NCBI RefSeq assembly: GCF_030013205.1
Contig: NZ_CP122648.1
Direction: 5' to 3' (one strand)
DNA: 64,000 nucleotides
Source of the DNA: Escherichia coli
Lineage (GTDB): Bacteria; Pseudomonadota; Gammaproteobacteria; Enterobacterales; Enterobacteriaceae
Shown here: positions 1 through 64,000 of the stretch, in pieces
How the letters are laid out: every line of letters begins with the position of its first letter
How positions within the stretch are numbered: position 1 is the stretch's first letter
Notes under the pieces: generated by a model
What the model saw: the letters and a program-made list of their open reading frames with translations, nothing else
Databases searched by the model: none
What the model was told of the DNA's origin: nothing
Made by a program: the position numbers and the translations under genes

Positions 1-1218
1 TCAGAACGATGAACACGGCACACACCAGGCCAGCCATTGCGTCAATAAAATCATTGAAATCCAGCTTCGAGACGTTACTTAACATCAGCAAACCTACGTA
101 CATCAGAGCGGGTGCAGTGGCGTAACCAGGGATCAAAAATGACAACGGTGATAAGAACAAAATCAGCAGGAATAACGCCCCCACTACGGTTGCGGTCAAT
201 CCTGTTTTACCCCCGGCGGCGGTTCCTGCCGCTGATTCGATATAAACCGCTGCGGGCGCTGCGCCCACCAGGCCGGAGAATATTGAACTTACTGAGTCAC
301 TGGTCAGGGCTTTGCCGCCGTTGATGATCTGGTTGTCTTTATCCAACAAATTCGCCTGACCGGCGACGGCACGGATGGTACCAGTGGCGTCGAACACTGC
401 GGTCATCACCAATGCTAGTACACTCGGAAGTACAGTTGGCTGGAGTGCGCCCATAATATCGAGGCTGAAAATCAGAGACTTACCATCTTCGCCAGTCAGG
501 CTTGGCATCGCCACCAGACCGTGGTATTTCACCGCTGGATCAAAGATTAAGCCGATGATCGAAATTGCAATAATCACCAACAAGATCCCGCCTGGTACGC
601 GGCACTTTTCCAGACCGAAGATGACCGCCAGCCCCAGCAAGCTCATCATCACCGGGAAGGAGGTAAACGCACCGAGCGCCACTGGCAAGCCTTCAATCGG
701 GTTTTTGATAACCATTCCCACACCGTTAGCAGCAATCAGCAGCAGAAACAGGCCGATACCGATACCTGTACCGTGAGCTATCCCCATCGGTAAATTACGT
801 AAGATCCAGGTACGCACACCGGTTACGGAAATGGCGGTGAAGATGACGCCCATCAGAAAGACCGCGCCCAGTGCGACAGGAACGCTAATTTGTTGCCCGA
901 GAACCAGACTGAATGCGGTAAACGCCGTCAAGGAAATCGCGCAACCAATCGCCATTGGCAAATTGGCCCATAATCCCATCAGCAACGAGCCGAAGCCCGC
1001 GACCAGACAGGTGGCAACAAACACAGCTGCGGGAGGAAAACCTGCTTTGCCCAGCATTCCCGGAACGACGATAACGGAATAAACCATGGCCAGAAAGGTC
1101 GTTAAGCCAGCCAGTACTTCCTGACGAACGGTACTGCCACGAGCGGTAATTTTAAAATAATTATCCAGCGGCCCTGTGGCTTTGGTGCGTCCGGTGTTTG
1201 TAGGATGTCTCCAGACAT
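1..1218 (-). pseudogene. ghxQ: guanine/hypoxanthine permease (NCS2/AzgA family); 3' end lies beyond the window; apparent frameshift near the 5' end
   Basis: The minus-strand translation is one continuous polytopic permease (..[57 protein letters not shown]). It is open from pos 2 up to an in-frame TGA at 1229-1231. That frame has no ATG/GTG/TTG before the M of FLAMVY. The RBS-preceded ATG at 1218 (GAGGAcatcattATG, [16 protein letters not shown]) is in another frame and stops after 38 codons. Confidence 0.6.
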
Positions 1219-1253
1219 AATGATGTCCTCACGAGGATGTTAAAGTTTTATTA

Positions 1254-2573
1254 TTAGTTGCGTTCGTACACCAGACGACCATCAACGTAGGTGCGGTAGA
1301 TCGAACGGTCATCGCCCAACGTCATCATCACGAACAATTTGTCGACTAAAGAAACAGAGTTGTCATAGCGCAGCTGTTGTAGCGGAGTGGCGGTGGGTTC
1401 CATCACCACGAAATCAGCCTCTTTGCCAGGTAAAAAGTTGCCAATCAAATCGTCAAGGCCCAGAGATTTCGCTCCGCCGAGCGTGGCCAGGTAAAATGCT
1501 TCATATGCTGAGAGGCGATAGCCTTGTAGTTGCAACACTTTGTAGGCTTCGTTTAGCGTTTGCAGCATGTTGAAAGTTGTTCCGGCACCGATATCCGTTC
1601 CCATGCCCACTTTGACTTTCTTCTGCCATGCTTTTTTCAAGTTGAATAAGCCGCTGCCGAGGTAAAGGTTGGAGGTCGGACAGAAAGCAATGCTGGATTT
1701 GGTTTCGCTGAGACGATCCCACTCTTTTTCTTCGAGATGGACGCAGTGAGCAAAGACACAGTTTTTACCTGTCAGGCCATACTGGTGATAAACATCCAGA
1801 TAACCATCATGTTCAGGATAAAGTTCTTTCACCCAGGCAATTTCATCTTTGTTTTCACAGAGATGGGTATGTACCCACGTATCCGGATATTCTTCTTTCA
1901 GGCGTTTCGCCATCGCCATCTGTTCAGGAGATGAGGTAGGGGCGAAGCGTGGCGTAATCGCATACAACAGACGACCATTTTTGTGCCAGCGCTCGATCAG
2001 TTCTTTGCTTTGGTGATAGCTGCTTTCGGCAGTGTCGAGCAGATAATCCGGTGCGTTACGGTCCATCATCACCTTACCGGCAATCATACGCATATTGATA
2101 TGACTGGCGGCTTCAAACAGCGCATCAACGGATTGCGGATGAACAGTGCCAAACACCAGCGCCGTGGTGGTTCCGTTACGTAAAAGCTGCTTGATGAAGA
2201 ACGCCGACATTTCGCGGGCGTACTCTAAATCCTCATAACGACGTTCAGTAGGGAAGGTGTGTTTATTCAACCACTCCAGCAATTGCTCACCATAGGCCCC
2301 CACCATTTCACTTTGCGGATAATGGATATGTGTATCGACAAAGCCCGGTACTATCAGTTTGCCGCGATAGTCGCGCACGCGAATGGTGTCAGGAATTTGA
2401 TGTTTTCCGTTTTCCCATTCGCCAAACCATTCCACTTTTCCCTGTTTAATGAGTAATAAACCATCCTCAATAAACCGCAGCGCAGAGGCAATCTCTTCCG
2501 GGTTATCGACCGTACGGGTGACATCAATAAAACTGCCTCGTACCGCTTTTAACGTGTGTTCTCCTGACATCAT
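1254..2573 (-). CDS. guaD: guanine deaminase (amidohydrolase superfamily)
   Basis: ORF 1254..2693. I set the start at the internal MMSGEHTLKAVRGSFIDV, giving 439 aa. It has the metal-binding motif VDTHIHYPQ. The 40 upstream codons overlap the xanQ 3' end and are treated as a spurious extension. Confidence 0.9.
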   Translation of the reverse strand: MMSGEHTLKAVRGSFIDVTRTVDNPEEIASALRFIEDGLLLIKQGKVEWFGEWENGKHQIPDTIRVRDYRGKLIVPGFVDTHIHYPQSEMVGAYGEQLLEWLNKHTFPTERRYEDLEYAREMSAFFIKQLLRNGTTTALVFGTVHPQSVDALFEAASHINMRMIAGKVMMDRNAPDYLLDTAESSYHQSKELIERWHKNGRLLYAITPRFAPTSSPEQMAMAKRLKEEYPDTWVHTHLCENKDEIAWVKELYPEHDGYLDVYHQYGLTGKNCVFAHCVHLEEKEWDRLSETKSSIAFCPTSNLYLGSGLFNLKKAWQKKVKVGMGTDIGAGTTFNMLQTLNEAYKVLQLQGYRLSAYEAFYLATLGGAKSLGLDDLIGNFLPGKEADFVVMEPTATPLQQLRYDNSVSLVDKLFVMMTLGDDRSIYRTYVDGRLVYERN

Positions 2574-2587
2574 TGACTCCTTTACTG

Positions 2588-3976
2588 TTAATCCATCTCT
2601 TCCGCTGAGGTAATACCAGGCAGAACGTTTTCCTGTCGGTAGCCACCAGGGAGGATAATATTTAATAAAATCGCAGTTAACCCGCCAGCACAAATAGGGT
2701 TTTCAACTAGTACATAAATAGAGGCTGGCAATATTTTAAAAATTTCGGGATCGTAGGAGACGCCAAGCCCTAAACCTAAAGAAGTGGCGACAATAAGTGT
2801 TTCTCGGCGCTTTAAACCGTTGGTGATGATGATGCGAATCCCAGCGATAGCAATCATGGAAAACATCAACGTCATTGCGCCTCCCAGAACTGCCGAGGGT
2901 ATGGTTGTGAAGAAACCGCCAATCATCGGAAACAAGCCGAGGATAACCAGCATTACCGCGATGGTTCGCCCGACATAACGTGAAGCGACGCCAGTCATCT
3001 GAATAACCCCATTATTTTGCGCAAACGTGGTTAAGGGTAATGAACCGACAGCGGAGGCGATAACAGAAACCAGACCATCTGCCAGCACGCCGCCTTTCAG
3101 TCGGGACTGATACTCTTCCCCCTGAATAGGGCGGCGAGAAACCATTGCCGTGGCGGTGATATCGCCGACAGCTTCCAGCACGCTAAGCAAATAAATCGTG
3201 CCAACCACCAGGAACTGATGGAAGCTGAAACTAAAGCCGTATTTGAACGGATGCGGGATGGTGATTAACGGCAAATTGCGCATACTGCTGAAATCCACCA
3301 TACCCAGGCATAACGACACGATATAACCGACGCAAAGGCCAATGGCGATCCCTCCCATGCGTAGCAACGGACTGCGACAGCAGTTAAAGCCGATCACCAC
3401 AATCAAAACCAATAAACCAACGCCGAGATGTTCGTAATTGCCGAACGTACCGCTGCTTTTGGCCGCAAATCCTCCACCAAAATCTTTAATCAGGCTTAAG
3501 CCGATCATCAGCACCACAATGCCGCTGACGGTAGGCGTAATAACCCGACGTAAATAGGGCAGGATAAAAGAAGAGCCGACAACCAGAAATGCGCCAACGA
3601 AGGAGACGCCGAGGAGCGACGACATGATTAACTCTTCGTGAAAACCGTCGCTTTTCATGCTGCTGCCCAGCGCAATCATGACCGTAACAAATGAAAAATT
3701 GACTGACTGAATTGAGAGAAGACCAGAACCGACGATGCCGTAGCGGTTTACTTGTAACCAGGTACCAATACCAGAGGCGATCATCGCCATAGAAACCAGA
3801 TAAGCGGTTGTTTCAGCGGAAAGCTGTAAGGCCGCACCCACGATTAACGCGGGGGTTACCATCGGAACGAAAATTGCCAACAGATGGGTAATGGCACCAA
3901 CGAGAGCCTGATGAAAGGGAGGGCGATCCTCCAGTTCAAATATAAGGTCAGAACCTGCATGGTTTATATCAGACAT
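2588..3976 (-). CDS. xanQ: xanthine permease (NCS2/NAT family)
   Basis: ORF 2588..4210. The start is set at ATG 3976 (MSDINHAGSDLIFELEDRPPF), giving 462 aa. It is a polytopic membrane protein with a NAT-type motif FAQNNGVIQMTGVASRYVG. Confidence 0.9.
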   Translation of the reverse strand: MSDINHAGSDLIFELEDRPPFHQALVGAITHLLAIFVPMVTPALIVGAALQLSAETTAYLVSMAMIASGIGTWLQVNRYGIVGSGLLSIQSVNFSFVTVMIALGSSMKSDGFHEELIMSSLLGVSFVGAFLVVGSSFILPYLRRVITPTVSGIVVLMIGLSLIKDFGGGFAAKSSGTFGNYEHLGVGLLVLIVVIGFNCCRSPLLRMGGIAIGLCVGYIVSLCLGMVDFSSMRNLPLITIPHPFKYGFSFSFHQFLVVGTIYLLSVLEAVGDITATAMVSRRPIQGEEYQSRLKGGVLADGLVSVIASAVGSLPLTTFAQNNGVIQMTGVASRYVGRTIAVMLVILGLFPMIGGFFTTIPSAVLGGAMTLMFSMIAIAGIRIIITNGLKRRETLIVATSLGLGLGVSYDPEIFKILPASIYVLVENPICAGGLTAILLNIILPGGYRQENVLPGITSAEEMD

Positions 3977-4140
3977 CCCTTCACTCCTTTTAAAGTAAAT
4001 TTGATCATCTGAATCAGTAAAATAAATTCCCACGAATTTGGGGCGCAGGACGCCTTGAGAACGGCTTATCTCATTTTCGCAGTCACTATTTGGTCGTCGT
4101 TCAAACAGAGAAACAGGCCGCCGAAGCGGCCATTTGTTAT

Positions 4141-7011
4141 TTATATTTTTTCCAGCGCGGTGAGTATTTTCTCCGGTGTGAAATGCCATTCGCGTAACCA
4201 GATGCCGCATGCATCGTGAATTGCGGTAGCAATCGCCGGAGCTGCGCCATTTACACCGATTTCCGAGATCGATTTCGCCCCGAACGGGCCGACTTTATCG
4301 TCGCTCGGCACCAGCACAGCGCGGAAATCACGCGGAATGTCACCAATTTTCGGTGCGCCGTAACTGCGTAAATCACGCGTTAACGGGTGACCTTCGGCGT
4401 CATAAATGATTTCTTCGCTCATACTGTGGCCGATTGCACGAAGGGTGGCACCGTAGATTTGTCCCAACGCTAACTCTGGATTGACCGGTGTACCGCAATC
4501 CAGCAAGGCGTAGAATTTATCCAGGCGGATTTCACCCGTACGCGTGTTGACGGCGACTTCAGCAAAGTTTGCGCCATACGGGAAGGCGAAATCAGGCGTG
4601 ATATAACTGCCAGTTCCCACCAGTGAACCAAAGCCTGTGCCGGTTTCGCCTTTATGGGCAATATCCCCGAAACTAACTTCACCTTTCTTGCCGCGTACGA
4701 CGCCCGGCGTTGCTAGTTGGACATCTGCCACTGGCTCACCCAACATTTGCGCACCGTGGAACAGAATTTTCTCCCGCAGATTTTCTGCTGCCAAGCGCGC
4801 CGCGTTACCCGAGAAGCAAGTACCGGACGAGGCATATGCGCCTTTATCAAACAACGCATGATCGGTATCACCGGAGATAACATGCACGTCCTGCGGTGGG
4901 CAGTGCAGCACTTCTGCTGCCAGTTTCGTCACCACGGTATCCAGACCAGTACCAATATCCGCACCGCCAGAATGAACGATAAAGGTACCGTCTGATTCCA
5001 GTTTGATCATGCAGTTAGCCTGATCGATATCCGGGATCCCTGATTTCTGCATGATAATGGCGACGCCACGACCGATGTGCCAGTCACCGTTTTGTGGTTT
5101 TGGTGAAGACCATTGGATCATCTCGCGACCCTGACGCAGGATCTCTTCCAGTGCGCAGCTGGCGGCGGAAGGAACGGAGGTCGGCGCTTTACCTTCACCG
5201 ATTGCACCGAGAATTTTCAGCTCTTGCCCTTCGTGTACCCGGTTACGTTCGATAATTTCCAGTTGGTCGATCTGTAACTGTTCAGCCAGTTCCGCTAATG
5301 CCATGGTGATAGCGAAGTTACCTTTCGGTGCGCCATAACCCTGATAAGCACCATTTGGGCAAATGTTGCTGTAGTAGGTGGTGACCTGGAAATCGACGTT
5401 ATCGCACGGATATAACGGCAGCGACAGCGCCGGTCCGTTACACGGTACGGTGAGTGAGTGGTTGCCGTAAGGGCCAGTGTTGGCGCGGAAATCCATCTTC
5501 ACTGCCGTCAGGCGACCATCTTTTTTCGCTCCCAGTTTGACGGTGACTTTCGCGACGTGACGAGAGGTGTTAGCAATAAACTCTTCTTCACGGGTGTAGC
5601 GGAACAGTACCGGACGCCCGGTCACGCAGGTTGCCCAAGCGCACACTTCTTCCAGCAGGATGTCCTGTTTAGACCCAAAACCGCCGCCAACTCGCTCTTT
5701 AATGACATGAACTTTATGTTGTTTCATGCCCACGAGGCGCGCGACCTGGCGGCGTAAGTGCCATGGTACCTGGGTGGAGGCGTGGATAACCAGACGATCG
5801 CCGTCCATACGGGTAAAGCAGATATGAGTTTCAGTCGGGCACTGCTGCGCCTGCGTTGAGTTATAGGTTCGCTCAATGATCACATCGGCATCGGCAAAGC
5901 CTTTGTCCATATCGCCGATATGACCATGAATACTGGCGGCGATATTTTTACGGGGGCGAGAACCGATCGGGAAGTTGATGATCATATGCTCGCCGCGCTG
6001 GGCTGCATGGCTGTTATCGTCTTCCAGAGTATCTGGCGCACCAGCAACATACACCACCGGTTCATCGTGCACGACAGGTGCATCTTCCGCCATTGCTTCG
6101 TCAATCGACATTACCGGCTTAAGCACTTCATATTCAACGTCGATGAGCTTCAGTGCTTCGAGCGCAATTTCTTCACTTTCAGCGACGACCGCAGCAACGC
6201 GATCGCCGACGTGACGCATTTTCTTGCCGAACATACGGCGGTCAAGCGGTGACGGTTCCGGTGCGCTCTGACCGCCCGGGGTATAGTAGATATCCGGGCA
6301 ATTCAGGTGAGTAATAACGTGAACAACGCCCGGTAAGGCTTCAGCTTTGCTGACATCCAGATGAGTAATCAGTGCGTGAGCGTGTGGGCTACGTAACATT
6401 TTAATGACGCAGGCGTCAGCCGTTACGCGGTCTTCAACATAGCAGGGTTTCGCCTGCACCATTTTCGCGGCATCAGTTTTAGGATAATGCTTACCAATGA
6501 CTTCAAGGTCATCGCGGAAAGTCGGAGCGATATCAATGGTGGCCTGCGGATTATTTTTACGTGCAACCGCCAGTTCAATGACCTGATAGTATTGTTGCCA
6601 GCCTGCATCGCGGCTGAACAAACCAGAAAGCGCGTCGTCGATCTCTTCGCGGGTCGGTGCGGCAATGCGATCGAGAAGATCGGTGATAATCAGAGCCGCA
6701 GCTGGATCGTTATAACCAGACTGCACCACGCCAACATCAACCATTGCCTGTTGAACCAGACTTAACTCGTTCCATTTGCCCAGAGACTCTGCGGTACGAA
6801 TATCTGCCTTCTCTAACTGTGCGGCGATAAGCAAGGACGCGTTAACGATATTACCGTTACAGATAATTGCGTCAGAACCGGCAAACCCGAATCCATCATC
6901 GCTGTTGCGTACAGAGTGCATTCCCATGTTAAACAACAGCTTTTGCACGTTTTCGCCTGGATTAACGGTTAGCTCCTGAGGCGCGCCATTTAAAGTAAAG
7001 TGGATGATCAT
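4141..7011 (-). CDS. xdhD: putative molybdenum hydroxylase, fused 2Fe-2S and molybdopterin-binding subunit
   Basis: 956-aa ORF. The N-terminus resembles a 2Fe-2S subunit and the body is aldehyde-oxidase/xanthine-dehydrogenase-like (GGGFGSK motif). Its start overlaps the ygfM stop (7008-7011). Confidence 0.9.
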   Translation of the reverse strand: MIIHFTLNGAPQELTVNPGENVQKLLFNMGMHSVRNSDDGFGFAGSDAIICNGNIVNASLLIAAQLEKADIRTAESLGKWNELSLVQQAMVDVGVVQSGYNDPAAALIITDLLDRIAAPTREEIDDALSGLFSRDAGWQQYYQVIELAVARKNNPQATIDIAPTFRDDLEVIGKHYPKTDAAKMVQAKPCYVEDRVTADACVIKMLRSPHAHALITHLDVSKAEALPGVVHVITHLNCPDIYYTPGGQSAPEPSPLDRRMFGKKMRHVGDRVAAVVAESEEIALEALKLIDVEYEVLKPVMSIDEAMAEDAPVVHDEPVVYVAGAPDTLEDDNSHAAQRGEHMIINFPIGSRPRKNIAASIHGHIGDMDKGFADADVIIERTYNSTQAQQCPTETHICFTRMDGDRLVIHASTQVPWHLRRQVARLVGMKQHKVHVIKERVGGGFGSKQDILLEEVCAWATCVTGRPVLFRYTREEEFIANTSRHVAKVTVKLGAKKDGRLTAVKMDFRANTGPYGNHSLTVPCNGPALSLPLYPCDNVDFQVTTYYSNICPNGAYQGYGAPKGNFAITMALAELAEQLQIDQLEIIERNRVHEGQELKILGAIGEGKAPTSVPSAASCALEEILRQGREMIQWSSPKPQNGDWHIGRGVAIIMQKSGIPDIDQANCMIKLESDGTFIVHSGGADIGTGLDTVVTKLAAEVLHCPPQDVHVISGDTDHALFDKGAYASSGTCFSGNAARLAAENLREKILFHGAQMLGEPVADVQLATPGVVRGKKGEVSFGDIAHKGETGTGFGSLVGTGSYITPDFAFPYGANFAEVAVNTRTGEIRLDKFYALLDCGTPVNPELALGQIYGATLRAIGHSMSEEIIYDAEGHPLTRDLRSYGAPKIGDIPRDFRAVLVPSDDKVGPFGAKSISEIGVNGAAPAIATAIHDACGIWLREWHFTPEKILTALEKI

Positions 7012-7787
7012 ACGGCTTCCTCCCCAGCCTGTTGGCAGTCGGCATACAGGTCGGCTACCAGAACTCCCGTGATATAGCGTTTATAGGCCACGCTGCCCCG
7101 CAAATCTTCCTGCGGGAAAATGGCGTTGGCGACAGCCTGTTCAAGTGCATTGCCTTCCAGATTTTGTTTTTCGACATCGTGCAGACGCAGTGCTTTACTG
7201 GCGACGCCATCCAGCGCAATTCGCATACCGTCGTGGTCTGTCATTGCAACGGCTGCCGTCACGACGGTTAAACCTGCCTGAGAACGGCTAATTTTGCGGG
7301 TCGCACAGGTGCGATACGGATCTTTAATGATAATTTCGGTTAGCAGGCGATCGCATGGGCAGGCCAGGTACTCTTCGATTGACAGTGTTTCGCCATTGCC
7401 AAAAACCAGTTCAGCATCCAGTGCCAGCAGGACGGGAAGCAGCACAGACTCTTCCTGCCGGGCGGCGATTTCACCACCAATGGTCGACTGATTACGAACA
7501 TGGCGAGAGTAGACAAAGCCGAGGGCTTCACGCAGTGCTGCAGGAATAAATCGCGCATCACGCAGTGGCTGCAAGCGAGACATTGCACCAATCCGCAGTG
7601 CACCGTTATCCCAGTCAACCCAGTCCAGTTCCAGATCCTGTAAGGAAATGGCAATCTTTTTATCGGTACGGGTTGGTGTAGCGTTGAGTTTGCTGCCCCC
7701 GGCGAACCAGACGGCTTCATCCTGGTAGCGGCGCTTCAGTTCCAGCGCCTGTTCGACAGAGTCGGGCCTGAAAAATTGTTCAATCAT
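7008..7787 (-). CDS. ygfM: FAD-binding subunit-like oxidoreductase (CO dehydrogenase flavoprotein family)
   Basis: 259-aa ORF, translationally coupled to xdhD. Its size and position fit the FAD-binding medium-subunit family, and synteny supports the call. Confidence 0.85.
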   Translation of the reverse strand: MIEQFFRPDSVEQALELKRRYQDEAVWFAGGSKLNATPTRTDKKIAISLQDLELDWVDWDNGALRIGAMSRLQPLRDARFIPAALREALGFVYSRHVRNQSTIGGEIAARQEESVLLPVLLALDAELVFGNGETLSIEEYLACPCDRLLTEIIIKDPYRTCATRKISRSQAGLTVVTAAVAMTDHDGMRIALDGVASKALRLHDVEKQNLEGNALEQAVANAIFPQEDLRGSVAYKRYITGVLVADLYADCQQAGEEAV

Positions 7788-7837
7788 CTTCTTTCCTTAT
7801 TTAACCCTCTTCCCTACGGGAAGGGGGTATTTGTCAT

Positions 7838-9166
7838 TTATGCCAGCGCATCCATCCGACGCCACATACTGGCAGCGGCTTTTCTGGCTTGCGCATAAAT
7901 GGAATCGCAATCGAAGTTAAACCGACGGTCTTCATAGACCATCACGCCATTGACCATCACGCTATGAACGCTGCCTGAGCCCATACCGAAAGCGATATGC
8001 CCGGCGATATTGTCTGCCAGCAGCGGTGTCGGCGAGTTGTAATCGCAAATGGTTAAATCGGCTTTGTAACCAGCTTCCAGAAGGCCAAATTTCGCGCCAA
8101 AATTGCGGCTCATCAGTTCGTTGCCGTTAGTCAGGGCTTTGGCAAAACTGTCAGGCCACTGCGGACCACCCGCATCGCGATGTTTAAAGAAGGCAAATTT
8201 CATCTCTTCAAACATGTCCGAACCAATGCCGTCCGTTCCCAACGCCAGATTGCGGATGTCGCTAAGGTGATGGTTGTATCCGACATGGTTGTTCATGTTT
8301 GAACGGGCGTTATGCACCAGGAACGCGTCGCGTTGATTGAGCAGTGCGATGTCATCTTTCGACAAGTACAGCCCATGAGCGACCAGCGTTTTGCTGTCGA
8401 TGAGATCGAATTGCGCCAGTCGTGCCAGTAGGTCTTTGCCGTACCAGTGGTGACTGTAGGAAACGTCATAAAGGTCTTCCGCAGCGTGAATGTGCAAACC
8501 ACGACCTGTGGCTTTCACGGCTTCACGCAGCATCTCCAGACCGGCATCCGGCACGGTAAACGGCGCGTGAGCGCCGATATGTGCTTCCACCAGATACGGC
8601 TCGGTTGCTGCTTTCTTCGCCTCATCAATCTGACGGGCGAAGCGGATGTTTTCTTCTACACCTTCCTGCAACTCTTTGATGCCGTTGTTACGGTCAGTAG
8701 TTTCAAAACAGGTCATCGCGCGCAGGCCAACTTTTAAAAATGCGTTGCGCAATGTGGAGAGCGACCCGTCGATATACGCCGGAGAGGCATGGTGATCGAT
8801 AACCGATGTACATCCACTCTTAATCGCTTCCAGGGAACAAATCAGTCCGCTGTAATAGAGCGACTCTTCATCAAGGGCGCGATCGAGTCGCCACCAGAGA
8901 TTTTTCAGCGTTGAGATGAAATCCGGGCAGGGGGCGATGTTTGCCATAATTCCGCGGGAAAGTCCCGAGTAAAAATGGTTATGCGAGCAGACAATTCCCG
9001 GCATCACAATCCGACCATGCATCTCTTTGTAGCTGGCATCGGGGTAGCGTTGTGTCAGGGCATCGCCGATAGCGACAATCACATCATTTTCGATAGCGAT
9101 ATCAACGCCTTCCTGCACTTTCGCCGGGTGTAACTGCACTGCGGTGACATTCTTCAGAATCAACAT
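7838..9166 (-). CDS. ssnA: putative aminohydrolase SsnA (amidohydrolase family)
   Basis: 442-aa ORF with an HxH motif (CSHNHFYSG). It sits 2 bp downstream of ygfK. Confidence 0.9.
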   Translation of the reverse strand: MLILKNVTAVQLHPAKVQEGVDIAIENDVIVAIGDALTQRYPDASYKEMHGRIVMPGIVCSHNHFYSGLSRGIMANIAPCPDFISTLKNLWWRLDRALDEESLYYSGLICSLEAIKSGCTSVIDHHASPAYIDGSLSTLRNAFLKVGLRAMTCFETTDRNNGIKELQEGVEENIRFARQIDEAKKAATEPYLVEAHIGAHAPFTVPDAGLEMLREAVKATGRGLHIHAAEDLYDVSYSHHWYGKDLLARLAQFDLIDSKTLVAHGLYLSKDDIALLNQRDAFLVHNARSNMNNHVGYNHHLSDIRNLALGTDGIGSDMFEEMKFAFFKHRDAGGPQWPDSFAKALTNGNELMSRNFGAKFGLLEAGYKADLTICDYNSPTPLLADNIAGHIAFGMGSGSVHSVMVNGVMVYEDRRFNFDCDSIYAQARKAAASMWRRMDALA

Positions 9167-9168
9167 GA

Positions 9169-12100
9169 TTACACCTCCACGCGGCCCAGCAGATAATGAT
9201 GATGCTGGTGGACATGGCTAATAATGCGGCACATATCGTTCAGCTCCGGTGGTACGTTATTGAACTGACCTTCGCTGTCGATGTTTAACACCCAGCTTTG
9301 GTTATTCAGACGCACTCGTACCCGGCAATCTTCCACAAGGAAGCCTGGGTTGCTGCTGTTATCAAAGTCTTGCGACAGGCTGAAGACGGTGATTTTGTCT
9401 TTGTATGGTTTACCGTTCCACGGACAGAACTGAGCGCAGTTGCCGCATTCGTTACAGTAAGCGTCGAGGTGCAGCGTCTGGAATCTATTCTGGAAGCCTG
9501 GGACCGCAATGGAGACGTTGGCGCGGTTCGGGCAGACATCCACACACTTGCTGCAAACGTAGTTACATTCAAGGCAGCGAGCAGCTTCCTGCGCGACAAA
9601 CGCATCACGATCGTCACTGTCTACCTGGGTGATAGAGATATCGCCTTTACGTTGATAGATTTCCGCCGGATTGACGTTGTTCCAGTATTTATCGTTCTGG
9701 TGGGAACGGATATTTTCCCGACTAAGGATGGCATCGGTCGCCCGACGCGCGGTTCCGATAGCAGCGACAATGGAGGATGGTCCGCGCTGTACGTCGCCGA
9801 TCATAAAGACGTCTGTCAGACGAGTTTCGCCATTATGGTCGACGTCTGGCCAGCCGTTTTTGTCCAGCGGTACGCCCATCGCATTCAGGGCTTCAGTATC
9901 CTGCTGTTCACCAATGGCGGTGATCAGGCTGTCTACATGCAGTGTTACTGTTTCGTTGGTTTCAACCGGACGGCGACGACCTTTCTCATCAGGTTCGCCA
10001 AGCGACATAACGCGCAAGGTTAAGGTGCCATCAGCATCGAAACGTTCCGGATTATTCAGGAAACGGAACTCCACGCCGTCGTGCAACGCTTCTTCATACT
10101 CTTCGCGCCATGCTGGCATCTCTTGCAGTGAACGACGGTAAACGACCGTTGCTTTTTCTACGCCTGGAACGCGTAACGCCGCACGAGCGCAGTCCATTGC
10201 CGTGTTACCCGCCCCGACAACGACCACATGTTTGCCCAGCTTGAGCGCTGTGCCCTTGTTGTATTCACGCAGGAAGGGGAGTGATTTCCAGACATTTTGG
10301 TTGTCGCCCGCCAGTTTCACACCGCTATTTTTATCAGTGCCGGTGGCAATCAGAACATAGTGGAAGCCCTGATTTTTTAACTGTTCAACGGTCAGATCGG
10401 GTGAGCAGCCATACTCAAATTTCACGCCGTGAGCGGCAACAAAATCAATATCGTGCTGAATTAACTCTGCAGGAATACGGAACTGAGGAATGATATTTTT
10501 CACCACGCCGCCCGCATTGGCTTCGCGTTCAAACAGCGTAACCGGATGGCCCGCTCTGGCAAGGAAGTAACCTGCTGCCAGACCCGCCGGACCTGCACCA
10601 ATCACGGCAACCGGATGGCGTGAACCAGAACCGGCTGGTTTGTGCCAGCGTTGCTTATATTCATCCCAACCTTTTTCCAGCGCGACTTTTTTCAGTTCGC
10701 GGATATTCAGCGCACTGTCGTAATCCAGGCGGGTACAGTTGTATTGGCACTGGTGATCGCAAATATGACCGGTAATGGCGGGCAGGGCGTTGCGTTGGTA
10801 GATGAGTTCCAGTGCGTCGGCATAGCGGTGTTCGCCAAGCAGACGGATGTATTCCGGAATATCCTGTTTAATGGCGCAAGCAGTAACGCACGGTGCAACG
10901 TAGCAGTCGGTCAGCGGCAGGTCTTCTGCCACTTCAATACGCTCTTCTGGCTTCCAGTGTTTCTGAGTGTATTCCATGGTTAACGCGTCTGCTGCCAGTT
11001 TGTTCAGGCGTTCGACGTCAACATGGTCAAGCCCCCAGGCGTCGGAGCCTTCCAGCTCGCGCATGCAGGCACTTAAGCGCAGATAGCCGCCAGGTTTCAG
11101 CAGGTCGGTTGCCATAGTGATAGGGCGAATACCAGTATCAAAAATATCGCGGATAGTCAGCTGACTGGCACCACCGGAATAAGAAATGGGCAGTTTGCCG
11201 TCAAAGGCGCGAGAGAGAACTGCTGCAACATTGATGGAGAGCGGGAACAGCGCACGGCCTGACATATACATCTCTTCACCAGGCAGTGCGCCTTTATTGT
11301 TGATGGTGCCGAGAGTGTTAGTCAGTTTTACGCCAAAGCCGAGTGATTTTTCTTTTGCCAGTACCATCAGGCGTTCCAGCATTTCCAGCGCTTGCGTCAG
11401 CTTGAGGTCGTGATCAAATGACTCTTCTTTTAAGCCTATGTAACCGAAACCGCAGACATCGAGGATCTCACGAACACGCGCGTACCCCAGTAAGGTCGGG
11501 TTGAGTTTCACAAAGGTATTGAGCCCTTTTTCTTCCAGCATGTAGCGGCAAATGGCTTCGATTTCATGCGGAGGACAGCCGTGCATGGTGGAGAGGGTGA
11601 CGCCCTGCACCATACTGGTGGGGATGCGAGCGGGTAAGGCTTGCAAGCTTTCGCGTTTTTCCTGCAATCCGTGGCGGGCTAAAAATGCGTCATCCTGGAG
11701 TAATTTATTCAGCGTATCGCGATATTGCGCGAATTTCGGATGGTCAGATGCGTCCATCATATTGTCGATGAACTGTTGCATCGGTGGTTGCTTAATACCT
11801 TCGAGGTTATAACCGACGCTCATATTAAAGATGAACGATTTACCGGAATCAGAAGGCTGGAACATCGCTTCGAGAAGGTGCAGGGCAAACCAGGCTTTGA
11901 GGTATTCATCCCAGGCTTTAAGCAGGGTAAATTCGGTAGACCATTCGGTGTTAAAGCACTCGTCTTCGGCATCGATACAGGGCTTTTCCAGCTCCAGGCG
12001 GTCAAGAATTTGGACGGTTTTTAGTTCGATGAAGCGCCCGCCAGTCAGCCAGGAAGTGACAATATTTTGCGCGAGCTGCGTGTGCGGGCCAGCGGCAGGG

Positions 12101-12267
12101 CCGACGGGAGTGGCACAGGTTTCACCGAAGACGCTAACAGTTTTACCTTTTACGGGTGAGTAAAACTGTTGCTCGGGAATACCAAAGATTGAGCGTTGTT
12201 GTTGGTATTCATCAAATATGCGCGTCAAAAGTTCCTCAAACGGAATGGGACGCATAATATCCCCCAT
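9169..12267 (-). CDS. ygfK: large Fe-S / pyridine-nucleotide-disulfide oxidoreductase YgfK (putative selenate reductase component)
   Basis: 1032-aa ORF. It has Rossmann motifs VAVIGAGPAGLAAGYF and VVVVGAGNTAMDCAR, and C-terminal 4Fe-4S ferredoxin cysteine clusters (CLECNYVCSKCVDVCP, CNECGNCAQFCP). Confidence 0.9.
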   Translation of the reverse strand: MGDIMRPIPFEELLTRIFDEYQQQRSIFGIPEQQFYSPVKGKTVSVFGETCATPVGPAAGPHTQLAQNIVTSWLTGGRFIELKTVQILDRLELEKPCIDAEDECFNTEWSTEFTLLKAWDEYLKAWFALHLLEAMFQPSDSGKSFIFNMSVGYNLEGIKQPPMQQFIDNMMDASDHPKFAQYRDTLNKLLQDDAFLARHGLQEKRESLQALPARIPTSMVQGVTLSTMHGCPPHEIEAICRYMLEEKGLNTFVKLNPTLLGYARVREILDVCGFGYIGLKEESFDHDLKLTQALEMLERLMVLAKEKSLGFGVKLTNTLGTINNKGALPGEEMYMSGRALFPLSINVAAVLSRAFDGKLPISYSGGASQLTIRDIFDTGIRPITMATDLLKPGGYLRLSACMRELEGSDAWGLDHVDVERLNKLAADALTMEYTQKHWKPEERIEVAEDLPLTDCYVAPCVTACAIKQDIPEYIRLLGEHRYADALELIYQRNALPAITGHICDHQCQYNCTRLDYDSALNIRELKKVALEKGWDEYKQRWHKPAGSGSRHPVAVIGAGPAGLAAGYFLARAGHPVTLFEREANAGGVVKNIIPQFRIPAELIQHDIDFVAAHGVKFEYGCSPDLTVEQLKNQGFHYVLIATGTDKNSGVKLAGDNQNVWKSLPFLREYNKGTALKLGKHVVVVGAGNTAMDCARAALRVPGVEKATVVYRRSLQEMPAWREEYEEALHDGVEFRFLNNPERFDADGTLTLRVMSLGEPDEKGRRRPVETNETVTLHVDSLITAIGEQQDTEALNAMGVPLDKNGWPDVDHNGETRLTDVFMIGDVQRGPSSIVAAIGTARRATDAILSRENIRSHQNDKYWNNVNPAEIYQRKGDISITQVDSDDRDAFVAQEAARCLECNYVCSKCVDVCPNRANVSIAVPGFQNRFQTLHLDAYCNECGNCAQFCPWNGKPYKDKITVFSLSQDFDNSSNPGFLVEDCRVRVRLNNQSWVLNIDSEGQFNNVPPELNDMCRIISHVHQHHHYLLGRVEV

Positions 12268-12348
12268 AACCCTCTCCTTAGCTTATACAGATATCATTGA
12301 GTGACCGGTGTTGAGAAATCCGGTGGTTTAGGGGGATAGAGCAACAAT

Positions 12349-12365
12349 CGCACCACTCTTGCCAG
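12349..12365 (-). promoter_or_regulatory. candidate sigma54 (-24/-12) promoter for ygfK-ssnA-ygfM-xdhD
   Basis: The minus strand reads CTGGCAAGAGTGGTGCG, which gives GG-N10-GC spacing against the consensus TGGCAC-N5-TTGC. It lies about 85-100 nt upstream of the ygfK ATG. A sigma54 activator gene (ygeV) is in the cluster. Confidence 0.5.
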
Positions 12366-12588
12366 GTTTGGCGGGAAATATAAAAAAATGTGAGGCGGCT
12401 CGAAACTTAAGGGCTTTTTGTGAATGAACTCACAGGTGCCAAATGAGAATTAAAATCACTCCTGAAAATTATTATTGCCAGCCCATTTATCACTTTTTCT
12501 CTTTTCTCAAAATCAGTGATTCCTTATCATTATGATAAAGAGTGCCGGAAGGATTAAATATTTGAACGCAATCGTTTAACTACGTTTT

Positions 12589-13167
12589 CTAAATTTCAGT
12601 ATACCTTTTCTTCGCTGTAATAAAGTCGTCAGGAGTATCAATATCTAAAATTATTTCTGCATTTTCTATTTCGACGGAATAATGATCTCCCATAAGGAGT
12701 GCCTGACGCATATTGGTGATATTGGGACGCTGGATTGCCTGCATCAGGCATGGCTTTGACACTAAAATCGGATGGCCGGGAATGCCATTATGGAGTGGCA
12801 GTATTGCGCCATCATTTCGTAACGACCAGATTTTTCTAAAAATCTCGATGGTGAGGGTAGGCATGTCACCGTGGGTGAGAAAACAATATTCTGTTTTTAC
12901 CGCGGGTACTGCGGCCTTTACTGATGTGAGTAAACCCTGCGCATAATCTGGGTTGTGAATAATAGTGATATTGCTCTGGTTCGCATAACGTTCGTGCAGT
13001 TCATTACCACGATAGCCGGTGACTAAAATAATTCGGCTACAAAACTGCAACGCATTTTTGATACTTGTATCAAGAATTGTTCCCTGTTGCCAGGGTAACA
13101 TCATTTTCCATTGCCCCATTCTTGATGATAATCCGGCAGCGGTAATTATACAGTCGATGGCTGACAT
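12589..13167 (-). CDS. mocA: molybdenum cofactor cytidylyltransferase
   Basis: 192-aa ORF with an N-terminal nucleotidyltransferase glycine-rich motif (ITAAGLSSRMG). Synteny matches ygfJ/mocA. Confidence 0.85.
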   Translation of the reverse strand: MSAIDCIITAAGLSSRMGQWKMMLPWQQGTILDTSIKNALQFCSRIILVTGYRGNELHERYANQSNITIIHNPDYAQGLLTSVKAAVPAVKTEYCFLTHGDMPTLTIEIFRKIWSLRNDGAILPLHNGIPGHPILVSKPCLMQAIQRPNITNMRQALLMGDHYSVEIENAEIILDIDTPDDFITAKKRYTEI

Positions 13168-13269
13168 AGTGGTTCCATTATTTATAGGGGCTAATAACGC
13201 CTGATAATTGCGTTACTTCCTGATGGATTAAGTTGGGGATAATTTATCCCAGAGAGGTCATAAAGACTC

Positions 13270-14040
13270 GTGAAAAGTATAGTTGACCCATCGGCATTAT
13301 TCATTGATTTAGGCGCGCAGAAACGTCCCACTGTGATTTCTGTTGTTGGGGCTGGGGGGAAAACCAGCTTGCTTTTTTGGCTGGCAGAACTGCTCCAGGC
13401 TAGCGGCAGGCGTGTGTTAATCACTACGACGACACATATGTTTATGCCAACGTCTCACTGGCCCGTGGTTTTCTGTCGTGATCCCGCCATGCTTCCTCAT
13501 GCGTCTCTTACATCCCCCATTTCATTTTGTTTTCACAGCTGGAAAGCGAACCAGGGAAAGGTGCAGGGATTTACGCCAGAAGCGATTGATGCACTGGTGC
13601 AACGACCAGAGTGTGACGTAATTCTCATTGAGGCAGATGGCTCGCGTGGAATGCCGTTAAAAGCGCCTGATGAGCACGAACCTTGCATACCTAAAAGCAG
13701 TTGCTGCGTGATTGCTGTGATGGGAGGACATATTTTGGGTGCAAAAGTGAGCACAGAAAATGTCCATCGCTGGTCGCAGTTTGCTGATATTACTGGGTTA
13801 ACACCTGATGCACCCTTGCAACTGAGCGATCTCGTTGCGCTGGTTCGCCACCCTCAGGGCGCGTTTAAAAACGTACCGCAAGGTTGTCGGCGAGTCTGGT
13901 TCATTAACCGTTTTTCTCAATGTGAGAATGCGATTGCGCAAAGCGAGCTCCTTCAACCGCTGCAACAACACAACGTAGAGGCAATCTGGCTGGGCGATAT
14001 ACAAGAACATCCTGCAATCGCGCGCAGATTTGTGAATTAG
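13270..14040 (+). CDS. yqeC: selenium-dependent molybdenum hydroxylase accessory protein YqeC
   Basis: 256-aa ORF with a GTG start and the P-loop-like motif VVGAGGKTS. It is paired with yqeB. Confidence 0.85.
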   Translation: MKSIVDPSALFIDLGAQKRPTVISVVGAGGKTSLLFWLAELLQASGRRVLITTTTHMFMPTSHWPVVFCRDPAMLPHASLTSPISFCFHSWKANQGKVQGFTPEAIDALVQRPECDVILIEADGSRGMPLKAPDEHEPCIPKSSCCVIAVMGGHILGAKVSTENVHRWSQFADITGLTPDAPLQLSDLVALVRHPQGAFKNVPQGCRRVWFINRFSQCENAIAQSELLQPLQQHNVEAIWLGDIQEHPAIARRFVN

Positions 14041-14087
14041 CGGCCCGGGTATTCCGGGTTACTGAAAGGATATCCATTGAGGTTGGT

Positions 14088-15713
14088 ATGAATATTTTCA
14101 CAGAGGCTGCAAAACTCGAAGAGCAAAATTGTCCGTTTGCGATGGCGCAAATTGTTGATAGCCGAGGCTCGACTCCCCGCCATTCTGCACAAATGTTAGT
14201 GCGCGCCGATGGCTCTATCGTCGGTACAATTGGTGGCGGAATGGTTGAGCGGAAGGTGATTGAAGAGTCGCTTCAGGCATTGCAGGAACGTAAGCCGCGA
14301 TTATTCCATGGACGTATGGCTCGTAACGGTGCGGATGCTGTCGGGTCAGATTGTGGAGGTGCAATGTCAGTATTTATCAGCGTCCATGGTATGCGTCCAC
14401 GTCTGGTGTTGATTGGCGCGGGGCATGTCAACCGGGCGATAGCCCAGAGTGCGGCGCTATTAGGATTTGATATTGCCGTTGCTGATATTTATCGCGAAAG
14501 CCTCAATCCTGAACTATTCCCACCATCAACCACGCTTCTCCATGCTGAGTCGTTTGGTGCGGCAGTGGAAGCACTGGATATTCGCCCTGATAATTTTGTC
14601 CTGATTGCCACGAATAATCAGGATCGTGAAGCCCTCGACAAACTCATTGAACAGCCCATTGCATGGTTGGGGTTGCTGGCAAGTCGTCGCAAGGTTCAGC
14701 TTTTCCTGCGTCAATTGCGTGAGAAAGGCGTGGCTGAAGAACATATTGCCCGTTTACATGCGCCTGTTGGTTACAACATAGGTGCGGAAACGCCGCAGGA
14801 GATCGCCATCAGCGTGCTGGCAGAAATATTACAGGTGAAAAATAACGCGCCGGGTGGGCTGATGATGAAACCTTCTCATCCTTCCGGACACCAGCTGGTG
14901 GTGATTCGCGGTGCGGGGGATATCGCCAGTGGTGTGGCGCTACGTCTGTATCATGCGGGTTTTAAAGTGATCATGCTGGAAGTGGAAAAACCGACAGTGA
15001 TTCGTTGTACCGTGGCGTTTGCCCAGGCCGTGTTCGATGGCGAAATGACGGTCGAAGGCGTCACTGCCCGCCTGGCAACCAGCTCTGCGGAAGCGATGAA
15101 ACTTACCGAACGCGGATTCATCCCTGTGATGGTAGATCCCGCCTGTTCATTGCTTGATGAACTGAAACCGCTTTGCGTGGTGGACGCTATTCTGGCGAAA
15201 CAGAATTTGGGGACGCGGGCAGATATGGCACCAGTAACAATCGCGCTTGGGCCGGGCTTTATTGCAGGGAAGGATTGTCATGCGGTAATTGAAACAAATC
15301 GCGGGCACTGGCTCGGTCAGGTGATTTACTCTGGTTGTGCGCAGGAGAATACCGGTGTTCCTGGCAATATTATGGGGCATACCACCCGACGGGTGATCCG
15401 TGCTCCTGCTGCAGGCATTATGCGATCCAACGTGAAATTAGGCGATCTGGTGAAAGAGGGCGATGTGATTGCCTGGATTGGTGAGCATGAAATTAAAGCA
15501 CCGTTGACGGGGATGGTGCGTGGCTTGTTGAACGACGGACTAGCAGTGGTCGGTGGTTTTAAAATTGGTGATATCGATCCTCGTGGTGAAACGGCTGATT
15601 TCACCAGCGTTTCTGATAAAGCCCGGGCAATTGGCGGCGGCGTACTTGAGGCGTTAATGATGTTGATGCATCAGGGCGTGAAAGCGACAAAAGAAGTGCT
15701 GGAAGTGGCTTAA
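14088..15713 (+). CDS. yqeB: XdhC/CoxI-family accessory protein YqeB
   Basis: 541-aa ORF. It has an XdhC-like N-terminus (AQIVDSRGSTPR) and a Rossmann-like central region (LVLIGAGHV). Confidence 0.85.
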   Translation: MNIFTEAAKLEEQNCPFAMAQIVDSRGSTPRHSAQMLVRADGSIVGTIGGGMVERKVIEESLQALQERKPRLFHGRMARNGADAVGSDCGGAMSVFISVHGMRPRLVLIGAGHVNRAIAQSAALLGFDIAVADIYRESLNPELFPPSTTLLHAESFGAAVEALDIRPDNFVLIATNNQDREALDKLIEQPIAWLGLLASRRKVQLFLRQLREKGVAEEHIARLHAPVGYNIGAETPQEIAISVLAEILQVKNNAPGGLMMKPSHPSGHQLVVIRGAGDIASGVALRLYHAGFKVIMLEVEKPTVIRCTVAFAQAVFDGEMTVEGVTARLATSSAEAMKLTERGFIPVMVDPACSLLDELKPLCVVDAILAKQNLGTRADMAPVTIALGPGFIAGKDCHAVIETNRGHWLGQVIYSGCAQENTGVPGNIMGHTTRRVIRAPAAGIMRSNVKLGDLVKEGDVIAWIGEHEIKAPLTGMVRGLLNDGLAVVGGFKIGDIDPRGETADFTSVSDKARAIGGGVLEALMMLMHQGVKATKEVLEVA

Positions 15714-15721
15714 ATGAAAAT

Positions 15722-15751
15722 GGCCGGATGGTATTACCCACCCGGCCTTTT
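15722..15751. terminator. bidirectional stem-loop between convergent yqeB and yqeA
   Basis: GGCCGG..(14 nt)..CCGGCC followed by TTTT, located between the two convergent stop codons. Confidence 0.6.
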
Positions 15752-15753
15752 AA

Positions 15754-16686
15754 TTACTGACAAATCACCGTTCCGGTTTTGCCTTCAATCCCTTCTTTCG
15801 CTTTGCTCAATACGGTAATCAGTGCTTCACGACCTGCGCGAGAGCGAGCAAACGAGGCGGCAGCTTCCACTTTAGGCAGCATAGAACCTTTCGCAAAATG
15901 ACCTTCTTCGATAAAGCGTTCAGCATCACTTAATGACAGGCGATCGAGCCACTGTTCATTCTCTTTACCGAAGTTAATGGCCACTTTTTCTACCGCAGTC
16001 AGAATGATCAGCATATCGGCATCAATCATTTCTGCTAAACGGGCGCTGGCCCAGTCTTTATCGATAACCGCACTGGCACCACGCAGGTGGTTACCTTCAC
16101 GAATAACAGGGATACCACCACCGCCAACGGTGATCACCACCTGGCCTGCATCTACCAACGCTTTAACCGTTTCTTTTTCAATGATATCAACCGGTTTTGG
16201 CGAGGCAACAACACGGCGATAGCCGCGACCAGCATCTTCTTTCAGGGTGTAACCCTGTTTTGTCAGTTGCTCTGCTTCTTGCTCGGTAAAGAATGAACCG
16301 ATCGGCTTGGTCGGGTTGAGGAATGCCGGGTCGTTAGCATCGACTTCGACCTGGGTAACCAGCGTTGCTACAGGTTTATTAATGCCACGAGAAAGCAGTT
16401 CTTCTCTTAATGCGTTTTGTAGATCGTAACCAATATAACCCTGGCTTAAGGCAACACAGATAGACATCGGCAGCATTGGCGAGTGCGCTTCAGTTTTTGC
16501 GGCAGCTTCAAAGGCCTGGTTAATCATGCCCACCTGTGGCCCGTTACCGTGAGTGACGATGACCTCATGTCCCTGGGCAATTAAATCAACAATTGCCTGA
16601 GAAGTAATTTTTACCGCTTTCATTTGCCCGGCCAGATCGTCGCCCAGCGCATTCCCGCCCAGGGCGAGAACAATTTTCTTACTCAT
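15754..16686 (-). CDS. yqeA: carbamate kinase-like protein
   Basis: 310-aa ORF with a typical carbamate-kinase N-terminus, MSKKIVLALGGNAL..THGNGPQVG. Confidence 0.9.
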   Translation of the reverse strand: MSKKIVLALGGNALGDDLAGQMKAVKITSQAIVDLIAQGHEVIVTHGNGPQVGMINQAFEAAAKTEAHSPMLPMSICVALSQGYIGYDLQNALREELLSRGINKPVATLVTQVEVDANDPAFLNPTKPIGSFFTEQEAEQLTKQGYTLKEDAGRGYRRVVASPKPVDIIEKETVKALVDAGQVVITVGGGGIPVIREGNHLRGASAVIDKDWASARLAEMIDADMLIILTAVEKVAINFGKENEQWLDRLSLSDAERFIEEGHFAKGSMLPKVEAAASFARSRAGREALITVLSKAKEGIEGKTGTVICQ

Positions 16687-16733
16687 TTTTCCTCACTCAT
16701 CATTCTTGATTGTGTATAGATCCCTGGCAGTGG

Positions 16734-18119
16734 TTAGAGCACGGGAGGGACAAACGGTTTGCGTCGCAGGAAACGACCTCGCCCGGCTTTGCCTGTAAAG
16801 GTGCCGTCACAGAAAATCGTTTCACCACGGGATAAAGTTCTGACAATCGCGCCCTGACAGGTAAAACCCTCCCATGGCGAATAGTCAGCGTTGTCGTGGA
16901 GATGGCGATGCTGAATTTGTTGGCTCTGACGTGGGTCGATAATCACCACGTCGCCATCGGAACCGGGCGCTAATAATCCTTTTTGCGGCCACAGGCCAAA
17001 CAGCCTGGCGGGCATCGCGCTGGTTAATTCAACAAAACGTTCCGGTGTTATACGTCCCGTCATTACGCCACTGGAAAACAGTAACTGCATGCGGTTTTCC
17101 ACACCGGGTAAGCCATTTGGGCAGCGACTGAAATCGCCTTTAGAAATTTGCAGGCGTTGAGCCATCGAGAACGTGCAGTGATCGGTCGCTACCACGTCAA
17201 TCGCACTATCGCTGATGCCACACCACAGTTTGTCCTGCTCGCGTACGTTACGCAGCGGTGGGCTAAGAATGAACTTCATGCCATCTTCTGTATCGTAACT
17301 GCGTTCGTCCAACAGGAGATATTGTGGGCAGGTTTCAACCCAGACTGGCTGGTGATTCGCACGGGCAAGACGCAGATAATCCAGACCTAAGCCGTTAGAC
17401 AGGTGCACGATATAGAGCGGGGCGTTACCGGCAATTTGTGCCAGGTTAATCATGCGGGCGATGGCTTCCGCTTCGCATTCCAGAGGGCGACTCAAGGCGT
17501 GATAGCGCGGCGCGGTTAACCCTGCGGCGATAAACTCCGCCCGCTTGCTGGCGATAGCTGCATCATTTTCCGGGTGCACGGTGGTCAGCGCGCCGGACTC
17601 ATGCAAGCGGCGTAACGCCTGCAAAACCTCGTCATCGTTGAGTTTGTATTGATAGGTTAAATAGAGTTTAAAACTGCTCAGTCCTTCTTCGACCATCATC
17701 GGGATTTCGTCGAGGATGGCGTGATTAATGTGCTGGATCACACCGTGAAAGCTGTAGTCGATGACCGCCTTATGGGCGGCATAACCACGATAAACCTCCA
17801 GTTGATGGCGTAACCGGCAGCCATTCGGGCCAAATCCCATATGGTCAATAATGGTTGTTGTACCGCCACACGCAGCTGCGCGGGTACCGGTAAAAAAATC
17901 ATCACAACTGCGCGCGATGCCGACATCAATATTGAAATGCGTATGGACATCCACGCCGCCAGGGAAAACGTAACAGCCAGTGGCATCAATTTCTTCATAC
18001 GGGAGCTGCGGCGAAATATTGGTGCCCAACTGGCGAACAATCCCGCTTTCAATCAGCAAATCCTGTTTGGCTTGTCCATCTGCGTTAACGACAGTGCCGT
18101 TTTTGATCAATACGCGCAT
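16734..18119 (-). CDS. hyuA: D-phenylhydantoinase / dihydropyrimidinase-like amidohydrolase
   Basis: ORF 16734..18131. I set the start at MRVLIKNGTVVNADG. It carries the cyclic-amidohydrolase metal motif GGVDVHTHF. Confidence 0.88.
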   Translation of the reverse strand: MRVLIKNGTVVNADGQAKQDLLIESGIVRQLGTNISPQLPYEEIDATGCYVFPGGVDVHTHFNIDVGIARSCDDFFTGTRAAACGGTTTIIDHMGFGPNGCRLRHQLEVYRGYAAHKAVIDYSFHGVIQHINHAILDEIPMMVEEGLSSFKLYLTYQYKLNDDEVLQALRRLHESGALTTVHPENDAAIASKRAEFIAAGLTAPRYHALSRPLECEAEAIARMINLAQIAGNAPLYIVHLSNGLGLDYLRLARANHQPVWVETCPQYLLLDERSYDTEDGMKFILSPPLRNVREQDKLWCGISDSAIDVVATDHCTFSMAQRLQISKGDFSRCPNGLPGVENRMQLLFSSGVMTGRITPERFVELTSAMPARLFGLWPQKGLLAPGSDGDVVIIDPRQSQQIQHRHLHDNADYSPWEGFTCQGAIVRTLSRGETIFCDGTFTGKAGRGRFLRRKPFVPPVL

Positions 18120-18171
18120 AGCAAACTCCAAAAACCCTCCGGCGAACCGGAGGGGAATAAGTGAAGAGTAA

Positions 18172-19383
18172 TTATTCGGTTGCCAGCCAGCTTAACGGGA
18201 TTGCCGCGTACATCGCGGCACAGGTCACCAGGTGAGATTTCCAGGTTTTTTCGTTAGGTGCATGCGCTTCAGGTTCTTTACCTGGGCCAAAGCCGATCAC
18301 CGGAATGCCGTGACGGCCCATAATAGATACGCCGTTAGTTGAGAAGGTCCACTTATCAACAACCGGCGCTTTGCCAAACAGACCTTCGTAGGCATTCACC
18401 AGTGCTTTAACGGTGAAGTGATCTTCTTCCACTTTCCAGGTCGGGAAGTAGCATTCGGTTGGGTAAACCAGGCCAGTCCAGGACGGACGGTCGTAGTTGT
18501 ACATAGAAACAACCGCGTTAGCTTTCTGTACTGCAGGCAGGGCGCGGATTTCGTCCAGCGCGCCTTCCCAGGTTTCGCCCCAGGTCAGACGGCGGTCAAT
18601 AGAGACGGCGCAGCTATCTGCTACAGCGCAACGGCTTGGGGATGTGAAGAAGATTTCAGAAACGGTGAGGGTGCCTTTGCCGAGGAATTCGTCATAACCC
18701 AGACGTTGGGAGAGTTCTTGTAATTCGCCAAGAATCGGACCCATTTTGAAAATGGCGTTGTCACCGCGTTCTGGTGCAGAACCGTGGCAGCTAACACCCT
18801 GAACATCAATACGAATTTCCATACGACCGCGCTGACCACGGTATACCTGGCAGTCGGTTGGTTCGGTACTGACCACAAATTCCGGGCGAATGCCGGATTG
18901 TTCAATAATGTACTGCCAGCACAGGCCGTCGCAGTCTTCTTCCTGCACAGTACCGGTAACCAGCAGGGTATATTCATCTTCCAGACCGAGGTCTTTAATG
19001 ATTTTACCGGCATAAACCATAGATGCCATGCCGCCTTCCTGGTCGGAAGTACCGCGACCACCGATCAGCTCATCAGTTTCCATGCCTTCGTACGGATCGA
19101 AGTCCCAGTTTTTGATGTTGCCAATGCCGACGGTATCGATATGAGCGTCCATTGCCACCAGACGCGGGCCGTGGCCGATATAACCGAGAACGTTGCCCAT
19201 CGGGGCGATTTCAACTTTATCGAAGCCGACTTTTTCCATCTCTTCTTTAATACGATGTACTACGCGTTTTTCGTCGCAGCTTTCACTGGGAATAGCAACC
19301 ATGTCGCGCAGGAAGCGAGTCATGTCCGCCTGGTAATCTTTTGCTTTTTCAAGAATCAGTTTGAATGGAATATTCTTAGCCAT
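18172..19383 (-). CDS. ygeY: M20-family peptidase/deacylase YgeY
   Basis: 403-aa ORF with an ArgE/DapE-like architecture (AHIDTV.. , [10 protein letters not shown]). Confidence 0.88.
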
Positions 19384-19440
19384 TATTTTTCTCCAGATTT
19401 TTTACTCCCCGTTTTGCAGGGAGCAGTTCCAATAGGGTGA

Positions 19441-20637
19441 TTAAGGTGCTACAGCGTGTTTGCCTTCCCAGACAACTTCGCGGTAGTGCTTCACGTCGGT
19501 GTCGCCTTCAGTGCTGATAACCAGCACTACGGCATCTTTGTTCAGCGCCAGTTTTTCCATCAGGCTTTGACGTTGCGGGTGATAATGAACCGCTGCGAGA
19601 ACGCCCAAACCGACAGCGCCGGATTCACCGGAGATGATGCGCGGGTCATTGCCGTACGGATTACCCAGCACACGCATACCTAATGCGGCAACGCTGTCCT
19701 GGCAGGAGATGAATTGGGTGGCGCAGTTACGTAGGATTTCCCAGCCCAGCGGGTTAGGTTCGCCGCAGGCCAGGCCCGCCATGATGGTGGCCATATCACC
19801 GCCAACGTTGACGATGTCGCCTTTGACGCCGGAGCGATAAATACAGTCAGCTTTGTCAGGTTCAACAATAATGCTGTGCAGATTTTGCGGGCTGTAGACG
19901 TCGACCAGATAACCCAGCACACCACCGGCCATTGCACCGACACCGGCTTGCAGCAGAACGTGCGTCGGGGTTACGCCCATTTCACGCATTTGCTCGACGG
20001 CTTCATCTGCCAGTGTTGCGTAGCCTTGCATGATCCAGGTTGGGATTTTGGTGTAACCTTCCCAGGCGGTATCTTGCACCACTTCCCAGCCGTGCTGCTG
20101 CGCGTGTTGCATGGTCAGGCGAACGGTATCGTCATAGTTCATATCCGTGACGATGCACTCGGCACCGAGGTTCAGAATGGCGTCAACGCGTTCCTGAGCA
20201 GAACCTTTCGGCATGTAAATCACCGCATTCTGTCCGAGTTGCTGTGCTGCCCACGCCACACCGCGCCCGTGGTTGCCGTCGGTGGTGGTCGCGAAAGTCA
20301 TTTTTTCGCCGATGGCATTTTTCAGGTGCTCAAATGACAGCGTTTCGATATCAAGATGATATTTTTCACACAATAATTGAGCGATGGCGTACGCACCGCC
20401 GAGCATTTTGAAGGCGTTCAGACCGAATCGTTTTGATTCGTCTTTGACGAGAATTTTCTTCACACCAAAAAGGTTTGCGAGATCGTCCAGCGCACAAAGC
20501 GGTGTTGGGCGATAACCAGCTATTTTCTGGTGGAACTGGCGCGCCAGTTTGGCCTGGCTTTGCGAAAAGAGCGGTGATGTTTCGCCGTTGAAAAATTTGT
20601 TATCGGCGATATCAATCTTCAATGAGAAAACGGACAT
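19441..20637 (-). CDS. ygeX: diaminopropionate ammonia-lyase (PLP-dependent)
   Basis: 398-aa ORF of the tryptophan-synthase-beta-like PLP fold, including KDESKRFGLNAFKMLGG with the lysine of the PLP motif. Confidence 0.88.
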   Translation of the reverse strand: MSVFSLKIDIADNKFFNGETSPLFSQSQAKLARQFHQKIAGYRPTPLCALDDLANLFGVKKILVKDESKRFGLNAFKMLGGAYAIAQLLCEKYHLDIETLSFEHLKNAIGEKMTFATTTDGNHGRGVAWAAQQLGQNAVIYMPKGSAQERVDAILNLGAECIVTDMNYDDTVRLTMQHAQQHGWEVVQDTAWEGYTKIPTWIMQGYATLADEAVEQMREMGVTPTHVLLQAGVGAMAGGVLGYLVDVYSPQNLHSIIVEPDKADCIYRSGVKGDIVNVGGDMATIMAGLACGEPNPLGWEILRNCATQFISCQDSVAALGMRVLGNPYGNDPRIISGESGAVGLGVLAAVHYHPQRQSLMEKLALNKDAVVLVISTEGDTDVKHYREVVWEGKHAVAP

Positions 20638-20694
20638 ATCCTATCCTTTTGGCCTCTGGAAATAGAGGGCCGACCAGCTGATCGGCCCGAGGGG

Positions 20695-21885
20695 TTATTT
20701 CACGCGTTCTTGCGCTTCTTTCAGCAGTTGCTCGAGCAGTGCACCTGGTTTGGCGTATTTACGGGACAGGATCATCGCGGCGATGATATAAGGCTTCCAG
20801 CTGGCTTCTTTGTAGGTTGCGATACGGTATTTTTCGAATACGCCTTCAGTCACTTCACCTTCTTTACAGGATACGCCGCTGATATCAGCTGGCAGGCAGT
20901 GCATGTACAGGGCTTCGCCATCACGGGTCAGTTCCATCATCTCTTCAGTACAATGCCAGTCTTTGTGTTGCGCGTTCTGTGCCAGACACTGTTTTTCCAG
21001 TGCTTTTAAGCCTTCGTGGTCGTTCGCACGCAGCAATTCAGTACGCTCTTCCATCACTTTGTAAGGTGCCCATGACTTCGGATAAACGATGTCTGCGTCT
21101 TTGAAGGCTTCTTCCATGCTGGTGACCTGACGGAAGCTACCACCGGATGCTTTAGCATTGTTTTTCGCCACTTCAACCACATCCGGGATCAGGTCGTAGC
21201 CTTCCGGATGGGCCAGGGTGACATCCATACCGAAGCGAGTCATCAGACCGATGATGCCTTGTGGTACAGAGAGCGGTTTGCCATAGCTTGGGGAGTAGGC
21301 CCAGGTCATGGCGATTTTTTTACCTTTCAGGTTTTCCAGTGAACCAAAGTGTTCACGTAACCATGCCAGGTCAGCCATTGACTGAGTCGGGTGGTCAATA
21401 TCGCATTGCAGGTTCACTAAAGCCGGACGTTGCGGCAGTACACCATGCTTGTAACCGTCATCAAGTGCAGCGCCAACTTCACGCATATAGGCGTTGCCTG
21501 CGCCCAGATACATATCGTCACGAATACCGATGGCATCGGCGCAGAAGGAGATCATATTGGCGGTTTCACGCACGGTTTCGCCGTGAGCGATTTGTGATTT
21601 GCCTTCGTCGAGATCTTGCTGTGCAAGGCCGAGCAGGTTAAGCGCGGAAGCATAAGAGAAACGGGTACGGGTGGAGTTGTCGCGGAATACGGAAATACCT
21701 AATCCACTATTAAAGACTTTGGTTGAGATGTTTTCAGCACGCAGTGCTTTTAATGCTGCGGCAACGTCCAGTACTTGTTTCAGTTCATCTGGCGTCTGTT
21801 CCCACGTTAACAAAAAATCTTTCTCGTGAAGGTGAGAGGTCAGCGAATTGATATCCTTAATCAGCTCATTAACAGTTTTCATCAT
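20695..21885 (-). CDS. ygeW: carbamoyltransferase YgeW (ATCase/OTCase family)
   Basis: 396-aa ORF with the carbamoyl-phosphate binding motif STRTRFS and an HCLP motif. Confidence 0.9.
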   Translation of the reverse strand: MMKTVNELIKDINSLTSHLHEKDFLLTWEQTPDELKQVLDVAAALKALRAENISTKVFNSGLGISVFRDNSTRTRFSYASALNLLGLAQQDLDEGKSQIAHGETVRETANMISFCADAIGIRDDMYLGAGNAYMREVGAALDDGYKHGVLPQRPALVNLQCDIDHPTQSMADLAWLREHFGSLENLKGKKIAMTWAYSPSYGKPLSVPQGIIGLMTRFGMDVTLAHPEGYDLIPDVVEVAKNNAKASGGSFRQVTSMEEAFKDADIVYPKSWAPYKVMEERTELLRANDHEGLKALEKQCLAQNAQHKDWHCTEEMMELTRDGEALYMHCLPADISGVSCKEGEVTEGVFEKYRIATYKEASWKPYIIAAMILSRKYAKPGALLEQLLKEAQERVK

Positions 21886-21976
21886 AAAGTCCCGGTAGTG
21901 GAATGACAGGCAAAGTGGTTTATTTCACTGTGACTTGCCAAAGTGATTGGTGTTTTCACAGCTATGCCTGGGACTA

Positions 21977-21992
21977 ACAATAAGTGTGCCAG
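21977..21992 (-). promoter_or_regulatory. candidate sigma54 promoter for the ygeW-ygeX-ygeY-hyuA-yqeA operon
   Basis: The minus strand reads CTGGCACACTTATTGT. The -24 TGGCAC is perfect, but the -12 reads TTGT rather than TTGC. It lies about 95 nt upstream of the ygeW ATG. Confidence 0.4.
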
Positions 21993-22360
21993 AATTATCC
22001 TCGGGGCTGCAAAAGACTAATTTGACGGATAATGTGTGGGGTTGATCACAAATTGATGCCAGCTTCCGGTTGTTTGTAAAATACGAAAACGTTTGGCTTT
22101 TTTTATCGCGTTATTTATTTGCTGCTAAGTATCAGAAATAAGATAAAGGGACAGGCGATCTCTCTTCAGTTTGATAAACTCACCGCCGTAATTCTCATAT
22201 TGATATAGAAATGTGATATCTCTTCCATAATTTCATTAGAAAGTGATAAAAATCTTATGTTTTTATCAAAGCCAATTTCGCCTGAGTTAATATCATCATG
22301 ATCTATGAACCATCAACGTCTTCAATGATCGACTTTTAAGTAAGTCTGGAAGGTAAAGCT

Positions 22361-24139
22361 ATGGAGCTTGCTACTACGCAGTCAGTATTGATGCAAATTC
22401 AACCGACAATTCAGCGTTTTGCCAGAATGCTTGCCAGCGTTTTGCAGCTTGAGGTTGAGATCGTTGATGAAAACTTGTGTCGCGTCGCCGGAACGGGCGC
22501 GTATGGGAAGTTTCTTGGTCGCCAGTTGAGCGGCAACTCACGCCTGCTCCGCCACGTCCTGGAAACGAAAACTGAAAAAGTTGTGACACAGTCTCGCTTC
22601 GATCCCCTTTGTGAAGGTTGCGATAGTAAAGAAAATTGCCGCGAAAAAGCATTTCTGGGTACGCCTGTCATTTTACAGGATCGTTGTGTTGGGGTGATAA
22701 GTTTGATTGCCGTTACCCACGAGCAACAAGAGCATATCAGTGATAATTTACGCGAATTTTCTGATTATGTTCGCCATATATCCACCATTTTTGTTTCGAA
22801 ACTTCTGGAGGATCAGGGGCCAGGAGATAACATCAGTAAAATATTCGCGACCATGATCGATAATATGGATCAGGGCGTATTAGTTGTTGATGATGAAAGT
22901 CGGGTTCAGTTTGTTAATCAGACTGCCTTAAAAACACTTGGTGTTGTACAAAATAATATTATTGGGAAACCTATCCGTTTCAGACCATTAACATTTGAGA
23001 GTAATTTTACCCATGGACATATGCAGCATATTGTTTCGTGGGACGATAAAAGTGAATTAATCATTGGTCAATTGCATAACATTCAGGGCCGACAATTATT
23101 TTTAATGGCGTTTCACCAATCGCATACCAGTTTTTCTGTAGCAAATGCACCTGATGAACCGCATATTGAACAATTGGTTGGCGAGTGCCGTGTTATGCGG
23201 CAATTAAAACGACTCATTAGCCGTATTGCACCCAGCCCATCCAGCGTTATGGTGGTTGGTGAAAGCGGCACGGGTAAAGAAGTTGTCGCCCGTGCAATCC
23301 ATAAGTTGAGCGGAAGACGGAATAAACCCTTTATTGCTATCAACTGTGCCGCGATTCCGGAGCAGCTTCTGGAGAGCGAACTGTTCGGTTATGTTAAAGG
23401 CGCATTTACTGGCGCTTCTGCCAACGGTAAAACAGGGTTGATTCAGGCGGCGAATACGGGCACGCTGTTTCTCGATGAAATAGGTGATATGCCATTAATG
23501 TTGCAGGCTAAATTACTGCGCGCTATTGAGGCGCGTGAAATTCTGCCGATTGGTGCCAGTAGCCCAATACAAGTCGACATTCGCATCATTTCTGCAACTA
23601 ACCAGAATTTGGCACAGTTCATTGCCGAAGGTAAATTCCGCGAAGATCTCTTCTACCGACTTAATGTTATCCCGATAACTCTGCCACCGCTGCGTGAACG
23701 TCAGGAAGATATTGAATTACTGGTGCATTACTTTTTACATCTGCATATCCGTCGGCTGGGATCGGTTTATCCTGGCATTGCTCCCGATGTCGTCGAAATA
23801 TTGCGTAAGCATCGTTGGCCCGGAAACCTGCGCGAGTTAAGCAATTTGATGGAATATCTGGTTAACGTTGTTCCTTCAGGTGAAGTTATCGACAGCACGC
23901 TATTGCCGCCAAATCTGCTGAATAATGGCACAACGGAGCAAAGTGATGTAACAGAGGTCACTGAGGCACACCTGTCACTCGATGATGCGGGCGGCACGGC
24001 GCTGGAGGAGATGGAAAAGCAAATGATCCGCGAGGCGCTTTCACGTCATAACAGCAAGAAGCAAGTTGCTGATGAACTGGGCATCGGCATTGCTACGCTC
24101 TATCGCAAGATTAAGAAATATGAGTTGTTAAACACATAA
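22361..24139 (+). CDS. ygeV: sigma54-dependent transcriptional activator
   Basis: 592-aa ORF. It has an AAA+ module (GESGTGKEVVARAIH, GAFTGA, ESELFGY) and a C-terminal Fis-type HTH. Confidence 0.92.
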   Translation: MELATTQSVLMQIQPTIQRFARMLASVLQLEVEIVDENLCRVAGTGAYGKFLGRQLSGNSRLLRHVLETKTEKVVTQSRFDPLCEGCDSKENCREKAFLGTPVILQDRCVGVISLIAVTHEQQEHISDNLREFSDYVRHISTIFVSKLLEDQGPGDNISKIFATMIDNMDQGVLVVDDESRVQFVNQTALKTLGVVQNNIIGKPIRFRPLTFESNFTHGHMQHIVSWDDKSELIIGQLHNIQGRQLFLMAFHQSHTSFSVANAPDEPHIEQLVGECRVMRQLKRLISRIAPSPSSVMVVGESGTGKEVVARAIHKLSGRRNKPFIAINCAAIPEQLLESELFGYVKGAFTGASANGKTGLIQAANTGTLFLDEIGDMPLMLQAKLLRAIEAREILPIGASSPIQVDIRIISATNQNLAQFIAEGKFREDLFYRLNVIPITLPPLRERQEDIELLVHYFLHLHIRRLGSVYPGIAPDVVEILRKHRWPGNLRELSNLMEYLVNVVPSGEVIDSTLLPPNLLNNGTTEQSDVTEVTEAHLSLDDAGGTALEEMEKQMIREALSRHNSKKQVADELGIGIATLYRKIKKYELLNT

Positions 24140-24148
24140 CCTCAGTGA

Positions 24149-24172
24149 ATCCGGCCTGAATTCAGGCCGGAT
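24149..24172. terminator. bidirectional hairpin between ygeV and xdhC
   Basis: Perfect palindrome ATCCGGCCTGAATTCAGGCCGGAT followed by ATCCTTTT. Confidence 0.6.
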
Positions 24173-24178
24173 ATCCTT

Positions 24179-24658
24179 TTACTTCGTTTTCTCGCAATCC
24201 AGAACTGTATTTACAATCATCTGATACCCCGTGCAGCGACAAAGATTTCCCGCCAGTCCGCGACGAATTTCCGTAATCGTTAATGGCTTCTCGCGTGGTT
24301 TCGCCAGCATTGCTGTGGTAGCCATAATCAGGCCAGGCGTACAAAACCCGCACTGCACCGCGCCGGATTTCGCATAAGCCTGCTGAACATGAGAAAGTTT
24401 TCCGCCTTTCGCTTCACCTTCCAGCGTGCGGATCTCTTTTCCTTCAGCCCAGGCGGCAAGGTATAAGCAACTGTCTATTGCTGTGCCGTCGACCAGCACC
24501 GTACAGGCACCACATTCACCCACGCAGCACCCTTGTTTGACACTTAGCAGTCCTTGTTCGCGGAGTAATTCCGAGAGCGGCGTGCCTGGTGCGGCGTGAA
24601 GCTGAAAAGGGAGCCCGTTAATGGCGCATTCGATGGTAATTGTTTCGCTGTGATTCAT
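24179..24658 (-). CDS. xdhC: xanthine dehydrogenase 2Fe-2S subunit
   Basis: 159-aa ORF with two 2Fe-2S cysteine clusters ([11 protein letters not shown] ; CGFCTPG..CRCTGY). Confidence 0.92.
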
Positions 24659-25533
24659 TGCAATTTTCCCCCCGCCGCGGCGACGGCTTCGCTAATCACT
24701 TTTTTGGTCATCGTCTGGATGAGATGCAGACGAAACTCTTTACTGGCCCGCCATGAAGAACGCGGGGCGACATCTTGCAGGACAGATTCGCTGATAGCTT
24801 CCAGCGTTTGCAGGTTTAATGGCGCATTTTGTGCAGTCTGTTCGGCATGTTGGCAGCGAATCGGCGTTGGCGCGGCAACACCAAATGCCAGACGTAATTC
24901 GCTGAAATTGCCGTTATCCAGTCGGCAATGTGCGGCGCAGCCAATCGTTGAAATATCCATTGCGTCGCGCATGGCATATTTAAAATGCGCGCTGCCCGCG
25001 TGTTCTTTCGGCTGGGGCGGAAAATGAAAGGCGACAAGGATTTCGTCATGCTCAAGAGACACTTTGCCCGGCCCAGTGTGAAAGCCATTAATCGGGACGA
25101 AACGAACACCGCGCGGGGAGTGAATCTCCAGTTTCGCGTCATAAATTAGCGTTGGCGTGGCAGAATCTGCGCTGGTAGCACCGTTGCAAATATTTCCACC
25201 GTAGGTAGCGACGTTACGGATCTGCGGTCCGGCAATGGATGAGGCCGCAGCACATAACGCTGGGAGATGACGTTGAGTTACAGGATCTTCAATGAGCTGG
25301 GTAAATGTCGTTGCAGAGCCGATACGTAGTGAGCCATCTTCCGCCAGCGTAATTCCCCGCAGCTCCACCAGATTATGAATATCAACAATATGGCGATAAC
25401 GGTCATTGTGATGGTGGAGCTGAATCAGTACGTCAGTGCCACCGGCGAGCAGTTTGGCCTGCGGGTTGTCAGCCAGCAGGTTGATGGCATCGGCAAGGGT
25501 TGCTGCGCGATGGTAAGAAGCAAAATCAAACAT
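24655..25533 (-). CDS. xdhB: xanthine dehydrogenase FAD-binding subunit
   Basis: 292-aa ORF with the FAD-binding motif LLAGGTDV. Its stop overlaps the xdhC start. Confidence 0.92.
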
Positions 25534-25543
25534 GATGTTATCC

Positions 25544-27796
25544 TCAAATCAATCCTGCCAGATGGAACTCTTCATATAACCGTTTTGGCGTCAGCGGCAG
25601 TGTATTGATTGCAACACCGGTAGCCATCTTCACCGCGTTACGAATAGCAGCGGCAACAGGAATTATTGGTGGCTCACCCAGTGACTTATGTCCGTATGCG
25701 GATTGCGGCTCATTGATTTCGACGAACGCGCTTTCCAGTTGTGGCAGATCCGGCATGGTCGGCATTTTGTAATCCAGCAGGTTGGGGTTACGGACCACGC
25801 CGCTTTTCGCATCAATGATCATCTCTTCAAATAGCGCCCAGCCAATGCCCATTCCGCCGTGTACCTGACCTTCTGCCAGTAGCGGATTAAGAATATGGCC
25901 CGAATCATGAACGTTGAGGATGCGGTTGATGGTGACTTTGCACAGCGCAATATCGATCGTCAGATCAACAAAGGTACAGCCAAACGCTGGTGGGTTAGTG
26001 GTGGTTTTGATGGAGCTTTCGGCAGAGAGCTGCCCGCCGCGTTCAGGGTGGTAGAAAGCGTCCATCGCCAAATCTTTTAACGACATTAACGGCTCTTCCG
26101 GTCGTTCAACCAGCACGATATGGCCTTTTATCAGGGTCAGATTCATCGCTGACTGATGTAGCATGACTGCGGCGTGAGCGATGATTTTCTCTTTTAATAA
26201 CAGTGCCGCACTGCGCAGCGCAGGCGCGGCAACATAGCTCTGGCGTGAGGCAAATGCGCCGGGATCGAACGGCGTAACATCGGTATCTTGTGTTGAAATA
26301 ACGCGAACGTCGCTGACCGGAACCCCCACGGTTTCTGCCACCATTTGCGAGAAGACGGTGTCGGCACCCTGACCGATTTCCGTCGCGCCGCTTTGCACGT
26401 TGATGGTTCCATCCTGATTCATCAGAAGGCGCGCGCCTGCTATTTCTACGCCGACAGGCCAGGTGTTCGAGGTGTAGCTAAAACAGGCGACGCCAACGCC
26501 GCGGCGTAAATTGCCTTTCTGGTTCTGGCACTCTGCACGGCGTTTTTCCCATTCAAAGATTTTCCGGCCTTTTTCAAGACACTCCGGCAACCCTGCGCTG
26601 TAAATACGTTTGCCCGTGAGCGGATTAGCATCTCCTTCGCGGGCGGCGTTGCGTAAACGAATTTCAACAGGATCAATACCTAACGCTGTCGCGGCGTCAT
26701 CAAGCATAGACTCAACGGCAAATACGACTTGTGGCGCGCCATAACCACGCATCGCACCAGCCGAGGGGAGGTTGGTATAGCAGGTCTTTGAACTGTAAGC
26801 GTAGGCACAACGAGGATAAAGGTAAGCGACTTTATTCCCCCCTGCAGAAGCGATGGAGTGCCCGTGAGATGCATAAGCGCCGGTGTTAGACAGAACATCC
26901 AGACTATAACCTTTCAATGTTCCGTCGCGGTTCACGCCCATTTGCCCGTCAATAGTAAAAGCGTGGCGGGTACGGGTTGCGAGGAAACACTCTTCACGGC
27001 TAAGGGAAACTTTCACCGGAATGCCGCCAAGCTTGCTGGTCAGGAATGCTGCCATTGGCTCTTCCAGTACATCCTGTTTATTACCAAAACCGCCACCGAC
27101 AAACGGTTTGATGACTCGTACGCATGACCAGGGGATATCCAGCGCCTGACCAACCACGCGGCGAACAATGTGCGGGATCTGGGTGCTGGAAACGATGGTA
27201 ATTCGCGAGTCATCCTCCATCCATGCCAGCGATGTCACGCTTTCCATGTGACAATGTTGAATGATCGGCGTCTGATAGTGCCCCTGTACCTGGTAGTCGG
27301 CGGCATCGATTGTTTGTTGGACATTGCCCGTCGTCATCGTGCTTTGTTTTAGTAAATTGCCGCCATTATGGATTGGTTCAGCGTCATCAGCCAGCGCCGC
27401 TTCTGGGGTGGTGATAACGGGTAATTCTTGCCACTCAATGCTGACCAATTGCGCCGCTTTTTCTGCCGTGAGTTCATCACGGGCCACGACGATGGCAACG
27501 GCGTCACCATGGTGACGAACATGGCGAGTTAGCAGTGCGCGATCGGCGGTATCGCGCTTGTTTTCGTCAAGTGTCCAGGCATGCCCAGCTGTAGCGAATG
27601 GGATATCAGGCACATCTTCCCAGGTAAAAATCGCCAGTACGCCCGGTAAACTTCTGGCTTGTTCATCATTAATACTTACGGCATAACCATGTGCGATAGG
27701 GCTACGTACATATTTCGCGTAACACATGCCCGCCATAACATAATCGTCAGTATATCGTGCCCGCCCGGTGACCTTAGCAATGGCATCTACGCGCAT
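25544..27796 (-). CDS. xdhA: xanthine dehydrogenase molybdenum-binding subunit
   Basis: ORF 25544..27835. The start is set at MRVDAIAKVTGRARYTDD, giving 750 aa. It has GGGFGNK and other molybdopterin-hydroxylase motifs. Confidence 0.9.
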   Translation of the reverse strand: MRVDAIAKVTGRARYTDDYVMAGMCYAKYVRSPIAHGYAVSINDEQARSLPGVLAIFTWEDVPDIPFATAGHAWTLDENKRDTADRALLTRHVRHHGDAVAIVVARDELTAEKAAQLVSIEWQELPVITTPEAALADDAEPIHNGGNLLKQSTMTTGNVQQTIDAADYQVQGHYQTPIIQHCHMESVTSLAWMEDDSRITIVSSTQIPHIVRRVVGQALDIPWSCVRVIKPFVGGGFGNKQDVLEEPMAAFLTSKLGGIPVKVSLSREECFLATRTRHAFTIDGQMGVNRDGTLKGYSLDVLSNTGAYASHGHSIASAGGNKVAYLYPRCAYAYSSKTCYTNLPSAGAMRGYGAPQVVFAVESMLDDAATALGIDPVEIRLRNAAREGDANPLTGKRIYSAGLPECLEKGRKIFEWEKRRAECQNQKGNLRRGVGVACFSYTSNTWPVGVEIAGARLLMNQDGTINVQSGATEIGQGADTVFSQMVAETVGVPVSDVRVISTQDTDVTPFDPGAFASRQSYVAAPALRSAALLLKEKIIAHAAVMLHQSAMNLTLIKGHIVLVERPEEPLMSLKDLAMDAFYHPERGGQLSAESSIKTTTNPPAFGCTFVDLTIDIALCKVTINRILNVHDSGHILNPLLAEGQVHGGMGIGWALFEEMIIDAKSGVVRNPNLLDYKMPTMPDLPQLESAFVEINEPQSAYGHKSLGEPPIIPVAAAIRNAVKMATGVAINTLPLTPKRLYEEFHLAGLI

Positions 27797-27889
27797 GCAT
27801 GATTCACCTGTAGCGGTTGCTTCCCGCGCTTCCATAGAAATCCCCTCGATTTGAACATTTGGTTCTTATGGCAAAGATTTAGTCTAAGC

Positions 27890-27906
27890 AGGCAAGATTT
27901 ACGCCA
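27890..27906 (-). promoter_or_regulatory. candidate sigma54 promoter for xdhABC
   Basis: The minus strand reads CTGGCGTAAATCTTGCC (TGGCGT-N5-TTGC), so both the GG and GC elements are present at canonical spacing. It lies about 95 nt upstream of the xdhA ATG. Confidence 0.6.
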
Positions 27907-28250
27907 GAAACGACGATAAGCGTTAAGGGAGGAAGGAAGTGTGATGATGTTAAAAAAACACAGATATGATACGAAACAGGACCCTGAATAGGGGCAGTGA
28001 TACGTATCAATATGAGTGGCGATAAAATCAATGTGATAAATTGGGATTATTACGCATCAGGATGGGAAATAGGGTAAATGAGTCAGGAAATTCGATACAT
28101 CTACAGTGAATATTTTGCTGATGATACTTCCCTTTGCCAAATGAAATTAACCTCTTTCTCTATTACCGCGTTTTTCCAGAAGCAAGAGATTGGGTATCAA
28201 GAGGCTGGCTGCTATGATATGGCGTCTTGTTTTTTAAGCGAGGAAAGATT

Positions 28251-29003
28251 TTGAGTGCGGGACGCCTGAATAAAAAATCTCTGGGTATCGTGATGTTGTT
28301 ATCGGTTGGACTGCTTTTGGCGGGCTGCTCGGGTAGCAAATCATCCGATACAGGAACGTATTCCGGCTCCGTTTACACCGTGAAACGGGGGGATACGCTA
28401 TATCGTATTTCGCGCACCACGGGAACCAGCGTAAAAGAGCTGGCGCGACTGAACGGCATTTCCCCCCCTTACACCATTGAAGTTGGTCAGAAACTAAAAC
28501 TGGGTGGGGCGAAAAGTAGCAGTACACGTAAATCAACCGCCAAATCAACGACCAAAACCGCATCGGTTACACCGTCATCAGCAGTACCGAAATCTTCCTG
28601 GCCGCCAGTAGGGCAACGTTGTTGGTTATGGCCAACGACAGGGAAAGTTATCATGCCGTATTCGACAGCTGATGGCGGCAATAAAGGGATTGATATCTCA
28701 GCTCCACGGGGTACACCTATTTACGCCGCGGGTGCAGGAAAGGTGGTGTATGTGGGCAACCAGCTGCGTGGCTACGGTAATCTCATCATGATTAAACACA
28801 GTGAAGATTACATTACGGCTTACGCCCATAATGACACGATGCTGGTAAATAATGGGCAAAGCGTGAAGGCTGGGCAAAAAATCGCCACTATGGGGAGCAC
28901 TGATGCGGCATCGGTTCGCCTGCATTTCCAGATTCGTTACCGTGCAACGGCAATTGATCCGCTACGTTACTTGCCGCCTCAGGGCAGCAAGCCAAAATGC
29001 TGA
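28251..29003 (+). CDS. ygeR: LysM + M23 peptidase-family lipoprotein
   Basis: ORF 28227..29003. A TTG at 28251 is preceded by GAGGAAAG. Features are a lipobox LLLAGCSG, a LysM segment (YTVKRGDTLYRISR) and an M23 LytM-like C-terminus. Confidence 0.85.
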   Translation: MSAGRLNKKSLGIVMLLSVGLLLAGCSGSKSSDTGTYSGSVYTVKRGDTLYRISRTTGTSVKELARLNGISPPYTIEVGQKLKLGGAKSSSTRKSTAKSTTKTASVTPSSAVPKSSWPPVGQRCWLWPTTGKVIMPYSTADGGNKGIDISAPRGTPIYAAGAGKVVYVGNQLRGYGNLIMIKHSEDYITAYAHNDTMLVNNGQSVKAGQKIATMGSTDAASVRLHFQIRYRATAIDPLRYLPPQGSKPKC

Positions 29004-29081
29004 TGGCGAATTAATCAGCAGTCAGCAGCGCGGCACTTGCTAAGGAGAGCGTAAGGTTTATAATGCCTTACGCATCTCGAA

Positions 29082-29155
29082 GCGGGCGTAGTTCAATGGT
29101 AGAACGAGAGCTTCCCAAGCTCTATACGAGGGTTCGATTCCCTTCGCCCGCTCCA
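29082..29155 (+). tRNA. glyU: tRNA-Gly (anticodon CCC)
   Basis: GCGGGCGTAGTTCAATGGTAGAACGAGAGCTTCCCAAGCTCTATACGAGGGTTCGATTCCCTTCGCCCGCTCCA. It folds as a cloverleaf with anticodon loop TTCCCAA and an encoded CCA end. Confidence 0.95.
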
Positions 29156-29169
29156 AACAAACATTTCTC

Positions 29170-29243
29170 AACGTCTACTAAAGTCCATCAAACCCACGAA
29201 TATCAAGCCTTCCAGCCATTTTCATAGTTTATTAACGTCTACT
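29170..29243 (+). repeat. two direct AACGTCTACT boxes in the att-proximal arm (third, inverted copy at 31665-31674)
   Basis: AACGTCTACT occurs at 29170-29179 and 29234-29243. Its reverse complement AGTAGACGTT occurs at 31665-31674, just upstream of alpA. Confidence 0.6.
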
Positions 29244-29270
29244 CACAACTACCAGAATCTACACACAGAA

Positions 29271-29307
29271 GTGTATAGTAATGCGTATAGGACAAAATTT
29301 ATTTTTT
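29271..29307 (+). repeat. arm-type repeat GTGTATAGTAATGCGTATAGGACAAAATTTATTTTTT (partner at 43307-43336)
   Basis: It is closely similar to GTGTATAGAAATGTGTATAGAATTTATTTT near the other island end, in the same orientation. In a circular form the two copies would flank the att core. Confidence 0.6.
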
Positions 29308-29319
29308 GGAGCTATACAC

Positions 29320-30534
29320 ATGCTGCTTTCAGACCTTGCCATCAGGCGCGCGAAGCCGAAAGAAAAGGCTTATACACTCAATGACGGTAACGGGCTTTCG
29401 TTGCTCATTGAGCCGAACGGTTCGAAAGGGTGGCGACTGCGCTACAGGTTTGCAGGAAAGCCCAAAATGTTGTCGTTGGGTGTGTACCCTGATGTGTCTC
29501 TGTCTGATGCCAGGGCGGCAAGGGATGAGGCTAAAAGGCTTCTTGCTGGTGGTATAAATCCAAGTGAGGCCAGAAAAGCCCAAAAGCGAGAACAGGCGAG
29601 CAAATTTGGCAATACTTTTGAGGGTATTGCTCGCGAATGGTACGAAAAGCGGATCGACAGGTGGTCATCGTCATACGCCGAGGAAATGATCGAGACGTTT
29701 GAAAAAGATGTTTTTCCGTACATTGGCGGTAGGCCGATCGCAGAAATTAAGCCGATGGAATTGCTGGCGGTTCTTTCCCGTCTTAATGACCGTGGTGCGA
29801 CTGAAAAATTGCGTAAGGTTCGCCAGCGATGCGGCGAGGTGTTCCGGTACGCAATCATCACCGGACGCGCCGAATATAATCCAGCCCCTGACCTGGTGAG
29901 CGCATTTGCTCCACATAAAAAAGAGCATTACGCCTATTTGAAGGCCGACGAACTGCCGGAATTTTTCCGCGTTTTTAATACGTACACCGGAAGCCAGATC
30001 GTCAAACTGGCAATGCGGCTATTAATTCTGACAGGTGTCAGACCCGGGGAATTACGGCAGGCAGAATGGCAGGAGATCGATTTTGATAATCGTTTGTGGG
30101 AAGTGCCTAAAGAACGAATGAAGATGCGCCGTCCGCATTGTGTGCCATTACCAGAACAGGCGATAAAAATACTGGAGCAGTTAAAAAACATGACAGGCCA
30201 GTATCAGTTTATTTTCCCCGGTCGTATTCGCCACAGTAAGCCAATGAGTGAAATGGCGATGAATGTGCTCATTCGTCGTATCGGCTATGCCGGGCGCGTT
30301 ACTGGTCATGGATTCCGGCACACCATGAGCACCATTTTGCATGAGCAGGGCTATAACACTGCGTGGATAGAAACGCAGCTCGCGCACGTCGATAAAAACT
30401 CAATTCGTGGCACGTACAACCATGCGCAATATCTGGACGGGCGGCGGGAAATGCTTCAGTGGTACGCTGATTATATGGATTCGCTCGAGCATGGCGGAAA
30501 TGTGGTGCATGGTGAGTTCGGAAAATGCGGGTGA
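29320..30534 (+). CDS. int: tyrosine integrase, P4-like
   Basis: ORF 29281..30534. The ATG at 29320 follows a GGAG. The N-terminus MLLSDLAIRRAKPKEKAYTLNDGNGL is typical of P4-type integrases. The catalytic region contains GVRPGELRQ, HGFRHT and RGTYNH. Confidence 0.9.
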   Translation: MLLSDLAIRRAKPKEKAYTLNDGNGLSLLIEPNGSKGWRLRYRFAGKPKMLSLGVYPDVSLSDARAARDEAKRLLAGGINPSEARKAQKREQASKFGNTFEGIAREWYEKRIDRWSSSYAEEMIETFEKDVFPYIGGRPIAEIKPMELLAVLSRLNDRGATEKLRKVRQRCGEVFRYAIITGRAEYNPAPDLVSAFAPHKKEHYAYLKADELPEFFRVFNTYTGSQIVKLAMRLLILTGVRPGELRQAEWQEIDFDNRLWEVPKERMKMRRPHCVPLPEQAIKILEQLKNMTGQYQFIFPGRIRHSKPMSEMAMNVLIRRIGYAGRVTGHGFRHTMSTILHEQGYNTAWIETQLAHVDKNSIRGTYNHAQYLDGRREMLQWYADYMDSLEHGGNVVHGEFGKCG

Positions 30535-30662
30535 CTGGTTGAGTATACAGTAGTAGACTTTGAGCGACGAAAGAAAAGGCTGTGTCTAGGGTCGCTCCCG
30601 AAAATCCGTACACCTCGACGGACTGGTACAGCCACTACAGTAGAGGACGCTGAGGTGTGCGT

Positions 30663-31460
30663 ATGATTGATATTCATGCCGAATTAAACGAATACAAAAA
30701 AGATTTTATTTCTTTACGTGAATTTCTTGAGGTCGTGCTTAAGGTCGCTGGTGATGATTATGATGTTTCAGATGTCATAACTTGGATACTCAGGAGAATA
30801 AGCGGAGAACATATCCGCCTGTACACAGTAAATGAATTTAAGCTGTTGGAATCTTTTTGTAACCCGTATCGGGATGAATTTGATAATGATGTTCTTTATA
30901 GAAATCTGAATGCGGTTCGGAAACGTGGTTGTTTACCTGGTGAGAGGGATGAAAATGGTTTTCTGGTGTCCGGTTATTGGGAAGATCCCGAATTTGAGAA
31001 CATTGGATTTATAAGGGGTGAAATTTTCGCAATTTTTCCCGATGTCCTTGACGCGTTAACGAAGCTGGAAGGCGCTAACTCTTCTGAAAATGACGAGGCA
31101 CAAGGACGCGATATTGAAAAGAAAGAGTTGCGTACAGAGGATGATTTATTATCCCAAATCGCAATGCTGGAAAAAGAAAACGCAGAGTTAAGGGCAAGGA
31201 TAGAGCAGTTAGAGCAAGAGCGCCCGATACACTTATATAAATACTGGGATAAAGACCCATTAGCTAAGGCTATTGAGATTAGAAACAGAGAGTGGGCCAA
31301 TTACGATCCAGAAAATGATTTTGCCACCAGGGGAAATCAAGAAGCGATAACCAGGGAGCTTAAGCAGTGGGGGGCAAGTAATGCACTTGCAACGCTCATA
31401 GAGAGGACTGCCTGCCCTATTAACCGAGACAACAGCCAAAAGAACGCAAAGCCGGATTAA
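30663..31460 (+). CDS. hypothetical protein (265 aa) with C-terminal coiled coil; cargo position between int and alpA
   Basis: ORF 30657..31460. The ATG at 30663 lies 7 nt after GAGG. I recognise no domain. There is a heptad-like segment, LLSQIAMLEKENAELRARIEQLEQE. Confidence 0.6.
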   Translation: MIDIHAELNEYKKDFISLREFLEVVLKVAGDDYDVSDVITWILRRISGEHIRLYTVNEFKLLESFCNPYRDEFDNDVLYRNLNAVRKRGCLPGERDENGFLVSGYWEDPEFENIGFIRGEIFAIFPDVLDALTKLEGANSSENDEAQGRDIEKKELRTEDDLLSQIAMLEKENAELRARIEQLEQERPIHLYKYWDKDPLAKAIEIRNREWANYDPENDFATRGNQEAITRELKQWGASNALATLIERTACPINRDNSQKNAKPD

Positions 31461-31475
31461 CGCACCATACCGCAT

Positions 31476-31618
31476 ACCCTGAGGGTGATTTACTGTTACC
31501 CTGAGGGTATTTTTTTATCTTCCCCGTCAATTTTACCATCACCCTTAGGGTAGATTTCCTCCCGATTACCATCACCCTTAGGGTAGATTTCCTTCCGGTA
31601 ACCATTAGGCCTGAGGGT
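31476..31618. promoter_or_regulatory. five phased 11-bp palindromes ACCCT(G/T)AGGGT (operator array) upstream of alpA
   Basis: Boxes lie at 31476-86, 31498-508, 31541-51, 31574-84 and 31608-18 (the last reads GGCCTGAGGGT). Centre spacings are 22, 43, 33 and 34 bp. Boxes 3 and 4 sit inside a 33-bp tandem duplication (31535-31567 / 31568-31600). Confidence 0.7.
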
Positions 31619-31687
31619 ATGAAAATATTCGTTATTTCTGTGCCATGATTACCTCGTCAAATTGAGTAGACGTTATGAGGTAAATAT

Positions 31688-31885
31688 ATGTCAAATACGC
31701 TTATTCGTTTAACAGAAGTTCAGCGTAGAACTGGATATAGCAAGGCATGGATTTATCGCCTTATGGGGCAAGGTAAATTTCCTGCATCAGTTAAAATTGG
31801 CTCGCGAGCTATTGCTTTCGTTGAGAGTGAAATTGACGAGTGGATTAATCAGCGTATTGCGGAATCACGCGGAACAGCTACCTGA
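31688..31885 (+). CDS. alpA: AlpA-family transcriptional regulator/excisionase-like HTH protein
   Basis: 65 aa. The sequence LIRLTEVQRRTGYSKAWIYRLMGQGKFPASVKIGSRAIAFVESEIDEWI is a classic AlpA/Xis MerR-like HTH. Confidence 0.85.
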   Translation: MSNTLIRLTEVQRRTGYSKAWIYRLMGQGKFPASVKIGSRAIAFVESEIDEWINQRIAESRGTAT

Positions 31886-31962
31886 TTAAATGGCTACGGG
31901 GCTATTGCCCCCAGCTATCCACCAGCAAATAAAAGTAACTTAATTCGATAGCAGGAGTTTTT

Positions 31963-32763
31963 ATGAAATTTCCAAAAACGCCCGTACAGGGGCGGGGCTT
32001 CGTTCGGCCTGAAAACCAGAATCTGCAAAATTTCGGCGAAATTATCCCGATTATTTCCGGCGTTATTGGCGGGAGTGAAACCACTATTGTTAGCGCCAGA
32101 GCGTTACATAAGGCGTTAGGTGTAGGGCGCGTTTTCCGTTCGTGGATCAAGGGGCGCATTGAAGAATATGGGTTCACGGAAGGCGTGGATTATAAGGTTG
32201 TTGAATATTTGAGCCGACCCGATCCGGTGAGCGCAAAATCTCGCCAGCAAACCGCTCTTGAGTACATCATCACAGTGAACATGGCGAAAGAACTGGCGAT
32301 GGTCGAACGTACCGAACAGGGCCGCGCCGTTCGCCAGTACTTTATCAAATGCGAGGAGGAGCTACACAAGGTTGCGCCTGTTCGTTCCGCAGCGTTACGC
32401 CGGGAACTGAAAGCCCGTATCACAGTTGCCAGCTACTTTAAGCCAATGTGTGCCGCGCTGGAGGCGTACCGGGCTGAACTGGGTAAAAACACACTCCAGC
32501 ACCACTACACCACGGAAGCGAACATGCTGGCGCGTATCGTGCTGGGTGGCATGACTGCAAAACAGTGGGCACTGGCGAACGGCATTACAGGCGAACCACG
32601 CGACCACATGAGCACGTTGCAGCTTGAGCACCTTTCTTACCTTGAGCAGAGCAATATCACGCTGATTGAGTTAGGCCAGGACTACCACCAGCGGAAGGCT
32701 GAATTAATTCGTCTTTCGCAGCGTTGGTTAGCCCGTCGCATGGAGGAAAACAGCCATGTGTAA
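31963..32763 (+). CDS. phage antirepressor-like protein (AntA/Bro-N type N-terminus, KilAC-like C-terminus)
   Basis: 266 aa. The segment VSARALHKALGVGRVFRSWIKGRIEEYGFTEGVDYKV matches the antirepressor N-terminal domain pattern. Confidence 0.65.
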   Translation: MKFPKTPVQGRGFVRPENQNLQNFGEIIPIISGVIGGSETTIVSARALHKALGVGRVFRSWIKGRIEEYGFTEGVDYKVVEYLSRPDPVSAKSRQQTALEYIITVNMAKELAMVERTEQGRAVRQYFIKCEEELHKVAPVRSAALRRELKARITVASYFKPMCAALEAYRAELGKNTLQHHYTTEANMLARIVLGGMTAKQWALANGITGEPRDHMSTLQLEHLSYLEQSNITLIELGQDYHQRKAELIRLSQRWLARRMEENSHV

Positions 32764-32778
32764 CGCTCTGACCGTTAC

Positions 32779-32809
32779 AAAAAGAAAAAGCGCCCCGTTG
32801 CCGGAGCGC
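32779..32809 (-). terminator. intrinsic terminator for the leftward RHH operon (also abuts the stop of the antirepressor gene)
   Basis: Stem GCGCCCCG/CGGAGCGC (7 of 8 pairs) with loop TTGC. On the minus strand it is followed by TTTTTCTTTTT. Confidence 0.6.
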
Positions 32810-33069
32810 CTTTGTGAACGAATAGCCTACTGCGCCATATTGCTTACTGTCTACGAGGCAGATTATAGCGTTGTGGTCGCACAGAGTGAAGGCGCTGATC
32901 ACCGTTACTACAGCACACCAGAAATGCAGAATATTTTGCTGCAAAATGTCGTTGGCCACGCTGTCCGGAAAGCAAAAAATTTTGCTGGTGGCGTGACTGA
33001 TACGATTTTTTCTGGTTGCTCGGTGCTGATCAACTTAACCTGGACTTATGTACAACATTGCAACTATTC

Positions 33070-33216
33070 CTACTTTAAGCTGAATGTAACTTTACCTATA
33101 TCATTAGAGGTATGGTCGCGCTTGACCTCAATTTCACCATTTTGTAGCCCTGCTACAAAAAAATATAAAAGTGTCAATGTTGCTGCAATCAGTAACCATT
33201 TTCCAAAAATATACAT
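33070..33216 (-). CDS. possible 48-aa membrane peptide
   Basis: Unlisted small ORF MYIFGKWLLIAATLTLLYFFVAGLQNGEIEVKRDHTSNDIGKVTFSLK. It lies 21 nt downstream of the RHH gene. It has one predicted TM helix and a weak RBS. Confidence 0.3.
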   Translation of the reverse strand: MYIFGKWLLIAATLTLLYFFVAGLQNGEIEVKRDHTSNDIGKVTFSLK

Positions 33217-33237
33217 TCTTGATTTTACCCTTAATCG

Positions 33238-33411
33238 TCAACCTTTTGGCACGATGCCTCGCTGTTGTAATTCTTTGCGGAGCACTCGTTTAATCCAGGT
33301 AGCTAATGAGGTGTCGCCGTCTGCTTTGGCTGCCTCCTCAAGTTGTGCCCTAAATTCTTCTGGTAGCCGCATTTGGTATGGTGGCGATCGTTTTTCTAAT
33401 GGTGTTGACAT
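33238..33411 (-). CDS. ribbon-helix-helix (Arc/MetJ-like) DNA-binding protein, 57 aa
   Basis: Unlisted ORF MSTPLEKRSPPYQMRLPEEFRAQLEEAAKADGDTSLATWIKRVLRKELQQRGIVPKG. It shows a beta-strand then two-helix RHH pattern. GGTAATTACC palindromes overlap its start. Confidence 0.6.
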   Translation of the reverse strand: MSTPLEKRSPPYQMRLPEEFRAQLEEAAKADGDTSLATWIKRVLRKELQQRGIVPKG

Positions 33412-33451
33412 GGTAATTACCCATAATTACTATAGTTACACGGTAATTACC
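33412..33451. promoter_or_regulatory. operator-like palindromes GGTAATTACC x2
   Basis: GGTAATTACC occurs at 33412-33421 and 33442-33451, with a degenerate copy (CATAATTACT) between them. They lie immediately upstream of and overlapping the RHH start codon. Confidence 0.55.
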
Positions 33452-33547
33452 ATTGTACTTACCATTGCAAAAAAAACAACGCCCCGGACTGCGGGAACAG
33501 TACCAGGGCGTCTAACCACCAACGATAGCGAAAGTATCGAGGTAGCT

Positions 33548-33751
33548 ATGATAAATCATACCACACACCCGCAAGGGCGGGACTCGCACAACCTGAATAA
33601 ATACATCTGGCGTTTTATCGCCCTGAGCACGGCACAACCGCGCGTGATTCACATCGAGGCCACCAGCGAACAGGAAGCCCGCCAGCAATCTCCTGATGGC
33701 TGCGTGATGGTATTCGCTGCCCGTATTCGCCAGGAGGTACGCCATGATTAA
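33548..33751 (+). CDS. small protein, possibly Icd-like (P4-family cell-division-inhibitor-like)
   Basis: 67 aa (MINHTTHPQGRDSHNLNKYIWRFIALSTAQPRV..VFAARIRQEVRHD) with GAGG upstream. It is the only plausible part of the listed 331-aa ORF 32756..33751. The family call is from memory only. Confidence 0.4.
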   Translation: MINHTTHPQGRDSHNLNKYIWRFIALSTAQPRVIHIEATSEQEARQQSPDGCVMVFAARIRQEVRHD

Positions 33752-34109
33752 CCTGTCACTTACCGACCTTCACCGCATTCAGTTTGACGAGAAATTTACC
33801 GGGCAGCTACTGGTCCATGTGGAGAACGGGCGCATAGTGCGTAATTACCACCTGCCGGATGGTGCAATTGCCGGAAGCGTTGAAGCATTGCTGGAAATGG
33901 CAGAACGTGCGCGACTGATTAAGCCGTTAACGTGCCATCACGATGATGATCTGCATTTTACCGGACGCATGGTGAGCCATTATGAAAACGGCGTTGAGGT
34001 ATCCCGCGAACGTCTGCGTGATGATTGCTGTTTCGGCACATTGCCGGAATTTATCGAATTGCTGACCGATTGCGGTTATCAGGTAATTCAGAGCAAGACG
34101 CAGGAGTAA
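33744..34109 (+). CDS. hypothetical protein (121 aa)
   Basis: ATGA overlap with the preceding gene. No recognisable motif. Confidence 0.55.
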   Translation: MINLSLTDLHRIQFDEKFTGQLLVHVENGRIVRNYHLPDGAIAGSVEALLEMAERARLIKPLTCHHDDDLHFTGRMVSHYENGVEVSRERLRDDCCFGTLPEFIELLTDCGYQVIQSKTQE

Positions 34110-34115
34110 AAAACC

Positions 34116-34406
34116 ATGAAAAAGAAAAATTCTGGCTTTACTGCCAGCGGCCCCGCTCGGCCTGAAATCAAACACGGCGATATTTACCGCGACACCAGAC
34201 GTGGGGGACGAGTGGTTATTCGTCACGTTACGCCAGGCAATATCACCTACCGCCGTGAGGCTTACGAATATGACTGCGTAATGCCGCGCCGTCAGTTTGA
34301 GCGTGATTTTATTCTGGTGGAAAACAAACAACAGGCGGTGGCGAGACGTGCAGCCACGAATATTAAAAAAATCCGGGCAATGTTGGTTGCGGGAGGTAAG
34401 AAGTGA
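34116..34406 (+). CDS. hypothetical small basic protein (96 aa)
   Basis: Its stop overlaps the primase start. It occupies a position typical of small accessory genes upstream of P4-type primases. Confidence 0.55.
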   Translation: MKKKNSGFTASGPARPEIKHGDIYRDTRRGGRVVIRHVTPGNITYRREAYEYDCVMPRRQFERDFILVENKQQAVARRAATNIKKIRAMLVAGGKK

Positions 34407-36208
34407 AAAACGCCCCGAATTTAAAATATCAGCCGAAGGATAAATTCACTGAGGTAATCATTTTTGCCGGGACGGATGCTTACGCCCATGCTCAACACTG
34501 GATTGAAAGCGAAGGACGAAAACACGGCGATAACGTACCACCTGTTTACCTGGGGCCGAAGCAACTGGCAGACCTGGCGAACATCCGCATTATCGACGAA
34601 GGGCGCCGCTTTGCGCGTGTCTATATCGCAGGGGAGATCGAACCAATTCAGATCAACGCTATCGCCGAAAAGCTGGCACTGGCTGGCGTACAGGAGGCGA
34701 AATTATACAAAGGCATCACCGACCGGGAGCCGGAGAACTGGCGCGATTACCTGCAACGGATCCGCGAACAGGCAGAGCGCGGGGAAGTTTCAGCGATGAA
34801 ATTAGTCACAAAAAATAGTGACCTACCCAGGCCAGCACTAAATCAGATGGGAGCCAGCCAGAGAGGGGAAGTATTGCTTGAATATTATGGAAGGGCACTG
34901 GCTATAAATGACGATTCTGATGTAGTTCACCATTACAACGGAATTGTCTGGGAGCCTGTATCTGATAAGGAACTCCAGCGGTCTATGGCGAAGATTTTTA
35001 TTGATGCTGGAATCAGTTATTCGCAAAACGCCATTAAATTTGCCGTAGACACAATGAAATTGAGCCTGCCTGTTATGGGCGGGGCAGACAGGAATCTTAT
35101 TGGATTCAGTAACGGGGTATTTGATACCCGGACAGGAAATTTTCGGGAGCATAACAAAAATGACTGGTTGTTAAATGCCAGTGAATTACCGTTCAGCCCA
35201 CCAGCAGAGGGGGAAACGCTGGCAACACATGCGCCGAATTTCTGGAAGTGGCTGCGTCGTTCGGTGGCAAATAACGATCGTAAAGCGGATCGCGTACTGG
35301 CGGCATTATTCATGGTACTGGCGAACCGGTACGACTGGCAGTTATTCCTTGAGGTAACGGGGCCGGGCGGAAGCGGTAAAAGTGTGATGGCGGAGATTTG
35401 TACCATGCTGGCGGGTAAGGCCAATACAGTATCGGCGAGCATGAAGGCGCTGGAAGACGCGAGGGAACGAGCGTTAGTGGTGGGATATTCTCTGATTATC
35501 ATGCCTGACATGACCCGCTACGCAGGTGATGGTGCTGGGATTAAGGCCATTACAGGCGGTGACAAGGTGGCAATCGACCCGAAACATAAAGCCCCCTACT
35601 CCACACGTATTCCGGCGGTAGTGCTGGCAGTAAACAATAACGCCATGTCATTCAGTGATCGCAGTGGAGGGATCTCGCGTCGTAGGGTGATATTTAATTT
35701 CTCTGAGGTCGTACCGGAGAACGAACGCGATCCCATGCTGGTGGAAAAAATAGAAGGCGAACTGGCGGTAGTGATTCGCCATTTGCTTACACGATTTGCC
35801 GACCAGGACGAAGCGAAAAGACTACTTTATGAGCAGCAAAAATCAGAAGAAGCACTGTTAATAAAGCGTGAAGGTGATTCGCTGGTGGACTTCTGCGGTT
35901 ATCTGATGTCGTTGGTTAAATGTGAGGGGATGATAGTAGGTAATGCAGAAATAGTGCCATTTAGCCCGAGGCGATATCTGTATCATGCTTATTTGGCTTA
36001 TATGTCTGCGCATGGTCTGGGAAAACCGGTATCACTGACACGCTTTGGTACAGATATGCCAGGGGCAATGGCTGAGTACGGAAAGGAGTACAAGCGGGCT
36101 AAATGCACTAAAGGTCCAGATAAAGGGCGAACGATCACAAATGTTCTGTTAGATAAAGATGCTGATGGATGGTTACCAGCAGCGGCAGGCATTAACGACA
36201 GAACATGA
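34403..36208 (+). CDS. P4-alpha/D5-type primase-helicase (replication initiator)
   Basis: 601 aa. It has Walker A VTGPGGSGKS and Walker B-like LIIMPD. The overall layout matches the phage/plasmid primase P4-family C-terminal domain. Confidence 0.8.
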   Translation: MKNAPNLKYQPKDKFTEVIIFAGTDAYAHAQHWIESEGRKHGDNVPPVYLGPKQLADLANIRIIDEGRRFARVYIAGEIEPIQINAIAEKLALAGVQEAKLYKGITDREPENWRDYLQRIREQAERGEVSAMKLVTKNSDLPRPALNQMGASQRGEVLLEYYGRALAINDDSDVVHHYNGIVWEPVSDKELQRSMAKIFIDAGISYSQNAIKFAVDTMKLSLPVMGGADRNLIGFSNGVFDTRTGNFREHNKNDWLLNASELPFSPPAEGETLATHAPNFWKWLRRSVANNDRKADRVLAALFMVLANRYDWQLFLEVTGPGGSGKSVMAEICTMLAGKANTVSASMKALEDARERALVVGYSLIIMPDMTRYAGDGAGIKAITGGDKVAIDPKHKAPYSTRIPAVVLAVNNNAMSFSDRSGGISRRRVIFNFSEVVPENERDPMLVEKIEGELAVVIRHLLTRFADQDEAKRLLYEQQKSEEALLIKREGDSLVDFCGYLMSLVKCEGMIVGNAEIVPFSPRRYLYHAYLAYMSAHGLGKPVSLTRFGTDMPGAMAEYGKEYKRAKCTKGPDKGRTITNVLLDKDADGWLPAAAGINDRT

Positions 36209-36236
36209 TACGAAATTTATAAGTTGAAACTTAAAA

Positions 36237-36575
36237 GTAGACGGTTGGTAGACAGATACACTTAACCCTCTACCAACCATCTACTAATTAATGTTTTGAA
36301 TTATATAGGTATTTTTAATGTGGTAGAGAGGTGGGCAGTTATTTCTATATTCCTAAACCACGGGGGGTATATAAAAAAACAGATAGTTAAGGGTTCATTT
36401 TTTAAATTTCTCTTTTAACTGTCTACACTGTCTACCATTTAGTAAAAATCATTAATTATCAATGTATTAATGCGGTAGACAGTTAGTAGACAGTTTGCAG
36501 ATTGTTTTTTTGTTATGAGTTAATAACATTAAATAAATCAATCAATTATATCGGTAGACAGTTGGTAGACAGTTG
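36237..36575. repeat. iteron-type replication origin (GGTAGACAGTT repeats flanking an AT-rich core)
   Basis: Copies are GTAGACGGTTGGTAGACAGA (36237-56); inverted copies CTCTACCAACCATCTAC (36269-85) and CTGTCTACACTGTCTACC (36419-36); GCGGTAGACAGTTAGTAGACAGTT (36472-95); and TCGGTAGACAGTTGGTAGACAGTT (36552-75). The field lies directly downstream of the primase gene. Confidence 0.8.
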
Positions 36576-36580
36576 TAACG

Positions 36581-37123
36581 ATGGGGCAAAGCATGACTAA
36601 GCTGACCATTAACAGAAAACCGAAAGGCATTTATGGCACGCCGCAGAAAACGACGCAGGCGGCACAGGAGCAGGATAAAACCACGTCGGCGCATAAAGTG
36701 ATGCCCGGTAACCAGAAAGCGCAGCAGAAGCCCACAGGGGCGACACCGTGGCGGCATATGACCAAGCGCCAGCGCAAAAACCGCAGGCGCATTAACCGCC
36801 TCACTGAGTTGTGGCCTGAATTATTCAGCCGGGAAGCACCGAAGCCGCTTAAGGTGGGGATATTCGACGACCTGATGCAGGATCTCGCCGTCAGGGGGCT
36901 GGCATTCGGTCCAGGGGCATTGCGTGCGACGCTGGCATCTTATGCACAGTGTCCGCGCTATTACCGCGCCTTAATGGCTGGTGGGGTACGCTACGACCTG
37001 AAAGGCCAGCCGTGCGGCGAGGTGACACCACAGGAACAACAGGACGCAGAAACGCGGCTGGTGGCGCTGAATGAGAAGCGCAAACGTCAGCGCCGGGTAG
37101 CAAAGGAGAAAACAGGCGCATGA
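36581..37123 (+). CDS. ProQ/FinO-domain RNA-binding protein
   Basis: 180 aa. The segment LWPELFSREAPKPLKVGIFDDLMQD..LRATLASYAQCPRYYRALMAGGVRYDLKGQPCGEV parallels the ProQ/FinO fold consensus (PLKIGI..L..AL..Y......Y......G..R.DL.G...G.V). Confidence 0.8.
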   Translation: MGQSMTKLTINRKPKGIYGTPQKTTQAAQEQDKTTSAHKVMPGNQKAQQKPTGATPWRHMTKRQRKNRRRINRLTELWPELFSREAPKPLKVGIFDDLMQDLAVRGLAFGPGALRATLASYAQCPRYYRALMAGGVRYDLKGQPCGEVTPQEQQDAETRLVALNEKRKRQRRVAKEKTGA

Positions 37124-37407
37124 TTCACGACAGCAAAGCGGAAGCACTGGAAGCGCGTGGTCTGTACCGGAGAGCGGCGGCGCGGTGGGCTGAGGTCATC
37201 ATGCTGGCGAATGATGACAAGGCACGGGAACAGGCGGCAAAACGTCGCGCGGAATGTATCCGCAAGGCAGCACGCCCACCAGCACGGCAGGATAATTTCG
37301 GGGAGATGCGCGAAACCATCAGCCGGGCACATGCCGGGATGGGATTACATCAGCCCAATGGTAAGGCATTCAGGAAATACCCTGGATCGAAAAATTGCAG
37401 TCAGTGA
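37120..37407 (+). CDS. PerC-family transcriptional regulator
   Basis: 95 aa. AEALEARGLYRRAAARWAEVIM...RRAECIRKAARPP matches the PerC/Pch signature as I remember it. ATGA overlap with the previous gene. Confidence 0.65.
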   Translation: MIHDSKAEALEARGLYRRAAARWAEVIMLANDDKAREQAAKRRAECIRKAARPPARQDNFGEMRETISRAHAGMGLHQPNGKAFRKYPGSKNCSQ

Positions 37408-37602
37408 CGGAGGCCGGGATTTTTCCCGGCTTTTTTGTGCCAGTAAAAAGCCCGCAGCCAGAAGTGTTGCGGGCTTTGTTTTTCAGGTGATTGAAGTCAA
37501 TGGGAAGAACGCGATCATCATGCGTTATTGTTTCATAAATTGCAATGATGTAGATCGTCATTTCAGTTTGTGCAATCATAATCGTTGTTTTGTTCAGGAG
37601 AT

Positions 37603-37782
37603 ATGACTATGAGAAAAGCCAGCGTGAAACCTGTTTTACTCGCTCGTGATCAGATTGAAGCATTACAGCGCATCCAGGACGAGGAACGCCGCAATTCTCC
37701 GCTGGGGATTGCTCCGAGCATTCATGAGGTCGCCCGGCGTTTAATGCAGCGGGCGCTTTATCCCGTAGAACGTCCGGCCTGA
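37603..37782 (+). CDS. small hypothetical protein (about 57-59 aa; start 37603 or 37609)
   Basis: ORF 37585..37782. GGAG precedes the ATGs. The product MTMRKASVKPVLLARDQIEALQRIQDEERRN.. is possibly RHH-like. Confidence 0.45.
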   Translation: MTMRKASVKPVLLARDQIEALQRIQDEERRNSPLGIAPSIHEVARRLMQRALYPVERPA

Positions 37783-37821
37783 TGGTCGTGATTTTTTGGT
37801 GAAAAAAGAGAGGTGGTAAAA

Positions 37822-38400
37822 ATGCCAGCAAGCAAAGAAGATTTGCGATTAAAACTGATGGAGGTGGTTAACGCTCTGTCAGAGTCGCAGGGCAGCACTC
37901 CGCAGGAGATTATCGAAATTCTGAATGCGATCCCCGCACAGGATTTCATAAAAGAGGATAACGCTAATCAAAACATCGTCGCGTCAGTCGAAGATGAATC
38001 CTCACTGGCAGAAGCCCAGGCCAAAGCGGATTCCGCATACAGCAATATGGGCCGTCGAGCTCCGGCCCCGTTTGCTGGTGAAAAGTCGATGGATTACCGC
38101 AAGCGTGCATTAATTGGCGCACAGAAGCTGGCTAAAAAATTCAGTGATGTGGATATTCGTTCCGTTTCAGATTCTGCAACGCTGGCGGTGCTGGAAGATC
38201 AGATTTACAAGGCTGCTCAGGAAAGTGCTCAGTGGGCCGTGGAAAACACGCCGGGTTATTTGACTAAAAAAGTCAGGATGGATGAAGCCGGGCGCCGGAT
38301 TACTGAATATCAGGGGGATCCGAATAACTGGCTTAGTGCTTTCAAAATCCCTCCCCGTCGCCTGGTCAAAATTAACGTTGCAAGCCTCGCGGGGGCATGA
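37822..38400 (+). CDS. hypothetical protein (192 aa), first gene of the morphogenesis-like block
   Basis: ORF 37813..38400. The ATG at 37822 follows GAGGTGG. The protein is helical and acidic, with no motif recognised. Confidence 0.55.
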   Translation: MPASKEDLRLKLMEVVNALSESQGSTPQEIIEILNAIPAQDFIKEDNANQNIVASVEDESSLAEAQAKADSAYSNMGRRAPAPFAGEKSMDYRKRALIGAQKLAKKFSDVDIRSVSDSATLAVLEDQIYKAAQESAQWAVENTPGYLTKKVRMDEAGRRITEYQGDPNNWLSAFKIPPRRLVKINVASLAGA

Positions 38401-38464
38401 AAAACGTGCTGATTTCAGCCCTGCCGGATTTGGCGGGGCTTATTGATTATAACCGGGTGACATT

Positions 38465-39148
38465 ATGCTTTTAACAGAAATTGAGGCGGCAAAGCAGATT
38501 CGGGACGGTCAGCTACCGTCGCCTTATCAGTTCTCCAACATGTGGCTGGTTAACCTGCGTATTACAGGGACTGGCATGGCCTACCGCGCCGAAGAAAAAG
38601 AATTTGTCTGGCGTTCACCGCAAACTTATCTCAATCCGCAGTTCCTGGAACGTTGCGCCGGAGTACCCGTCATTATCGACCATCCCGAAGGCAAAACCAT
38701 TGAAGACGTTGGCGAACGGTCGCGCATTATTGGCACCGTCATGTTGCCGTATATTCGCGGTGACGAGGTGTGGGGTGTATGCCGGATTTACGGGCAGGAA
38801 ATCATCGATTACATCCAGAAAGCACGGGGGGAGGTATCCACCAGCCCGTCGGTTGTGTTTTGTGGTGCGTCCGGTGGGGCAGAAGTTCCTGATGTAATGG
38901 GCGAGGACAATTTTTTCATTGAGGGTACGCCATTTCTTATCGATCACGTTGCGCTCGTACCGTTGGGCGTATGGGATAAGGGCGGGAAACCATCAGGTGT
39001 GGAAGTAACAACGCCGACAGAAGAAGAACAGCTCGCCGGAATGGTCCGTGAAGTTATTGATGCGGCCTGCAAGCCAGCTCTGGAAAAACTGGAAGAAATA
39101 TCCGGGCGGCTGGATCAACTGGAAAAAAACAGAGTGAGTGAATCATGA
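38465..39148 (+). CDS. hypothetical phage-structural-module protein (227 aa), in the slot usually held by a major tail protein
   Basis: It lies directly upstream of the chaperone-like and tape-measure-like genes, and its stop overlaps the next start. The function is inferred from position only. Confidence 0.4.
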   Translation: MLLTEIEAAKQIRDGQLPSPYQFSNMWLVNLRITGTGMAYRAEEKEFVWRSPQTYLNPQFLERCAGVPVIIDHPEGKTIEDVGERSRIIGTVMLPYIRGDEVWGVCRIYGQEIIDYIQKARGEVSTSPSVVFCGASGGAEVPDVMGEDNFFIEGTPFLIDHVALVPLGVWDKGGKPSGVEVTTPTEEEQLAGMVREVIDAACKPALEKLEEISGRLDQLEKNRVSES

Positions 39149-39762
39149 AAATTGCTAAAAACTTAAATCTGATTATCCCTGTGCGCACTGAAAAGGGTAA
39201 TGGCTGGCTCCATGCCACGCCGATCAGCAAAGAGGTGTTTAAAGAGCATTTCTTCATCCTGAGTAAAACCTTTTCTGCCATTTTTTCTGAAGGTCTTGGT
39301 GTTGTTGCGGGTCCGCGCGTTGCCTGCCTTATGCTGGAGAAAATCTCCCGTGACTCCGGTTTATGGGATGGGGAGAAAGGCATACGTAATACGCTCATAA
39401 ACGAAATTATTCGCCTGGCAAACCTTGTTTATCCAGTGGAGGGCAAAGGCTACGACACAATCCCTCTCGATATGGCGCTGGAGCGTGAAATCGTTGATTT
39501 GGACGAAGTGGCGGGTGAACTTGTTTTTTTTACATGCGTCTCGTCGATAAATTCCCCGGAGCAGACGAAGGGGACTATGGATGCGGTGAATGGAATATGG
39601 AGCACTCAATGCTCGTCCTTGAGTCTTACGGAATGGATCGATTCATTGCCGACATTGAAGCCTGCCGTCAGTTCTGGCGCGACGGCGAACACGTCATCAG
39701 CGACATCCTCGACTACTCAGCCGGAGCCGGATTCAGAGACATCTGTGCAGATTCCGGTCTGA
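39145..39762 (+). CDS. tail-assembly-chaperone-like protein (G-like, 0 frame)
   Basis: 205-aa ORF immediately upstream of the tape-measure-like gene. It contains the slip site T TTT TTT at codons 127-129. The 0-frame tail after the slip site is S/T-rich and low-complexity. Confidence 0.5.
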   Translation: MKIAKNLNLIIPVRTEKGNGWLHATPISKEVFKEHFFILSKTFSAIFSEGLGVVAGPRVACLMLEKISRDSGLWDGEKGIRNTLINEIIRLANLVYPVEGKGYDTIPLDMALEREIVDLDEVAGELVFFTCVSSINSPEQTKGTMDAVNGIWSTQCSSLSLTEWIDSLPTLKPAVSSGATANTSSATSSTTQPEPDSETSVQIPV

Positions 39763-39827
39763 ATGTAAAAACAGCAGCTCAGTTTCGTGAGCTGCTCAAA
39801 TTCAAAAATCCCGCAGGAGTATTGTAA
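39525..39827 (+). other. putative -1 programmed frameshift site (39525-39531) plus T-like extension frame
   Basis: The T8 run at 39524-39531 gives the heptamer T TTT TTT in the 0 frame. The -1 frame is open from there to 39827 (..YMRLVDKFPGADEGDYGCGEW..FKNPAGVL). It ends in TAATG, overlapping the ATG of the tape-measure-like gene. Confidence 0.55.
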
Positions 39828-41866
39828 TGTCAGGTAATCAGATGCCAGTTCTGACGCTGGACGTTAATGAAGAACACCTCAAACGGCTTGAGGCAATTTT
39901 TGAAAAGTATCGCAACGGGCTGATGATCGGCCCTGCCGGAACGCCGATGAAAATACCGGGGCAAAGTGGGCGCAGCGTGGGGGCAGGCTTACCCGTGGCG
40001 GCAAAATCTGGTCGGACAGGACCGGATGTATCCGGGAGAGTGAGGGACGAAAAAGGGCGCTTTGTCGGCAGCGGAAAAACAGCAGATTCGTTCGTAAGCA
40101 ACTATAAAGGTCGCGGCGAAACGATGTTTGATAAGTATCTCAGCGGGCTGGGGAAAAATGCCCAACAGACGCTGAAAACTTACAAGCAGATCAATTCTAC
40201 ACTACAGACGACCACTTCAAGATTAAACAACCTGTTTAAAACAACCGTATCGTGGGGAACAAAACTCTCGGTTATGGGCGTTGCCGGACCGTTTGGCTTT
40301 GGCATGATGTCCCGTAGTGTTGTAGAGAAACAGAAAAATGCAGATGAGCTGGTGGCAACGCCAGGAGAGTTAAAGGCGGCAGAAAGCACTTATTCGCCTT
40401 ATTTTTCCGGTGTTGGCAATGTGCTCAATACACTGGCAGCAGCACAAAATGATATATCGCATCCTGCCCGCGTCGGCCTGCTTAATCTGGGGCTAAATCC
40501 TGATAAAAACGCGACTGAAAACCTGCCTGTATTCCTGAAAAAGGTTGCAGAGCTGGCAAAGGAATATCAGGGAAGTGGTCTTACCCAGAGCATGCTCAGG
40601 GGAAGAGGGCTTGGATGGGTAAATTTTGGTCTTACTAACCAGTTAGTCAAATATCAGGACAAAATACCTGAACTCAACAAAGAGTTTTCGTTACGTGCAG
40701 CGCAGAATGATTCGTTACTGACCTCTGCACATACAAGTAAATATCAGAATATTACCAGTAACCTGGAAAAAAACTGGGATCGGCTTACCAGCGGATTTCA
40801 GGGAGCAATGGCGGGGAATGAAGACGCTTTAATCAGAATGTCTGATGGTGCCACGAATGCTGCCCTGAATTTCATGAATGGTGAGAACTTTAAAAGGATT
40901 CTGACGGATGTAGAAACGGGGCTGGATAAACTTGGTAAGTACGTAAATGGCCCGGATTTTAATAACGACCTGAACAATTTTGCCGAAAACGTTGCAAAGG
41001 TTGTTAAGGCACTTAGCGGGTTTGTTGGTTTTGCGGTTGAACATCCCTGGCTTTTTGGGGCCGCAGTACTTGCTGGACCATCGAGAGTTGGTGCTGTGGC
41101 AGCCACAACGACCGGAGTTGCCGCCCGTGTTGTTGGTGGAAGTCTTCTTGGGGCTACAGCCGGAACAGTAGCTGGATTGGCTATTCCTACAAATGACACA
41201 CCTACCACCAGTGAGGAAATGAAAGGGCTGGAGGGGCGTTTCAACTTTGATTATTTTAACGAAGTGCAGGAGTGGCAAAAAAACAATCCGGGTAAGGTCT
41301 GGCCTGGAGGATTGCAGGGATTTTCAAATCAAGTAAACAGATCTGCATATTTATCCAGAGGGATCAGGAATAACAATCCCGGAAATCTTAATTTCGCAGG
41401 ACAAAAAGGGGCTACCCTGGAATCGGGGCCAAATGCCCGTTTTGCCAGCTTCCCGACGATGCTGGAAGGCATTGCCGCCTTAGATCGGCAGGTAATGCTA
41501 TACCTGAAACGCGGCAAAAATACGATTGATCAGATTATTGATATTTATGCCCCTTCATCTGATGGAAATAACACATCGTCCTATAAAAGCTATCTCTCTC
41601 AGTACACCGGATTAGGTGTTAAGGAGAAAATCGATGGTTCTAATTTTGAGGTCATGAAAAAGCTAATTCAGGGCATTATTAACCATGAAAATGGTGCTGC
41701 CGCTAAAGCTGTAAGTGTTGAAGATGTGATCCGGGCGCTGGCTATGAATCGTGGGATTGTCCCTGCAGCAGGAAACAATGATCAGAACGTTAAGTTGGAA
41801 ATTGTTCGGAACGCTGGTGCCGATTACTTCGCGCAACTAATTGGTGCTCAACGGTTCCTGGGATGA
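39827..41866 (+). CDS. tape-measure-like protein (679 aa)
   Basis: It has a long helical N-terminal part, then a Gly/Ala-rich hydrophobic segment (FGAAVLAGPSRVGAVAATTTGVAARVVGGSLLGATAGTVAGLAIP). The C-terminal globular domain carries RNNNPGNLNF. The gene follows the chaperone-like gene. Confidence 0.55.
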   Translation: MSGNQMPVLTLDVNEEHLKRLEAIFEKYRNGLMIGPAGTPMKIPGQSGRSVGAGLPVAAKSGRTGPDVSGRVRDEKGRFVGSGKTADSFVSNYKGRGETMFDKYLSGLGKNAQQTLKTYKQINSTLQTTTSRLNNLFKTTVSWGTKLSVMGVAGPFGFGMMSRSVVEKQKNADELVATPGELKAAESTYSPYFSGVGNVLNTLAAAQNDISHPARVGLLNLGLNPDKNATENLPVFLKKVAELAKEYQGSGLTQSMLRGRGLGWVNFGLTNQLVKYQDKIPELNKEFSLRAAQNDSLLTSAHTSKYQNITSNLEKNWDRLTSGFQGAMAGNEDALIRMSDGATNAALNFMNGENFKRILTDVETGLDKLGKYVNGPDFNNDLNNFAENVAKVVKALSGFVGFAVEHPWLFGAAVLAGPSRVGAVAATTTGVAARVVGGSLLGATAGTVAGLAIPTNDTPTTSEEMKGLEGRFNFDYFNEVQEWQKNNPGKVWPGGLQGFSNQVNRSAYLSRGIRNNNPGNLNFAGQKGATLESGPNARFASFPTMLEGIAALDRQVMLYLKRGKNTIDQIIDIYAPSSDGNNTSSYKSYLSQYTGLGVKEKIDGSNFEVMKKLIQGIINHENGAAAKAVSVEDVIRALAMNRGIVPAAGNNDQNVKLEIVRNAGADYFAQLIGAQRFLG

Positions 41867-41917
41867 TTTAAATACACGCGCTTTCCGGCGCATTAATACA
41901 GTCTGAGGGGAAGTGTC

Positions 41918-42445
41918 ATGTTTATGAGCAAGGCAGAATATGCCAAACACAAAGGCGTAAGCCGCCAGACAGTTTACGACTGGATCGAGAAAGGCGAAGT
42001 GATCATGTCTGGCAAAAAAATTGATGTGGAAGCGACAGAGCAGCGGAACAGCCCACCAGCACAGGGAAAAGATACCGTTTCTGAAATGTGGCCAGAGAGA
42101 ACGCTGGAAATGACGTGGGGCGAGTTCTGGAAAGCAGTTAAGGCCAGAGACGGTAAAATCCCTGCACCAGTAACGGACAATGACATACAGCAGCGTGTAC
42201 AGGATGCAGCCGGGGAACTATGCTGTGAAGTGCAATTTCTTGATGATGGTGCTATCTGCCTTGAGGATTATGCTGGGCAATATTACTTTGAGCAGTATGA
42301 TTTTCGGGAAAATGCCAGGCTGGCAATTCGTATGCTGCGTTGTGAGCTCTGCTATGTTGCAGGTGATTGTCCCGATGAGCTGGATAACTGGAGTGAAGCC
42401 GGACTAAACGCCCTGGCTGAGTGGGAAAAATCAGGCCATCAATGA
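41918..42445 (+). CDS. Nu1/TerS-like winged-HTH protein (175 aa)
   Basis: The N-terminus MSKAEYAKHKGVSRQTVYDWIEKGEV resembles lambda Nu1-type small terminase HTH domains. A repeat field lies immediately downstream. Confidence 0.5.
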   Translation: MFMSKAEYAKHKGVSRQTVYDWIEKGEVIMSGKKIDVEATEQRNSPPAQGKDTVSEMWPERTLEMTWGEFWKAVKARDGKIPAPVTDNDIQQRVQDAAGELCCEVQFLDDGAICLEDYAGQYYFEQYDFRENARLAIRMLRCELCYVAGDCPDELDNWSEAGLNALAEWEKSGHQ

Positions 42446-42450
42446 CCTCA

Positions 42451-42732
42451 AAAAGTGTCAAGTTGAGCAGCTTGCCAGGTTGACACTTTACACTCTGAAC
42501 GCGAAAAAGTGTCAACCTCGCTGTAAGCCCCGCCATTACTGGCCTTTCGCCAGATTTACCACGTCAAAAAGCCGAAAAAATCGCGAAAAGTGTCAAGTTG
42601 CCATGCTTAGAAATGCTAAGGTTTGATAAGGTTTTTCGCGAAAAAGTGTCAAGTGTGTCAACCTGCGATGTTAAGATTTGTTAAGGTCTTAAGCCGGAAA
42701 GTGTCAACCAGCCCCCTAAGATTTCCTAAGGT
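42451..42732. repeat. repeat field: at least 6 copies of AAAGTGTCAA(C/G) interleaved with TAAG..TAAGGT repeats (candidate cosB/pac-like or second origin)
   Basis: AAAGTGTCAA copies lie at 42451-62, 42479-91 (inverted), 42503-17, 42585-600, 42641-62 (double) and 42686-700. Three carry the extended form CGCGAAAAAGTGTCAA. The second family reads CTTAGAAATGCTAAGGTTTGATAAGGT, GTTAAGATTTGTTAAGGT and CCTAAGATTTCCTAAGGT. Confidence 0.75.
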
Positions 42733-42739
42733 GTAAACC

Positions 42740-42919
42740 ATGACCATCACCGAAGCCGATTTGCTGGAGATGATCCGCAGCATTGCCGGAATCAAACAAC
42801 CAGCAAGCAAAATTAACAGGTGTTCAGCGCCTGTTTCCGTTGTGCTGCAGCAGGAACGCCACCAGCATGATGATGTGAGGCCGTATCAGTGGCGGAAACC
42901 GGACAGGCCGCGACGGTGA
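42740..42919 (+). CDS. possible small ORF (59 aa)
   Basis: Unlisted ORF MTITEADLLEMIRSIAGIKQPASKINRC.. It starts just after the repeat field. No motif and only a weak RBS, so it may be a gene remnant. Confidence 0.25.
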   Translation: MTITEADLLEMIRSIAGIKQPASKINRCSAPVSVVLQQERHQHDDVRPYQWRKPDRPRR

Positions 42920-43211
42920 GCGGAACGTTCGGTAAGGCTACAGCCAAGCCAAACATTAAGCCTACGGGTAACCCTTCGAAGGGGCTTTAAAGGGGAGATG
43001 ATTATCCTTACCAGTTGATAAACAAGCAAACCTCAAATTTGAGGTTTGTATCTGCCTGACTTATTTTTGTGCTAAGTTGTTGATATATCCGACGACACAA
43101 ATTTGCGTTCTGTGGCTGGTGGTGGCGAGTTACGACCGATCATTTCCTTCCTGGCAGGTTACATCCTGCTGCTCAACTACTACGGTAGCCACTACGATTA
43201 ACTACGCGATG

Positions 43212-43240
43212 CCGATATGGGGATTCCCATATCGGTTTAT
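43212..43240 (+). terminator. intrinsic terminator
   Basis: Perfect 10-bp stem CCGATATGGG/CCCATATCGG with loop GATT, followed by TTTAT. Confidence 0.6.
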
Positions 43241-43306
43241 CCGTGATCATCCACCAGCTTGATCACGGTTAACAGGGGATGTGTAATCCCCAAGCGAGTG
43301 ATAAAT

Positions 43307-43336
43307 GTGTATAGAAATGTGTATAGAATTTATTTT
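43307..43336 (+). repeat. arm-type repeat GTGTATAGAAATGTGTATAGAATTTATTTT (partner of 29271-29307)
   Basis: See the partner feature. It lies 50 bp left of the second att core. Confidence 0.6.
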
Positions 43337-43385
43337 AGAACTCGCGAATGCGCCTTTATTACTGGCCTTGTGGCTTGTTGTATTG

Positions 43386-43403
43386 TTCCCTTCGCCCGCT
43401 CCA
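43386..43403 (+). repeat. att core copy 2: TTCCCTTCGCCCGCTCCA (18-bp direct repeat of the glyU 3' end)
   Basis: Exact match to 29138-29155. Confidence 0.9.
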
Positions 43404-43900
43404 GAATCTCCCCAGGTGGAGAAGACTAAAAAAGTCTTCTCTGTCAGCAACTTAAACAGTTACCTATTTAATTTGCTTAGGAGTTCTACCATTGTGATCC
43501 GCCCTTAGTAACTGTCACGTTAAGTTACTCGGTGAGATGACAGTATAACCTAACGTTGGCGGCAGTTGCACCTCTCACACCGCGATAGCACAACGTGAAG
43601 ATAAAGCCCATCCTGGCATTGTAATGTCATCGACAGACTGAACACACGCATTTAAGCCCGATGTGCGGCCTTGTGGCTGCGTAAACAGGTTTATGGTGAT
43701 ATTGGTCCTTGCAAACCATATGCAAGCTCTATCAGCGTTTCAGCCACGCTCCCAACGGGTACACGGTTATCCTGATAAGGTGTGATCTTTCTGACAATCT
43801 GATGAAGTCGCTACGCTCCCGCTTGTTGCTGTATCACCAACGGGGCTTTATGGTTTCTATTGTCTATAATAATCTCACAATTCCCCTGCATGAGGTTGAT

Positions 43901-44107
43901 ATGACTGTTAGCTACAAGATTACTTATGAGCATAGAGACGGTGATCAAATTAGAATGGAAGAGGTTTTATTCCATTCAGAGCATGAACCAACAAAAGATG
44001 AAATTCATGATGCAGTAAGAAAAGATACTGTGAGATTTAATTCTCCATCTAATGGAGTAACGGCTGTTTCAGGGTTTAAAGTGATTTCGGTTGTCCCTGT
44101 TCCATGA
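43901..44107 (+). CDS. hypothetical protein (68 aa)
   Basis: The internal ATG of ORF 43709..44107 is preceded by GAGG (tgaggttgatATG). Product begins MTVSYKITYEHRDGDQIRMEE... Confidence 0.45.
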   Translation: MTVSYKITYEHRDGDQIRMEEVLFHSEHEPTKDEIHDAVRKDTVRFNSPSNGVTAVSGFKVISVVPVP

Positions 44108-44140
44108 ATGGTTATAGAAGGGGCTGGAAGCCCCTAATTA

Positions 44141-44461
44141 TTACTTCTTAATATCGCCAGTGCATTGATATTCGATAGTCACAAGTGTTTGCATACAACC
44201 AGATGAAGAAGGTTGTGAACATTGAGAAGTGAATCCACCAAAAGGCTCGGCTCCTGAATATCCCCAAGCGGCACAACGCGCTTTGGCTGCATTCATGCCT
44301 TGTTGTGGATCTACAACAGGACTTTCAAACATACCGTAAGAATAACTCATCCTAACTGTGCCGTCTGATTTGCTTCCACCAGTTGGAACGAGTTGTTTTT
44401 TTGTTGCACATCCAGAAATAATCAATGTTGAAGCAAGTAACAGCATTAAACTTTTGCGCAT
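44141..44461 (-). CDS. small lipoprotein (YecR-like by recollection)
   Basis: 106 aa. The signal peptide and lipobox read MRKSLMLLLASTLIISGC. The mature part contains four Cys. Confidence 0.65.
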   Translation of the reverse strand: MRKSLMLLLASTLIISGCATKKQLVPTGGSKSDGTVRMSYSYGMFESPVVDPQQGMNAAKARCAAWGYSGAEPFGGFTSQCSQPSSSGCMQTLVTIEYQCTGDIKK

Positions 44462-44605
44462 GTAAATAATCCCAAGAGATAATGGTTATGTATTGATTTA
44501 AAGCGTTTTTAGATTAATGCATTAACTTAGCAAAATTAAGTCTTTTCTGATTGTTTGCAGAGTAAAAATGAGTTGCTTTCGAAATTATTTCGGATGTTTA
44601 TTGTA

Positions 44606-44773
44606 TTACGGTTTTTCAAACCGTCTAACTATTGTCGCTATTGAATGGGCAATAATAGCAAGAGGATTCATTTCGTCATTGGAGGCAACAAAAAGTCGGT
44701 AACTGATAGCTACAACGAATGAAACAATAACGAGAAAGCGGATAGTGCTAAGATGTTTTGAAGATAAATGCAT
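44606..44773 (-). CDS. possible 55-aa hydrophobic peptide
   Basis: Unlisted ORF MHLSSKHLSTIRFLVIVSFVVAISYRLFVASNDEMNPLAIIAHSIATIVRRFEKP. No clear RBS. Confidence 0.25.
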   Translation of the reverse strand: MHLSSKHLSTIRFLVIVSFVVAISYRLFVASNDEMNPLAIIAHSIATIVRRFEKP

Positions 44774-45113
44774 AACGCCCCCTAAATGAATGTGAGGGGG
44801 ATTAAATCATGCAAATTTGTTGTGTGCAATACTGGTAATTTATCCTAATAGTCTACTATTCACCTCAATCTACGTCAACCAATATTTGATGTAGATTTGA
44901 TTTTCTTTTAAAAACAATATGTTGCAATTTGTTGGGTTTTGGGGTTAGGTTGTTTTTTGGACGTTTCCATCAAGTGTAAAGATACGTTTAGCCTTCATAG
45001 TGAGTTCAGTTACTGTCTTTTTCTCTGAAATCGGCGCATACGTGATCATCGCTTAACGAGAAGATCAGCGCCGTCAGGTCCATGCAGCGACAATTCTGAA
45101 ATATCAGGAGGCA

Positions 45114-45665
45114 TTACGCTTCCTGCTCTTTCTTGATACGTTGCACCGTCTGTGTGCTGACACTGAAATCTTTTGCTACGCTCCGAATTGATCCACCATT
45201 CGCGAGAGCGGCAACAATTCCCGCTCGATCAATTGCTTTTCCATTACCACGTTTTGCTATACGCCCAGCTGCCTTAGCTGCGGCGATCCCTTCACGTTGA
45301 CGCTCAAGCATCATTTCACGTTCCATTTGTGCCACTGCTGCAAGCACTGTGAGCATCATATTCCCTGCGGGAGAGTTCTTCCCTGTCTTAAAGTCTTCTT
45401 TATGGAAATGCACAGACACGCCGCGCTCTGTTAATTGCTCAACCGTTGCCAGAAGGTCGGCTGTATTACGGCAAAGGCGATCAATACTGTGAACATGCAA
45501 AACATCACCTTCCCGCACATAGTTCATCATTGCCTCAAACTGTGGGCGCTGGGTATTCTTGCCTGACGCTTTATCTTCAAAGACTTTATCAAGAGCTACT
45601 CCAGCTAATTGACGGTCTGTGTTTTGTTGCACAGTCGATACCCTAATGTATCCAATATTAGCCAT
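45114..45665 (-). CDS. serine recombinase (resolvase/invertase family)
   Basis: 183 aa. The N-terminus MANIGYIRVSTVQQNTDRQ contains the catalytic Ser. It also has the DRLCRN motif and a C-terminal HTH (GGSIRSVAKDFSVSTQTVQRI). Confidence 0.9.
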   Translation of the reverse strand: MANIGYIRVSTVQQNTDRQLAGVALDKVFEDKASGKNTQRPQFEAMMNYVREGDVLHVHSIDRLCRNTADLLATVEQLTERGVSVHFHKEDFKTGKNSPAGNMMLTVLAAVAQMEREMMLERQREGIAAAKAAGRIAKRGNGKAIDRAGIVAALANGGSIRSVAKDFSVSTQTVQRIKKEQEA

Positions 45666-45680
45666 TTTCTTTATTCCTTC

Positions 45681-45798
45681 TGTGTTGATTTGTGTGTAGT
45701 GATTATTGATCGTGTTGATTAGGTGTGTAAAGGACTTTTTTCACTACGAAATTCGAAGGTTTTTAGTGTGGTGATTTAGCCTGCTTTATCACTACACG
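45681..45798. promoter_or_regulatory. res-like nested imperfect inverted repeats upstream of the recombinase gene
   Basis: TGTGTAGTGAT (45693-703) pairs with ATCACTACACG (45788-98). TCACTACGAA (45741-50) pairs with TAGTGTGGTGA (45765-75). There are also direct repeats TGTGTTGATT / CGTGTTGATT. Confidence 0.45.
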
Positions 45799-46166
45799 TC
45801 TTGCATGAGAATCATGTAGTTACGTTTTGGTAAAATTAGCAAGCTATTAAATAGTGTGTTTATTTTGAAAAAATAATTTTTTGTTGCATTAAAGAAAACT
45901 TGTTCGACAAATAATAGATTGATTTTTAATCAATAATTTCTGATAGTGCTCTGTAAGCCGCATTACACAAGGCTTTGCGAAAGTGATGTAAAAGTGAAGA
46001 AAGTAAGAATTGCACTTTTAAGCTACTTTTCATTGAATTTTTAGTATGGAATTACACAGGGATTAATCATCAATTACATTGAATTTAAGCCTGTTTTAGA
46101 TGTTTAATTTTGGTAGCAAGAAACACTTTTAGAAGATCATTGCACAGATGTTATGTGATAAATGGA

Positions 46167-46325
46167 TGTAACGATGGGTTACATTCAGCTATCTGAAATA
46201 CTCTCTGTAAGAAATTTGGTAGTAACGATTCGTTACATAGACTAATTATTGAATGTAACGATATTACACATCGGTAGTAACGATACGTTACATCGGCAGA
46301 TGATTGGTTGTAACGAAAGGTTACA
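46167..46325. repeat. array of five phased 17-bp palindromes (T/A)GTAACGA-N3-(G/C)GTTACA
   Basis: Boxes: TGTAACGATGGGTTACA (46167-83), AGTAACGATTCGTTACA (46221-37), TGTAACGATATTACACA (46254-70), AGTAACGATACGTTACA (46276-92) and TGTAACGAAAGGTTACA (46309-25). Centre spacings are 54, 33, 22 and 33 bp. The T-type and A-type boxes alternate. Confidence 0.8.
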
Positions 46326-46414
46326 CAATAAGACTAACATCTATAATACTAATAATAAAACTAACTATTAAACTATATAATATAATTCTTTTTTATCTTT
46401 ATAAGAATAATTAT

Positions 46415-46775
46415 AGGGATACCCGTTAGGGAGTCTAACGACTATCCCTTAATCTATTGGCATTCGCCAGAACCTTGCACAAGTTAGAGTGTTAGTCGTT
46501 AGACTGCTTGTCATAACACATAGTTTTTGTTTGTTGATGTTAGTTAGTAGATCTATGTTCGCTTTCCGCTCACAACGAATATGTAATCTACTATGTGCAA
46601 ATAGCCTACGGCTTGCGTAAGGCTAAATAGTCTTGCGCTGTGCGCAGAACGATAATTAACTAACTACCATCTAACGATCATCAATCATCTAAAATAAATT
46701 TCTTGTGCAATGTTCTTGCGAATGCAATTAGGGTAGCGTTACCCCTTTGGGGATGCTAACGCATAACTATAGATC
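46415..46775. repeat. pair of ~75-bp imperfect inverted repeats flanking a ~200-bp segment
   Basis: The left arm (46415-46492) ends in ..TTGGCATTCGCCAGAACCTTGCACAAG. The right arm (46700-46775) has a reverse complement ending in ..ATTGCATTCGCAAGAACATTGCACAAG. Each arm also contains an internal GTTAG/CTAAC-type hairpin. Confidence 0.7.
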
Positions 46776-47206
46776 AACCATCAAACAGACAAAAAAGAAA
46801 AATATGGTTTAAAGATGTTAGGTAGTAGATGAGTTTCTACCGCTTAAATCAAGCCGTAGGCGAGCTAAACGTATATAAGGTAGGGAAACACTTAGCGGTA
46901 ATAGATTAGCTCGTTATAGAGATTCTGAGGAGCTTTACAGGTATTTTATAAGGTGTCTGAAATTAGATTTTATCTACCATCACCTTTTCATATACCTAAC
47001 AAATACAAAATAAGCACCTTAAATAAGCCTCTGGCGAGCTAAACGGTCATTACATAAGGGAATGTATTGTTTTTATCAAAACCTCGTTAGAACGCGTTTT
47101 AGAGCGTTATTAGACAATAATGAAGAATAGCACTACACAGGAGAGCACGAATTGCTAAGACAAATTATAAATTGCTGAAATAGATCGGATTTTTTGCAAA
47201 ATGGTA

Positions 47207-47235
47207 TTGACAAATGTCTCTTTCTGTGCAATAAT
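47207..47235 (+). promoter_or_regulatory. sigma70 promoter P1 (TTGACA-17-AATAAT with TGc extended -10)
   Basis: TTGACA at 47207-12, a 17-nt spacer ending in TGC, and AATAAT at 47230-35. It reads toward the 47358 operon. Confidence 0.65.
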
Positions 47236-47287
47236 AGGTATTAGAGGGACAGAAAACATTCTTATCCTCTAAGTAATTAAACCAATG

Positions 47288-47331
47288 CACCGCACTTTGA
47301 GCCGTCAGGCTGCAAGGTGTCTTTTTCTTTT
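47288..47331 (+). terminator. leader terminator/attenuator between P1 and the first gene
   Basis: CACCGCA..GCCgtcaGGC..TGCAAGGTG composite stem followed by TCTTTTTCTTTT. It lies 26 nt before the ATG at 47358. Confidence 0.5.
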
Positions 47332-47357
47332 AACCAAATAGAATAGGAGGTTAATTA

Positions 47358-47540
47358 ATGAAATATTTCACTCCACAGGATGTAGTAGAAGCCTGGAAAC
47401 GTGGTGAGATCAATCGTTTTAAAGTAAGGATGAACAGGAACACAGCGCGACGCTGTGGTTATCCAGAGCGTGAAAAATGTTTTGACGATGCACTAAAAAT
47501 TATTGATGAACTGCGTAAGGCAGAAGTAGAGAAAGAATAA
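47358..47540 (+). CDS. hypothetical protein (60 aa)
   Basis: Strong RBS (AGGAGGttaattaATG). No motif. Confidence 0.6.
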   Translation: MKYFTPQDVVEAWKRGEINRFKVRMNRNTARRCGYPEREKCFDDALKIIDELRKAEVEKE

Positions 47541-47561
47541 TAACAGGAGAAGGAGAAAACT

Positions 47562-47729
47562 ATGAGCGAAACTAAGAAACCAATTCCGCGCACTTACCTA
47601 CACGTTGACCCTGAAATCTTCAAGGTTTTATTTGCTGAAGCCAAGAAAAGGCAAATTATGGTCAGTGATTTGATGTTAGAAATCATTACTGAAGCAGCAG
47701 AGAACATCAAACAAAAAAAGGGTAAGTGA
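47562..47729 (+). CDS. ribbon-helix-helix (CopG-like) protein, 55 aa
   Basis: Unlisted ORF MSETKKPIPRTYLHVDPEIFKVLFAEAKKRQIMVSDLMLEIITEAAENIKQKKGK with RBS GGAGAAGGAG. It shows a beta-strand then helix-helix pattern. Confidence 0.6.
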   Translation: MSETKKPIPRTYLHVDPEIFKVLFAEAKKRQIMVSDLMLEIITEAAENIKQKKGK

Positions 47730-47782
47730 TCCTCATTCACTTTAGTAGCGCATTAAGCGTGATTTATAAGGAGATAATTCTA

Positions 47783-48463
47783 ATGTCTAAAATTAAATTG
47801 ATTCGTGAAAAATACCAGTATGTTGATAAACAAACAGGAGAAATTAAAGACAGAACTTTGAATATACCACACTACTTTTGTGAGATTGAATTCATCTACT
47901 CCTCAAATATTGAGGATGGAAAAGCGAAGTTTAGTGCAGAAATGCAAAAATTATATTGCTATGTTTCAGATTGGGAGAAATCAGGGGGGATATGTTTTGA
48001 AACACAAACGAAGTTAAGTAAAGTTTGTGGCTGTAGCCGTAAGACAGTTAATGAATTGATTGGTCTTATGATTAAAATCGGTCTTTTAGAAGAGGTCGGA
48101 GAACGAATCCCAAAACGTCCTTTAAAATTACGTGCGCTACTTCTCACAGATGCACATATTACTCCCCCTGGAGAATCATCACTACCTGATCCTTCTGAGA
48201 AAGAAGACGAATCTAATGAAATATTGAATGTTTCCGAAATCATCCTTGAAGAAGAAACACAAGAGCCAGAGTTCCCTGAGCGGCCCGAAATTTTTACTTG
48301 GCTTCTTTCCCTTGATAAGAAGAAACCACCGCACGAAGAAACAGAAGATTTTGTAAAACGTGCATTAGATTCAAAGAATATCTATCTTGAGAAACAGGCT
48401 TTTCACGATCTGATAATATCTCTAAGAGAAAAAAGTGAAATATACGATTCAATACCATTCTAA
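47783..48463 (+). CDS. winged-HTH protein (226 aa), candidate replication initiator/regulator with acidic C-terminal half
   Basis: The internal ATG of ORF 47726..48463 follows AAGGAG. The HTH-like segment is TQTKLSKVCGCSRKTVNELIGLMIKIGLLEE. Confidence 0.5.
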   Translation: MSKIKLIREKYQYVDKQTGEIKDRTLNIPHYFCEIEFIYSSNIEDGKAKFSAEMQKLYCYVSDWEKSGGICFETQTKLSKVCGCSRKTVNELIGLMIKIGLLEEVGERIPKRPLKLRALLLTDAHITPPGESSLPDPSEKEDESNEILNVSEIILEEETQEPEFPERPEIFTWLLSLDKKKPPHEETEDFVKRALDSKNIYLEKQAFHDLIISLREKSEIYDSIPF

Positions 48464-48472
48464 GGAGAATAA

Positions 48473-48742
48473 ATGACTTATAACATCACTATAGGAAACA
48501 AAACTATTGAAATAACTGAAAGCGGATACAACATTTTAAAAGCTATTTTGGAAATAGAGTTCTCACCGCCGACAGTGGTTAGCTTTTGTAGTTTAGGCGG
48601 CTACAGCGCACAACACGTGAATCATTGGTTAAACCATTTTACATCGTTCGGTGTGCTGGATTATGAAGGGATTAACAGCACTACATTTCGTCTTTTGAAA
48701 TTAAACAAAGATTTTGAATTGTTTATCACAAACAATCAATAA
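48473..48742 (+). CDS. hypothetical protein (89 aa), possible wHTH
   Basis: RBS AAGGAG upstream. No firm motif. Confidence 0.5.
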   Translation: MTYNITIGNKTIEITESGYNILKAILEIEFSPPTVVSFCSLGGYSAQHVNHWLNHFTSFGVLDYEGINSTTFRLLKLNKDFELFITNNQ

Positions 48743-48838
48743 CAACAGATCGGGCAATACATATGGCAAATGCATTTATGGCGATATTCATTGTAACAAT
48801 GGTATCAAGTTTTTATAATCCACATAAAAAGAGGGAAA

Positions 48839-49222
48839 ATGGGAAGAAAGAAAAAGAACAACTTAAAACGTATTGAAAAAAACAGTAACTTCAATTCAAC
48901 AAGACAACGTCCACCGACACACACCAATAACGAAATTCCAGGGGAAGAGATAATATTTATTCTTGAAACAGAATCCCCTGAATTAAGCGATGAAGAATTA
49001 GAAATAATCCAGTCAATGCCAGGCGTTTACTTTCGCCCAAGAACAAGAAAACAAACTATCATTTCTGATGGCACTCTGAAACGTTGGCAGCTTTTAGGGT
49101 TTAGCTCCTATCATCATTTTTTGGGATTTAACGCTTTCAATAATTGTGTAGGTGGTGCATCGGAAGTCGATCTGATGGCTCATTTAGAAGATACATTAGC
49201 TTCTAACAAACGTTCTAACTAA
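48839..49222 (+). CDS. hypothetical basic/acidic protein (127 aa)
   Basis: RBS GAGGGAAA upstream. The N-terminus is Lys/Arg-rich. Confidence 0.5.
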   Translation: MGRKKKNNLKRIEKNSNFNSTRQRPPTHTNNEIPGEEIIFILETESPELSDEELEIIQSMPGVYFRPRTRKQTIISDGTLKRWQLLGFSSYHHFLGFNAFNNCVGGASEVDLMAHLEDTLASNKRSN

Positions 49223-49237
49223 TAAAATGATGGGAGT

Positions 49238-49510
49238 ATGTATAAGCGCCCAATGAAAATAATCGAAAAAGGAAAAATAATGATTAACTATCAACTATTA
49301 GAAACAACATTTTTTAAAGAAGCAAAACAACTTGCAGAAGTGTTTATTTCACTGGCTGAACGAGCAAAAGAAGAAAATGATTTTGCCTTGCTTGATGATG
49401 TGCTGGATGACATTGCAACCTATCGTATACCGCTACAGATTGCACTAAACAAGGCTAAACAGATTCAGCAAGAGATGGAATCAGCAGATCAAGGAGAGAT
49501 TGCACAATGA
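49238..49510 (+). CDS. hypothetical helical protein (start uncertain: 49238, 49253 or 49280)
   Basis: ORF in the track. Its stop overlaps the next start (ATGA). Confidence 0.45.
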   Translation: MYKRPMKIIEKGKIMINYQLLETTFFKEAKQLAEVFISLAERAKEENDFALLDDVLDDIATYRIPLQIALNKAKQIQQEMESADQGEIAQ

Positions 49511-49815
49511 CAGACAACATTCTGGAAGTTATGGACACTCTTTCGGATCGGATGATCGCCCTACAGACACGTATCAATCAAGCCTATTCAGATTTATGCG
49601 ATTACACGCTCTCTCAATGCGTTAGTAGCTTAATGAAGGTGAATGTAAGCCTTGACGATTTCATCTCTCTGGTGAGCGATTTAGAGCTATCTAAGGACGA
49701 TGTCAGGCTGTGTACTCAAACCATCACAGACACCGCCAGCACGTTAAAGGCTGCAAGTGAAGAGATTCAGCAATTAGTAGATGATTTAGCAAAAAGTGCT
49801 ATTTTCTCCAAATGA
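49507..49815 (+). CDS. hypothetical helical protein (102 aa)
   Basis: Translationally coupled to the previous ORF. Confidence 0.5.
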   Translation: MTDNILEVMDTLSDRMIALQTRINQAYSDLCDYTLSQCVSSLMKVNVSLDDFISLVSDLELSKDDVRLCTQTITDTASTLKAASEEIQQLVDDLAKSAIFSK

Positions 49816-49828
49816 TAATGAAAATCAT

Positions 49829-49857
49829 TTGCATTTATAACGATTTCATTATATAAT
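49829..49857 (+). promoter_or_regulatory. near-consensus sigma70 promoter P2 (TTGCAT-17-TATAAT)
   Basis: TTGCAT at 49829-34, a 17-nt spacer, and TATAAT at 49852-57. The initial transcribed sequence ATTAGGGGTAGATAAAAA resembles that of P1 (ATTAGAGGGACAGAAAA). Confidence 0.7.
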
Positions 49858-50087
49858 GATATTAGGGGTAGATAAAAAGGTTTTGACTGGTGTTAATCCT
49901 TCTACTGTCATAAATCCCTGCATATGGAAGGTGATAGCCTCAAGGGTTGAGTGGCATTAACCTCTAACAAATATTACCTTCCATCTCTCAAGAAGTTTTA
50001 GAATAATCATAACTCCCTCTTTGATTGTTGATTGTTTCTACGTTGTGTTGATGAATGTTGTTAGGCATTGTGCTTAATTTTGATAAA

Positions 50088-50130
50088 AGCGGGTAGGTGT
50101 TATCTCCTTGCCCTTCCCGCTCTTATTTTT
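50088..50130 (+). terminator. candidate intrinsic terminator ~265 nt downstream of P2
   Basis: AGCGGG (50088-93) pairs with CCCGCT (50116-21), with an inner AGG/CCT pairing. It is followed by CTTATTTTT. Confidence 0.45.
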
Positions 50131-50559
50131 CATCTATGCTTATCCTAAAGCTCCTTATTTTGTCCGAAAACATTAAAGAGCCTTACACTGATAGTTATAT
50201 TTTATAACTATTTACTAACATCATTAAACTCTTATTTAATGACAGAAGTTAGTAACAGAATAATCTATTAAGTTGTTGTCAAAAAACTATCATCTGCATA
50301 GCGTTAGCCGCAAGTAGAGAGAGTTTAGTTAAGAATGGTGCAATAAACTTTGGAAATATTGATAGCAAAACTAGTTTTATAGAATGCGGATCTATAATCT
50401 TTGGTTGTAAAAACGATTTTCTGAAACGGTAGATTACTGTTGGTGTAGTTAATCCTTATTAAAAATTTAATCTGTGAGTAGATTGGAATAGTGATTCCTT
50501 AAAATCTGACTGGTGCATCCACACCATGAAAGATAGCAGTTGGCCACCGCGCCCCGAAT

Positions 50560-50615
50560 AGATATTCCTGATTGATTCCGCATGTTTTCCTAAGAGCATG
50601 TTTTCAGGAATATCT
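50560..50615 (+). repeat. perfect 12-bp inverted repeat with 32-nt spacer
   Basis: AGATATTCCTGA (50560-71) and TCAGGAATATCT (50604-15). Confidence 0.8.
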
Positions 50616-50719
50616 GTTCACCCTTTAAACCTATCTTTAAGCATGTTTAATAAGCATTCTTAGAGATACGTTTAAAACCTCCTCAAGGTTTTACTTATCG
50701 CTGTGTATTGCCCGACACG

Positions 50720-50779
50720 TTAATAAATCCCCCTCGCTATTGTCAGATTGAACCTCTTATAGCCTGGGGGATTTATTAA
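50720..50779 (+). repeat. perfect 14-bp inverted repeat with 32-nt spacer
   Basis: TTAATAAATCCCCC (50720-33) and GGGGGATTTATTAA (50766-79). It lies 29 nt before the ATG at 50808. Confidence 0.8.
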
Positions 50780-50807
50780 ATTCCAGCATAATGGAATCGT
50801 TATATAA

Positions 50808-51017
50808 ATGAAACAAGAAATTATCCTGAAATATGGCAATGAAAAGTTAACACTAACTGAAGATGTGTTGAATGCTACAGCCTACGCGCTTGGCATCACT
50901 CCCACAGAATTAAAGAAACAGTGTGAACGTCTTTATAAGGCTGAAAGCAATAAACCATCTCACCAAGATTTGATTAATGCTAAAGCTCAACAAATCAAAC
51001 AATCTAAGGAAAAATAA
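50808..51017 (+). CDS. hypothetical protein (69 aa)
   Basis: First ORF after the long leader. Its stop overlaps the next start (TAATG). Confidence 0.55.
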   Translation: MKQEIILKYGNEKLTLTEDVLNATAYALGITPTELKKQCERLYKAESNKPSHQDLINAKAQQIKQSKEK

Positions 51018-51391
51018 TGGCTATTTTAAAATTAAGCGATGTTTTCCCACATCGTAAAAGCATCACTGACGTAGTGAGCTATGCAACCGACCCTTACGCG
51101 GCTGTAGAAAGCAAAAAATTTGCAGCACTTGCACAAGATGTAACGTGCGGCGACCTCATTGATTCATCCGGCGCTAAATATGTTAGCGGCGCTGATGTTC
51201 TTGTCGTTGTGTCTGACTTCGTAACTGCTGATTCAAATAAAACAGTTAACGTGCTTCGTGCTAATGCCGGACTCGTTTGCATCAAAGCTGATGCCCTGAA
51301 TGCCGAAGGCGCTGTAAAAGAAGCTGCTATTGCAGCTCTCGCTGCTAAAGGCTTCCAGCTTGAAGGCTTCCACTCTGTTTTCACATCTTAA
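51017..51391 (+). CDS. head-decoration-like protein (124 aa)
   Basis: Its size, Ala/Val-rich beta-type composition and position immediately upstream of the capsid-like gene resemble lambda gpD-type decoration proteins. Confidence 0.4.
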   Translation: MAILKLSDVFPHRKSITDVVSYATDPYAAVESKKFAALAQDVTCGDLIDSSGAKYVSGADVLVVVSDFVTADSNKTVNVLRANAGLVCIKADALNAEGAVKEAAIAALAAKGFQLEGFHSVFTS

Positions 51392-51407
51392 GAAGGAATA
51401 AATAATA

Positions 51408-52436
51408 ATGATTATCGGAAATGAAGTGGTTGATCTTGCTCCACTGTTCGAATTAAACGACTCACGCAATTACCTACTGTCTACTCTGGATTTTACTGAT
51501 CCTGTGCCTGTAGAAAGTCACAAAGTGGCTGTTTCCCAGCTTATCGAGAGCAATGAATCTCTGTTCAACCATCCTACAAGCCGTTTTAGCTCTGAGCATA
51601 ACGTTACTAAGCGTGAGAACGGGGAAGAATGGCTGATTGAAATCCCTTACTTCCTGCGTGAAGACCTGATCAAACCGCAGGACGTGCAAGGCAAACGCAA
51701 AGCCGGAAGCTCTATTGAAGAAACACTGCCGGATCTGTATGCGGAATATATCGCTACACACAATGTTGCATTCCAGCGCACTAAAGAAAGCATCCTCGCG
51801 GCTTCTCTGTTCTCTGGCAAGACACATACCCCGAAAACTGACGATGTTCTGATCGACTACAGCACTCTGTTCGGTGTGTCTCCAATGACTGCAACCGTTG
51901 ACGCATCCAGCACCAACACAATGACCGTATTCAAGCAATTTGATCAGATGCATACGGATATGATTGCTAAGGCACAAAGCCAGGCTGCAACCATTGAGCG
52001 TGTTGTTGTGTTCTGTAAACCTGCGGCATTCAACGCTATTCGTTACAGCGTTGGCATGGTTAATGCGTTCCAGTATGCAAGCCCTGTAGACGATGCAAAC
52101 GTGGTGTTTAATGTGCGTTCTCTGCTGCCTGGTGTAACTACTTTCACCATTCCAGGAACTAACATTGACCTGATCAAAGTGACTGATCCGCTGCTGCTGG
52201 CACATATGACCGCTGACGCTGTAGCTATTCCTAAACTTGCTAAGGGGGCAGGTGTTTACCAAGCTATTTTTGGTGCGCCTTCCAGTTCATTCGATCTGCT
52301 GTCTCAAGGCGCTAAAGAGTATTACAGCTATGCTTTCGAATCGAATCGCGGCGACGCAGTGCACGTAGTGACCGAGAATAGCTCGCTTGTGGTTAACCAC
52401 GGTGTTGGCTTCTCTGTGCAGATCACAGTAGCGTAA
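51408..52436 (+). CDS. major capsid protein-like (gpE-like size class, 342 aa)
   Basis: 342 aa, which is my recollection of the lambda gpE length class. It follows the decoration-like gene, has a strong RBS (AAGGAAtaaataataATG) and codon usage suggesting high expression. The family is not verifiable here. Confidence 0.45.
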   Translation: MIIGNEVVDLAPLFELNDSRNYLLSTLDFTDPVPVESHKVAVSQLIESNESLFNHPTSRFSSEHNVTKRENGEEWLIEIPYFLREDLIKPQDVQGKRKAGSSIEETLPDLYAEYIATHNVAFQRTKESILAASLFSGKTHTPKTDDVLIDYSTLFGVSPMTATVDASSTNTMTVFKQFDQMHTDMIAKAQSQAATIERVVVFCKPAAFNAIRYSVGMVNAFQYASPVDDANVVFNVRSLLPGVTTFTIPGTNIDLIKVTDPLLLAHMTADAVAIPKLAKGAGVYQAIFGAPSSSFDLLSQGAKEYYSYAFESNRGDAVHVVTENSSLVVNHGVGFSVQITVA

Positions 52437-52590
52437 AAAGTGTTAAAGACGTTCCCCTACGTCTGGAAATAATCGGGGCAATAAGGGTAAGGGATAATCA
52501 TATAAGCAAAATATGCGCTGTCTCTTGCACTTTTTGTTTTTCTACTGTCTACAAACCCAAATAAAAATATATATATGTGAGAGAAAACCA

Positions 52591-52788
52591 ATGAATACAG
52601 AAAATTCACAGGCATTAATTCTTAAATCTGTAAAAGAACTGGCAGCTATTAGCGATGACTCAATAATCAATGTCAGTGCCTTATGCAGAATGCTTTCAAT
52701 TGATGCAAATAATGTGCGGCAGCGTGTGTTTCAGACTGGATGCAGCACTTTTGAAGCAATTACATACTACTGTTCTAAAAAACAATAA
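52591..52788 (+). CDS. hypothetical small protein (65 aa)
   Basis: Internal ATG of ORF 52513..52788 with GAGAG upstream. The segment VSALCRMLSIDANNVRQRV is HTH-like. Confidence 0.45.
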   Translation: MNTENSQALILKSVKELAAISDDSIINVSALCRMLSIDANNVRQRVFQTGCSTFEAITYYCSKKQ

Positions 52789-52822
52789 TAAACAACAATC
52801 ATAATACAGGGAAACAATTAAC

Positions 52823-54646
52823 ATGTTAGAGCTAAACATCAGCCGCTTGTCAAACGTTGTCACCTTCGAAGTTAACCGACCATCATTAGAGAAAGCAAAA
52901 GCAGAAGTAGAAAAACTTCGTAAACAAATGGCGGCGGTGAAAGATATAGAATTGCGTGTTAAGACACATAAACAATCAACCGCTAGAGCAAAAAAAGACG
53001 TAGACGATATTGCTAAAAAGCAAGCACAGGCTGATAAAGCTAATGCTAAAGCACAATTAGCCGCTCAACGTGTAGTTGCAAGAGAACAAAAAGCCCTGGC
53101 AGCACGCAAAGAGAAGGCAGAATTAAAGCTTTTAGACGTTGGATCAAGCATTAGTGCAATGCACCGTCTTTCTGTAGCGGAACAATATAAAGCTATTGCA
53201 CAGGCTAGAGAAATTGCCCTCCAATATGAAAGAGGCGCTATTAGTCTGGCACGTATGAATAGCCAAATGAAACGCCTACAACAGCAACAACGTAAGATTA
53301 ATGGCAATCGTAACGCTCACGCTAAAGCCTATGCACCTGTTAAGGGTAGCGGGAGTATTGGCGGCGGTGCTGCGGCTGTTATGCTGGGTGGCTTAGGCGC
53401 TGGCGCTACGTATATGGCTATGAGCAAAGCCTCTGAATTTATGGCTAATAGCTTTGCGAATGCTGAAACAGAAGGGGAATTAATCCAACGTGCAAGGCTT
53501 GGTGGAGTTGATTACAACTTACTTAATAATCTTGAGCGTTGGGCTTACGATAACGGGATCGATAGCCTCCAGGGTGATCAGGGACGCAGAAAAATACTAG
53601 ATGCCATCGGTAAAGATGTGCGTGAACGTGCAACCAAATCTTATGACGAGGCTGAATATGTAGTCGATAAGAAAACAGGGAAAGGCGAATGGAAGGGCGG
53701 CGATAGCGGCATCAATACTTTAATGAATGAAGGATTCCTAACTAAAAAGGATCTAAAAGACTTTGCTGATAATCCGGCTGGTCTGGTTAGTAAAGCAGTT
53801 CAGGGAATGGTAGCTAAAGGCTATTCAGATGCACAAATCGGTAGTCGTCTGGAAGATCTGGCTGATGATTTGATGCTCACCTCTAAATACTGGACACGCT
53901 CCGCTAAAGAAGTGGAACAATCAGCACGAGAACAACGAGAATCAGGGCGCTGGGTAACGCAGGCACAACAGGAAAGCGTTATTAAATTCCGTGAACTGAA
54001 TAATGCACTTAGTGGGCTTTCTGACTCACAAGGGATCGCCTTTGTTGATGGCTTTATGAAATCTCTTGATCCGAAAGTGATTGAAGAGTTTAAAAAGAGC
54101 ATGGTTGCAATGCTGCCAATGTTTACCAAATTAGGCGAGGCTATCGGCGGATTGGTTAACGCTGTAATGAAAGCAATCAACTGGCTGATGAAAAACGACG
54201 AGAAGACGGCAGCTATTCAGAAGAATTTAGGTGATGCACCGCCACTATCTAACGAAGGAATGAAGCAGAATCTTTCTAATCTCACTCCTGATCAATATAA
54301 AGGCGCTGGCACCGGAACAACTAAGCCAGATAACAGCAATTCCCTGGTTAACACTATTAAAAGCTGGTTTATGCCAGAAGAAACGGTAGGTGGGGCGCAG
54401 GCTGTAAATCAATACAGTCTCGAAGGACAAAACATTGCAAATCTGAAACAGAGTGCAGCACAACAAGCTTTCAAGGCTCCTTCTTACACCTTTGCACCTG
54501 TTATTAACTTCAATCCAGAATTACAAGTAAATGCAGAAGTGCCGCTAACTATCGAATCAGACACCGGACGATTGAGCGAATTTATCGACTTCAAATCAAA
54601 GGCATCTTCCGCTGAGTTTAGCAAGCTATTTAGACTGGCCCCCTGA
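52823..54646 (+). pseudogene. tape-measure-like protein, 3' end displaced by IS2 (native ORF = 52823-54630 + 55967-56003)
   Basis: 607-aa ORF. It has a long coiled-coil N-terminus and a Gly-rich hydrophobic segment (GSIGGGAAAVMLGGLGAGATYMAM). The last 4 codons and the stop come from the IS2 end. Removing IS2 and one CTATT copy restores ..SKLLTLGVMSGGSTY*. Confidence 0.55.
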
Positions 54647-54721
54647 ATCTCCAGACAACCAATATCACTTAAATAAGTGATAGTCTTAATACTAGTTTTT
54701 AGACTAGTCATTGGAGAGCAG

Positions 54722-55087
54722 ATGATTGATGTCTTAGGACCGGAGAAACGCAGACGGCGTACTACACAGGAAAAGATCGCTATTGTTCAGCAGAGTTTTG
54801 AACCGGGAATGACGGTCTCCCTTGTTGCCCGGCAACACGGTGTGGCAGCCAGCCAGTTATTTCTCTGGCGCAAGCAATACCAGGAGGGAAGTCTTACTGC
54901 TGTGGCCGCAGGAGAGCAGGTCGTTCCTGCCTCTGAACTTGCTGCTGCCATGAAGCAGATTAAAGAACTCCAGCGCCTGCTCGGCAAAAAAACGATGGAA
55001 AATGAACTCCTTAAAGAAGCCGTTGAATACGGGCGTGCAAAAAAGTGGATAGCGCACGCGCCCTTATTGCCCGGGGATGGGGAGTAA
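54722..55087 (+). CDS. insC: IS2 transposase OrfA
   Basis: [41 protein letters not shown].., recognised as IS2 InsC. Confidence 0.95.
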
Positions 55088-55950
55088 GCTTAGTCAGCCG
55101 TTGTCTCCGGGTGTCGCGTGCGCAGTTGCACGTCATTCTCAGACGAACCGATGACTGGAAAGATGGTCGCCGCAGCCGTCACTCAGATGATACGGATGTG
55201 CTTCTCCGTATACACCATGTTATCGGAGAGCTGCCCACGTATGGTTATCGTCGGGTATGGGCGCTGCTTCGCAGACAGGCCGAACTTGATGGTATGCCTG
55301 CGATCAATGCCAAACGTGTTTACCGGATCATGCGCCAGAATGCGCTGTTGCTTGAGCGAAAAACCGCTGTACCGCCATCGAAACGGGCACATACTGGCAA
55401 AGTGGCCGTGAAAGAAAGCAATCAACGATGGTGCTCTGACGGGTTCGAGTTCCGCTGTGATAACGGAGAAAAACTGCGAGTCACGTTCGCGCTGGACTGC
55501 TGTGACCGTGAGGCACTGCACTGGGCAGTCACTACGGGCGGCTTCGACAGTGAAACAGTACAGGACGTAATGCTGGGAGCGGTGGAACGCCGCTTCGGCA
55601 ACGAGCTTCCGGCGTCTCCAGTAGAGTGGCTGACGGATAATGGTTCATGCTACCGGGCTAATGAAACACGGCAGTTTGCCCGGATGTTGGGGCTTGAACC
55701 GAAGAACACGGCGGTGCGGAGTCCGGAGAGTAACGGCATAGCAGAGAGCTTCGTGAAAACGATAAAGCGTGACTACATCAGTATCATGCCTAAACCAGAC
55801 GGGTTAACGGCAGCAAAGAACCTTGCAGAGGCGTTCGAGCATTATAACGAATGGCATCCGCATAGTGCACTGGGTTATCGCTCGCCACGGGAATATCTGC
55901 GGCAGCAGGCCAGTAATGGGTTAAGTGATAACAGGTGTCTGGAAATATAG
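55045..55950 (+). CDS. insD: IS2 transposase OrfB (expressed with OrfA by -1 frameshift)
   Basis: 301-aa ORF, an integrase-core DDE protein recognised as IS2 InsD. Confidence 0.95.
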
Positions 55951-56050
55951 GGGCAAATCCACTATTAACGCTGGGTGTTATGTCAGGCGGGTCAACCTAT
56001 TAATCATCACTGTGGGGCGGTTTAGCCCCCTTAAATAAGGATTACAAATT

Positions 56051-56728
56051 ATGGCAATGGGTCCGTTAACCATTGGTCGCCCGACTGAGGCGAAAATCAA
56101 CAGCACAAGCAACGATAGCAACGGTAGAACAACCAAAGGGGGTAACGGCTTTGCGATCATTACCTCTAATCTCGGCAGTGGTGCAAATGCTGCTTACAAT
56201 GACTACCAGGCATTATCATTTGATAGCGTGGAATCGACGAAAGTTAGCAGAAATGCGGACGTTACAAGCTATGCCGTCGAATCAGGATCAGAAGTTAGTG
56301 ATCATGTTCAAATACGGAATAACAAGTTCACATTACAAGGGCGTATCTCTGAAACCGTATTGAAGCTCAATCCCGATATGATTAAGAATGCGGGAATTAA
56401 CGGCAATCGACGTATGCTTATGCTTGAATACCTAAATCAGTTGATGGACAGTCGCCAACCTTTCCTACTTGTCACTGAGTTAAAAAATTATGACAACGTT
56501 GTGTTAGTTGGCATGTCTTACGAAGAAGAAGCAAGCGAAAGCCTATTGTTTACTCTTGATTTTGAGCAAATCCGTCTTGTCTCTAAAGCAACTACAAGCG
56601 CAATTGCGGTAAAAACAGCACCAAATAAATCTGTAGGAGGTCAGGTTAAAATGCAGGTAAATACAACAGAACAGAAAAATCAAAAAAGCCCAGGGCAAGA
56701 CGTTGTAACGCCAGTATTTAAACAATAG
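56051..56728 (+). CDS. hypothetical phage-structural-like protein (225 aa) downstream of the tape-measure-like gene
   Basis: ORF in the track with a beta-rich composition. The function is inferred only from its position after the tape-measure-like gene. Confidence 0.4.
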   Translation: MAMGPLTIGRPTEAKINSTSNDSNGRTTKGGNGFAIITSNLGSGANAAYNDYQALSFDSVESTKVSRNADVTSYAVESGSEVSDHVQIRNNKFTLQGRISETVLKLNPDMIKNAGINGNRRMLMLEYLNQLMDSRQPFLLVTELKNYDNVVLVGMSYEEEASESLLFTLDFEQIRLVSKATTSAIAVKTAPNKSVGGQVKMQVNTTEQKNQKSPGQDVVTPVFKQ

Positions 56729-56769
56729 CCTTAAACACCTATGAAACGCTCTATAACGAGATAATCATA

Positions 56770-56805
56770 AAAGAGGCATCAATCTATATTGAAGCCTCTT
56801 TATTA
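56770..56805. terminator. bidirectional hairpin between the convergent 225-aa gene and integrase
   Basis: AAGAGGCATCAA tctata TTGAAGCCTCTT followed by TATT. Confidence 0.55.
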
Positions 56806-56821
56806 CGTCTATGGCGTTGTT

Positions 56822-58042
56822 TTACGCCTTAAAATCAATATTTAATTCATATCTTACTAATTCTACATATTCAGCTAATTCTGGAATGCTTGCCCCTTGT
56901 GAGTAGGTGCGAAAGGCTTCTGTTTTGGCTTTTTGCTCAGTGTGGCCCGTAATACTGCCGATCCTGGTCTCGCTAACTCCGGCACGATCAAGACAAGTGA
57001 TAAACATCCCGCGCAAGCTGTGAAAGCATTGTCTATCTGTAGCGATTGGCAAGACGCTACGACGTAAACGTGAGAATGCTTGAGAATAGAACGGGCCTTT
57101 CTTGCCGTCGATTCTTTTTACTTTGTTCGAGTGAGGGAACAAATATTCACCATAATTATGATTTAAATATTCATCGACAATAATCGATAGTCTCGAATGT
57201 ATCGGAACGTGTCTGATCCCTGCTTTAGTCTTACTCTTGCTGATATAAAAACAGCGTATTCCTTCCACAGTTACAACCTCTGACTTTTTCAGGCTTGCCA
57301 GTTCGTCTAATCTGCATCCTGAAAACAAGCCCATTAAAATAATATTTCTGATCTCCGGCTCCGCTGCATCAAGTAGCTTTTGCATTTGTTCAGGTGTAAA
57401 CGGTTGATAACTCTCGATTGTGCGACGTGCTTCGAGGTTATGACCGTGAAAAGGGTTACTGTCTGGTATTCCGTCATAACGGCGTTTAGCAAATTCATAG
57501 AGCGATCCTAAGCATGTAAGCCAGTTTTGACGAGATTGATCGGCTGCTCCTCGTTGCTTCTGGTCATCTAAGAATACTGTTACAAGCCGTCTGCCTATTT
57601 TCTCAATATGAATATCATCTTTCTGAATGCTTTGTAAAAATAGCTCAACGGCCCTTGCTGATTTCTGTAGTGTTGAGTATGAACGACGCTCTCTGTAGCA
57701 TTCGGCGTATTCGTCACGTATTAAGCATAGGGAAGGCGATGCATAACCGCGTTTTACGGCTCTTTGCGTGTTTTTATTGGCCCTTGCCTCTGAATGTAAG
57801 AATTCAATAGCTTTTTGTAACCTCCTTTCGGGGTTATCAGGATTATGTTTCCGCTTTAGTTCCTCCCATTCTAATAACAGATGGTTTCTGAATCTTCTCG
57901 CCTCATTCAGATCTCGTGTAGATGTGCTTTTTCTCCACAACTTGTAAGGGTAAAGATGGCGTAAGTATTTAGGAACAAAAATCTGAAACATCCAGATCCC
58001 ATCTTTTCTCTTAAATAAGTATGCTTGGCTCTTGATCGACAC
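56822..58042 (-). CDS. int: tyrosine recombinase/integrase of Island 2 (406 aa)
   Basis: Catalytic signature present: GCRLDEL (Arg), HSLRGMF (His-x-x-Arg), ITGH, RTYSQG (Tyr). It starts 86 bp from att core copy 3 and reads into the island. Confidence 0.85.
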   Translation of the reverse strand: MSIKSQAYLFKRKDGIWMFQIFVPKYLRHLYPYKLWRKSTSTRDLNEARRFRNHLLLEWEELKRKHNPDNPERRLQKAIEFLHSEARANKNTQRAVKRGYASPSLCLIRDEYAECYRERRSYSTLQKSARAVELFLQSIQKDDIHIEKIGRRLVTVFLDDQKQRGAADQSRQNWLTCLGSLYEFAKRRYDGIPDSNPFHGHNLEARRTIESYQPFTPEQMQKLLDAAEPEIRNIILMGLFSGCRLDELASLKKSEVVTVEGIRCFYISKSKTKAGIRHVPIHSRLSIIVDEYLNHNYGEYLFPHSNKVKRIDGKKGPFYSQAFSRLRRSVLPIATDRQCFHSLRGMFITCLDRAGVSETRIGSITGHTEQKAKTEAFRTYSQGASIPELAEYVELVRYELNIDFKA

Positions 58043-58127
58043 GATAATGATCCTCTATTATCACGTAATCAGTTACCTATGATTGATCACAAAATCTTTA
58101 TTTTACAGCAGGTTATTATGGGTTTCC

Positions 58128-58149
58128 TCGATTCCCTTCGCCCGCTCCA
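58128..58149 (+). repeat. att core copy 3: TCGATTCCCTTCGCCCGCTCCA (22-bp direct repeat of the glyU 3' end)
   Basis: Exact match to 29134-29155. It is preceded by GGGTTTCC, a degenerate continuation of the T-arm. Confidence 0.9.
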
Positions 58150-58381
58150 ATTTATCTTCACCTCATCAACCTGCCATTTTTGTTGTATCTGATTTTCTAT
58201 ATTATCTTAATTCAATCGCTTCAGACTTTTCGCAATCGCCGTAATACTTCCCCATTTTTTTGTAAATAAAAGCGTTTACGCAATGCAATCCATTTGTAAC
58301 AACCCAGGTAAAATACCTTATTTTCAAGTTGTTAAATAAGTGGTTATCTACGCTTTTAACAAACGATTGATGGAATCTTTT

Positions 58382-59992
58382 ATGAAAGGGAAATCTACAT
58401 TAACTCTTCTGCTCGCTGGTATATTTTCATGCGGCACATGCCAGGCGACAGGGGCAGAAGTGACGAGTGAATCTGTATTTAACATTCTTAATTCCACGGG
58501 GGCAGCAACTGATAAAAGTTATTTATCGTTAAATCCAGATAAGTATCCTAATTATCGTCTTCTGATTCACTCAGCCAAATTAAAAAATGAAATAAAGAGC
58601 CACTATACCAAAGACGAAATTCAAGGATTGTTAACATTAACAGAAAATACACGAAAGTTAACGTTGACGGAGAAACCCTGGGGAACATTTATTCTTGCTT
58701 CTACTTTCGAAGATGACAAAACAGCGGCAGAAACCCACTATGATGCTGTCTGGCTGAGGGATAGTTTATGGGGCTATATGGCATTAGTATCAGATCAAGG
58801 AAATAGTGTAGCCGCAAAAAAGGTTCTGCTCACTCTGTGGGATTATATGTCTACGCCCGACCAGATTAAGCGGATGCAGGACGTCATTAGCAACCCAAAA
58901 CGACTGGATGGTATTCCTGGGCAAATGAATGCTGTGCATATCCGATTTGACAGCAACTCCCCCGTGATGGCAGATGTGCAGGAAGAAGGCAAGCCGCAGC
59001 TGTGGAACCATAAACAAAATGATGCGTTAGGTCTTTATCTTGATCTCCTTATACAAGCAATCGACACTGGTACTATTAACGCTGAAGATTGGCAAAAAGG
59101 TGACCGATTAAAATCGGTTGCGCTGCTGATTGCTTATCTGGATAAAGCCAATTTCTATGTTATGGAAGATTCCGGAGCGTGGGAAGAAGATGCCAGATTA
59201 AACACATCTTCCGTTGCACTGGTGACCTCTGGACTGGAACGTTTGTCGAACTTACTCTCGAAGAAAGACTCTGTTTTTATCTCTGATTTACTGCGCGAAG
59301 CTAAAGCCAATGAACTGGATGAACCTCTTTCAACAACGAGGTTGAACCACCTCATAGATAAAGGTTATGAAAGAATAACGCTACAACTTGATTTAGGGGG
59401 AGAATCCCCAGGTTATCTGGAAAAAGATAAACATTACAGAGAAGCCGATGCGGCTTTACTTAATGTTATTTATCCTGCAAATCTTTCAAAGATAAATACC
59501 AGAAGAAAAGAGCAAGTTCTAAAAATAGTTAAAAAACTAGCAGGTCCGTATGGTATAAAAAGATACGAGAAGGATAATTATCAGTCGGCAAATTTTTGGT
59601 TCAATGATATTAAAACTGATACCGATCAAAATTCACATGCGAAAAGAGAAAAGTGCTTCATTCCATCAACAGAAGCAGAATGGTTTTTTGACTCATGGTA
59701 TGCAAAATCAGCAGCAATTGTTTATAAAGAATCAAGAAAAGAAGAGTATTTGAATGACTCAGTGCAATTTATGAATAGATCATTGGCCCAAATAACAGGC
59801 GAGAATATGATTGGTGCAAATGGCAGGAGCGTACCTGAAATGGCACTTCCCGAAAGCTATAACTATATCCACAAGTCGGGAACTTTGCATGAAGCGCCAA
59901 GCCCTATCATTCCGCTAAATTGGTCGAAAGCTTCAATGACTCTCATGTTGAAAGAGATGTCCAACCTTATCAATGATGAGGGAAATAAATAG
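58382..59992 (+). CDS. ygeQ: secreted glycoside-hydrolase-family-15-like (glucoamylase/phosphorylase-kinase-like) protein
   Basis: ORF 58340..59992. The start is set at MKGKSTLTLLLAGIFSCGTCQA (signal peptide). It is syntenic with the K-12 ygeQ remnant next to glyU, but the symbol is tentative. Confidence 0.55.
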   Translation: MKGKSTLTLLLAGIFSCGTCQATGAEVTSESVFNILNSTGAATDKSYLSLNPDKYPNYRLLIHSAKLKNEIKSHYTKDEIQGLLTLTENTRKLTLTEKPWGTFILASTFEDDKTAAETHYDAVWLRDSLWGYMALVSDQGNSVAAKKVLLTLWDYMSTPDQIKRMQDVISNPKRLDGIPGQMNAVHIRFDSNSPVMADVQEEGKPQLWNHKQNDALGLYLDLLIQAIDTGTINAEDWQKGDRLKSVALLIAYLDKANFYVMEDSGAWEEDARLNTSSVALVTSGLERLSNLLSKKDSVFISDLLREAKANELDEPLSTTRLNHLIDKGYERITLQLDLGGESPGYLEKDKHYREADAALLNVIYPANLSKINTRRKEQVLKIVKKLAGPYGIKRYEKDNYQSANFWFNDIKTDTDQNSHAKREKCFIPSTEAEWFFDSWYAKSAAIVYKESRKEEYLNDSVQFMNRSLAQITGENMIGANGRSVPEMALPESYNYIHKSGTLHEAPSPIIPLNWSKASMTLMLKEMSNLINDEGNK

Positions 59993-60057
59993 TTTTCATA
60001 ATGAGGCGGTCCTGGATTAAAAGGACCGCTCAAAGAGAAATCGTAAGGGAGGTAAAA

Positions 60058-60237
60058 GTGATCAATAAATTACTGTTAGCTTACCTGATAGGTCTGGTTG
60101 TGACATCGACCTTAATATTTATCTTCTCGGAAGAAAAAGTAACATATCGGTTGTTTGCTGCAGTAATTACAGGGTTGACCTGGCCGCTTAGCCTCATTCC
60201 ATCCATCATAAGTCTCATGATTCGTAAATCCGACTAA
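60058..60237 (+). CDS. small two-TM membrane protein (59 aa)
   Basis: A GTG at 60058 is preceded by GGGAGGtaaaa. The 5' part of the listed ORF 60001..60237 is a GGCGGTCC/GGACCGC hairpin. Confidence 0.4.
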   Translation: MINKLLLAYLIGLVVTSTLIFIFSEEKVTYRLFAAVITGLTWPLSLIPSIISLMIRKSD

Positions 60238-60582
60238 CAAGAAAATTATATGAACGATTAAGAAAAATAGAATCGAACAAGAGAATAAAATATATGCGGG
60301 GAGTAACAAAACACTCGCAGTACGTTAATGTGTAACTAACAAATATGATTTTTATTGAAAATAGTCACCAAACAAGTGTTATAAGAAATACGGGGTATGT
60401 TTAAGTAAAACATATCAACAGTTGCAATTCTGTATATGGACAGGATGACTTACTACTGTAAGTGGCTGATAGCTATTCGCTCATAACAAAATCATTATTT
60501 TATAAATAGTAATCATCACTTTTTAATCATGTTTTTATAGCAAGTTTATGGAGAATGAGAATATGGAATAAGGAGATGAAAC

Positions 60583-61332
60583 ATGATTGAAGAAGGGCTG
60601 TTACTTCCAATGAATGTTTTGCTTCAAGGACAGAAGTTAACCCTACTGGACCCTGAAATGTGGTTCTTACGGGGAAATGAAAACAAGGATGTAACCCTTG
60701 TTATTACGATTGGTAATAACCATCAAAAATTAATGGTAGTGGAAGATATATTACTGCTCATTGACCGAAGCCAAATTGAGGTAACTGCAGGGAAAGTAAT
60801 TTATCATCCACTTCGCATTGATATCCTGAGTAAATTATTAGCTTTTATAGATGAATCAACGGGGAGTGTGGAAAGGGAACAACATGAGTTGTTTGCTGAT
60901 GCCTTGCCCTTTGCATCAGAAGTTGTGCTATTCAGTAAAGTTGCAAGTGAAGCCTGGTTTTTAGCCACTTATCTGAGCAGCGATAATATTAATGAAATTC
61001 TGTTTCAGCATCTAAGAAAAACAGAATGCTATAAACTGGTTCGCTATTTATTATCGCAATCGCTCATACAGACTTCACTCTATGATCTTGGTGAGCTTTA
61101 CGGCGTATCGTATTCACATTTTCGCCGTTTATGTAGTTATGCATTGGGTGGTAAAGTTAAAACGGAATTATGTGGCTGGAGAGTTGCCAGAGCCGTGTTG
61201 GAAATCATTGAAGGAAACAGTGATATGACAACTATTGCGCATAAATATGGCTACTCATCCTCATCACACTTTTCAGCCGAAGTAAAAAGCCGGTTAGGAA
61301 AAACACCGAGAGAACTATGTAAAAAGTTATGA
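60583..61332 (+). CDS. eivF: AraC-family T3SS regulator (InvF-like) of ETT2
   Basis: 249 aa with a C-terminal AraC HTH (YGVSYSHFRRLCSYALG..YGYSSSSHFSAEVKSRLGKTPRE). It lies directly upstream of the secretin gene. Confidence 0.75.
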   Translation: MIEEGLLLPMNVLLQGQKLTLLDPEMWFLRGNENKDVTLVITIGNNHQKLMVVEDILLLIDRSQIEVTAGKVIYHPLRIDILSKLLAFIDESTGSVEREQHELFADALPFASEVVLFSKVASEAWFLATYLSSDNINEILFQHLRKTECYKLVRYLLSQSLIQTSLYDLGELYGVSYSHFRRLCSYALGGKVKTELCGWRVARAVLEIIEGNSDMTTIAHKYGYSSSSHFSAEVKSRLGKTPRELCKKL

Positions 61333-63032
61333 AAATAAAATTACGTATTACTATTATATTAATTTCAGCCTTATGCATTTTTAATGGATTATTGACTCCT
61401 GGTGCATATGCCGCAACAGCGAATGGATACGTAGCAAATAAAGAAAATCTACGTAGTTTTTTTGAAACGGTTTCATCATATGCGGGTAAGCCTACAATAG
61501 TAAGTAAGCTTGCCATGAAGAAACAGATCAGCGGAAATTTTGATTTAACCGAACCCTATGCCTTGATTGAACGCCTGTCGGCGCAGATGGGACTTATTTG
61601 GTATGATGATGGCAAAGCTATTTATATCTATGACTCATCAGAGATGCGTAATGCGCTGATTAATCTGAGAAAGGTATCGACTAATGAGTTTAATAATTTC
61701 TTAAAAAAATCGGGTCTGTATAACTCTCGTTATGAAATTAAAGGGGGCGGCAATGGTACTTTCTATGTATCGGGGCCACCGGTTTATGTTGACCTGGTCG
61801 TTAATGCTGCGAAATTAATGGAGCAAAACAGCGATGGCATCGAGATCGGACGCAATAAAGTAGGAATAATTCATCTGGTCAACACATTCGTTAATGATCG
61901 GACTTATGAATTACGTGGCGAAAAGATAATTATTCCTGGCATGGCAAAAGTACTATCAACATTGTTAAATAATAACATTAAGCAAAGTACAGGAGTGAAC
62001 GTACTTTCTGAAATTTCAAGTCGCCAACAACTAAAAAACGTATCACGTATGCCTCCTTTTCCTGGTGCTGAAGAAGATGATGACCTACAAGTAGAGAAAA
62101 TAATATCGACAGCTGGAGCGCCAGAGACTGACGATATACAAATTATTGCATATCCTGATACCAACAGTTTACTTGTTAAAGGAACAGTATCTCAGGTTGA
62201 TTTTATCGAGAAGTTAGTAGCTACGCTCGATATTCCAAAGCGACATATTGAATTATCTTTATGGATAATAGATATTGATATGACTGATCTAGAACAGTTA
62301 GGAGCTGACTGGTCGGGCACGATAAAAATTGGATCCAGCCTAAGTGCATCATTTAATAATTCAGGTTCAATTAGTACCCTGGATGGGACACAGTTTATTG
62401 CAACAATACAGGCACTTGCGCAAAAAAGAAGAGCCGCCGTTGTTGCTCGTCCTGTCGTTTTAACACAGGAGAATATTCCTGCTATATTTGATAATAACCG
62501 TACTTTCTATACTAAATTAGTCGGCGAGCGTACTGCGGAGTTGGATGAAGTAACCTATGGTACGATGATTAGCGTGCTACCACGATTTGCTTCGCGAAAT
62601 CAAATTGAATTACTCTTGAATATTGAAGATGGCAATGAAATCAATTCTGACAAGACCAATGTTGATGATCTGCCTCAGGTTGGTAGAACGCTTATAAGTA
62701 CTATTGCGCGCGTGCCTCAAGGGAAAAGTCTTTTGATTGGTGGATATACACGAGATACGAATACCTATGAAAGTCGCAAGATCCCAATATTAGGCAGTAT
62801 TCCATTTATTGGTAAATTATTTGGATATGAAGGAACAAATGCGAATAACATCGTTCGTGTCTTTCTTATTGAGCCAAGAGAGATCGATGAGCGCATGATG
62901 AATAATGCGAATGAGGCTGCGGTTGACGCCAGAGCAATAACACAGCAAATGGCAAAAAATAAAGAAATCAACGATGAATTACTGCAGAAATGGATAAAAA
63001 CTTACCTGAATCGTGAAGTCGTCGGAGGATAG
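61329..63032 (+). CDS. eivG: type III secretion outer-membrane secretin (InvG/SctC-like)
   Basis: 567 aa with a signal peptide and a secretin C-domain (GGYTRDTNTYESRKIPILGSIPFIGKLF). Confidence 0.85.
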   Translation: MKIKLRITIILISALCIFNGLLTPGAYAATANGYVANKENLRSFFETVSSYAGKPTIVSKLAMKKQISGNFDLTEPYALIERLSAQMGLIWYDDGKAIYIYDSSEMRNALINLRKVSTNEFNNFLKKSGLYNSRYEIKGGGNGTFYVSGPPVYVDLVVNAAKLMEQNSDGIEIGRNKVGIIHLVNTFVNDRTYELRGEKIIIPGMAKVLSTLLNNNIKQSTGVNVLSEISSRQQLKNVSRMPPFPGAEEDDDLQVEKIISTAGAPETDDIQIIAYPDTNSLLVKGTVSQVDFIEKLVATLDIPKRHIELSLWIIDIDMTDLEQLGADWSGTIKIGSSLSASFNNSGSISTLDGTQFIATIQALAQKRRAAVVARPVVLTQENIPAIFDNNRTFYTKLVGERTAELDEVTYGTMISVLPRFASRNQIELLLNIEDGNEINSDKTNVDDLPQVGRTLISTIARVPQGKSLLIGGYTRDTNTYESRKIPILGSIPFIGKLFGYEGTNANNIVRVFLIEPREIDERMMNNANEAAVDARAITQQMAKNKEINDELLQKWIKTYLNREVVGG

Positions 63033-63036
63033 TGAA

Positions 63037-64000
63037 ATGGCGATTCATGTAGAGCATGTCGGTGTATTAGAAAGAGCCAGAGAAGTTTCTCGCTTAGAGG
63101 ACATTATCACAGAAGATAATGAAGATATTGAAGCTGAAATGCCTAAAATGGGGGATGATCCCGCCGGTAAAGAAGCTCGATTCTTACAAGCTACTGACGA
63201 GATGTCAGCAGCGTTAACGCAGTTTATGAAGAAAAAAATCTACGAAGAACAACTGGCCAACTTTCTGGACGGAGAAGAATATGTCCTGGAAGATCAGCCA
63301 ATAGAAAAAACCGATAAAGTCATGGAGGCGCTTAAGGCAGCAACTACCCATGACTATGAAGTGTATAGCTTTGCTAAAAAATTATTTCCAGATGAAAGCG
63401 ATCTGGTGGTTGTATTACGTGCAATTTTACGTAAAAAACAAATATCTGAAAATGTGCGGCTAAACGCTGAAGCATTACTTAAAAAAGTTAATCAAGAAAC
63501 TACTAAAAAATTCATTAATAGCGGTATTAACTCGGCATTAAAAGCAAAGTTATTTGGCCAGGCGTTGTCATTAAATCCAAAATTACTAAGGGCAAGTTAT
63601 CGACAATTTTTAATGGCAGAAGACGATGCTGTAGATACTTATGTCGAATGGATTGGTAGTTATGGCTATCAAAATAGAATACTGGTGACAAAATTTATCA
63701 AAGAGACGCTTTTCTCAGATATAAATGCACTTGATGCGAGCTGTTCATCATTGGAATTTGGTATGTTTCTCAATAAGTTGTCACAACTATTGTCTCTTCA
63801 GTCGGCAGAGGCTCTATTTCTGAAAACTTTAATGAATAACCCAATAATTAATAAATTTATTAGCGCAGAAGATTATTGGATATTTTTTCTGATATCGTTA
63901 ATAAAATTTCCTGAGACTGCAGAGGAACTCCTGAAAAATGCACTGGTAACCCTACCCGCAGATGCTAATTATAAAGACAAAACGTTACTCCTGAAGGCGA
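63037..64000 (+). CDS. eivE: T3SS gatekeeper (InvE/SctW-like), 3' end beyond window
   Basis: The frame is open from ATG 63037 to the window end (MAIHVEHVGVLERAREVSRLEDIITEDNEDIEAEM..). It is absent from the ORF track because it has no stop in the window. The layout is InvE/MxiC/SepL-like. Confidence 0.75.
   Translation, partial: MAIHVEHVGVLERAREVSRLEDIITEDNEDIEAEMPKMGDDPAGKEARFLQATDEMSAALTQFMKKKIYEEQLANFLDGEEYVLEDQPIEKTDKVMEALKAATTHDYEVYSFAKKLFPDESDLVVVLRAILRKKQISENVRLNAEALLKKVNQETTKKFINSGINSALKAKLFGQALSLNPKLLRASYRQFLMAEDDAVDTYVEWIGSYGYQNRILVTKFIKETLFSDINALDASCSSLEFGMFLNKLSQLLSLQSAEALFLKTLMNNPIINKFISAEDYWIFFLISLIKFPETAEELLKNALVTLPADANYKDKTLLLKA

Follow-up and report, generated by a model that had tools for sequence, protein, structure and literature searches.

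A probable tail assembly chaperone and tape measure cassette with a conserved -1 slip site in a PICI-like satellite of Escherichia coli

Results

Gene content and borders of the island

The window analysed here is a stretch of 64,000 nucleotides of Escherichia coli DNA. Within it lies a 14.2-kb island (29138-43403) bordered on both sides by 18-bp direct repeats of the 3' end of a tRNA-Gly gene. The island and its left border comprise the following features, in order:

29082-29155, + strand: tRNA-Gly(ccc) (ARAGORN, Rfam), the 3' end of which (29138-29155) is the left att repeat
29320-30534, + strand: tyrosine integrase (PGAP; NCBIfam integrase domain, E 9e-97)
30579-30646, + strand: int-alpA RNA motif (RF02996), which P4/PICI-type elements typically carry (Rfam score 45.5 bits, gathering threshold 35.8)
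31688-31885, + strand: small helix-turn-helix regulator in the AlpA position (PGAP, "helix-turn-helix transcriptional regulator")
34403-36208, + strand: D5_N/P4-type primase-helicase, a satellite replication gene (Pfam D5_N, DUF5906 and Pox_D5; PHROG DNA primase, E 3e-155)
36593-37407, + strand: ProQ/FinO-family gene and PerC-family regulator (Pfam ProQ, E 6e-24; PGAP)
37822-38400, + strand: 195-aa scaffold-like protein (BLASTP, 64% identity, E 1e-55; phrog_6216 positions 409-544)
38465-39148, + strand: 227-aa DUF2213 domain protein (Pfam DUF2213; phrog_530 head maturation protease; BLASTP, 54% identity, E 2e-85)
39145-39762, + strand: putative tail assembly chaperone, 0-frame product G, 205 aa (full-length match to phrog_11810; tube-G-TMP synteny; AF2 pLDDT 83.7)
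39525-39531, + strand: slippery heptamer T_TTT_TTT, codons 127-129 of G, predicted site of a programmed -1 frameshift
39531-39827, + strand: putative T extension, read in the -1 frame for 98 codons past the slip (full-length match to phrog_14324; conserved in distant phages)
39827-41866, + strand: putative tape measure protein (TMP), 679 aa (83% identical to the protein that lies between G and the baseplate in the Rac prophage; C-terminal domain matched by phrog_2276 and related families)
41918-42445, + strand: 175-aa helix-turn-helix protein, last gene of the operon (phrog_57, E 1e-6; Pfam HTH_17)
43386-43403, + strand: right att repeat TTCCCTTCGCCCGCTCCA, identical over 18 bp and in direct orientation to the tRNA 3' end; it marks the end of the island

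The ProQ/FinO and PerC genes sit just 5' of the morphogenetic operon. The original prediction had placed the chaperone-like and tape-measure-like genes in a PICI/P4-like island, and the att repeats at tRNA-Gly, the integrase, the int-alpA RNA, the D5/P4-type primase and the size of the element agree with that context. We consider it very likely that the island is a PICI-like phage satellite.

Pfam, PHROG and PGAP placed no lysis, capsid, portal, tube, sheath or fibre gene within 29138-43403. The set that defines cf-PICIs (own major capsid protein, portal, large terminase and head-tail connectors) was likewise absent from this interval, and Pfam and PHROG scans of the island proteins returned no member of the Psu-Delta-Sid capsid-redirection families. 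A "major capsid protein" at about 51.4-52.4 kb belongs to the neighbouring element. The original prediction had seen no capsid genes nearby; head-related DUF2213 protease and scaffold-like domains do adjoin the chaperone and tape measure pair. In the published PICI model of SatelliteFinder, tail genes are forbidden components and grounds for exclusion (PMC10085698); the island carries two. Since this standard detection model rejects candidates with tail genes, such islands may be under-counted.

A split head gene and the last gene of the operon

The 195-aa protein is homologous to residues 305-433, the C-terminal domain, of a 440-aa DUF2213 head protease/scaffold protein of Rac-type phages, and the 227-aa DUF2213 protein to residues 1-226, the N-terminal protease domain, of the same phage protein. 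The phage gene is thus present in the island as a split, order-swapped copy, an arrangement for which we found no description. The 195-aa protein is likely an alternative scaffold or targeting domain; the name given to its gene by PGAP, "NUDIX hydrolase", was without support from any profile. The stop codon of the DUF2213 gene overlaps the start of G as ATGA. At the far end of the operon, the N-terminus of the 175-aa protein resembles the helix-turn-helix domains of small terminases and excisionases, and a packaging or regulatory role is possible. We rejected it as a relative of the Rac small terminase (TerS), with which it has no similarity, and a search of the PDB gave no hits.

The slip site and its two reading frames

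A run of eight T residues at 39524-39531 is read by the ORF at 39145-39762 as GTT TTT TTT ACA, which sets the heptamer T_TTT_TTT in the 0 frame exactly where it had been predicted. In the -1 frame, a stop blocks reading up to 39519, 6 nt short of the heptamer. After the slip it offers 98 open codons and ends in a TAA at 39825-39827, which overlaps the ATG of the 679-aa ORF as TAATG; the open frame and the overlap were both described correctly at the outset. The predicted products are G, of 205 aa, and GT, of 227 aa, with the first 129 aa common to both. T8 runs are rarer than chance in the window (2 observed, 11 expected from shuffles). Sequence 3' of the slip site gave no sign of a frameshift-stimulating RNA structure, as its fold was no better than that of shuffles (z -0.8). 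The lambda G/GT frameshift is reported to proceed without need for a downstream RNA structure.

Homologous loci were collected by a scan in which genome contigs contributed six loci and viral contigs were far more productive. A T-rich slip site occupies the homologous position in all but four of the approximately 90 loci, and is conserved down to phages of 33-38% protein identity. Of 40 distinct local variants, 37 carry G/A-T8-A or T7 at the homologous codon, between flanks that changes have saturated across the loci. The phage loci that were checked have a -1 frame that opens just 5' of the slip site and reaches the start of the next large gene. Downstream of the slip site, both the 0-frame and the -1-frame tails are conserved in distant phages. 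T9, which would join the frames, proved exceptional: it occurs in two of the loci (L067 and L070), where it yields an in-frame 227-aa fusion, and in a third (L073) that is disrupted in other ways.

The chaperone pair and the tape measure gene

The part of G that lies beyond the slip site had been described as low-complexity sequence. This applies to residues 173-205, which are disordered and S/T-rich and terminate in a conserved IPV/IPS, but not to residues 130-172, which fall within a confidently predicted fold (AF2). G and T matched no family in Pfam, NCBIfam or PADLOC, and their PHROG matches are of unknown function. Single-sequence and profile searches of the PDB with G gave no hits, and a fold search against solved chaperones, including those of HK97 (2OB9) and PLE1 (5IR0), gave no significant match.

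The position of the genes was more informative. In Pantoea PdC23, Yersinia vB_YenM_21.09, Rac-SA53 and intact Rac-type E. coli prophages, the order is sheath (phrog_205), tube, G, a large protein and baseplate hub (phrog_196). In the island, G lies directly 5' of the 679-aa gene, and its phage homologues sit between tube and TMP. The position between chaperone and baseplate hub is held in these phages and prophages by homologues of the 679-aa protein, with 21-88% identity. The protein has a helical region at about residues 100-410 (AF2 secondary structure), a Gly/Ala-rich hydrophobic segment at about 406-475 and a C-terminal Pae87-like peptidoglycan hydrolase domain at about 508-640, which matched 7Q47, an endolysin (E 1e-10), and 9VVP (E 2e-12) in the PDB. 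PHROG families annotated as TMP matched this domain as well. Overall confidence of the AF2 model is low (pLDDT 58.7). The N-terminal 500 residues matched no annotated family in Pfam, NCBIfam or PADLOC, and their PHROG matches are of unknown function.

Because the same genes sit between tube and baseplate in real myoviruses, we interpret 39145-39827 and 39827-41866 as a G/GT chaperone and TMP, an assignment that is highly likely to be correct. Both elements of the original prediction are upheld: a chaperone with a programmed -1 slip site by the conserved heptamer, the two conserved frames and the synteny, and a tape measure downstream of it by position, identity to the prophage protein and domain organization. 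The prediction had also raised a remodelling of tail length. The island TMP and its prophage counterpart (691 aa) differ by only 12 aa, so a change in tail length is unlikely, and we dropped it as the main idea. Between the two proteins, residues 361-613 are nearly identical; the main differences of the island TMP from helper alleles are an N-proximal stretch and the last 30-35 residues.

Link to Rac-type prophages

A Rac-type sheath/tube prophage was found in at least 17 of 33 island-bearing genomes, compared with 88 of 5,426 genomes overall (Fisher p 7e-23, a value that ignores clonal relatedness). Many of the genomes in this count are porcine ETEC. Of the 88 genomes with such a prophage, 60 were listed; strain ETEC4079 itself is not one of these, and place counts gave no copy of G outside its islands. 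A Rac-type phage is probably the helper, and the sequences suggest that the cassette derives from temperate Rac-type lambdoid E. coli phages with contractile tails. The family of Rac-type phages includes a carrier of LT-II enterotoxin genes (Rac-SA53).

The cassette slot and selection on its contents

Junction counts in complete E. coli genomes gave the chaperone and TMP in 14, an 88-aa gene and a baseplate hub in three, and an empty slot in 18. Since the island occurs in these 18 genomes with the slot empty, the element can do without the cassette. The six island copies analysed all have an intact G, slip site and T frame and a TMP of 669-680 aa, despite up to 13% DNA divergence. The dN/dS among these copies is 0.05-0.2, a low ratio that could come partly from repeated recombination with phage copies selected in phages. 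Island G/GT sequences form separate lineages, 8-13% from the nearest phage copy.

These data bear on whether the block is passive cargo, recombined from a helper and persisting without a role in the satellite life cycle. From the start codon of G to 41754 the DNA is 88% identical to that of a Rac-type prophage and part of it nearly identical, and the empty slots of many islands of the family are also what a passive passenger would show. Against this stand the intact copies with their low dN/dS, the grouping of island copies in clades of their own rather than beside individual phage copies, the exact fit of the block into the operon through the ATGA and TAATG overlaps, and the different tail cassette, with the hub, held by the same slot in other islands. 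We consider passive carriage unlikely.

Discussion

We favour the reading in which a two-gene phage tail cassette of Rac-type origin, G/GT with its cognate TMP, sits in the late operon of a PICI-like satellite and contributes to chimeric tails. Induction of a Rac-type helper, or infection by one, would lead to expression of the island operon. Ribosomes would slip by -1 on T_TTT_TTT and produce GT beside G, and the satellite G/GT would load the satellite TMP into tails made of helper tube, sheath and baseplate. The result would be transducing particles with chimeric tails, like those of the Vibrio PLEs. By analogy with these, forming chimeric satellite/helper tails may be the function of the cassette. 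Because the island TMP is close to the helper alleles, its functional difference is not obvious; since it differs at the N-proximal stretch and the C-terminal end and not in length, the pay-off is likely a different DNA-delivery or compatibility allele. Such an allele might, for example, let the particle evade exclusion or defence systems that target the TMP, or favour the satellite in competition with the helper.

More tentatively, the island may represent a satellite family with a dedicated slot for interchangeable, helper-derived inner-tail cassettes, which would be built into chimeric tails and either alter the range of cells that receive the DNA or evade exclusion and defence directed at the tape measure or hub of the helper. 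If this is true, swapping of tail-interior alleles would be a general satellite strategy, open to E. coli genetics, and the family would have been systematically overlooked by catalogues in which a tail gene disqualifies a candidate.

The chaperone and TMP could instead be competitors that spoil the tails of the helper or of incoming phages without becoming parts of particles. Defences of satellites and prophages are known to act on tail assembly, namely Tai (PMC11364771) and Rta of PLE11 (PMC12987554), and the ends at which the island TMP departs from helper alleles are where partner binding is expected. However, the satellite itself requires tails, no PADLOC defence model was matched, and both proteins resemble complete, conserved structural versions rather than truncated decoys. 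Such interference appears improbable. A Tai-type system in particular was rejected: Tai proteins are small and unrelated, and escape mutations map to the central tail fibre (J) or tail needle (PMC11364771).

A decayed prophage remnant fused to an integrase would account for the phage structural genes and for the split, rearranged head protease gene. The element is nevertheless discrete between its att repeats and has a full PICI-like early region with int-alpA RNA and primase. The same operon recurs downstream of other integrases and primases and at another site in the chromosome, with up to four copies per genome, and both halves of the split gene are under purifying selection; a remnant is thus very improbable. 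Finally, the alternative raised with the original prediction, that a homopolymer sequencing error or phase-variable tract divides one gene, has its only foothold in the rare T9 loci and can practically be dismissed, because T8 or T7 recurs in homologous loci of independent genomes and of sequenced phages, and because conservation extends to both frames past the slip site, the G continuation being partly folded and ending in a conserved motif.

Comparison with known systems

The chimeric-tail reading joins features of several known systems. For frameshifted chaperones, the myovirus example is E/E+E' of P2. The G/GT of lambda is reportedly one instance of a conserved frameshifted pair of long-tailed phages, said to have been described by Levin et al. 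in 1993 and Xu et al. in 2004. As in lambda, two overlapping frames of the island lie directly 5' of the tape measure gene and are connected through a -1 slip on X_XXY_YYZ, and in phage homologues of island G the pair follows the tube gene. In lambda, GT contains nearly all of G; in the island, by contrast, the slip comes at codon 129 of 205, midway through the predicted fold of G, so that 76 residues are unique to G and GT exceeds it by only 22. Island G also stands apart from annotated chaperone families, with neither a sequence match nor a significant fold match.

In its head genes, the island invites comparison with satellites that redirect capsid size. SaPI CpmB and P4 Sid are the known examples of such redirection. 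The island resembles these in carrying helper-derived head assembly parts as separate scaffold-like and protease domains, which could redirect or interfere with procapsid assembly. Its parts differ in having no homology to CpmA/B, Sid or Psu, the split, order-swapped DUF2213 gene being present instead. What it has in common with P4 is limited to the primase type and the int-alpA motif.

For a long time satellites were believed to use helper tails as they are. The original prediction had called it unusual for a satellite to carry a chaperone and tape measure of its own; precedents now exist in Vibrio PLEs (PMC12987554) and mycobacterial EPIPs (preprint, PMC12822802). EPIPs miss most tail genes and yet encode a TMP, as the island does, but they also encode capsid, scaffold and connector proteins and a serine integrase, and their tails are longer than those of the helper, whereas the island TMP has nearly the helper's length.

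The closest parallel is with the PLEs of Vibrio cholerae, which encode TMP, TAC and sometimes the baseplate hub BhuB and build chimeric tails (Mathur, Boyd et al., Nature 2026, PMC12987554); in 2026 it was shown that the tape measure of the PLE, and in some cases its hub too, goes into tails of the helper. The island likewise has adjacent chaperone and tape measure genes, related islands have a hub instead, and a myovirus helper has to supply the rest of the tail. Several differences are apparent. The island is PICI-like, with int-alpA RNA and P4-type primase, and belongs to another host with a probably temperate helper; its proteins are 83-90% identical to helper alleles, compared with about 20% in PLEs; its cassette is optional within the family; and no Rta-like inhibitor was identified in it. 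The analogy suggests that tail manipulation of the PLE type, for which cholera satellites are so far the only demonstrated case, also operates in an unrelated satellite family of E. coli, with a probably temperate Rac-type helper, an optional, interchangeable cassette and a chaperone with a textbook -1 frameshift. This would provide a tractable system in which to ask why satellites replace proteins of the inner tail, and how the satellite TMP comes to be used in preference to that of the helper.

The frameshift site and its conservation

The window matches the chromosome of E. coli ETEC4079 exactly. The 205-aa product of the 0 frame, G, and its 227-aa -1 frameshift product, GT, are predicted to be read from a single gene with the following features.

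39145-39762, plus strand: ORF G, 205 aa, including a T8 run at 39524-39531
39525-39531, plus strand: slippery heptamer T_TTT_TTT, within the codons GTT TTT TTT ACA of the ORF's frame

These coordinates confirm the original prediction of a T TTT TTT slip site in the 0 frame of this ORF, with a -1 frame leading to a TAATG. The -1 frame has a stop codon just 5′ and is open from 39519, 6 nt before the heptamer. It spans 98 codons after the slip and ends at the TAA of 39825-39827, where TAATG overlaps the ATG of the 679-aa tape measure protein (TMP) gene at 39827-41866. At the other end of the gene, the stop of the upstream gene and the start of the 205-aa gene overlap as ATGA. T8 runs are rarer than expected in the window, with 2 observed and 11 expected. 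Throughout the family the slip falls inside the predicted G fold; 76 residues are found in G alone, and GT exceeds it in length by only 22.

The comparison took in about 90 homologous loci, drawn from sequenced phages and viral contigs as well as from E. coli genomes and one-per-species genomes. Nearly all retained a T-rich slip site, usually T8, at the corresponding codon, even where protein identity was as low as 33-38%, as in Pantoea phage PdC23, Yersinia phage vB_YenM_21.09, and environmental contigs. In the homologous loci, the -1 frame opens 6-36 nt 5′ of the site and closes either where the next large gene begins or a short way into it. The 0-frame tail could be aligned across distant phages, with a terminal IPV/IPS, and the -1 tail was also recognisable across homologues by motifs such as YG.xRF.A[DE][IV]E. 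PHROGs holds separate families, each a full-length match to one of the two ORFs. Folding detected no significant RNA structure 3′ of the slip site.

Two viral contigs (L067 and L070) have a T9 run at codon 127 of the G homologue, which fuses G and the -1 extension into an uninterrupted frame of 227 aa; they reflect either a read error in the homopolymer or a natural variant that makes GT alone. T9 occurs at one further locus, which is disrupted in other respects. For the E. coli gene, the alternative that a homopolymer error or a phase-variable tract splits one gene, also raised in the original prediction, is excluded by the presence of G/A-T8-A or T7 in 37 of 40 distinct local sequence variants, whose flanking sequence varies freely, and by the conservation of both continuations. 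On this comparative evidence, the slip site is a programmed frameshift site and the split frame is not a sequencing artefact.

Identity of the chaperone and tape measure genes

In real myoviruses and intact E. coli prophages, head genes, connectors, and the sheath gene (phrog_205) lead to a 143-aa tube-position protein, which is followed in the same loci by the 205-aa homologue, a 550-700-aa protein, and baseplate genes including the hub (phrog_196). Frameshifted tail chaperones are long familiar from phages (lambda G/GT, P2 E/E+E′). Since gene placement and frameshift form the accepted signature of the pair, the two genes were considered to be a G/GT chaperone and a tape measure. This assignment, established from synteny and frameshift, is very probably correct, and it bears out the earlier proposal of a tail-chaperone-like gene 5′ of a tape-measure-like gene.

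Aligned along its whole length, the 679-aa protein shares 83% identity with a 691-aa counterpart in a Rac-type prophage (a lambdoid E. coli prophage with a contractile tail). It has predicted helices at residues 100-410 and a Gly/Ala-rich hydrophobic stretch, and its C-terminal domain has matches in the solved structure of endolysin 7Q47 and at the N-terminus of the virion protein Gp29 (9VVP); related TMP alleles have an SLT transglycosylase domain in place of this terminal domain. The structure model of G is a confident one (pLDDT 83.7), with a fold over residues 4-172. In a Foldseek search, a weak structural test, the G model had no significant match in the PDB and only weak chaperone-annotated matches in BFVD.

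The island and its operon

The cassette of G/GT and TMP lies in an island with the following features.

29138-29155 and 43386-43403: att direct repeats of the tRNA-Gly 3′ end, bounding the 14.2-kb island
30579-30646: int-alpA RNA motif (Rfam), between the integrase gene and the next gene
41918-42445: 175-aa HTH gene, last in the operon, with an N-terminus like small-terminase HTH domains

The early part comprises the integrase, the int-alpA motif, a small HTH gene, AntA, and an Icd-like gene; a D5/P4-type primase, ProQ/FinO, and PerC are also present. A tightly packed single operon then holds a 195-aa gene, a 227-aa DUF2213 gene, G/GT, TMP, and the 175-aa HTH gene. Profile scans and annotation revealed no lysis, capsid, portal, tube, sheath, or fibre genes in the island. 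By its gene content the element fits a PICI-like satellite. Of the original prediction of a PICI/P4-like island, the PICI-like part stood, on the att repeats, integrase, int-alpA motif, and primase, and a strictly P4-like satellite was ruled out, as Psu, Delta, and Sid are absent. The element does not qualify as a capsid-forming PICI.

Among 5,426 complete E. coli genomes, 33 carry the island-type head module, in as many as 4 copies per genome. Matches to the 175-aa HTH gene, at 88-100% DNA identity, are present in ~164 complete E. coli genomes, far more than carry the cassette, and the gene is therefore a common component of related islands; its protein is unrelated to Rac TerS. A second, AT-rich element (43404-58150, 35-40% GC) stands in tandem at the tRNA-Gly, with a 23-bp repeat of the tRNA 3′ end at 58128-58150 and a minus-strand integrase near its right end (~56.8-58.0 kb). 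It contains a 'major capsid protein' (~51.4-52.4 kb), a 'phage baseplate protein', and an IS3 copy; its capsid gene is unrelated to the Rac-type capsid gene.

Relation to Rac-type phages

The nearest G and TMP are found in complete Rac-type lambdoid prophages (intR, recET, racR, and so on), which have a DUF1073 portal, a DUF2213 protease/scaffold, and a contractile tail. At the DNA level, island and prophage are 88% identical over a block that starts with the first base of G and ends at 41754. A Rac-type sheath/tube prophage is present in at least 17 of the 33 island-bearing genomes, as compared with 88 of 5,426 overall (odds ratio ~80, Fisher p 7e-23, genomes being counted regardless of clonal relatedness). 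Strains ETEC1748 and STEC005 are examples that carry both. A Rac-type phage is the likely helper of the island. Many island-bearing genomes are porcine ETEC. Phage Rac-SA53, of the sequenced Rac-type phages the one nearest to the candidate helper family, carries the heat-labile enterotoxin IIa (LT-IIa) genes at 1147-2287, between its lysis and terminase genes.

The two genes upstream of G (37822-39148) correspond to the phage's 440-aa DUF2213 protein, split and in swapped order: the 195-aa gene, which comes first, resembles its C-terminal domain (64% identity), and the 227-aa gene its N-terminal protease domain (54% identity). Each half is intact and under purifying selection, and together they may serve to redirect or interfere with capsid assembly. 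For the 195-aa gene, the PGAP name 'NUDIX hydrolase' has no support from any profile.

A non-coding 64-nt block (window 32926-32987) is 81% identical to 21162-21223 of a Rac-type prophage (L092), where its neighbours are the lysis genes on one side and the ParB/terminase genes on the other. The block holds the imperfect palindrome GCAGAATATTTTGC and a repeated ATTTTGCTG, and could be a common cis site for packaging or late regulation.

Maintenance, modular slot and possible function

All six island copies analysed have an intact G, the slip site, the T frame (the -1 extension), and a TMP of 669-680 aa; retention of the slip site in homologous islands, on which the original prediction depended, thus held in 6/6. 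Pairwise dN/dS among them is 0.05-0.10 for G and 0.15-0.20 for TMP. A tree built on the G/T region groups five of the island copies in a single clade and places the sixth on a deep branch apart from them; island copies are 8-13% from the nearest phage copies.

Junction-specific searches revealed that the slot between the DUF2213 gene and the HTH gene varies: it is occupied by G and TMP in 14 genomes and by an 88-aa gene with a 345-aa baseplate hub in 3, and is empty in 18. This hub shares 73% identity with its Rac-type phage counterpart. Two sister islands exemplify the variants.

L094 (E. coli 08-00022), 11401-12704: slot filled by the 88-aa gene and the 345-aa hub
L093 (E. coli 52F4): empty slot

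A SieB-like exclusion gene lies downstream in both.

We tentatively propose, as the most likely mechanism, that the cassette serves to build chimeric tails, a function that is about as likely as not. Upon helper induction the island operon would be expressed; G/GT would bind the island TMP and pass it to the tube and baseplate proteins of the helper, and island particles would then bear chimeric tails. Sequence differences between the island and prophage TMPs are concentrated in residues 40-80 and the C-terminal 30-35 residues. Because their lengths differ by just 12 residues, tail-length remodelling, as originally suggested, is unlikely, and changed partner compatibility, DNA delivery, or sensitivity to exclusion or defence is more plausible.

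That the cassette, intact in every copy analysed and absent from the slot in many genomes, is passive cargo is unlikely. Interference with tail assembly by the cassette is less likely still. It is very improbable that the region is a prophage remnant; the identical operon layout is also found behind other integrases and primases, in small viral contigs, and at another chromosomal site (abgR-smrA in STEC005).

Comparison with known satellites

The observation is genuine, and its earlier interpretation was largely right. A full-text literature search (PICI tape measures, satellite chimeric tails, DUF2213) retrieved no description of E. coli PICI-like islands with the cassette. In SatelliteFinder, tail genes bar an element from being called a PICI or cf-PICI (PMC10085698), and islands like the 14.2-kb one may therefore be filtered out. 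The E. coli setting, the modular slot, and this blind spot in detection are worth following up.

The Vibrio cholerae PLEs gave the first demonstration of a satellite-encoded TMP and chaperone, with which chimeric tails are built; some PLEs encode a baseplate hub too, and predicted tmp genes were noted in PLE-like elements and some cf-PICIs (PMC12987554). PLE mutants deleted for tmp show reduced transfer. A preprint on the mycobacterial EPIP satellites describes TMP genes in them and says that satellites otherwise lack TMPs (PMC12822802). A satellite with its own chaperone and tape measure, which the original prediction called unusual, is hence of a kind with 2026 precedent. The island joins the satellites with inner-tail genes, a recently established kind, from within a new satellite family and a new host, and adds to them an optional, swappable slot and a cassette near-identical to the alleles of its likely helper.

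Follow-up and report, generated by a model that had tools for sequence, protein, structure and literature searches.

The gene at 41918-42445 (+) and the repeat array that directly follows it (42446-42739) are best explained as the packaging-specificity, or "address", module of a phage satellite of the Gram-negative PICI type, a reading to which we assign a probability of about 0.5 on the basis of sequence comparison. The encoded 175-aa protein has a terminase-type head, and gene and array travel together across distinct homologous loci. Because the pair sits in the slot that holds the packaging protein and site of related satellites, it probably represents a new version of the strategy by which satellites divert the packaging machine of their helper.

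The window, the whole stretch of DNA analyzed here, comprises 64 kb of the chromosome of E. coli ETEC4079, a pig strain. The element within it spans 29156-43404 (14.2 kb), between the 3′ end of a tRNA-Gly gene and a 16-nt repeat of the same, and is bounded by direct repeats, with attL at 29133-29156 and attR, which repeats part of the tRNA-Gly 3′ end, at 43382-43404 (+). Pfam and RefSeq annotation identify an integrase, an AlpA-type HTH gene, and a primase with an origin, all in one orientation; an int-alpA RNA motif lies beside int, and the element lacks both lysis genes and a full complement of virion genes. The original prediction had treated this DNA as that of a satellite, and this holds: the element is a PICI-type phage satellite integrated at tRNA-Gly and closed by the HTH-plus-array module. 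Its backbone is common to published PICIs, and its primase is 43% identical to that of EcCIIHE3034. Directly after the primase lies the probable replication origin (36208-36581), an AT-rich region (GC 0.30-0.33) in which the GTAGACAG iteron occurs at least 10 times.

Upstream of the module, a variable cargo region (37813-41866, +) carries homologues of helper-type myophage proteins, namely a protease/scaffold protein (split and reordered), a tail chaperone, and a tape-measure protein. This cargo varies among elements with the same module, and its homology points to phages of the Rac-SA53 / vB_Apl-pPE4 type, which suggests, from the cargo by itself, a helper of that type. Downstream of the array is a terminal small ORF (42740-42919, +; 59 aa, ending in YQWRKPDRPRR), which is homologous to 93-aa ORFs of EcCIIHE3034 and EcCICFT073 and serves as a landmark, since it follows the packaging gene in related PICIs. 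A palindromic hairpin after the last gene (43027-43048) was scored as terminator-like on the - strand. No ORF of the element contains a terminase domain, no TerL gene is adjacent, and no GGGCGGCGACCT-like, lambda-type cosN is found anywhere in the element.

The 175-aa protein consists of two domains. Its N-terminus, starting with MFMSKAEYAKHKGVSRQTVYDWIEKGEV, forms a winged HTH (residues 1-42; 41918-42043, +) of Nu1/Xis/MerR-like type, which is near-invariant in the family that we term type A and has VSRQTVYDW as its recognition helix. The expected Nu1/TerS-type HTH at the protein start is borne out by the best PHROG match, phrog_57, although this match is confined to residues 1-42, whereas the same profile covers the Nu1-type TerS of EcCIIHE3034 over its full length (1-174, E=3e-53). 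HTH_17/excisionase-type and Cox-like profiles match slightly more weakly than the TerS profile, and the head has the fold of an Xis-type wHTH as well as that of a Nu1-type N-terminal domain. Homology to full-length Nu1 is lacking, with no match to PF07471 (Phage_Nu1) in the protein. The C-terminal alpha/beta domain (residues ~58-175; 42089-42445, +) is an orphan: it is modeled by AF2 with pLDDT >90 (mean for the whole protein, 88.6), a search of 1.84 billion representatives returned only 20 relatives, and fold comparison gave no convincing match. The apparent fusion of AntA to the C-terminal domain in P0048 is an internal-deletion remnant that does not reflect domain shuffling. The 53 type A homologues all come from Enterobacterales and are unnamed, save for one UniRef Pantoea record labeled "Repressor". 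No type A homologue is present in 50,697 phage genomes, cargo-matched candidate helpers included, and the protein is essentially absent from the 72,556 plasmids of PLSDB, which led us to reject a plasmid origin of the module.

The array fills the 294-bp gap between the gene and the next ORF and can be divided into a left arm, a core, and a right arm. Six exact AAAGTGTCAA boxes are present, five on the + strand (42452, 42506, 42587, 42643, and 42698) and one on the - strand (42480-42489), in agreement with an earlier count of at least six in both orientations; a single further exact copy occurs outside the array in the whole 64-kb window. Seven boxes share the GTGTCAA core, among them the six exact ones. 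Relaxing the search to the 7-mer GTGT[C/A]AA adds 42655 (GTGTCAA), 42487 (-), and 42731, and places 9 of the 17 copies in the window within 280 bp, compared with ~0.07 predicted by the density over the whole window. Three extended box units had also been claimed; two are exact copies of CGCGAAAAAGTGTCAA (42500 and 42637), and the third, at 42582, is one A shorter. The interleaved TAAG repeats are likewise present, as three TAAGNNTTNNTAAGGT dyads of the form TAAG-N6-TAAGGT (42617, 42672, and 42717; 0.29 expected, and three reached by no shuffle) together with a fourth, inverted dyad, CTTAG-N5-CTAAG, at 42606-42620.

The left arm starts with a convergent inverted pair, AAAGTGTCAA-N18-TTGACACTTT (42452-42489), overlapped by a degenerate TTTACAC at 42487, and ends with a third box in the extended form, an exact match to CGCGAAAAAGTGTCAA (42500-42515, +). 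The inverted first pair is also kept in other genera, with spacers of 18-38 bp. Between the arms lies a conserved non-box core, GCTGTAAGCCCCGCCATTACTGGCCTTTCGCCAGATT (42520-42556), which includes GCCATTACTGG at 42532-42542; the motif GCC(A/G)TT(A/T)CTGG recurs at this place at only 50-59% protein identity, while it is missing in some other lineages. The right arm is built from three ~55-bp units, each consisting of a box, 8-9 bp, and two 5-mers 10 bp apart, with the 5-mer sequence drifting between lineages. The first unit (42582-42636, +) comprises CGCGAAAAGTGTCAA, 9 bp, and CTTAG-N5-CTAAGGT plus TAAGGTTTGATAAGGT; the second (42637-42692, +) comprises CGCGAAAAAGTGTCAA overlapping the second GTGTCAA at 42655, 9 bp, and TTAAGATTTGTTAAGGT; and the third (42693-42739, +) comprises GGAAAGTGTCAA, 8 bp, and CTAAGATTTCCTAAGGT, with GTGTAAA at 42731. 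The last TAAGGTG of the third unit is at the same time the ribosome-binding site of the next ORF. The inverted pair of the left arm, the conserved core, and the three composite units of the right arm are features that the original prediction did not contain.

Several simpler accounts of these repeats could be set aside. A reading of the TAAG dyads as host-factor (IHF) sites is not supported, as the array holds just one weak IHF match, with one mismatch. A structured RNA is similarly disfavored: no Rfam family matches within the array, and its fold z-score of -3 is accounted for by the inverted boxes. The idea that the array imitates the cos or pac site of a helper was rejected as well, given that the DNA of 42440-43410 has no similarity to phages in 50,697 genomes, that a lambda cosN is lacking, and that no box clusters were found in Rac-SA53 and vB_Apl-pPE4.

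The association of gene and array is maintained over large evolutionary distances. In 56 of 57 distinct homologous loci, spanning Enterobacterales from Escherichia to Pantoea, Rouxiella, Raoultella, Buttiauxella, and Lelliottia, the boxes lie downstream of the gene, within 340 bp after its stop codon. Conversely, among 67 IMG/VR contigs with the inverted box pair, an SRQ-type HTH gene lies next to it in 54. Across a set of 32 distinct E. coli-type elements, a conserved block is formed by the gene and 42446-42636, with pairwise divergence of 0.075-0.087 for 42446-42636 and 0.05-0.15 for the gene (0.163 at third codon positions), inside mosaic flanks that diverge by 0.47 and 0.51. The sequence upstream of type A genes is not conserved and changes with the cargo, and the terminal small ORF is missing in some elements that retain the array. 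The module even persists in decayed islands that have lost integrase and primase. Its lineage is represented in no fewer than 168 of 5,426 complete E. coli genomes and extends to many further genera of Enterobacterales.

This distribution bears on a role in replication or maintenance, in which the array would be a second iteron cluster similar to P4 crr, a centromere of a plasmid state, or an oriT-like transfer site served by an accessory protein. Iterons, centromeres, and oriT regions are typically repeat arrays with a dedicated binding protein beside them; a conserved core surrounded by direct and inverted repeats is also reminiscent of oriT; and P4 carries two iteron clusters. The boxes, however, stay unchanged when a 601-aa D5-type replicase is replaced by a 772-aa Toprim type, or when there is none, and the canonical origin behind the primase uses a different iteron, GTAGACAG, in DNA of GC 0.30, as opposed to 0.45-0.48 for the array. 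No partition NTPase or relaxase is present, and the near-absence of the protein from plasmids also speaks against such a function. The alternative offered by the original prediction, a second iteron origin, has thus to be given up: it is 36208-36581, and not the array, that has the makeup of an iteron origin. We regard the wider group of replication and maintenance functions as highly improbable.

A second family of elements, type B, supports the predicted pairing of head and boxes. Its protein carries the same head as type A (hhalign E=1.8e-11 over 43 columns) joined to an unrelated tail, the C-terminus not being homologous to the type A C-terminal domain. The same boxes are found here upstream of the gene, in the order seen for lambda cosB and Nu1, and the gene is followed by the same small ORF, in this case of 63 aa. 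In type B elements, the array lies ~2 kb from the island end.

The position of the type B array directly upstream of the HTH gene, as with an autoregulated gene, would also suit a Cox/BldC/Xis-style multi-site repressor or activator, in which case the array would serve regulation and not packaging. That HTH_17/excisionase-type and Cox-like matches are nearly as strong as the TerS match, that the array extends as far as the small ORF's ribosome-binding site, that each box includes TTGACA, the -35 consensus, and that one Pantoea record bears the name "Repressor" would all fit such a regulator. Against this, no sigma-70 promoter-like site was detected within the array, and type A genes have no operator of their own, because the sequence upstream changes with the cargo. 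A box-like GAAGTGTCATG at the gene start, considered as a promoter or operator element, is restricted to one cargo junction and is unconserved. The small ORF, one conceivable target, is absent from some elements with an array, and a tripartite site of ~290 bp with 7-9 boxes and a conserved core goes far beyond the needs of an operator. Moreover, P2 Cox, phage Xis, and BldC are single-domain proteins of 55-90 aa that act on closely packed repeats ~10 bp apart in promoters or att arms; the system described here differs in its ~55-bp spacing, in its extra 115-aa domain, and in a context that is neither promoter nor att arm. Considering also that packaging genes fill this slot in relatives, we find a regulatory role unlikely, whether in control of the small ORF, of the protein's own operon, or of satellite immunity.

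The protein could alternatively act as a recombination directionality factor, an excisionase with the array as an extended attR arm. A weak match to TIGR01764 ("excise") and the location of the module at the attR end, with IHF-consensus sites (43008-43085) between module and attR, are in line with this idea. Excisionase sites are expected in an att arm beside the crossover core, but 640 bp separate the end of the array from the attR core, and in type B the distance to the island end is ~2 kb. The same boxes and head occur without a nearby integrase, the AlpA-type gene and int-alpA RNA motif are already in place beside int, and 175 aa with a large extra domain is atypical of such factors. This explanation therefore appears very unlikely to us.

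The packaging reading is instead suggested by the slot that the module occupies. In EcCICFT073, the gene before the terminal small ORF encodes RppA (PDB: 6HLK, E=5e-31), and in EcCIIHE3034, it encodes a Nu1-family TerS (PF07471); lambda-type cos sites (GGGCGGCGACCT) flank both genes. The corresponding slot here is taken by the HTH gene and the array. The family of this primase is represented in 80 elements, of which 19 carry type A and 12 a Nu1 TerS; none has both, and others in the set have phrog_141 TerS or TerL in the same slot. These patterns suggest, from gene order and homology, that the HTH gene and array fill the packaging slot. EcCIMP1 was considered as a characterized relative and discarded, as it lacks the protein and has a lipoprotein gene at the equivalent position. 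Since the 3′ end of PICIs, as in this example, also collects accessory genes, slot equivalence is suggestive and does not amount to proof.

The closest parallel is provided by Rpp and the PICI-specific cosB of EcCICFT073 (Fillol-Salom et al. 2019, PMC6739421). Both systems belong to Gram-negative PICIs with the same backbone, and in both, the penultimate gene, directly before the same terminal small ORF, lies at the end of the operon after the origin and encodes a small protein with a TerS-like head and an unrelated C-terminal domain. Validated RppA resembles the 175-aa protein in that its N-terminus alone matches the Nu1 TerS profile, and in each case the satellite has a specific DNA site that its helper does not carry. 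Unlike in the Rpp system, the protein has no sequence similarity to RppA or RppC: neither it nor its family profile matches 6HLK or 6HN7 in the PDB, where RppA itself matches 6HLK at 5e-31, and a weak profile match to the SRCR domain of TMPRSS2 (E=0.004) was judged spurious. Rpp proteins join the helper TerS in a heterocomplex and steer it to the PICI site, blocking the phage, a mode of action that is hypothetical for the 175-aa protein. The C-terminal domain is a different orphan, a 290-bp AAAGTGTCAA array located downstream of the gene takes the place of a cosB beside a lambda-type cosN, and the candidate helper has a Terminase_2 TerS instead of a Nu1-type one.

Resemblance to lambda had been put forward for both protein and array. 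The head belongs to the same profile family (phrog_57) as lambda Nu1, and the length of 175 aa is close to the 181 aa of Nu1, although beyond the head the protein falls outside Phage_Nu1 (PF07471). For the array, the likeness to cosB (R1-R3/I1) stands insofar as there are several spaced sites, an inverted pair, and bend-prone DNA between, with the type B array upstream of its gene just as cosB is upstream of Nu1; it fails in that there are 7-9 sites instead of three, no good IHF site within the array, no cosN, no adjacent TerL gene, and no full Nu1. The TerS proteins that SaPIs and PICIs such as EcCIIHE3034 pair with their own pac or cos are analogous in that recognition subunit and site (here candidates) both come from the satellite itself, and the TerS of EcCIIHE3034 occupies the same slot in the same backbone. 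Those proteins are full-length phage TerS homologues, whereas the present one has no phage homologue. P1 pac and SPP1 pacL-pacC-pacR each have a conserved segment in the middle and a cluster of short repeats on either side of it, all within ~200-300 bp. The two repeat arms, conserved core, and ~55-bp phasing of the array recall this arrangement as well as that of lambda cosB; repeat sequences and binding proteins are unrelated to those of P1 and SPP1, and here the layout is known from sequence and cleavage in the core is hypothetical.

In the packaging model, helper induction would lead to transcription of the single rightward operon of the satellite. The Nu1-type winged HTH would then bind the AAAGTGTCAA boxes, as predicted from their co-occurrence, in dimeric form at the inverted pair of the left arm and at the three phased units of the right arm, while the 10-bp-phased TTAAG dyads might bend the DNA or bring in a second partner. 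The outcome would be a nucleoprotein complex wrapped around the conserved core. If the orphan C-terminal domain recruits the helper terminase, whether through direct contact with TerL or as the TerS-TerL holoenzyme, packaging would as a result start on satellite concatemers and not on helper DNA. Given the absence of a lambda-type cosN and the T4-like TerL of the helper suggested by the cargo, cutting would probably follow the headful (pac-like) mode and not take place at a cos site.

Some observations count against packaging. The TerS of the candidate helper is of Terminase_2 and not of Nu1 type, and it is hence not obvious that the helper's DNA-binding domain could be mimicked in the manner of Rpp. 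As neither a protein homologue nor a box cluster occurs in the 50,697 phage genomes, no link to a terminase is demonstrated from that side, and the persistence of the module in decayed islands also weighs against this function. It is conceivable, though with considerable doubt, that the module belongs to a hitherto unrecognized class of terminase-redirecting adaptors that would let PICIs parasitize headful helpers with unrelated TerS proteins. Such an adaptor would combine a constant address, formed by the SRQ-type Nu1-like head and the AAAGTGTCAA boxes, with interchangeable orphan C-terminal domains (type A and type B), each suited to the terminase of a different helper. In the right arm, the composite units might then be heteromeric sites, read in part by the satellite protein and in part by a partner from the helper or the host.

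Packaging of Gram-negative PICIs is known in detail for one solution only, that of Rpp with a lambda-type cos, and many "type C" PICIs, EcCIMP1 with its experimentally established mobility included, have no identifiable packaging determinant (PMC11773190). If correct, the packaging reading would explain how a lineage spread through E. coli and many other Enterobacterales genera is packaged, and it would provide a portable 290-bp site and one protein usable for transducible vectors. It would further mean that satellites repeatedly re-use a terminase DNA-binding head on new scaffolds, as in Rpp, type A, and type B. The islands occur in pig ETEC and STEC strains with variable helper-derived cargo, and their mobility therefore bears on gene flow in these pathogens.

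The gene for the 175-aa protein (41918-42445, + strand, start MFMSKAEYAKHKGVSRQTVYDWIEKGEV) is separated by a 294-bp gap from the next ORF start at 42740. Six perfect copies of the AAAGTGTCAA box lie in this gap (five + strand, one - strand), and the 64-kb window has one more elsewhere. Nine of the 17 window copies of the relaxed 7-mer GTGT[C/A]AA fall within 280 bp, and TAAGNNTTNNTAAGGT dyads occur three times in the array (0.29 expected), so that both the six or more boxes after the HTH gene and the TAAG-type repeats among them are borne out. The array is more ordered than the original prediction described: a left arm, made of two convergent inverted boxes 18 bp apart and a third box, leads into a conserved non-box core, GCTGTAAGCCCC-GCCATTACTGG-CCTTTCGCCAG, and then into a right arm of three composite units of ~55 bp, each with a box followed after 8-9 bp by two 5-mers at 10-bp spacing. 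These TTAAG-type dyads keep a constant 8-9-bp offset from each right-arm box, and their 5-mer varies by lineage (TTAAG, TTGAG, TTAGC, or TTATG); they could be intrinsic bends, or else places where the C-terminal domain of the protein or a helper or host partner binds. The feature itself is real, and it is both conserved and non-random.

Homologues of the 175-aa protein (type A; 36-100% identical) were compared at 57 distinct loci from at least ten genera. At 56 of these, the 340 bp 3′ of the stop codon contain two to nine boxes, and 43 boxes give the extended consensus (A)AAAGTGT[C/A]AA[C/G][C/T]. An SRQ-type HTH gene adjoins in 54 of 67 IMG/VR contigs with AAAGTGTCAA-N10-40-TTGACACTTT; most of the others are isolated pairs due to chance or AT-rich phages that are unrelated. 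In a set of 32 distinct E. coli-type elements, the type A gene shows a mean pairwise nucleotide difference of 0.05-0.15, with 0.163 at third codon positions, and 42446-42636 one of 0.075-0.087, which makes the non-coding array more constrained than the third codon positions of the gene; the flanks differ more, with 0.47 for the stretch directly 5′ of the gene and 0.51 for the small ORF that follows the array. This pattern indicates that gene and array travel as a cassette through a mosaic background.

In Enterobacter cloacae (L102/L103, 5372-10585), an island adjoining proA holds a type A gene that is divergent (36% identity), together with its boxes; the island is devoid of integrase and primase, carries a GAPS4-type PDDEXK defence gene, and may be a degraded satellite retained on account of its cargo. 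Dense AAGTGT[C/A]AA clusters, up to 15 in 430 bp, also occur in AT-rich, apparently non-enterobacterial viral contigs (L046:11679-11905; L060:1029-1255; L048:403-796 and 3937-4366); no SRQ-type HTH gene is detectable near them, and they may belong to an unrelated system with a similar word.

Type A homologues were found in Enterobacterales only, none with a functional name. Residues 1-41 are near-invariant, 42-57 form a variable linker, and 58-175 are moderately conserved, and the AlphaFold model has two confident domains (mean pLDDT 88.6). The top PHROG match in a profile search is the Nu1 family, phrog_57, limited to residues 1-42. Over its full length, the TerS of EcCIIHE3034, a related PICI, matches phrog_57 (E=3e-53), and it matches PF07471 as well; RppA, which has been validated experimentally, matches phrog_57 at residues 7-47 only (E=3.9e-8). 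Because its match is confined to the head, as in RppA, the 175-aa protein behaves Rpp-like, with a Nu1-type head on an unrelated body, and it has no sequence membership in Rpp. The Nu1/TerS-type HTH originally proposed therefore holds for the head, and Nu1-family membership does not extend beyond it. The C-terminal domain is an orphan: it has no convincing structural neighbour, only 20 relatives among 1.84 billion representative proteins, no match in 50,697 phage genomes, and one marginal match in 72,556 plasmids. A 226-aa E. coli protein (P0048, 19 contigs) fuses the N-terminal 137 aa of satellite AntA with the C-terminal 90 aa of the 175-aa protein; it is what a deletion of all the DNA between the two genes left behind.

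A different protein of 186-209 aa (type B; MSLMSVSQYAKHAGMSRQALY.W...) stands beside the same AAAGTGTCAA boxes and has a wide distribution that takes in Yersinia, Pectobacterium, Serratia, Klebsiella, E. coli, Morganella, and Salmonella (for example L063:8667-9500 and L104:9710-10588, and also L040, L068, L071, L088, L092, and L095); in E. coli it, too, occupies the right end of a PICI-like island. In a profile-profile comparison, types A and B align over their first 43 columns and no further (E=1.8e-11), and their C-terminal parts are unrelated. That two proteins unrelated in other respects both pair an SRQ-type recognition helix with a GTGTCAA box is the strongest available evidence that the head would read the box. 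In type B the array precedes its gene, the order of lambda cosB-Nu1 and of EcCICFT073 cos1-rppA. This upstream position, together with the TTGACA within every box, could also suit a regulator that controls transcription via the array, a reading we find doubtful given that no promoter-like site was found in the array, type A genes are without conserved upstream sequence, the downstream small ORF is missing in some elements, and the array is much bigger than an operator and far more elaborately structured. Binding of the protein to the array could well affect transcription in addition. Two paralogous genes (~235-275 aa and 160-205 aa) often lie 5′ of type B, and in some Yersinia-type contigs type B sits between a tail-fibre-assembly and a tail-sheath gene, in a myophage-like region.

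The window is 100% identical to the chromosome of porcine E. coli ETEC4079. A tRNA-Gly(CCC) gene (29082-29155) precedes an integrase gene, and the tRNA 3′ end recurs at 43382-43404 and 58128-58150; there are therefore two islands in tandem. The first (29156-43404, 14.2 kb) has a single gene orientation and runs from integrase, Rfam int-alpA RNA, AlpA-type HTH gene, AntA, Icd-like gene, DUF4222, and D5-type primase through ProQ/FinO, PerC, and four genes derived from myophage morphogenesis to the 175-aa gene, array, 59-aa ORF, hairpin, and attR, which is the published Gram-negative PICI architecture (PMC6092414). The int-alpA RNA motif (RF02996; 30579-30646, 45.5 bits, gathering score 35.8) lies between the integrase gene and the next ORF, and two tandem 33-bp repeats at 31533-31598 (TTACCATCACCCTTAGGGTAGATTTCCTCCCGA, 94% identical), ~90 bp upstream of the AlpA-type HTH gene (31688-31885), may be a regulatory site for satellite induction. 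The fold of the 175-aa protein is compatible with a recombination directionality factor, but such a role is improbable: the array lies 640 bp from attR (~2 kb in type B elements), the module is also present without an integrase nearby, and the element already has an AlpA gene.

The second island (43404-58150), bounded by the repeated tRNA-Gly end, encodes a minus-strand integrase (56822-58042), a serine recombinase, an HTH_36 protein, a major capsid protein (51408-52436), a 607-aa protein, an IS3 insertion, and a baseplate protein, and its proteins have no matches in the pPE4-type phage. A lambda cosN-like sequence with one mismatch, GTGCGGCGACCT, at 51145-51156 may be due to chance.

The 374 bp directly 3′ of the primase gene (36208-36581), the canonical position of a PICI origin, are AT-rich (GC 0.30-0.33), with at least ten GTAGACAG(T) iterons, oriented both ways, and two sites that match the IHF consensus perfectly, and are probably, on these sequence features, the origin of the satellite. 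The alternative originally raised, that the array is a second iteron origin, does not hold up as the main reading: its GC is ordinary, its repeats are unlike the GTAGACAG iterons, and its boxes are unchanged with a different primase type, as in Pantoea, or without a primase. Maintenance, origin, and oriT functions, taken jointly, are very unlikely. The Pantoea element (L002) has similar GGTAGA iterons close to its right end (~11260-11380).

The surroundings of the cassette point to packaging. EcCICFT073 (NC_004431, 1377930-1388654) is ordered int, alpA, Icd-like, DUF4222, primase, SSB, PerC, capsid and decoration homologues, cos1 (GGGCGGCGACCT), a 144-aa gene whose product is RppA (PDB 6HLK, E=5e-31), inverted cos2, and a 93-aa ORF. 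EcCIIHE3034 has the same layout, but with a 180-aa Nu1-family TerS where RppA sits. The primase of our element is 43% identical to that of EcCIIHE3034, and its 59-aa terminal ORF (42740-42919, + strand) is homologous to the 93-aa ORF of both PICIs (common start MT.TEA..L..IR, common end Y.W[KR]KP.R.RR), which puts the HTH-plus-array cassette in the exact position of the packaging-specificity gene and cos sites. Among 80 IMG/VR elements with this primase family, type A is present in 19, Nu1 TerS in 12, and both in none. The ORF 3′ of type B belongs to the same small-ORF family, and where other elements retain the small ORF, the gene before it encodes a DUF1441/phrog_141 TerS or a terminase large subunit. 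In the sampled elements, the slot before the small ORF thus looks like the packaging slot of this PICI superfamily.

The four cargo genes (37813-41866) are homologues of Rac-SA53 and vB_Apl-pPE4 phage proteins. The protease/scaffold gene, single in the helper (pPE4 gp46), is split into two ORFs in reversed order, the C-terminal part (37813-38400) preceding the N-terminal DUF2213 part (38465-39148); the tail chaperone is 85% identical to the phage protein and the 679-aa tape-measure/transglycosylase 88% identical over 500 aa. Satellites encoding tail and tape-measure parts are unusual. Cargo ahead of the cassette differs among elements: some have none, others the protease alone, the protease with the tape measure, baseplate proteins, or other genes. 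In the matched phages, TerS is of the Terminase_2 type and TerL has a T4-type N-terminal domain, which suggests that they package by a headful mechanism.

Comparative evidence best supports the packaging-recognition site put forward by the original prediction, which stays a candidate; we put the probability that the 175-aa protein and its array form the packaging address of the satellite at roughly 0.5, with part of the probability given to no named reading, and we infer array binding, the cut site, the helper, and the C-terminal-domain partner. No phage searched carries the boxes, so the site would be satellite-specific, a trait shared with EcCICFT073 cosB. The element contains no lambda-type cosN; the cutting mechanism must hence differ from that of EcCICFT073 and is probably headful. 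We place the module outside the Rpp and Nu1 families because, when tested, it lacked the sequence homology and cos features that define them, and would file it under satellite-encoded redirection of helper packaging. The small terminal ORF family (59-93 aa, end Y.W[KR][KR]P..RR; window 42740-42919, L110:17944-18225, L111:22374-22655, L104:10695-10886, and L002:10800-10985) closes PICIs that differ in packaging module, be it Rpp, Nu1 TerS, phrog_141 TerS, TerL, type A, or type B, and is a useful landmark for the packaging slot.

Follow-up and report, generated by a model that had tools for sequence, protein, structure and literature searches.

An IS2-interrupted island at glyU in Escherichia coli belongs to a widespread, apparently undescribed family of integrative elements and is a candidate satellite of phi92/phAPEC8-type myoviruses

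Several described satellites invite comparison with the island analysed here. P4, which measures 11.6 kb, encodes neither an MCP nor a tail protein and depends on the temperate phage P2, and its immunity is exerted by transcription termination in a leader RNA. PLEs are chromosomal islands of Vibrio cholerae that parasitise the large virulent myovirus ICP1; they integrate with a large serine recombinase, replicate from their own replicon with a RepA_N initiator, and use the helper MCP together with a scaffold of their own, TcaP. Every PLE carries genes for a TMP, a tail chaperone and a baseplate hub that are 19-41% identical to those of ICP1, and these tail proteins enter virions, where they replace the phage's own in chimeric contractile tails; deletion of the PLE tmp lowers transduction by 96-99.9% (bioRxiv 10.1101/2025.01.29.635557). 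That a satellite may encode its own TMP and baseplate parts, as demonstrated in PLEs (bioRxiv 10.1101/2025.01.29.635557), has also been reported for EPIPs, which are 11-kb satellites of Mycolicibacterium (PMC12822802). cf-PICIs, small integrative satellites of enterobacteria, form a shell from their own MCP and take the rest from the helper; their gene set further includes a portal, a protease, a head-tail adaptor and connector and terminase subunits, and the absence of tail genes is part of their definition (PMC10085698).

Comparison across genomes indicates that the 13-kb island at positions 43404-58149 of the 64,000-nt stretch of E. coli DNA studied here (the window) is an IS2-hit copy of a family of integrative elements, 12-14 kb long, that is widespread in gut bacteria of the Enterobacterales. 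As a preliminary description of this DNA had proposed, the island lies between repeats of the glyU 3' end, with a copy located at each boundary. The attL site (43382-43404) is a partial copy with an identical 18-nt core, TTCCCTTCGCCCGCTCCA, and attR (58128-58150) reproduces the glyU 3' end exactly, matching the 23-nt repeat at 29134-29156 at every position. The tyrosine integrase expected at 56822-58042 is present on the minus strand, carries PF00589 and an N-terminal DUF6538, and shares 81% identity with its counterpart in a Klebsiella member at glyU; by means of this enzyme the element evidently enters the 3' ends of tRNAs or genes. Variable cargo occupies 43850-44461, where an 85-aa hypothetical ORF (plus strand) and a YecR-like lipoprotein (44141-44461, minus strand) are encoded; this stretch is missing from the thrW and argP variants of the element. 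The suggested serine recombinase with a res-like upstream region is also recognisable, as a 183-aa protein of the resolvase/invertase type (45114-45665, minus strand; PF00239, E 6e-39) with three GTGTAGTGAT sites directly upstream (45694-45797), a motif found 9 times over the whole window against 2.45 matches expected. A short tyrosine recombinase occupies this slot in Klebsiella and Serratia members. Eight small ORFs of the island have no family match.

Inspection of the ORF-free DNA reveals that the ordered repeats noted there are real, comprising GTAACGAnnnGTTAC and GTGTAGTGAT arrays and a strongly folding segment at 50545-50810 (z = -9.97), and that neither 45666-47357 nor 49816-50807 contains any ORF of 50 aa or longer. 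Of the structured non-coding DNA, proposed to make up about 20% of the island, 45666-47357 represents a putative origin and a regulatory leader, and 49816-50807 is confined to one E. coli lineage of the family. The putative origin (46157-46416) consists of four or five palindromic GTAACGAnnnGTTAC iterons (46157-46325) followed by an AT-rich stretch. A Rep-like wHTH initiator with weak matches to PF13730 and phrog_270 is encoded at 47783-48463 (plus strand), and among family members the iterons differ in sequence according to the Rep allele present. Rep protein, matching iterons and AT-rich stretch together indicate that the element has its own replicon.

The early operon is preceded by a strong promoter, a leader and a terminator in every family member checked. 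In this copy the promoter, TTGACA-17-TGcAATAAT, lies at 47207-47235 on the plus strand (11/12 match), a position kept in all family members inspected. Near-consensus promoters as such are not enriched, contrary to the preliminary description, since 25 promoter-like sites were found where 35.5 are expected. The leader of about 100 nt (47241-47340, plus strand) has a hairpin at its 5' end and, at 47292-47320, an intrinsic-terminator hairpin with a T-run, and is putatively an attenuator or a small RNA. The hairpin is 94-97% identical among members whose MCPs share only about 59% identity, and two pairs in the leader hairpin stems covary. Two small early ORFs of 60 and 55 aa follow (47358-47729, plus strand); the earlier assignment of RHH proteins received no profile support, the call for the 55-aa ORF being a sequence pattern only. 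Beyond rep, four further small ORFs of 89, 127, 76 and 102 aa occupy 48473-49815 (plus strand), and the 127-aa ORF is a core gene of the family.

An inverted repeat of 21-23 nt borders the ORF-free spacer that follows (49816-50807) on both sides, and three long hairpins form in the final 266 nt of the spacer. An invertible promoter switch of the Hin/Gin type was considered for the spacer and rejected, as the inverted orientation was not seen in populations: an artificially inverted spacer query with short coding flanks had an end-to-end match in 0 of 281 matching E. coli genomes. The late operon lies behind further terminator hairpins.

The virion genes of the island, all on the plus strand, are limited to those for a probable cement protein, an MCP, a TMP and a tail tube initiator. 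The structural operon opens with a 69-aa ORF (50808-51017), followed by the probable capsid cement or decoration protein (51017-51391, 124 aa), which matches phi92 gp123 in position and size. The next gene (51408-52436) encodes an HK97-fold MCP of the lambda gpE family (PF03864, E 1e-17) that is 25% identical to phi92 gp124 across its full length. The pair had been described as gpD-like and gpE-like; the gpE-like member stands as this MCP, and the gpD-like member rests on weak fold matches and synteny. A 65-aa ORF (52591-52788) precedes the tape-measure-like gene (52823-54646), which is indeed a TMP homologous to phi92 gp134 (phrog_16051, E 1e-26); the intact allele of 613 aa aligns with gp134 from end to end at 26% identity. 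The additional structural-like gene at 56051-56728 encodes a Dit-like tail tube initiator (PF21821) that matches the solved tube initiator of phi92, gp135, at E 7e-54 and 50% identity. These genes follow the phi92 order gp123-gp124...gp134-gp135, for which the phi92 structure gives the roles (PMC13450770). In Pfam, PHROGs and NCBIfam no ORF matched terminase, portal, protease, sheath, tube or lysis families, in agreement with the absences first noted, and neither a small terminase nor a pac or cos site could be recognised. This copy also carries a 1331-bp IS2 (54631-55961, plus strand; target duplication CTATT) that takes the place of the last 13 TMP codons and is not present in 11 near-identical sibling genomes. 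IS2 thereby removes the TMP C-terminus of this copy, which is probably impaired for the tail step.

To place the island within its family, relatives were collected across Enterobacterales. Of 5426 complete E. coli genomes, 392 contain the MCP gene, and the family extends to about 12 genera of Enterobacterales. The same att-bounded unit is found in many genomes, occupying four att sites with integrases swapped, and all 14 att-to-att lengths fall within 12.3-13.9 kb. Gene order is shared by Escherichia, Klebsiella, Serratia and other members, and every MCP relative above 36% identity sits in the same minimal element. The suggestion of a phage-plasmid-like element was not upheld: 432 of 432 E. 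coli copies are chromosomal, the MCP is encoded in 0 of 72,556 plasmid records, and no circular or virome-type contig of the element was found. A phage-plasmid was accordingly rejected, no extrachromosomal form having been found and the virion gene set being incomplete. We found no published description of the family in the searchable literature, and it is apparently undescribed.

The same survey bears on whether the island is a cryptic deletion remnant of an unknown temperate myovirus, either passive or moving with non-functional structural genes. Most virion genes are missing, IMG/VR holds such regions solely inside provirus predictions, and this copy bears an IS2, all of which would suit a remnant. 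Against this, the minimal gene set and its order persist from 100% to 39% MCP identity in different genera, the ORFs are intact with virion-gene dN/dS of 0.05-0.24, indicative of purifying selection, and integrase and Rep modules are exchanged among members as in active mobile elements. Nor was any fuller relative found among 5.8 billion proteins, IMG/VR, and genome and metagenome contigs, and no known prophage family showed full-length homology, the closest phage MCPs being 18-26% identical. The deletions, pseudogenes and fuller relative by which a defective prophage would be known are thus not in evidence, and we regard this origin as very improbable.

In gene content the element resembles a generic satellite: it is small and mobile, provides for its own integration and replication, and has an incomplete virion set. 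The nearest phage relatives of its MCP, TMP and tube initiator all fall in Stephanstirmvirinae (phi92, phAPEC8; 150-kb, virulent), which makes phi92/phAPEC8-type phages its most likely hosts for parasitism, and this specific link strengthens the satellite reading. Three findings had been named in the preliminary description as grounds for refutation (full-length homology to a known prophage family, lack of the bounded unit in other genomes, and structure predictions at odds with a capsid role for 51017-52436), and none of them was obtained. TMP homologues occur in 134-140 of 50,697 phage records, with Stephanstirmvirinae leading. The element MCPs, which share 36-74% identity among themselves and 18-24% with phage MCPs, form a clade of their own. 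The tail genes show a different pattern. Tube initiators of three members (L025, L027 and L029) share 75-78% identity with phi92 gp135 and about 50% with those of the E. coli elements, and the TMP of a Klebsiella element shares 39-42% identity with phage TMPs compared with 26-31% with the TMPs of other elements. Such values point to exchange of tail genes between elements and phages. On balance we lean towards a satellite of phi92/phAPEC8-type myoviruses that, in the manner of PLEs, would form a small capsid of its own and chimeric tails.

The helper might instead be an unsampled phage, for example a temperate relative of Stephanstirmvirinae, in which case the similarity to phi92 and phAPEC8 would reflect shared ancestry. 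The low identities to known phages (18-26% for the MCP, mostly 25-42% for the TMP) are consistent with such a helper, as are the integrated lifestyle and sigma-70-type control, which are typical of satellites of temperate phages. However, the 75-78% identity of the tube initiators exceeds the 72% that separates phi92 from phiWec188, which argues for recent exchange with the phi92 group itself, and no other group leads the TMP matches in the phage records searched. We therefore hold an unsampled helper to be decidedly unlikely.

How does a satellite of phi92/phAPEC8-type phages compare with the systems described above? The likeness to PLEs lies in a chromosomal island that would parasitise a large virulent myovirus, an own replicon, and an own TMP and baseplate-core protein, with 25-78% identity to the phage proteins against 19-41% for PLEs. 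Unlike PLEs, the element encodes an MCP itself, along with a probable cement protein; it carries a tube initiator in place of tail chaperone and hub, has a tyrosine integrase and wHTH Rep, and is hosted by Enterobacterales; measured as a PLE, it has the tail-core proteins and departs in helper MCP use, integrase and host. cf-PICIs share its size class, enterobacterial hosts, and the proposed shell of own MCP completed by the helper. The element lacks the other cf-PICI head genes, possesses TMP and tube initiator genes, and has an MCP of the gpE family PF03864; a cf-PICI was rejected because only MCP and probable cement are present along with tail genes, a 'forbidden component' in SatelliteFinder. 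A PICI was rejected for want of any TerS, AlpA or primase match in an element with MCP, TMP and tube initiator. EPIPs are alike in their 11-14 kb range, in encoding MCP and TMP, and in missing most tail genes and a holin, but have a serine integrase, small terminase, adaptor, stopper and scaffold, live in Actinobacteria, and induce their helper, a temperate siphovirus prophage. Smaller capsids have been seen for EPIPs by electron microscopy (PMC12822802). P4 is similar in size, E. coli host, tRNA site entered via a tyrosine integrase, and own replicon, and the conserved leader-terminator may be likened to its immunity leader. A P4-like satellite was nevertheless rejected, as no element ORF matched Psu/Delta/Sid, alpha primase, epsilon or cox-type families in Pfam, PHROGs and NCBIfam, leaving the Psu-Delta-Sid operon, alpha primase/helicase and epsilon derepressor unmatched. 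The earlier statement that the island fits no P4, PICI, cf-PICI or PLE layout therefore holds for membership. It does not hold as a claim to a new kind, since PLEs and EPIPs give precedent for own TMP and baseplate parts; the element represents a new family.

In the mechanism we propose, helper infection would relieve transcription termination, upon which the element would excise and replicate. From its MCP and cement protein, a small capsid (roughly T=4, to hold 12-14 kb) would be assembled on the helper portal, scaffold and protease, and the helper terminase would package the element. The TMP and tube initiator would substitute for those of the helper in otherwise helper-made contractile tails, as for PLE and ICP1, and helper yield would probably be lowered. 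Several observations count against a satellite. No circular, virome-type or plasmid form turned up, the element offers no small terminase, pac or cos site by which packaging might be explained, and its DNA resembles neither the terminal repeat of phi92 nor any phage sequence. An MCP about 25% identical to that of the helper would have to fit the helper portal, scaffold and protease, a compatibility problem that cf-PICIs avoid with their own portal, protease and associated genes. The cement assignment, from a predicted model with pLDDT 62 and Foldseek E about 0.2, is weak, and the tube initiator is absent in Klebsiella and Serratia members. The element TMP is only about 7% shorter than that of phi92, such that redirection of tail length offers no obvious benefit.

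The element might alternatively be a mobile anti-phage island that forms no particles, amplifies upon infection, over-produces divergent MCP, TMP and tube initiator that co-assemble with and poison the capsids and tails of phi92/phAPEC8-type phages, and spreads by other means. Nucleation of the head shell and of the tail core depends on exactly those phage parts to which its virion genes are homologous, searches for packaging genes or sites gave nothing, and repeated capture of helper tail alleles fits a decoy that needs compatibility with its target. Interference with tail assembly is a known defence strategy of PICIs and PLE11 (PMC11364771). Yet none of the ten early-region and cargo proteins scanned matched a PADLOC model; a tight range of 12.3-13.9 kb is expected of a packaged genome and not of a decoy; and a co-conserved, long-diverged MCP and cement clade better fits a self-assembling shell. 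We judge an island of this sort unlikely, and it is compatible with a satellite, because known satellites do both.

Returning to the satellite of phi92/phAPEC8-type phages, a more specific proposal, which we offer tentatively, is that two piracy strategies, otherwise known from separate systems, are joined in one element: a minimal shell of own MCP and cement, set on the helper portal, scaffold and protease, and a chimeric tail core of own TMP and tube initiator. That is to say, a virulent 150-kb helper would be exploited by an element governed by an RNA leader-terminator switch instead of a repressor, and its tail-core genes would be repeatedly re-acquired from helpers.

If the satellite reading is true, a parasite dedicated to Stephanstirmvirinae resides in about 7% of complete E. 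coli genomes, as well as in relatives belonging to Klebsiella, Enterobacter, Citrobacter and Serratia. Phages of this group (phi92, phAPEC8, ESCO5) are much used in therapy and biocontrol, and such a parasite, probably inhibitory to its helper as well, would bear on the prediction of host range and on the outcome of therapy. Candidate PICIs and cf-PICIs with tail genes are currently rejected in detection (PMC10085698), and the family shows what this rule may be concealing. The element would provide the first enterobacterial counterpart of PLE-ICP1, in which the exploited phage is virulent and the host is easy to work with. It would also constitute a natural experiment on assembly compatibility, in which capsid genes evolve independently while tail-core genes are repeatedly swapped with the helper.

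Profile searches of the 13-kb island at glyU (the element, window 43404-58149) uphold its preliminary description as a whole while refining its gene content. A tyrosine integrase with a DUF6538 N-terminus (56822-58042) and a 183-aa serine recombinase (45114-45665), both on the minus strand, were identified as proposed, together with a Rep-like wHTH protein (47783-48463) whose profile match is weak. The structural genes encode a major capsid protein (MCP) of the HK97 fold and lambda gpE family (51408-52436; PF03864, E 1e-17), a tape measure protein (TMP; 52823-54646; phrog_16051, E 1e-26) and a Dit-like protein, or tube initiator (56051-56728; PF21821, E 1e-27). The tape-measure-like gene and the structural-like gene following it were thus read correctly from the sequence; of a suggested gpD-like/gpE-like pair, the gpE-like member stands and the gpD-like partner is only probable, its fold matches being weak. 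No element ORF matches terminase, portal, protease, connector, sheath, tube, fibre or lysis families, consistent with the reported absence of terminase, portal, protease, tail tube and lysis genes. A proposed RHH protein was not recovered: Pfam searches relaxed to E <= 5 support neither RHH nor HTH calls for the small ORFs. At the same threshold, eight further ORFs (55-127 aa) have no family match, and the structural model of the core 127-aa protein was unusable (pLDDT 54).

The window is 100% identical to chromosomal DNA of E. coli ETEC4079, which was isolated from a pig. The tRNA-Gly(CCC) gene glyU lies at 29082-29155. Its last 23 nt are repeated exactly at 58128-58150, and an 18-nt identical core occurs at 43382-43404, placing two islands in tandem at glyU with the element as the distal one. 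Island 1 (29157-43381) directly adjoins glyU and is a separate, satellite-like element, for which PGAP annotates its own tyrosine integrase, an AntA/AntB antirepressor, an Icd-like protein, a DNA primase family protein, ProQ/FinO, PerC, NUDIX and DUF2213 proteins and a 679-aa hypothetical protein. Since island 1 is satellite-like and distinct from the element, two different satellite-type islands appear to be stacked at one tRNA. Both flanks are ordinary for this E. coli locus: RefSeq annotates an xdhA pseudogene with an internal stop upstream (27404-27835) and the ETT2 type III secretion cluster downstream (61329-64000), with frameshifted genes further on.

Inspection of tblastn matches against 50,697 phage genomes reveals that the nearest phage relatives of the MCP, TMP and Dit-like protein belong to one phage group. 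The top MCP matches (~25% identity) come from E. coli phages of the Phapecoctavirus type and from related Klebsiella phages of 142-149 kb, with weaker matches reaching Pseudomonas and other myoviruses. The TMP (~30%) and Dit-like protein (~53%) match the same Phapecoctavirus and Justusliebigvirus phages. TMP homologues are present in only 134-140 of the 50,697 records, where this group leads for the TMPs of E. coli, Klebsiella and Serratia elements alike. Records of 146-151 kb named 'Campylobacter phage' (MG065639, MG065645, MG065650, MG065656, MG065689) give TMP matches scoring identically to those of E. coli Phapecoctavirus/phi92-like phages, and their host label looks doubtful.

In phi92, a member of the Stephanstirmvirinae (~150-kb virulent myoviruses that include phAPEC8), the genes run from the gp122 scaffold through gp123 and gp124 to ten genes for head-tail, sheath, tube and chaperone proteins, followed by gp134 and gp135. 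According to cryo-EM (2026; PMC13450770), the T=13 MCP is gp124 and the trimeric beta-tulip cement protein gp123, and the trimeric TMP and hexameric tube initiator are gp134 and gp135, respectively. The element retains counterparts of exactly gp123, gp124, gp134 and gp135 in unchanged order. Its MCP aligns with gp124 end to end, the alignment of the intact 613-aa TMP allele with the 659-aa gp134 likewise reaches both termini, and the Dit-like protein hits the solved chain of gp135 with E 7e-54. When the other element proteins were compared with phi92 (1-50 kb and 55-82 kb) and phiWec188, the only match was a generic one between the serine recombinase and the phi92 invertase (29%).

The gp123 counterpart is a 124-aa protein encoded upstream of the MCP, which resembles gp123 in position and size. 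BLASTP and hhalign detect no significant similarity between the two, which have only a C-terminal VFTS in common. Its AlphaFold model is of moderate quality only (pLDDT 62); the best-matching folds in PDB/BFVD (E about 0.2, probability 0.5) are a 'head decoration protein' and accessory capsid chains of 123-124 aa from phages Sf14 and Bas63. Position, size and predicted fold together point to a probable cement protein.

In the copy studied here, the last 13 TMP codons are replaced by IS2 (54631-55961; target duplication CTATT), and eleven sibling genomes contain the same island without IS2. This copy is probably impaired, because IS2 comes between the TMP and the tube initiator and deletes the TMP C-terminus, which the phi92 structure resolves within the baseplate.

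The same bounded unit recurs across E. coli and other Enterobacterales genera. In order, the shared layout consists of a recombinase (minus strand), ~1.5 kb without ORFs, small ORFs, Rep, small ORFs, a spacer, a small ORF, a 120-aa ORF, the MCP, a small ORF, the TMP, usually the tube initiator, and the integrase (minus strand). In other E. coli the element occupies thrW (integrase 33% identical) or splits a LysR-family gene, taken to be argP, beside the methylmalonyl-CoA mutase cluster (52-bp direct repeat). Klebsiella pneumoniae harbors it at glyU (integrase 81%, MCP 56% identical), a Serratia member has a 39%-identical MCP, and further hosts are Enterobacter, Citrobacter, Kluyvera, Buttiauxella, Scandinavium, Cronobacter, Dryocola and Pluralibacter. 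Where att pairs could be identified, in fourteen units, the length is 12.3-13.9 kb. Of 5426 complete E. coli genomes, 392 carry the MCP gene, which is chromosomal in every case and present in at most three copies per genome; no PLSDB plasmid carries it, which sets the element apart from phage-plasmids and disfavors the phage-plasmid-like class suggested initially.

Several members differ in detail. The Klebsiella glyU element (L006) carries a Dam-family methylase as cargo (4394-5083) and a 205-aa tyrosine recombinase (2968-3585) in the slot of the E. coli serine recombinase, and lacks the tube initiator gene. A fourth att site is seen in a metagenome contig (OKVJ01000576.1), where a 37-nt direct repeat (85-121 and 13924-13960) resembling a different tRNA 3' end (…GGTTCGAGTCCGGCCTTCG) bounds a unit of 13,839 bp. 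A 9.4-kb contig labelled 'MAG: Bacillota bacterium' (JAEWTL010000083.1) encodes an MCP 97% identical to that of the E. coli element and is most likely a mis-binned Enterobacteriaceae contig. Element-sized Logan/metagenome contigs were considered as excised circles and rejected: none has a terminal overlap, and they end in assembly breaks located at the att repeats or just beyond them.

Purifying selection is indicated by dN/dS: the tube initiator has 0.05, the MCP 0.07-0.12 and the TMP 0.18-0.24. MCP relatives above 36% identity all reside in such elements, the next being phage MCPs at no more than 29%, and no fuller 'parent' prophage is present in the collections searched. The conserved att-bounded family, the low dN/dS and the missing parent rule out that the element is a known prophage in recent decay.

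The history of the capsid genes differs from that of the tail genes. MCPs of the elements group in a single clade, being 36-74% identical mutually and 18-24% identical to those of phages. Unlike the MCPs, the tail genes form no single element clade. Three elements (L025, L027, L029) have tube initiators that share 75-78% identity with phi92 gp135, more than those of phi92 and phiWec188 share with each other (72%), and only ~50% with the proteins of E. coli elements. Likewise, the Klebsiella element TMP is 39-42% identical to phage TMPs and 26-31% to those of other elements. These identities show that elements have repeatedly exchanged tail-core genes with this phage group, as expected if tail proteins must fit helper-made hubs and tubes and the shell protein must fit only itself. 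This exchange is the strongest in-silico sign of an ongoing relationship with phi92/phAPEC8-type phages.

The ordered repeats noticed in the ORF-free DNA resolve into an iteron-type array, recombinase-adjacent sites and hairpins; the near-consensus promoters said to fill it are not enriched above chance. Within region 1 (45666-47357), three GTGTAGTGAT sites lie within 104 bp beside the recombinase gene, a slot filled in Klebsiella and Serratia by a short tyrosine recombinase, which suggests a multimer-resolution-type function. A GTAACGAnnnGTTAC palindrome array followed by an AT-rich stretch is shared by members with Rep at least 90% identical. The argP-type element (Rep about 36% identical) instead has five ACAGAATTCTGT repeats, and in the Klebsiella element two different arrays occur, with four repeats spaced 32 bp apart. 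The repeat sequence thus changes in step with the Rep allele, which is what origin iterons would be expected to do. The block 46932-47340, with no reading-frame signal, is 86% identical to argP-type elements (L008, L017), whose MCP is only 73% identical. Along it lie a TTGACA-17-TGnAATAAT promoter, a hairpin-containing leader of ~55 nt and, immediately ahead of the first ORF, an intrinsic-terminator hairpin. Members whose MCP is 59% identical still have this terminator hairpin at 94-97% identity, and two of its eight stem pairs change in a compensatory way with none broken; Serratia has a different terminator in its place. No known RNA family in Rfam matches at E <= 1. We infer that early-operon expression may be controlled by termination/read-through or a small RNA, an arrangement that recalls P4 immunity.

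Region 2 (49816-50807) occurs only in this E. coli lineage and has no similarity to sampled members of other lineages. Its last 266 nt (50545-50810), just upstream of the structural operon, fold into three consecutive long hairpins (MFE -88.6 versus -46.1 kcal/mol for shuffles, z = -9.97) confined family-wide to this lineage; by eye, hairpins followed by T-runs also lie between the early and structural operons of argP-type E. coli, Klebsiella and Serratia elements. A 21-23-nt inverted repeat, CATTTATA(TA)ACGATT(T/C)CATTAT, brackets the spacer (49829-49860 and 50785-50813). Its two arms overlap, respectively, a 10/12 promoter-like site (49828-57) and the start codon of the first ORF in the structural operon, and the TAACGATT core resembles an origin iteron half-site; the repeat is possibly an operator pair. 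An invertible switch, suggested by inverted repeats and a Hin-sized serine recombinase, was rejected when an inverted query against 5426 E. coli genomes found the inverted form in 0 of 281 matching genomes. Mimicry of pac or terminal repeats was also discarded, as the phi92 terminal repeat and all of the 50,697 phage genomes lack similarity to either non-coding region.

By membership tests the element belongs to none of the described satellite families, in agreement with the view that the layout lies outside P4, PICI, cf-PICI and PLE. The element lacks the Psu/Delta/Sid and alpha primase of P4-like satellites and the TerS, AlpA and primase of PICI. It differs from cf-PICI in having tail genes and no portal, protease, connectors or terminase, and from PLE in its own MCP, tyrosine integrase and hosts. 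Because SatelliteFinder does not allow tail genes in PICI or cf-PICI ('forbidden components'; PMC10085698), it would reject this family. All V. cholerae PLEs encode a TMP, tail chaperone and baseplate hub 19-41% identical to those of ICP1, PLE11 virions contain these PLE proteins in place of ICP1's, and tmp deletion lowers PLE transduction by 96-99.9%; predicted tmp genes in other satellites were also noted (bioRxiv 10.1101/2025.01.29.635557). Mycolicibacterium EPIPs encode MCP and TMP (PMC12822802), and cf-PICIs are a precedent for a satellite building its own shell. The element's probable mode of action has precedents in these PLEs, EPIPs and cf-PICIs.

With modest confidence, and wholly on comparative evidence, we consider a satellite to be the best-supported reading of these sequences. 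No excised form, packaging site or small terminase was found for the element, and PADLOC recognizes no defence gene among the ten element proteins scanned; the main rival, a non-transducing decoy-defence island, is rather improbable, and the satellite and decoy-defence readings can both be true. Full-text searches of non-subscription literature, RefSeq protein accessions included, yielded no description of the enterobacterial family or of any satellite of Stephanstirmvirinae. These elements form a new family, though one of an already known kind, and its interest lies in its prevalence, its therapy-relevant putative helpers and its unusual minimal set of MCP, TMP and tube initiator.
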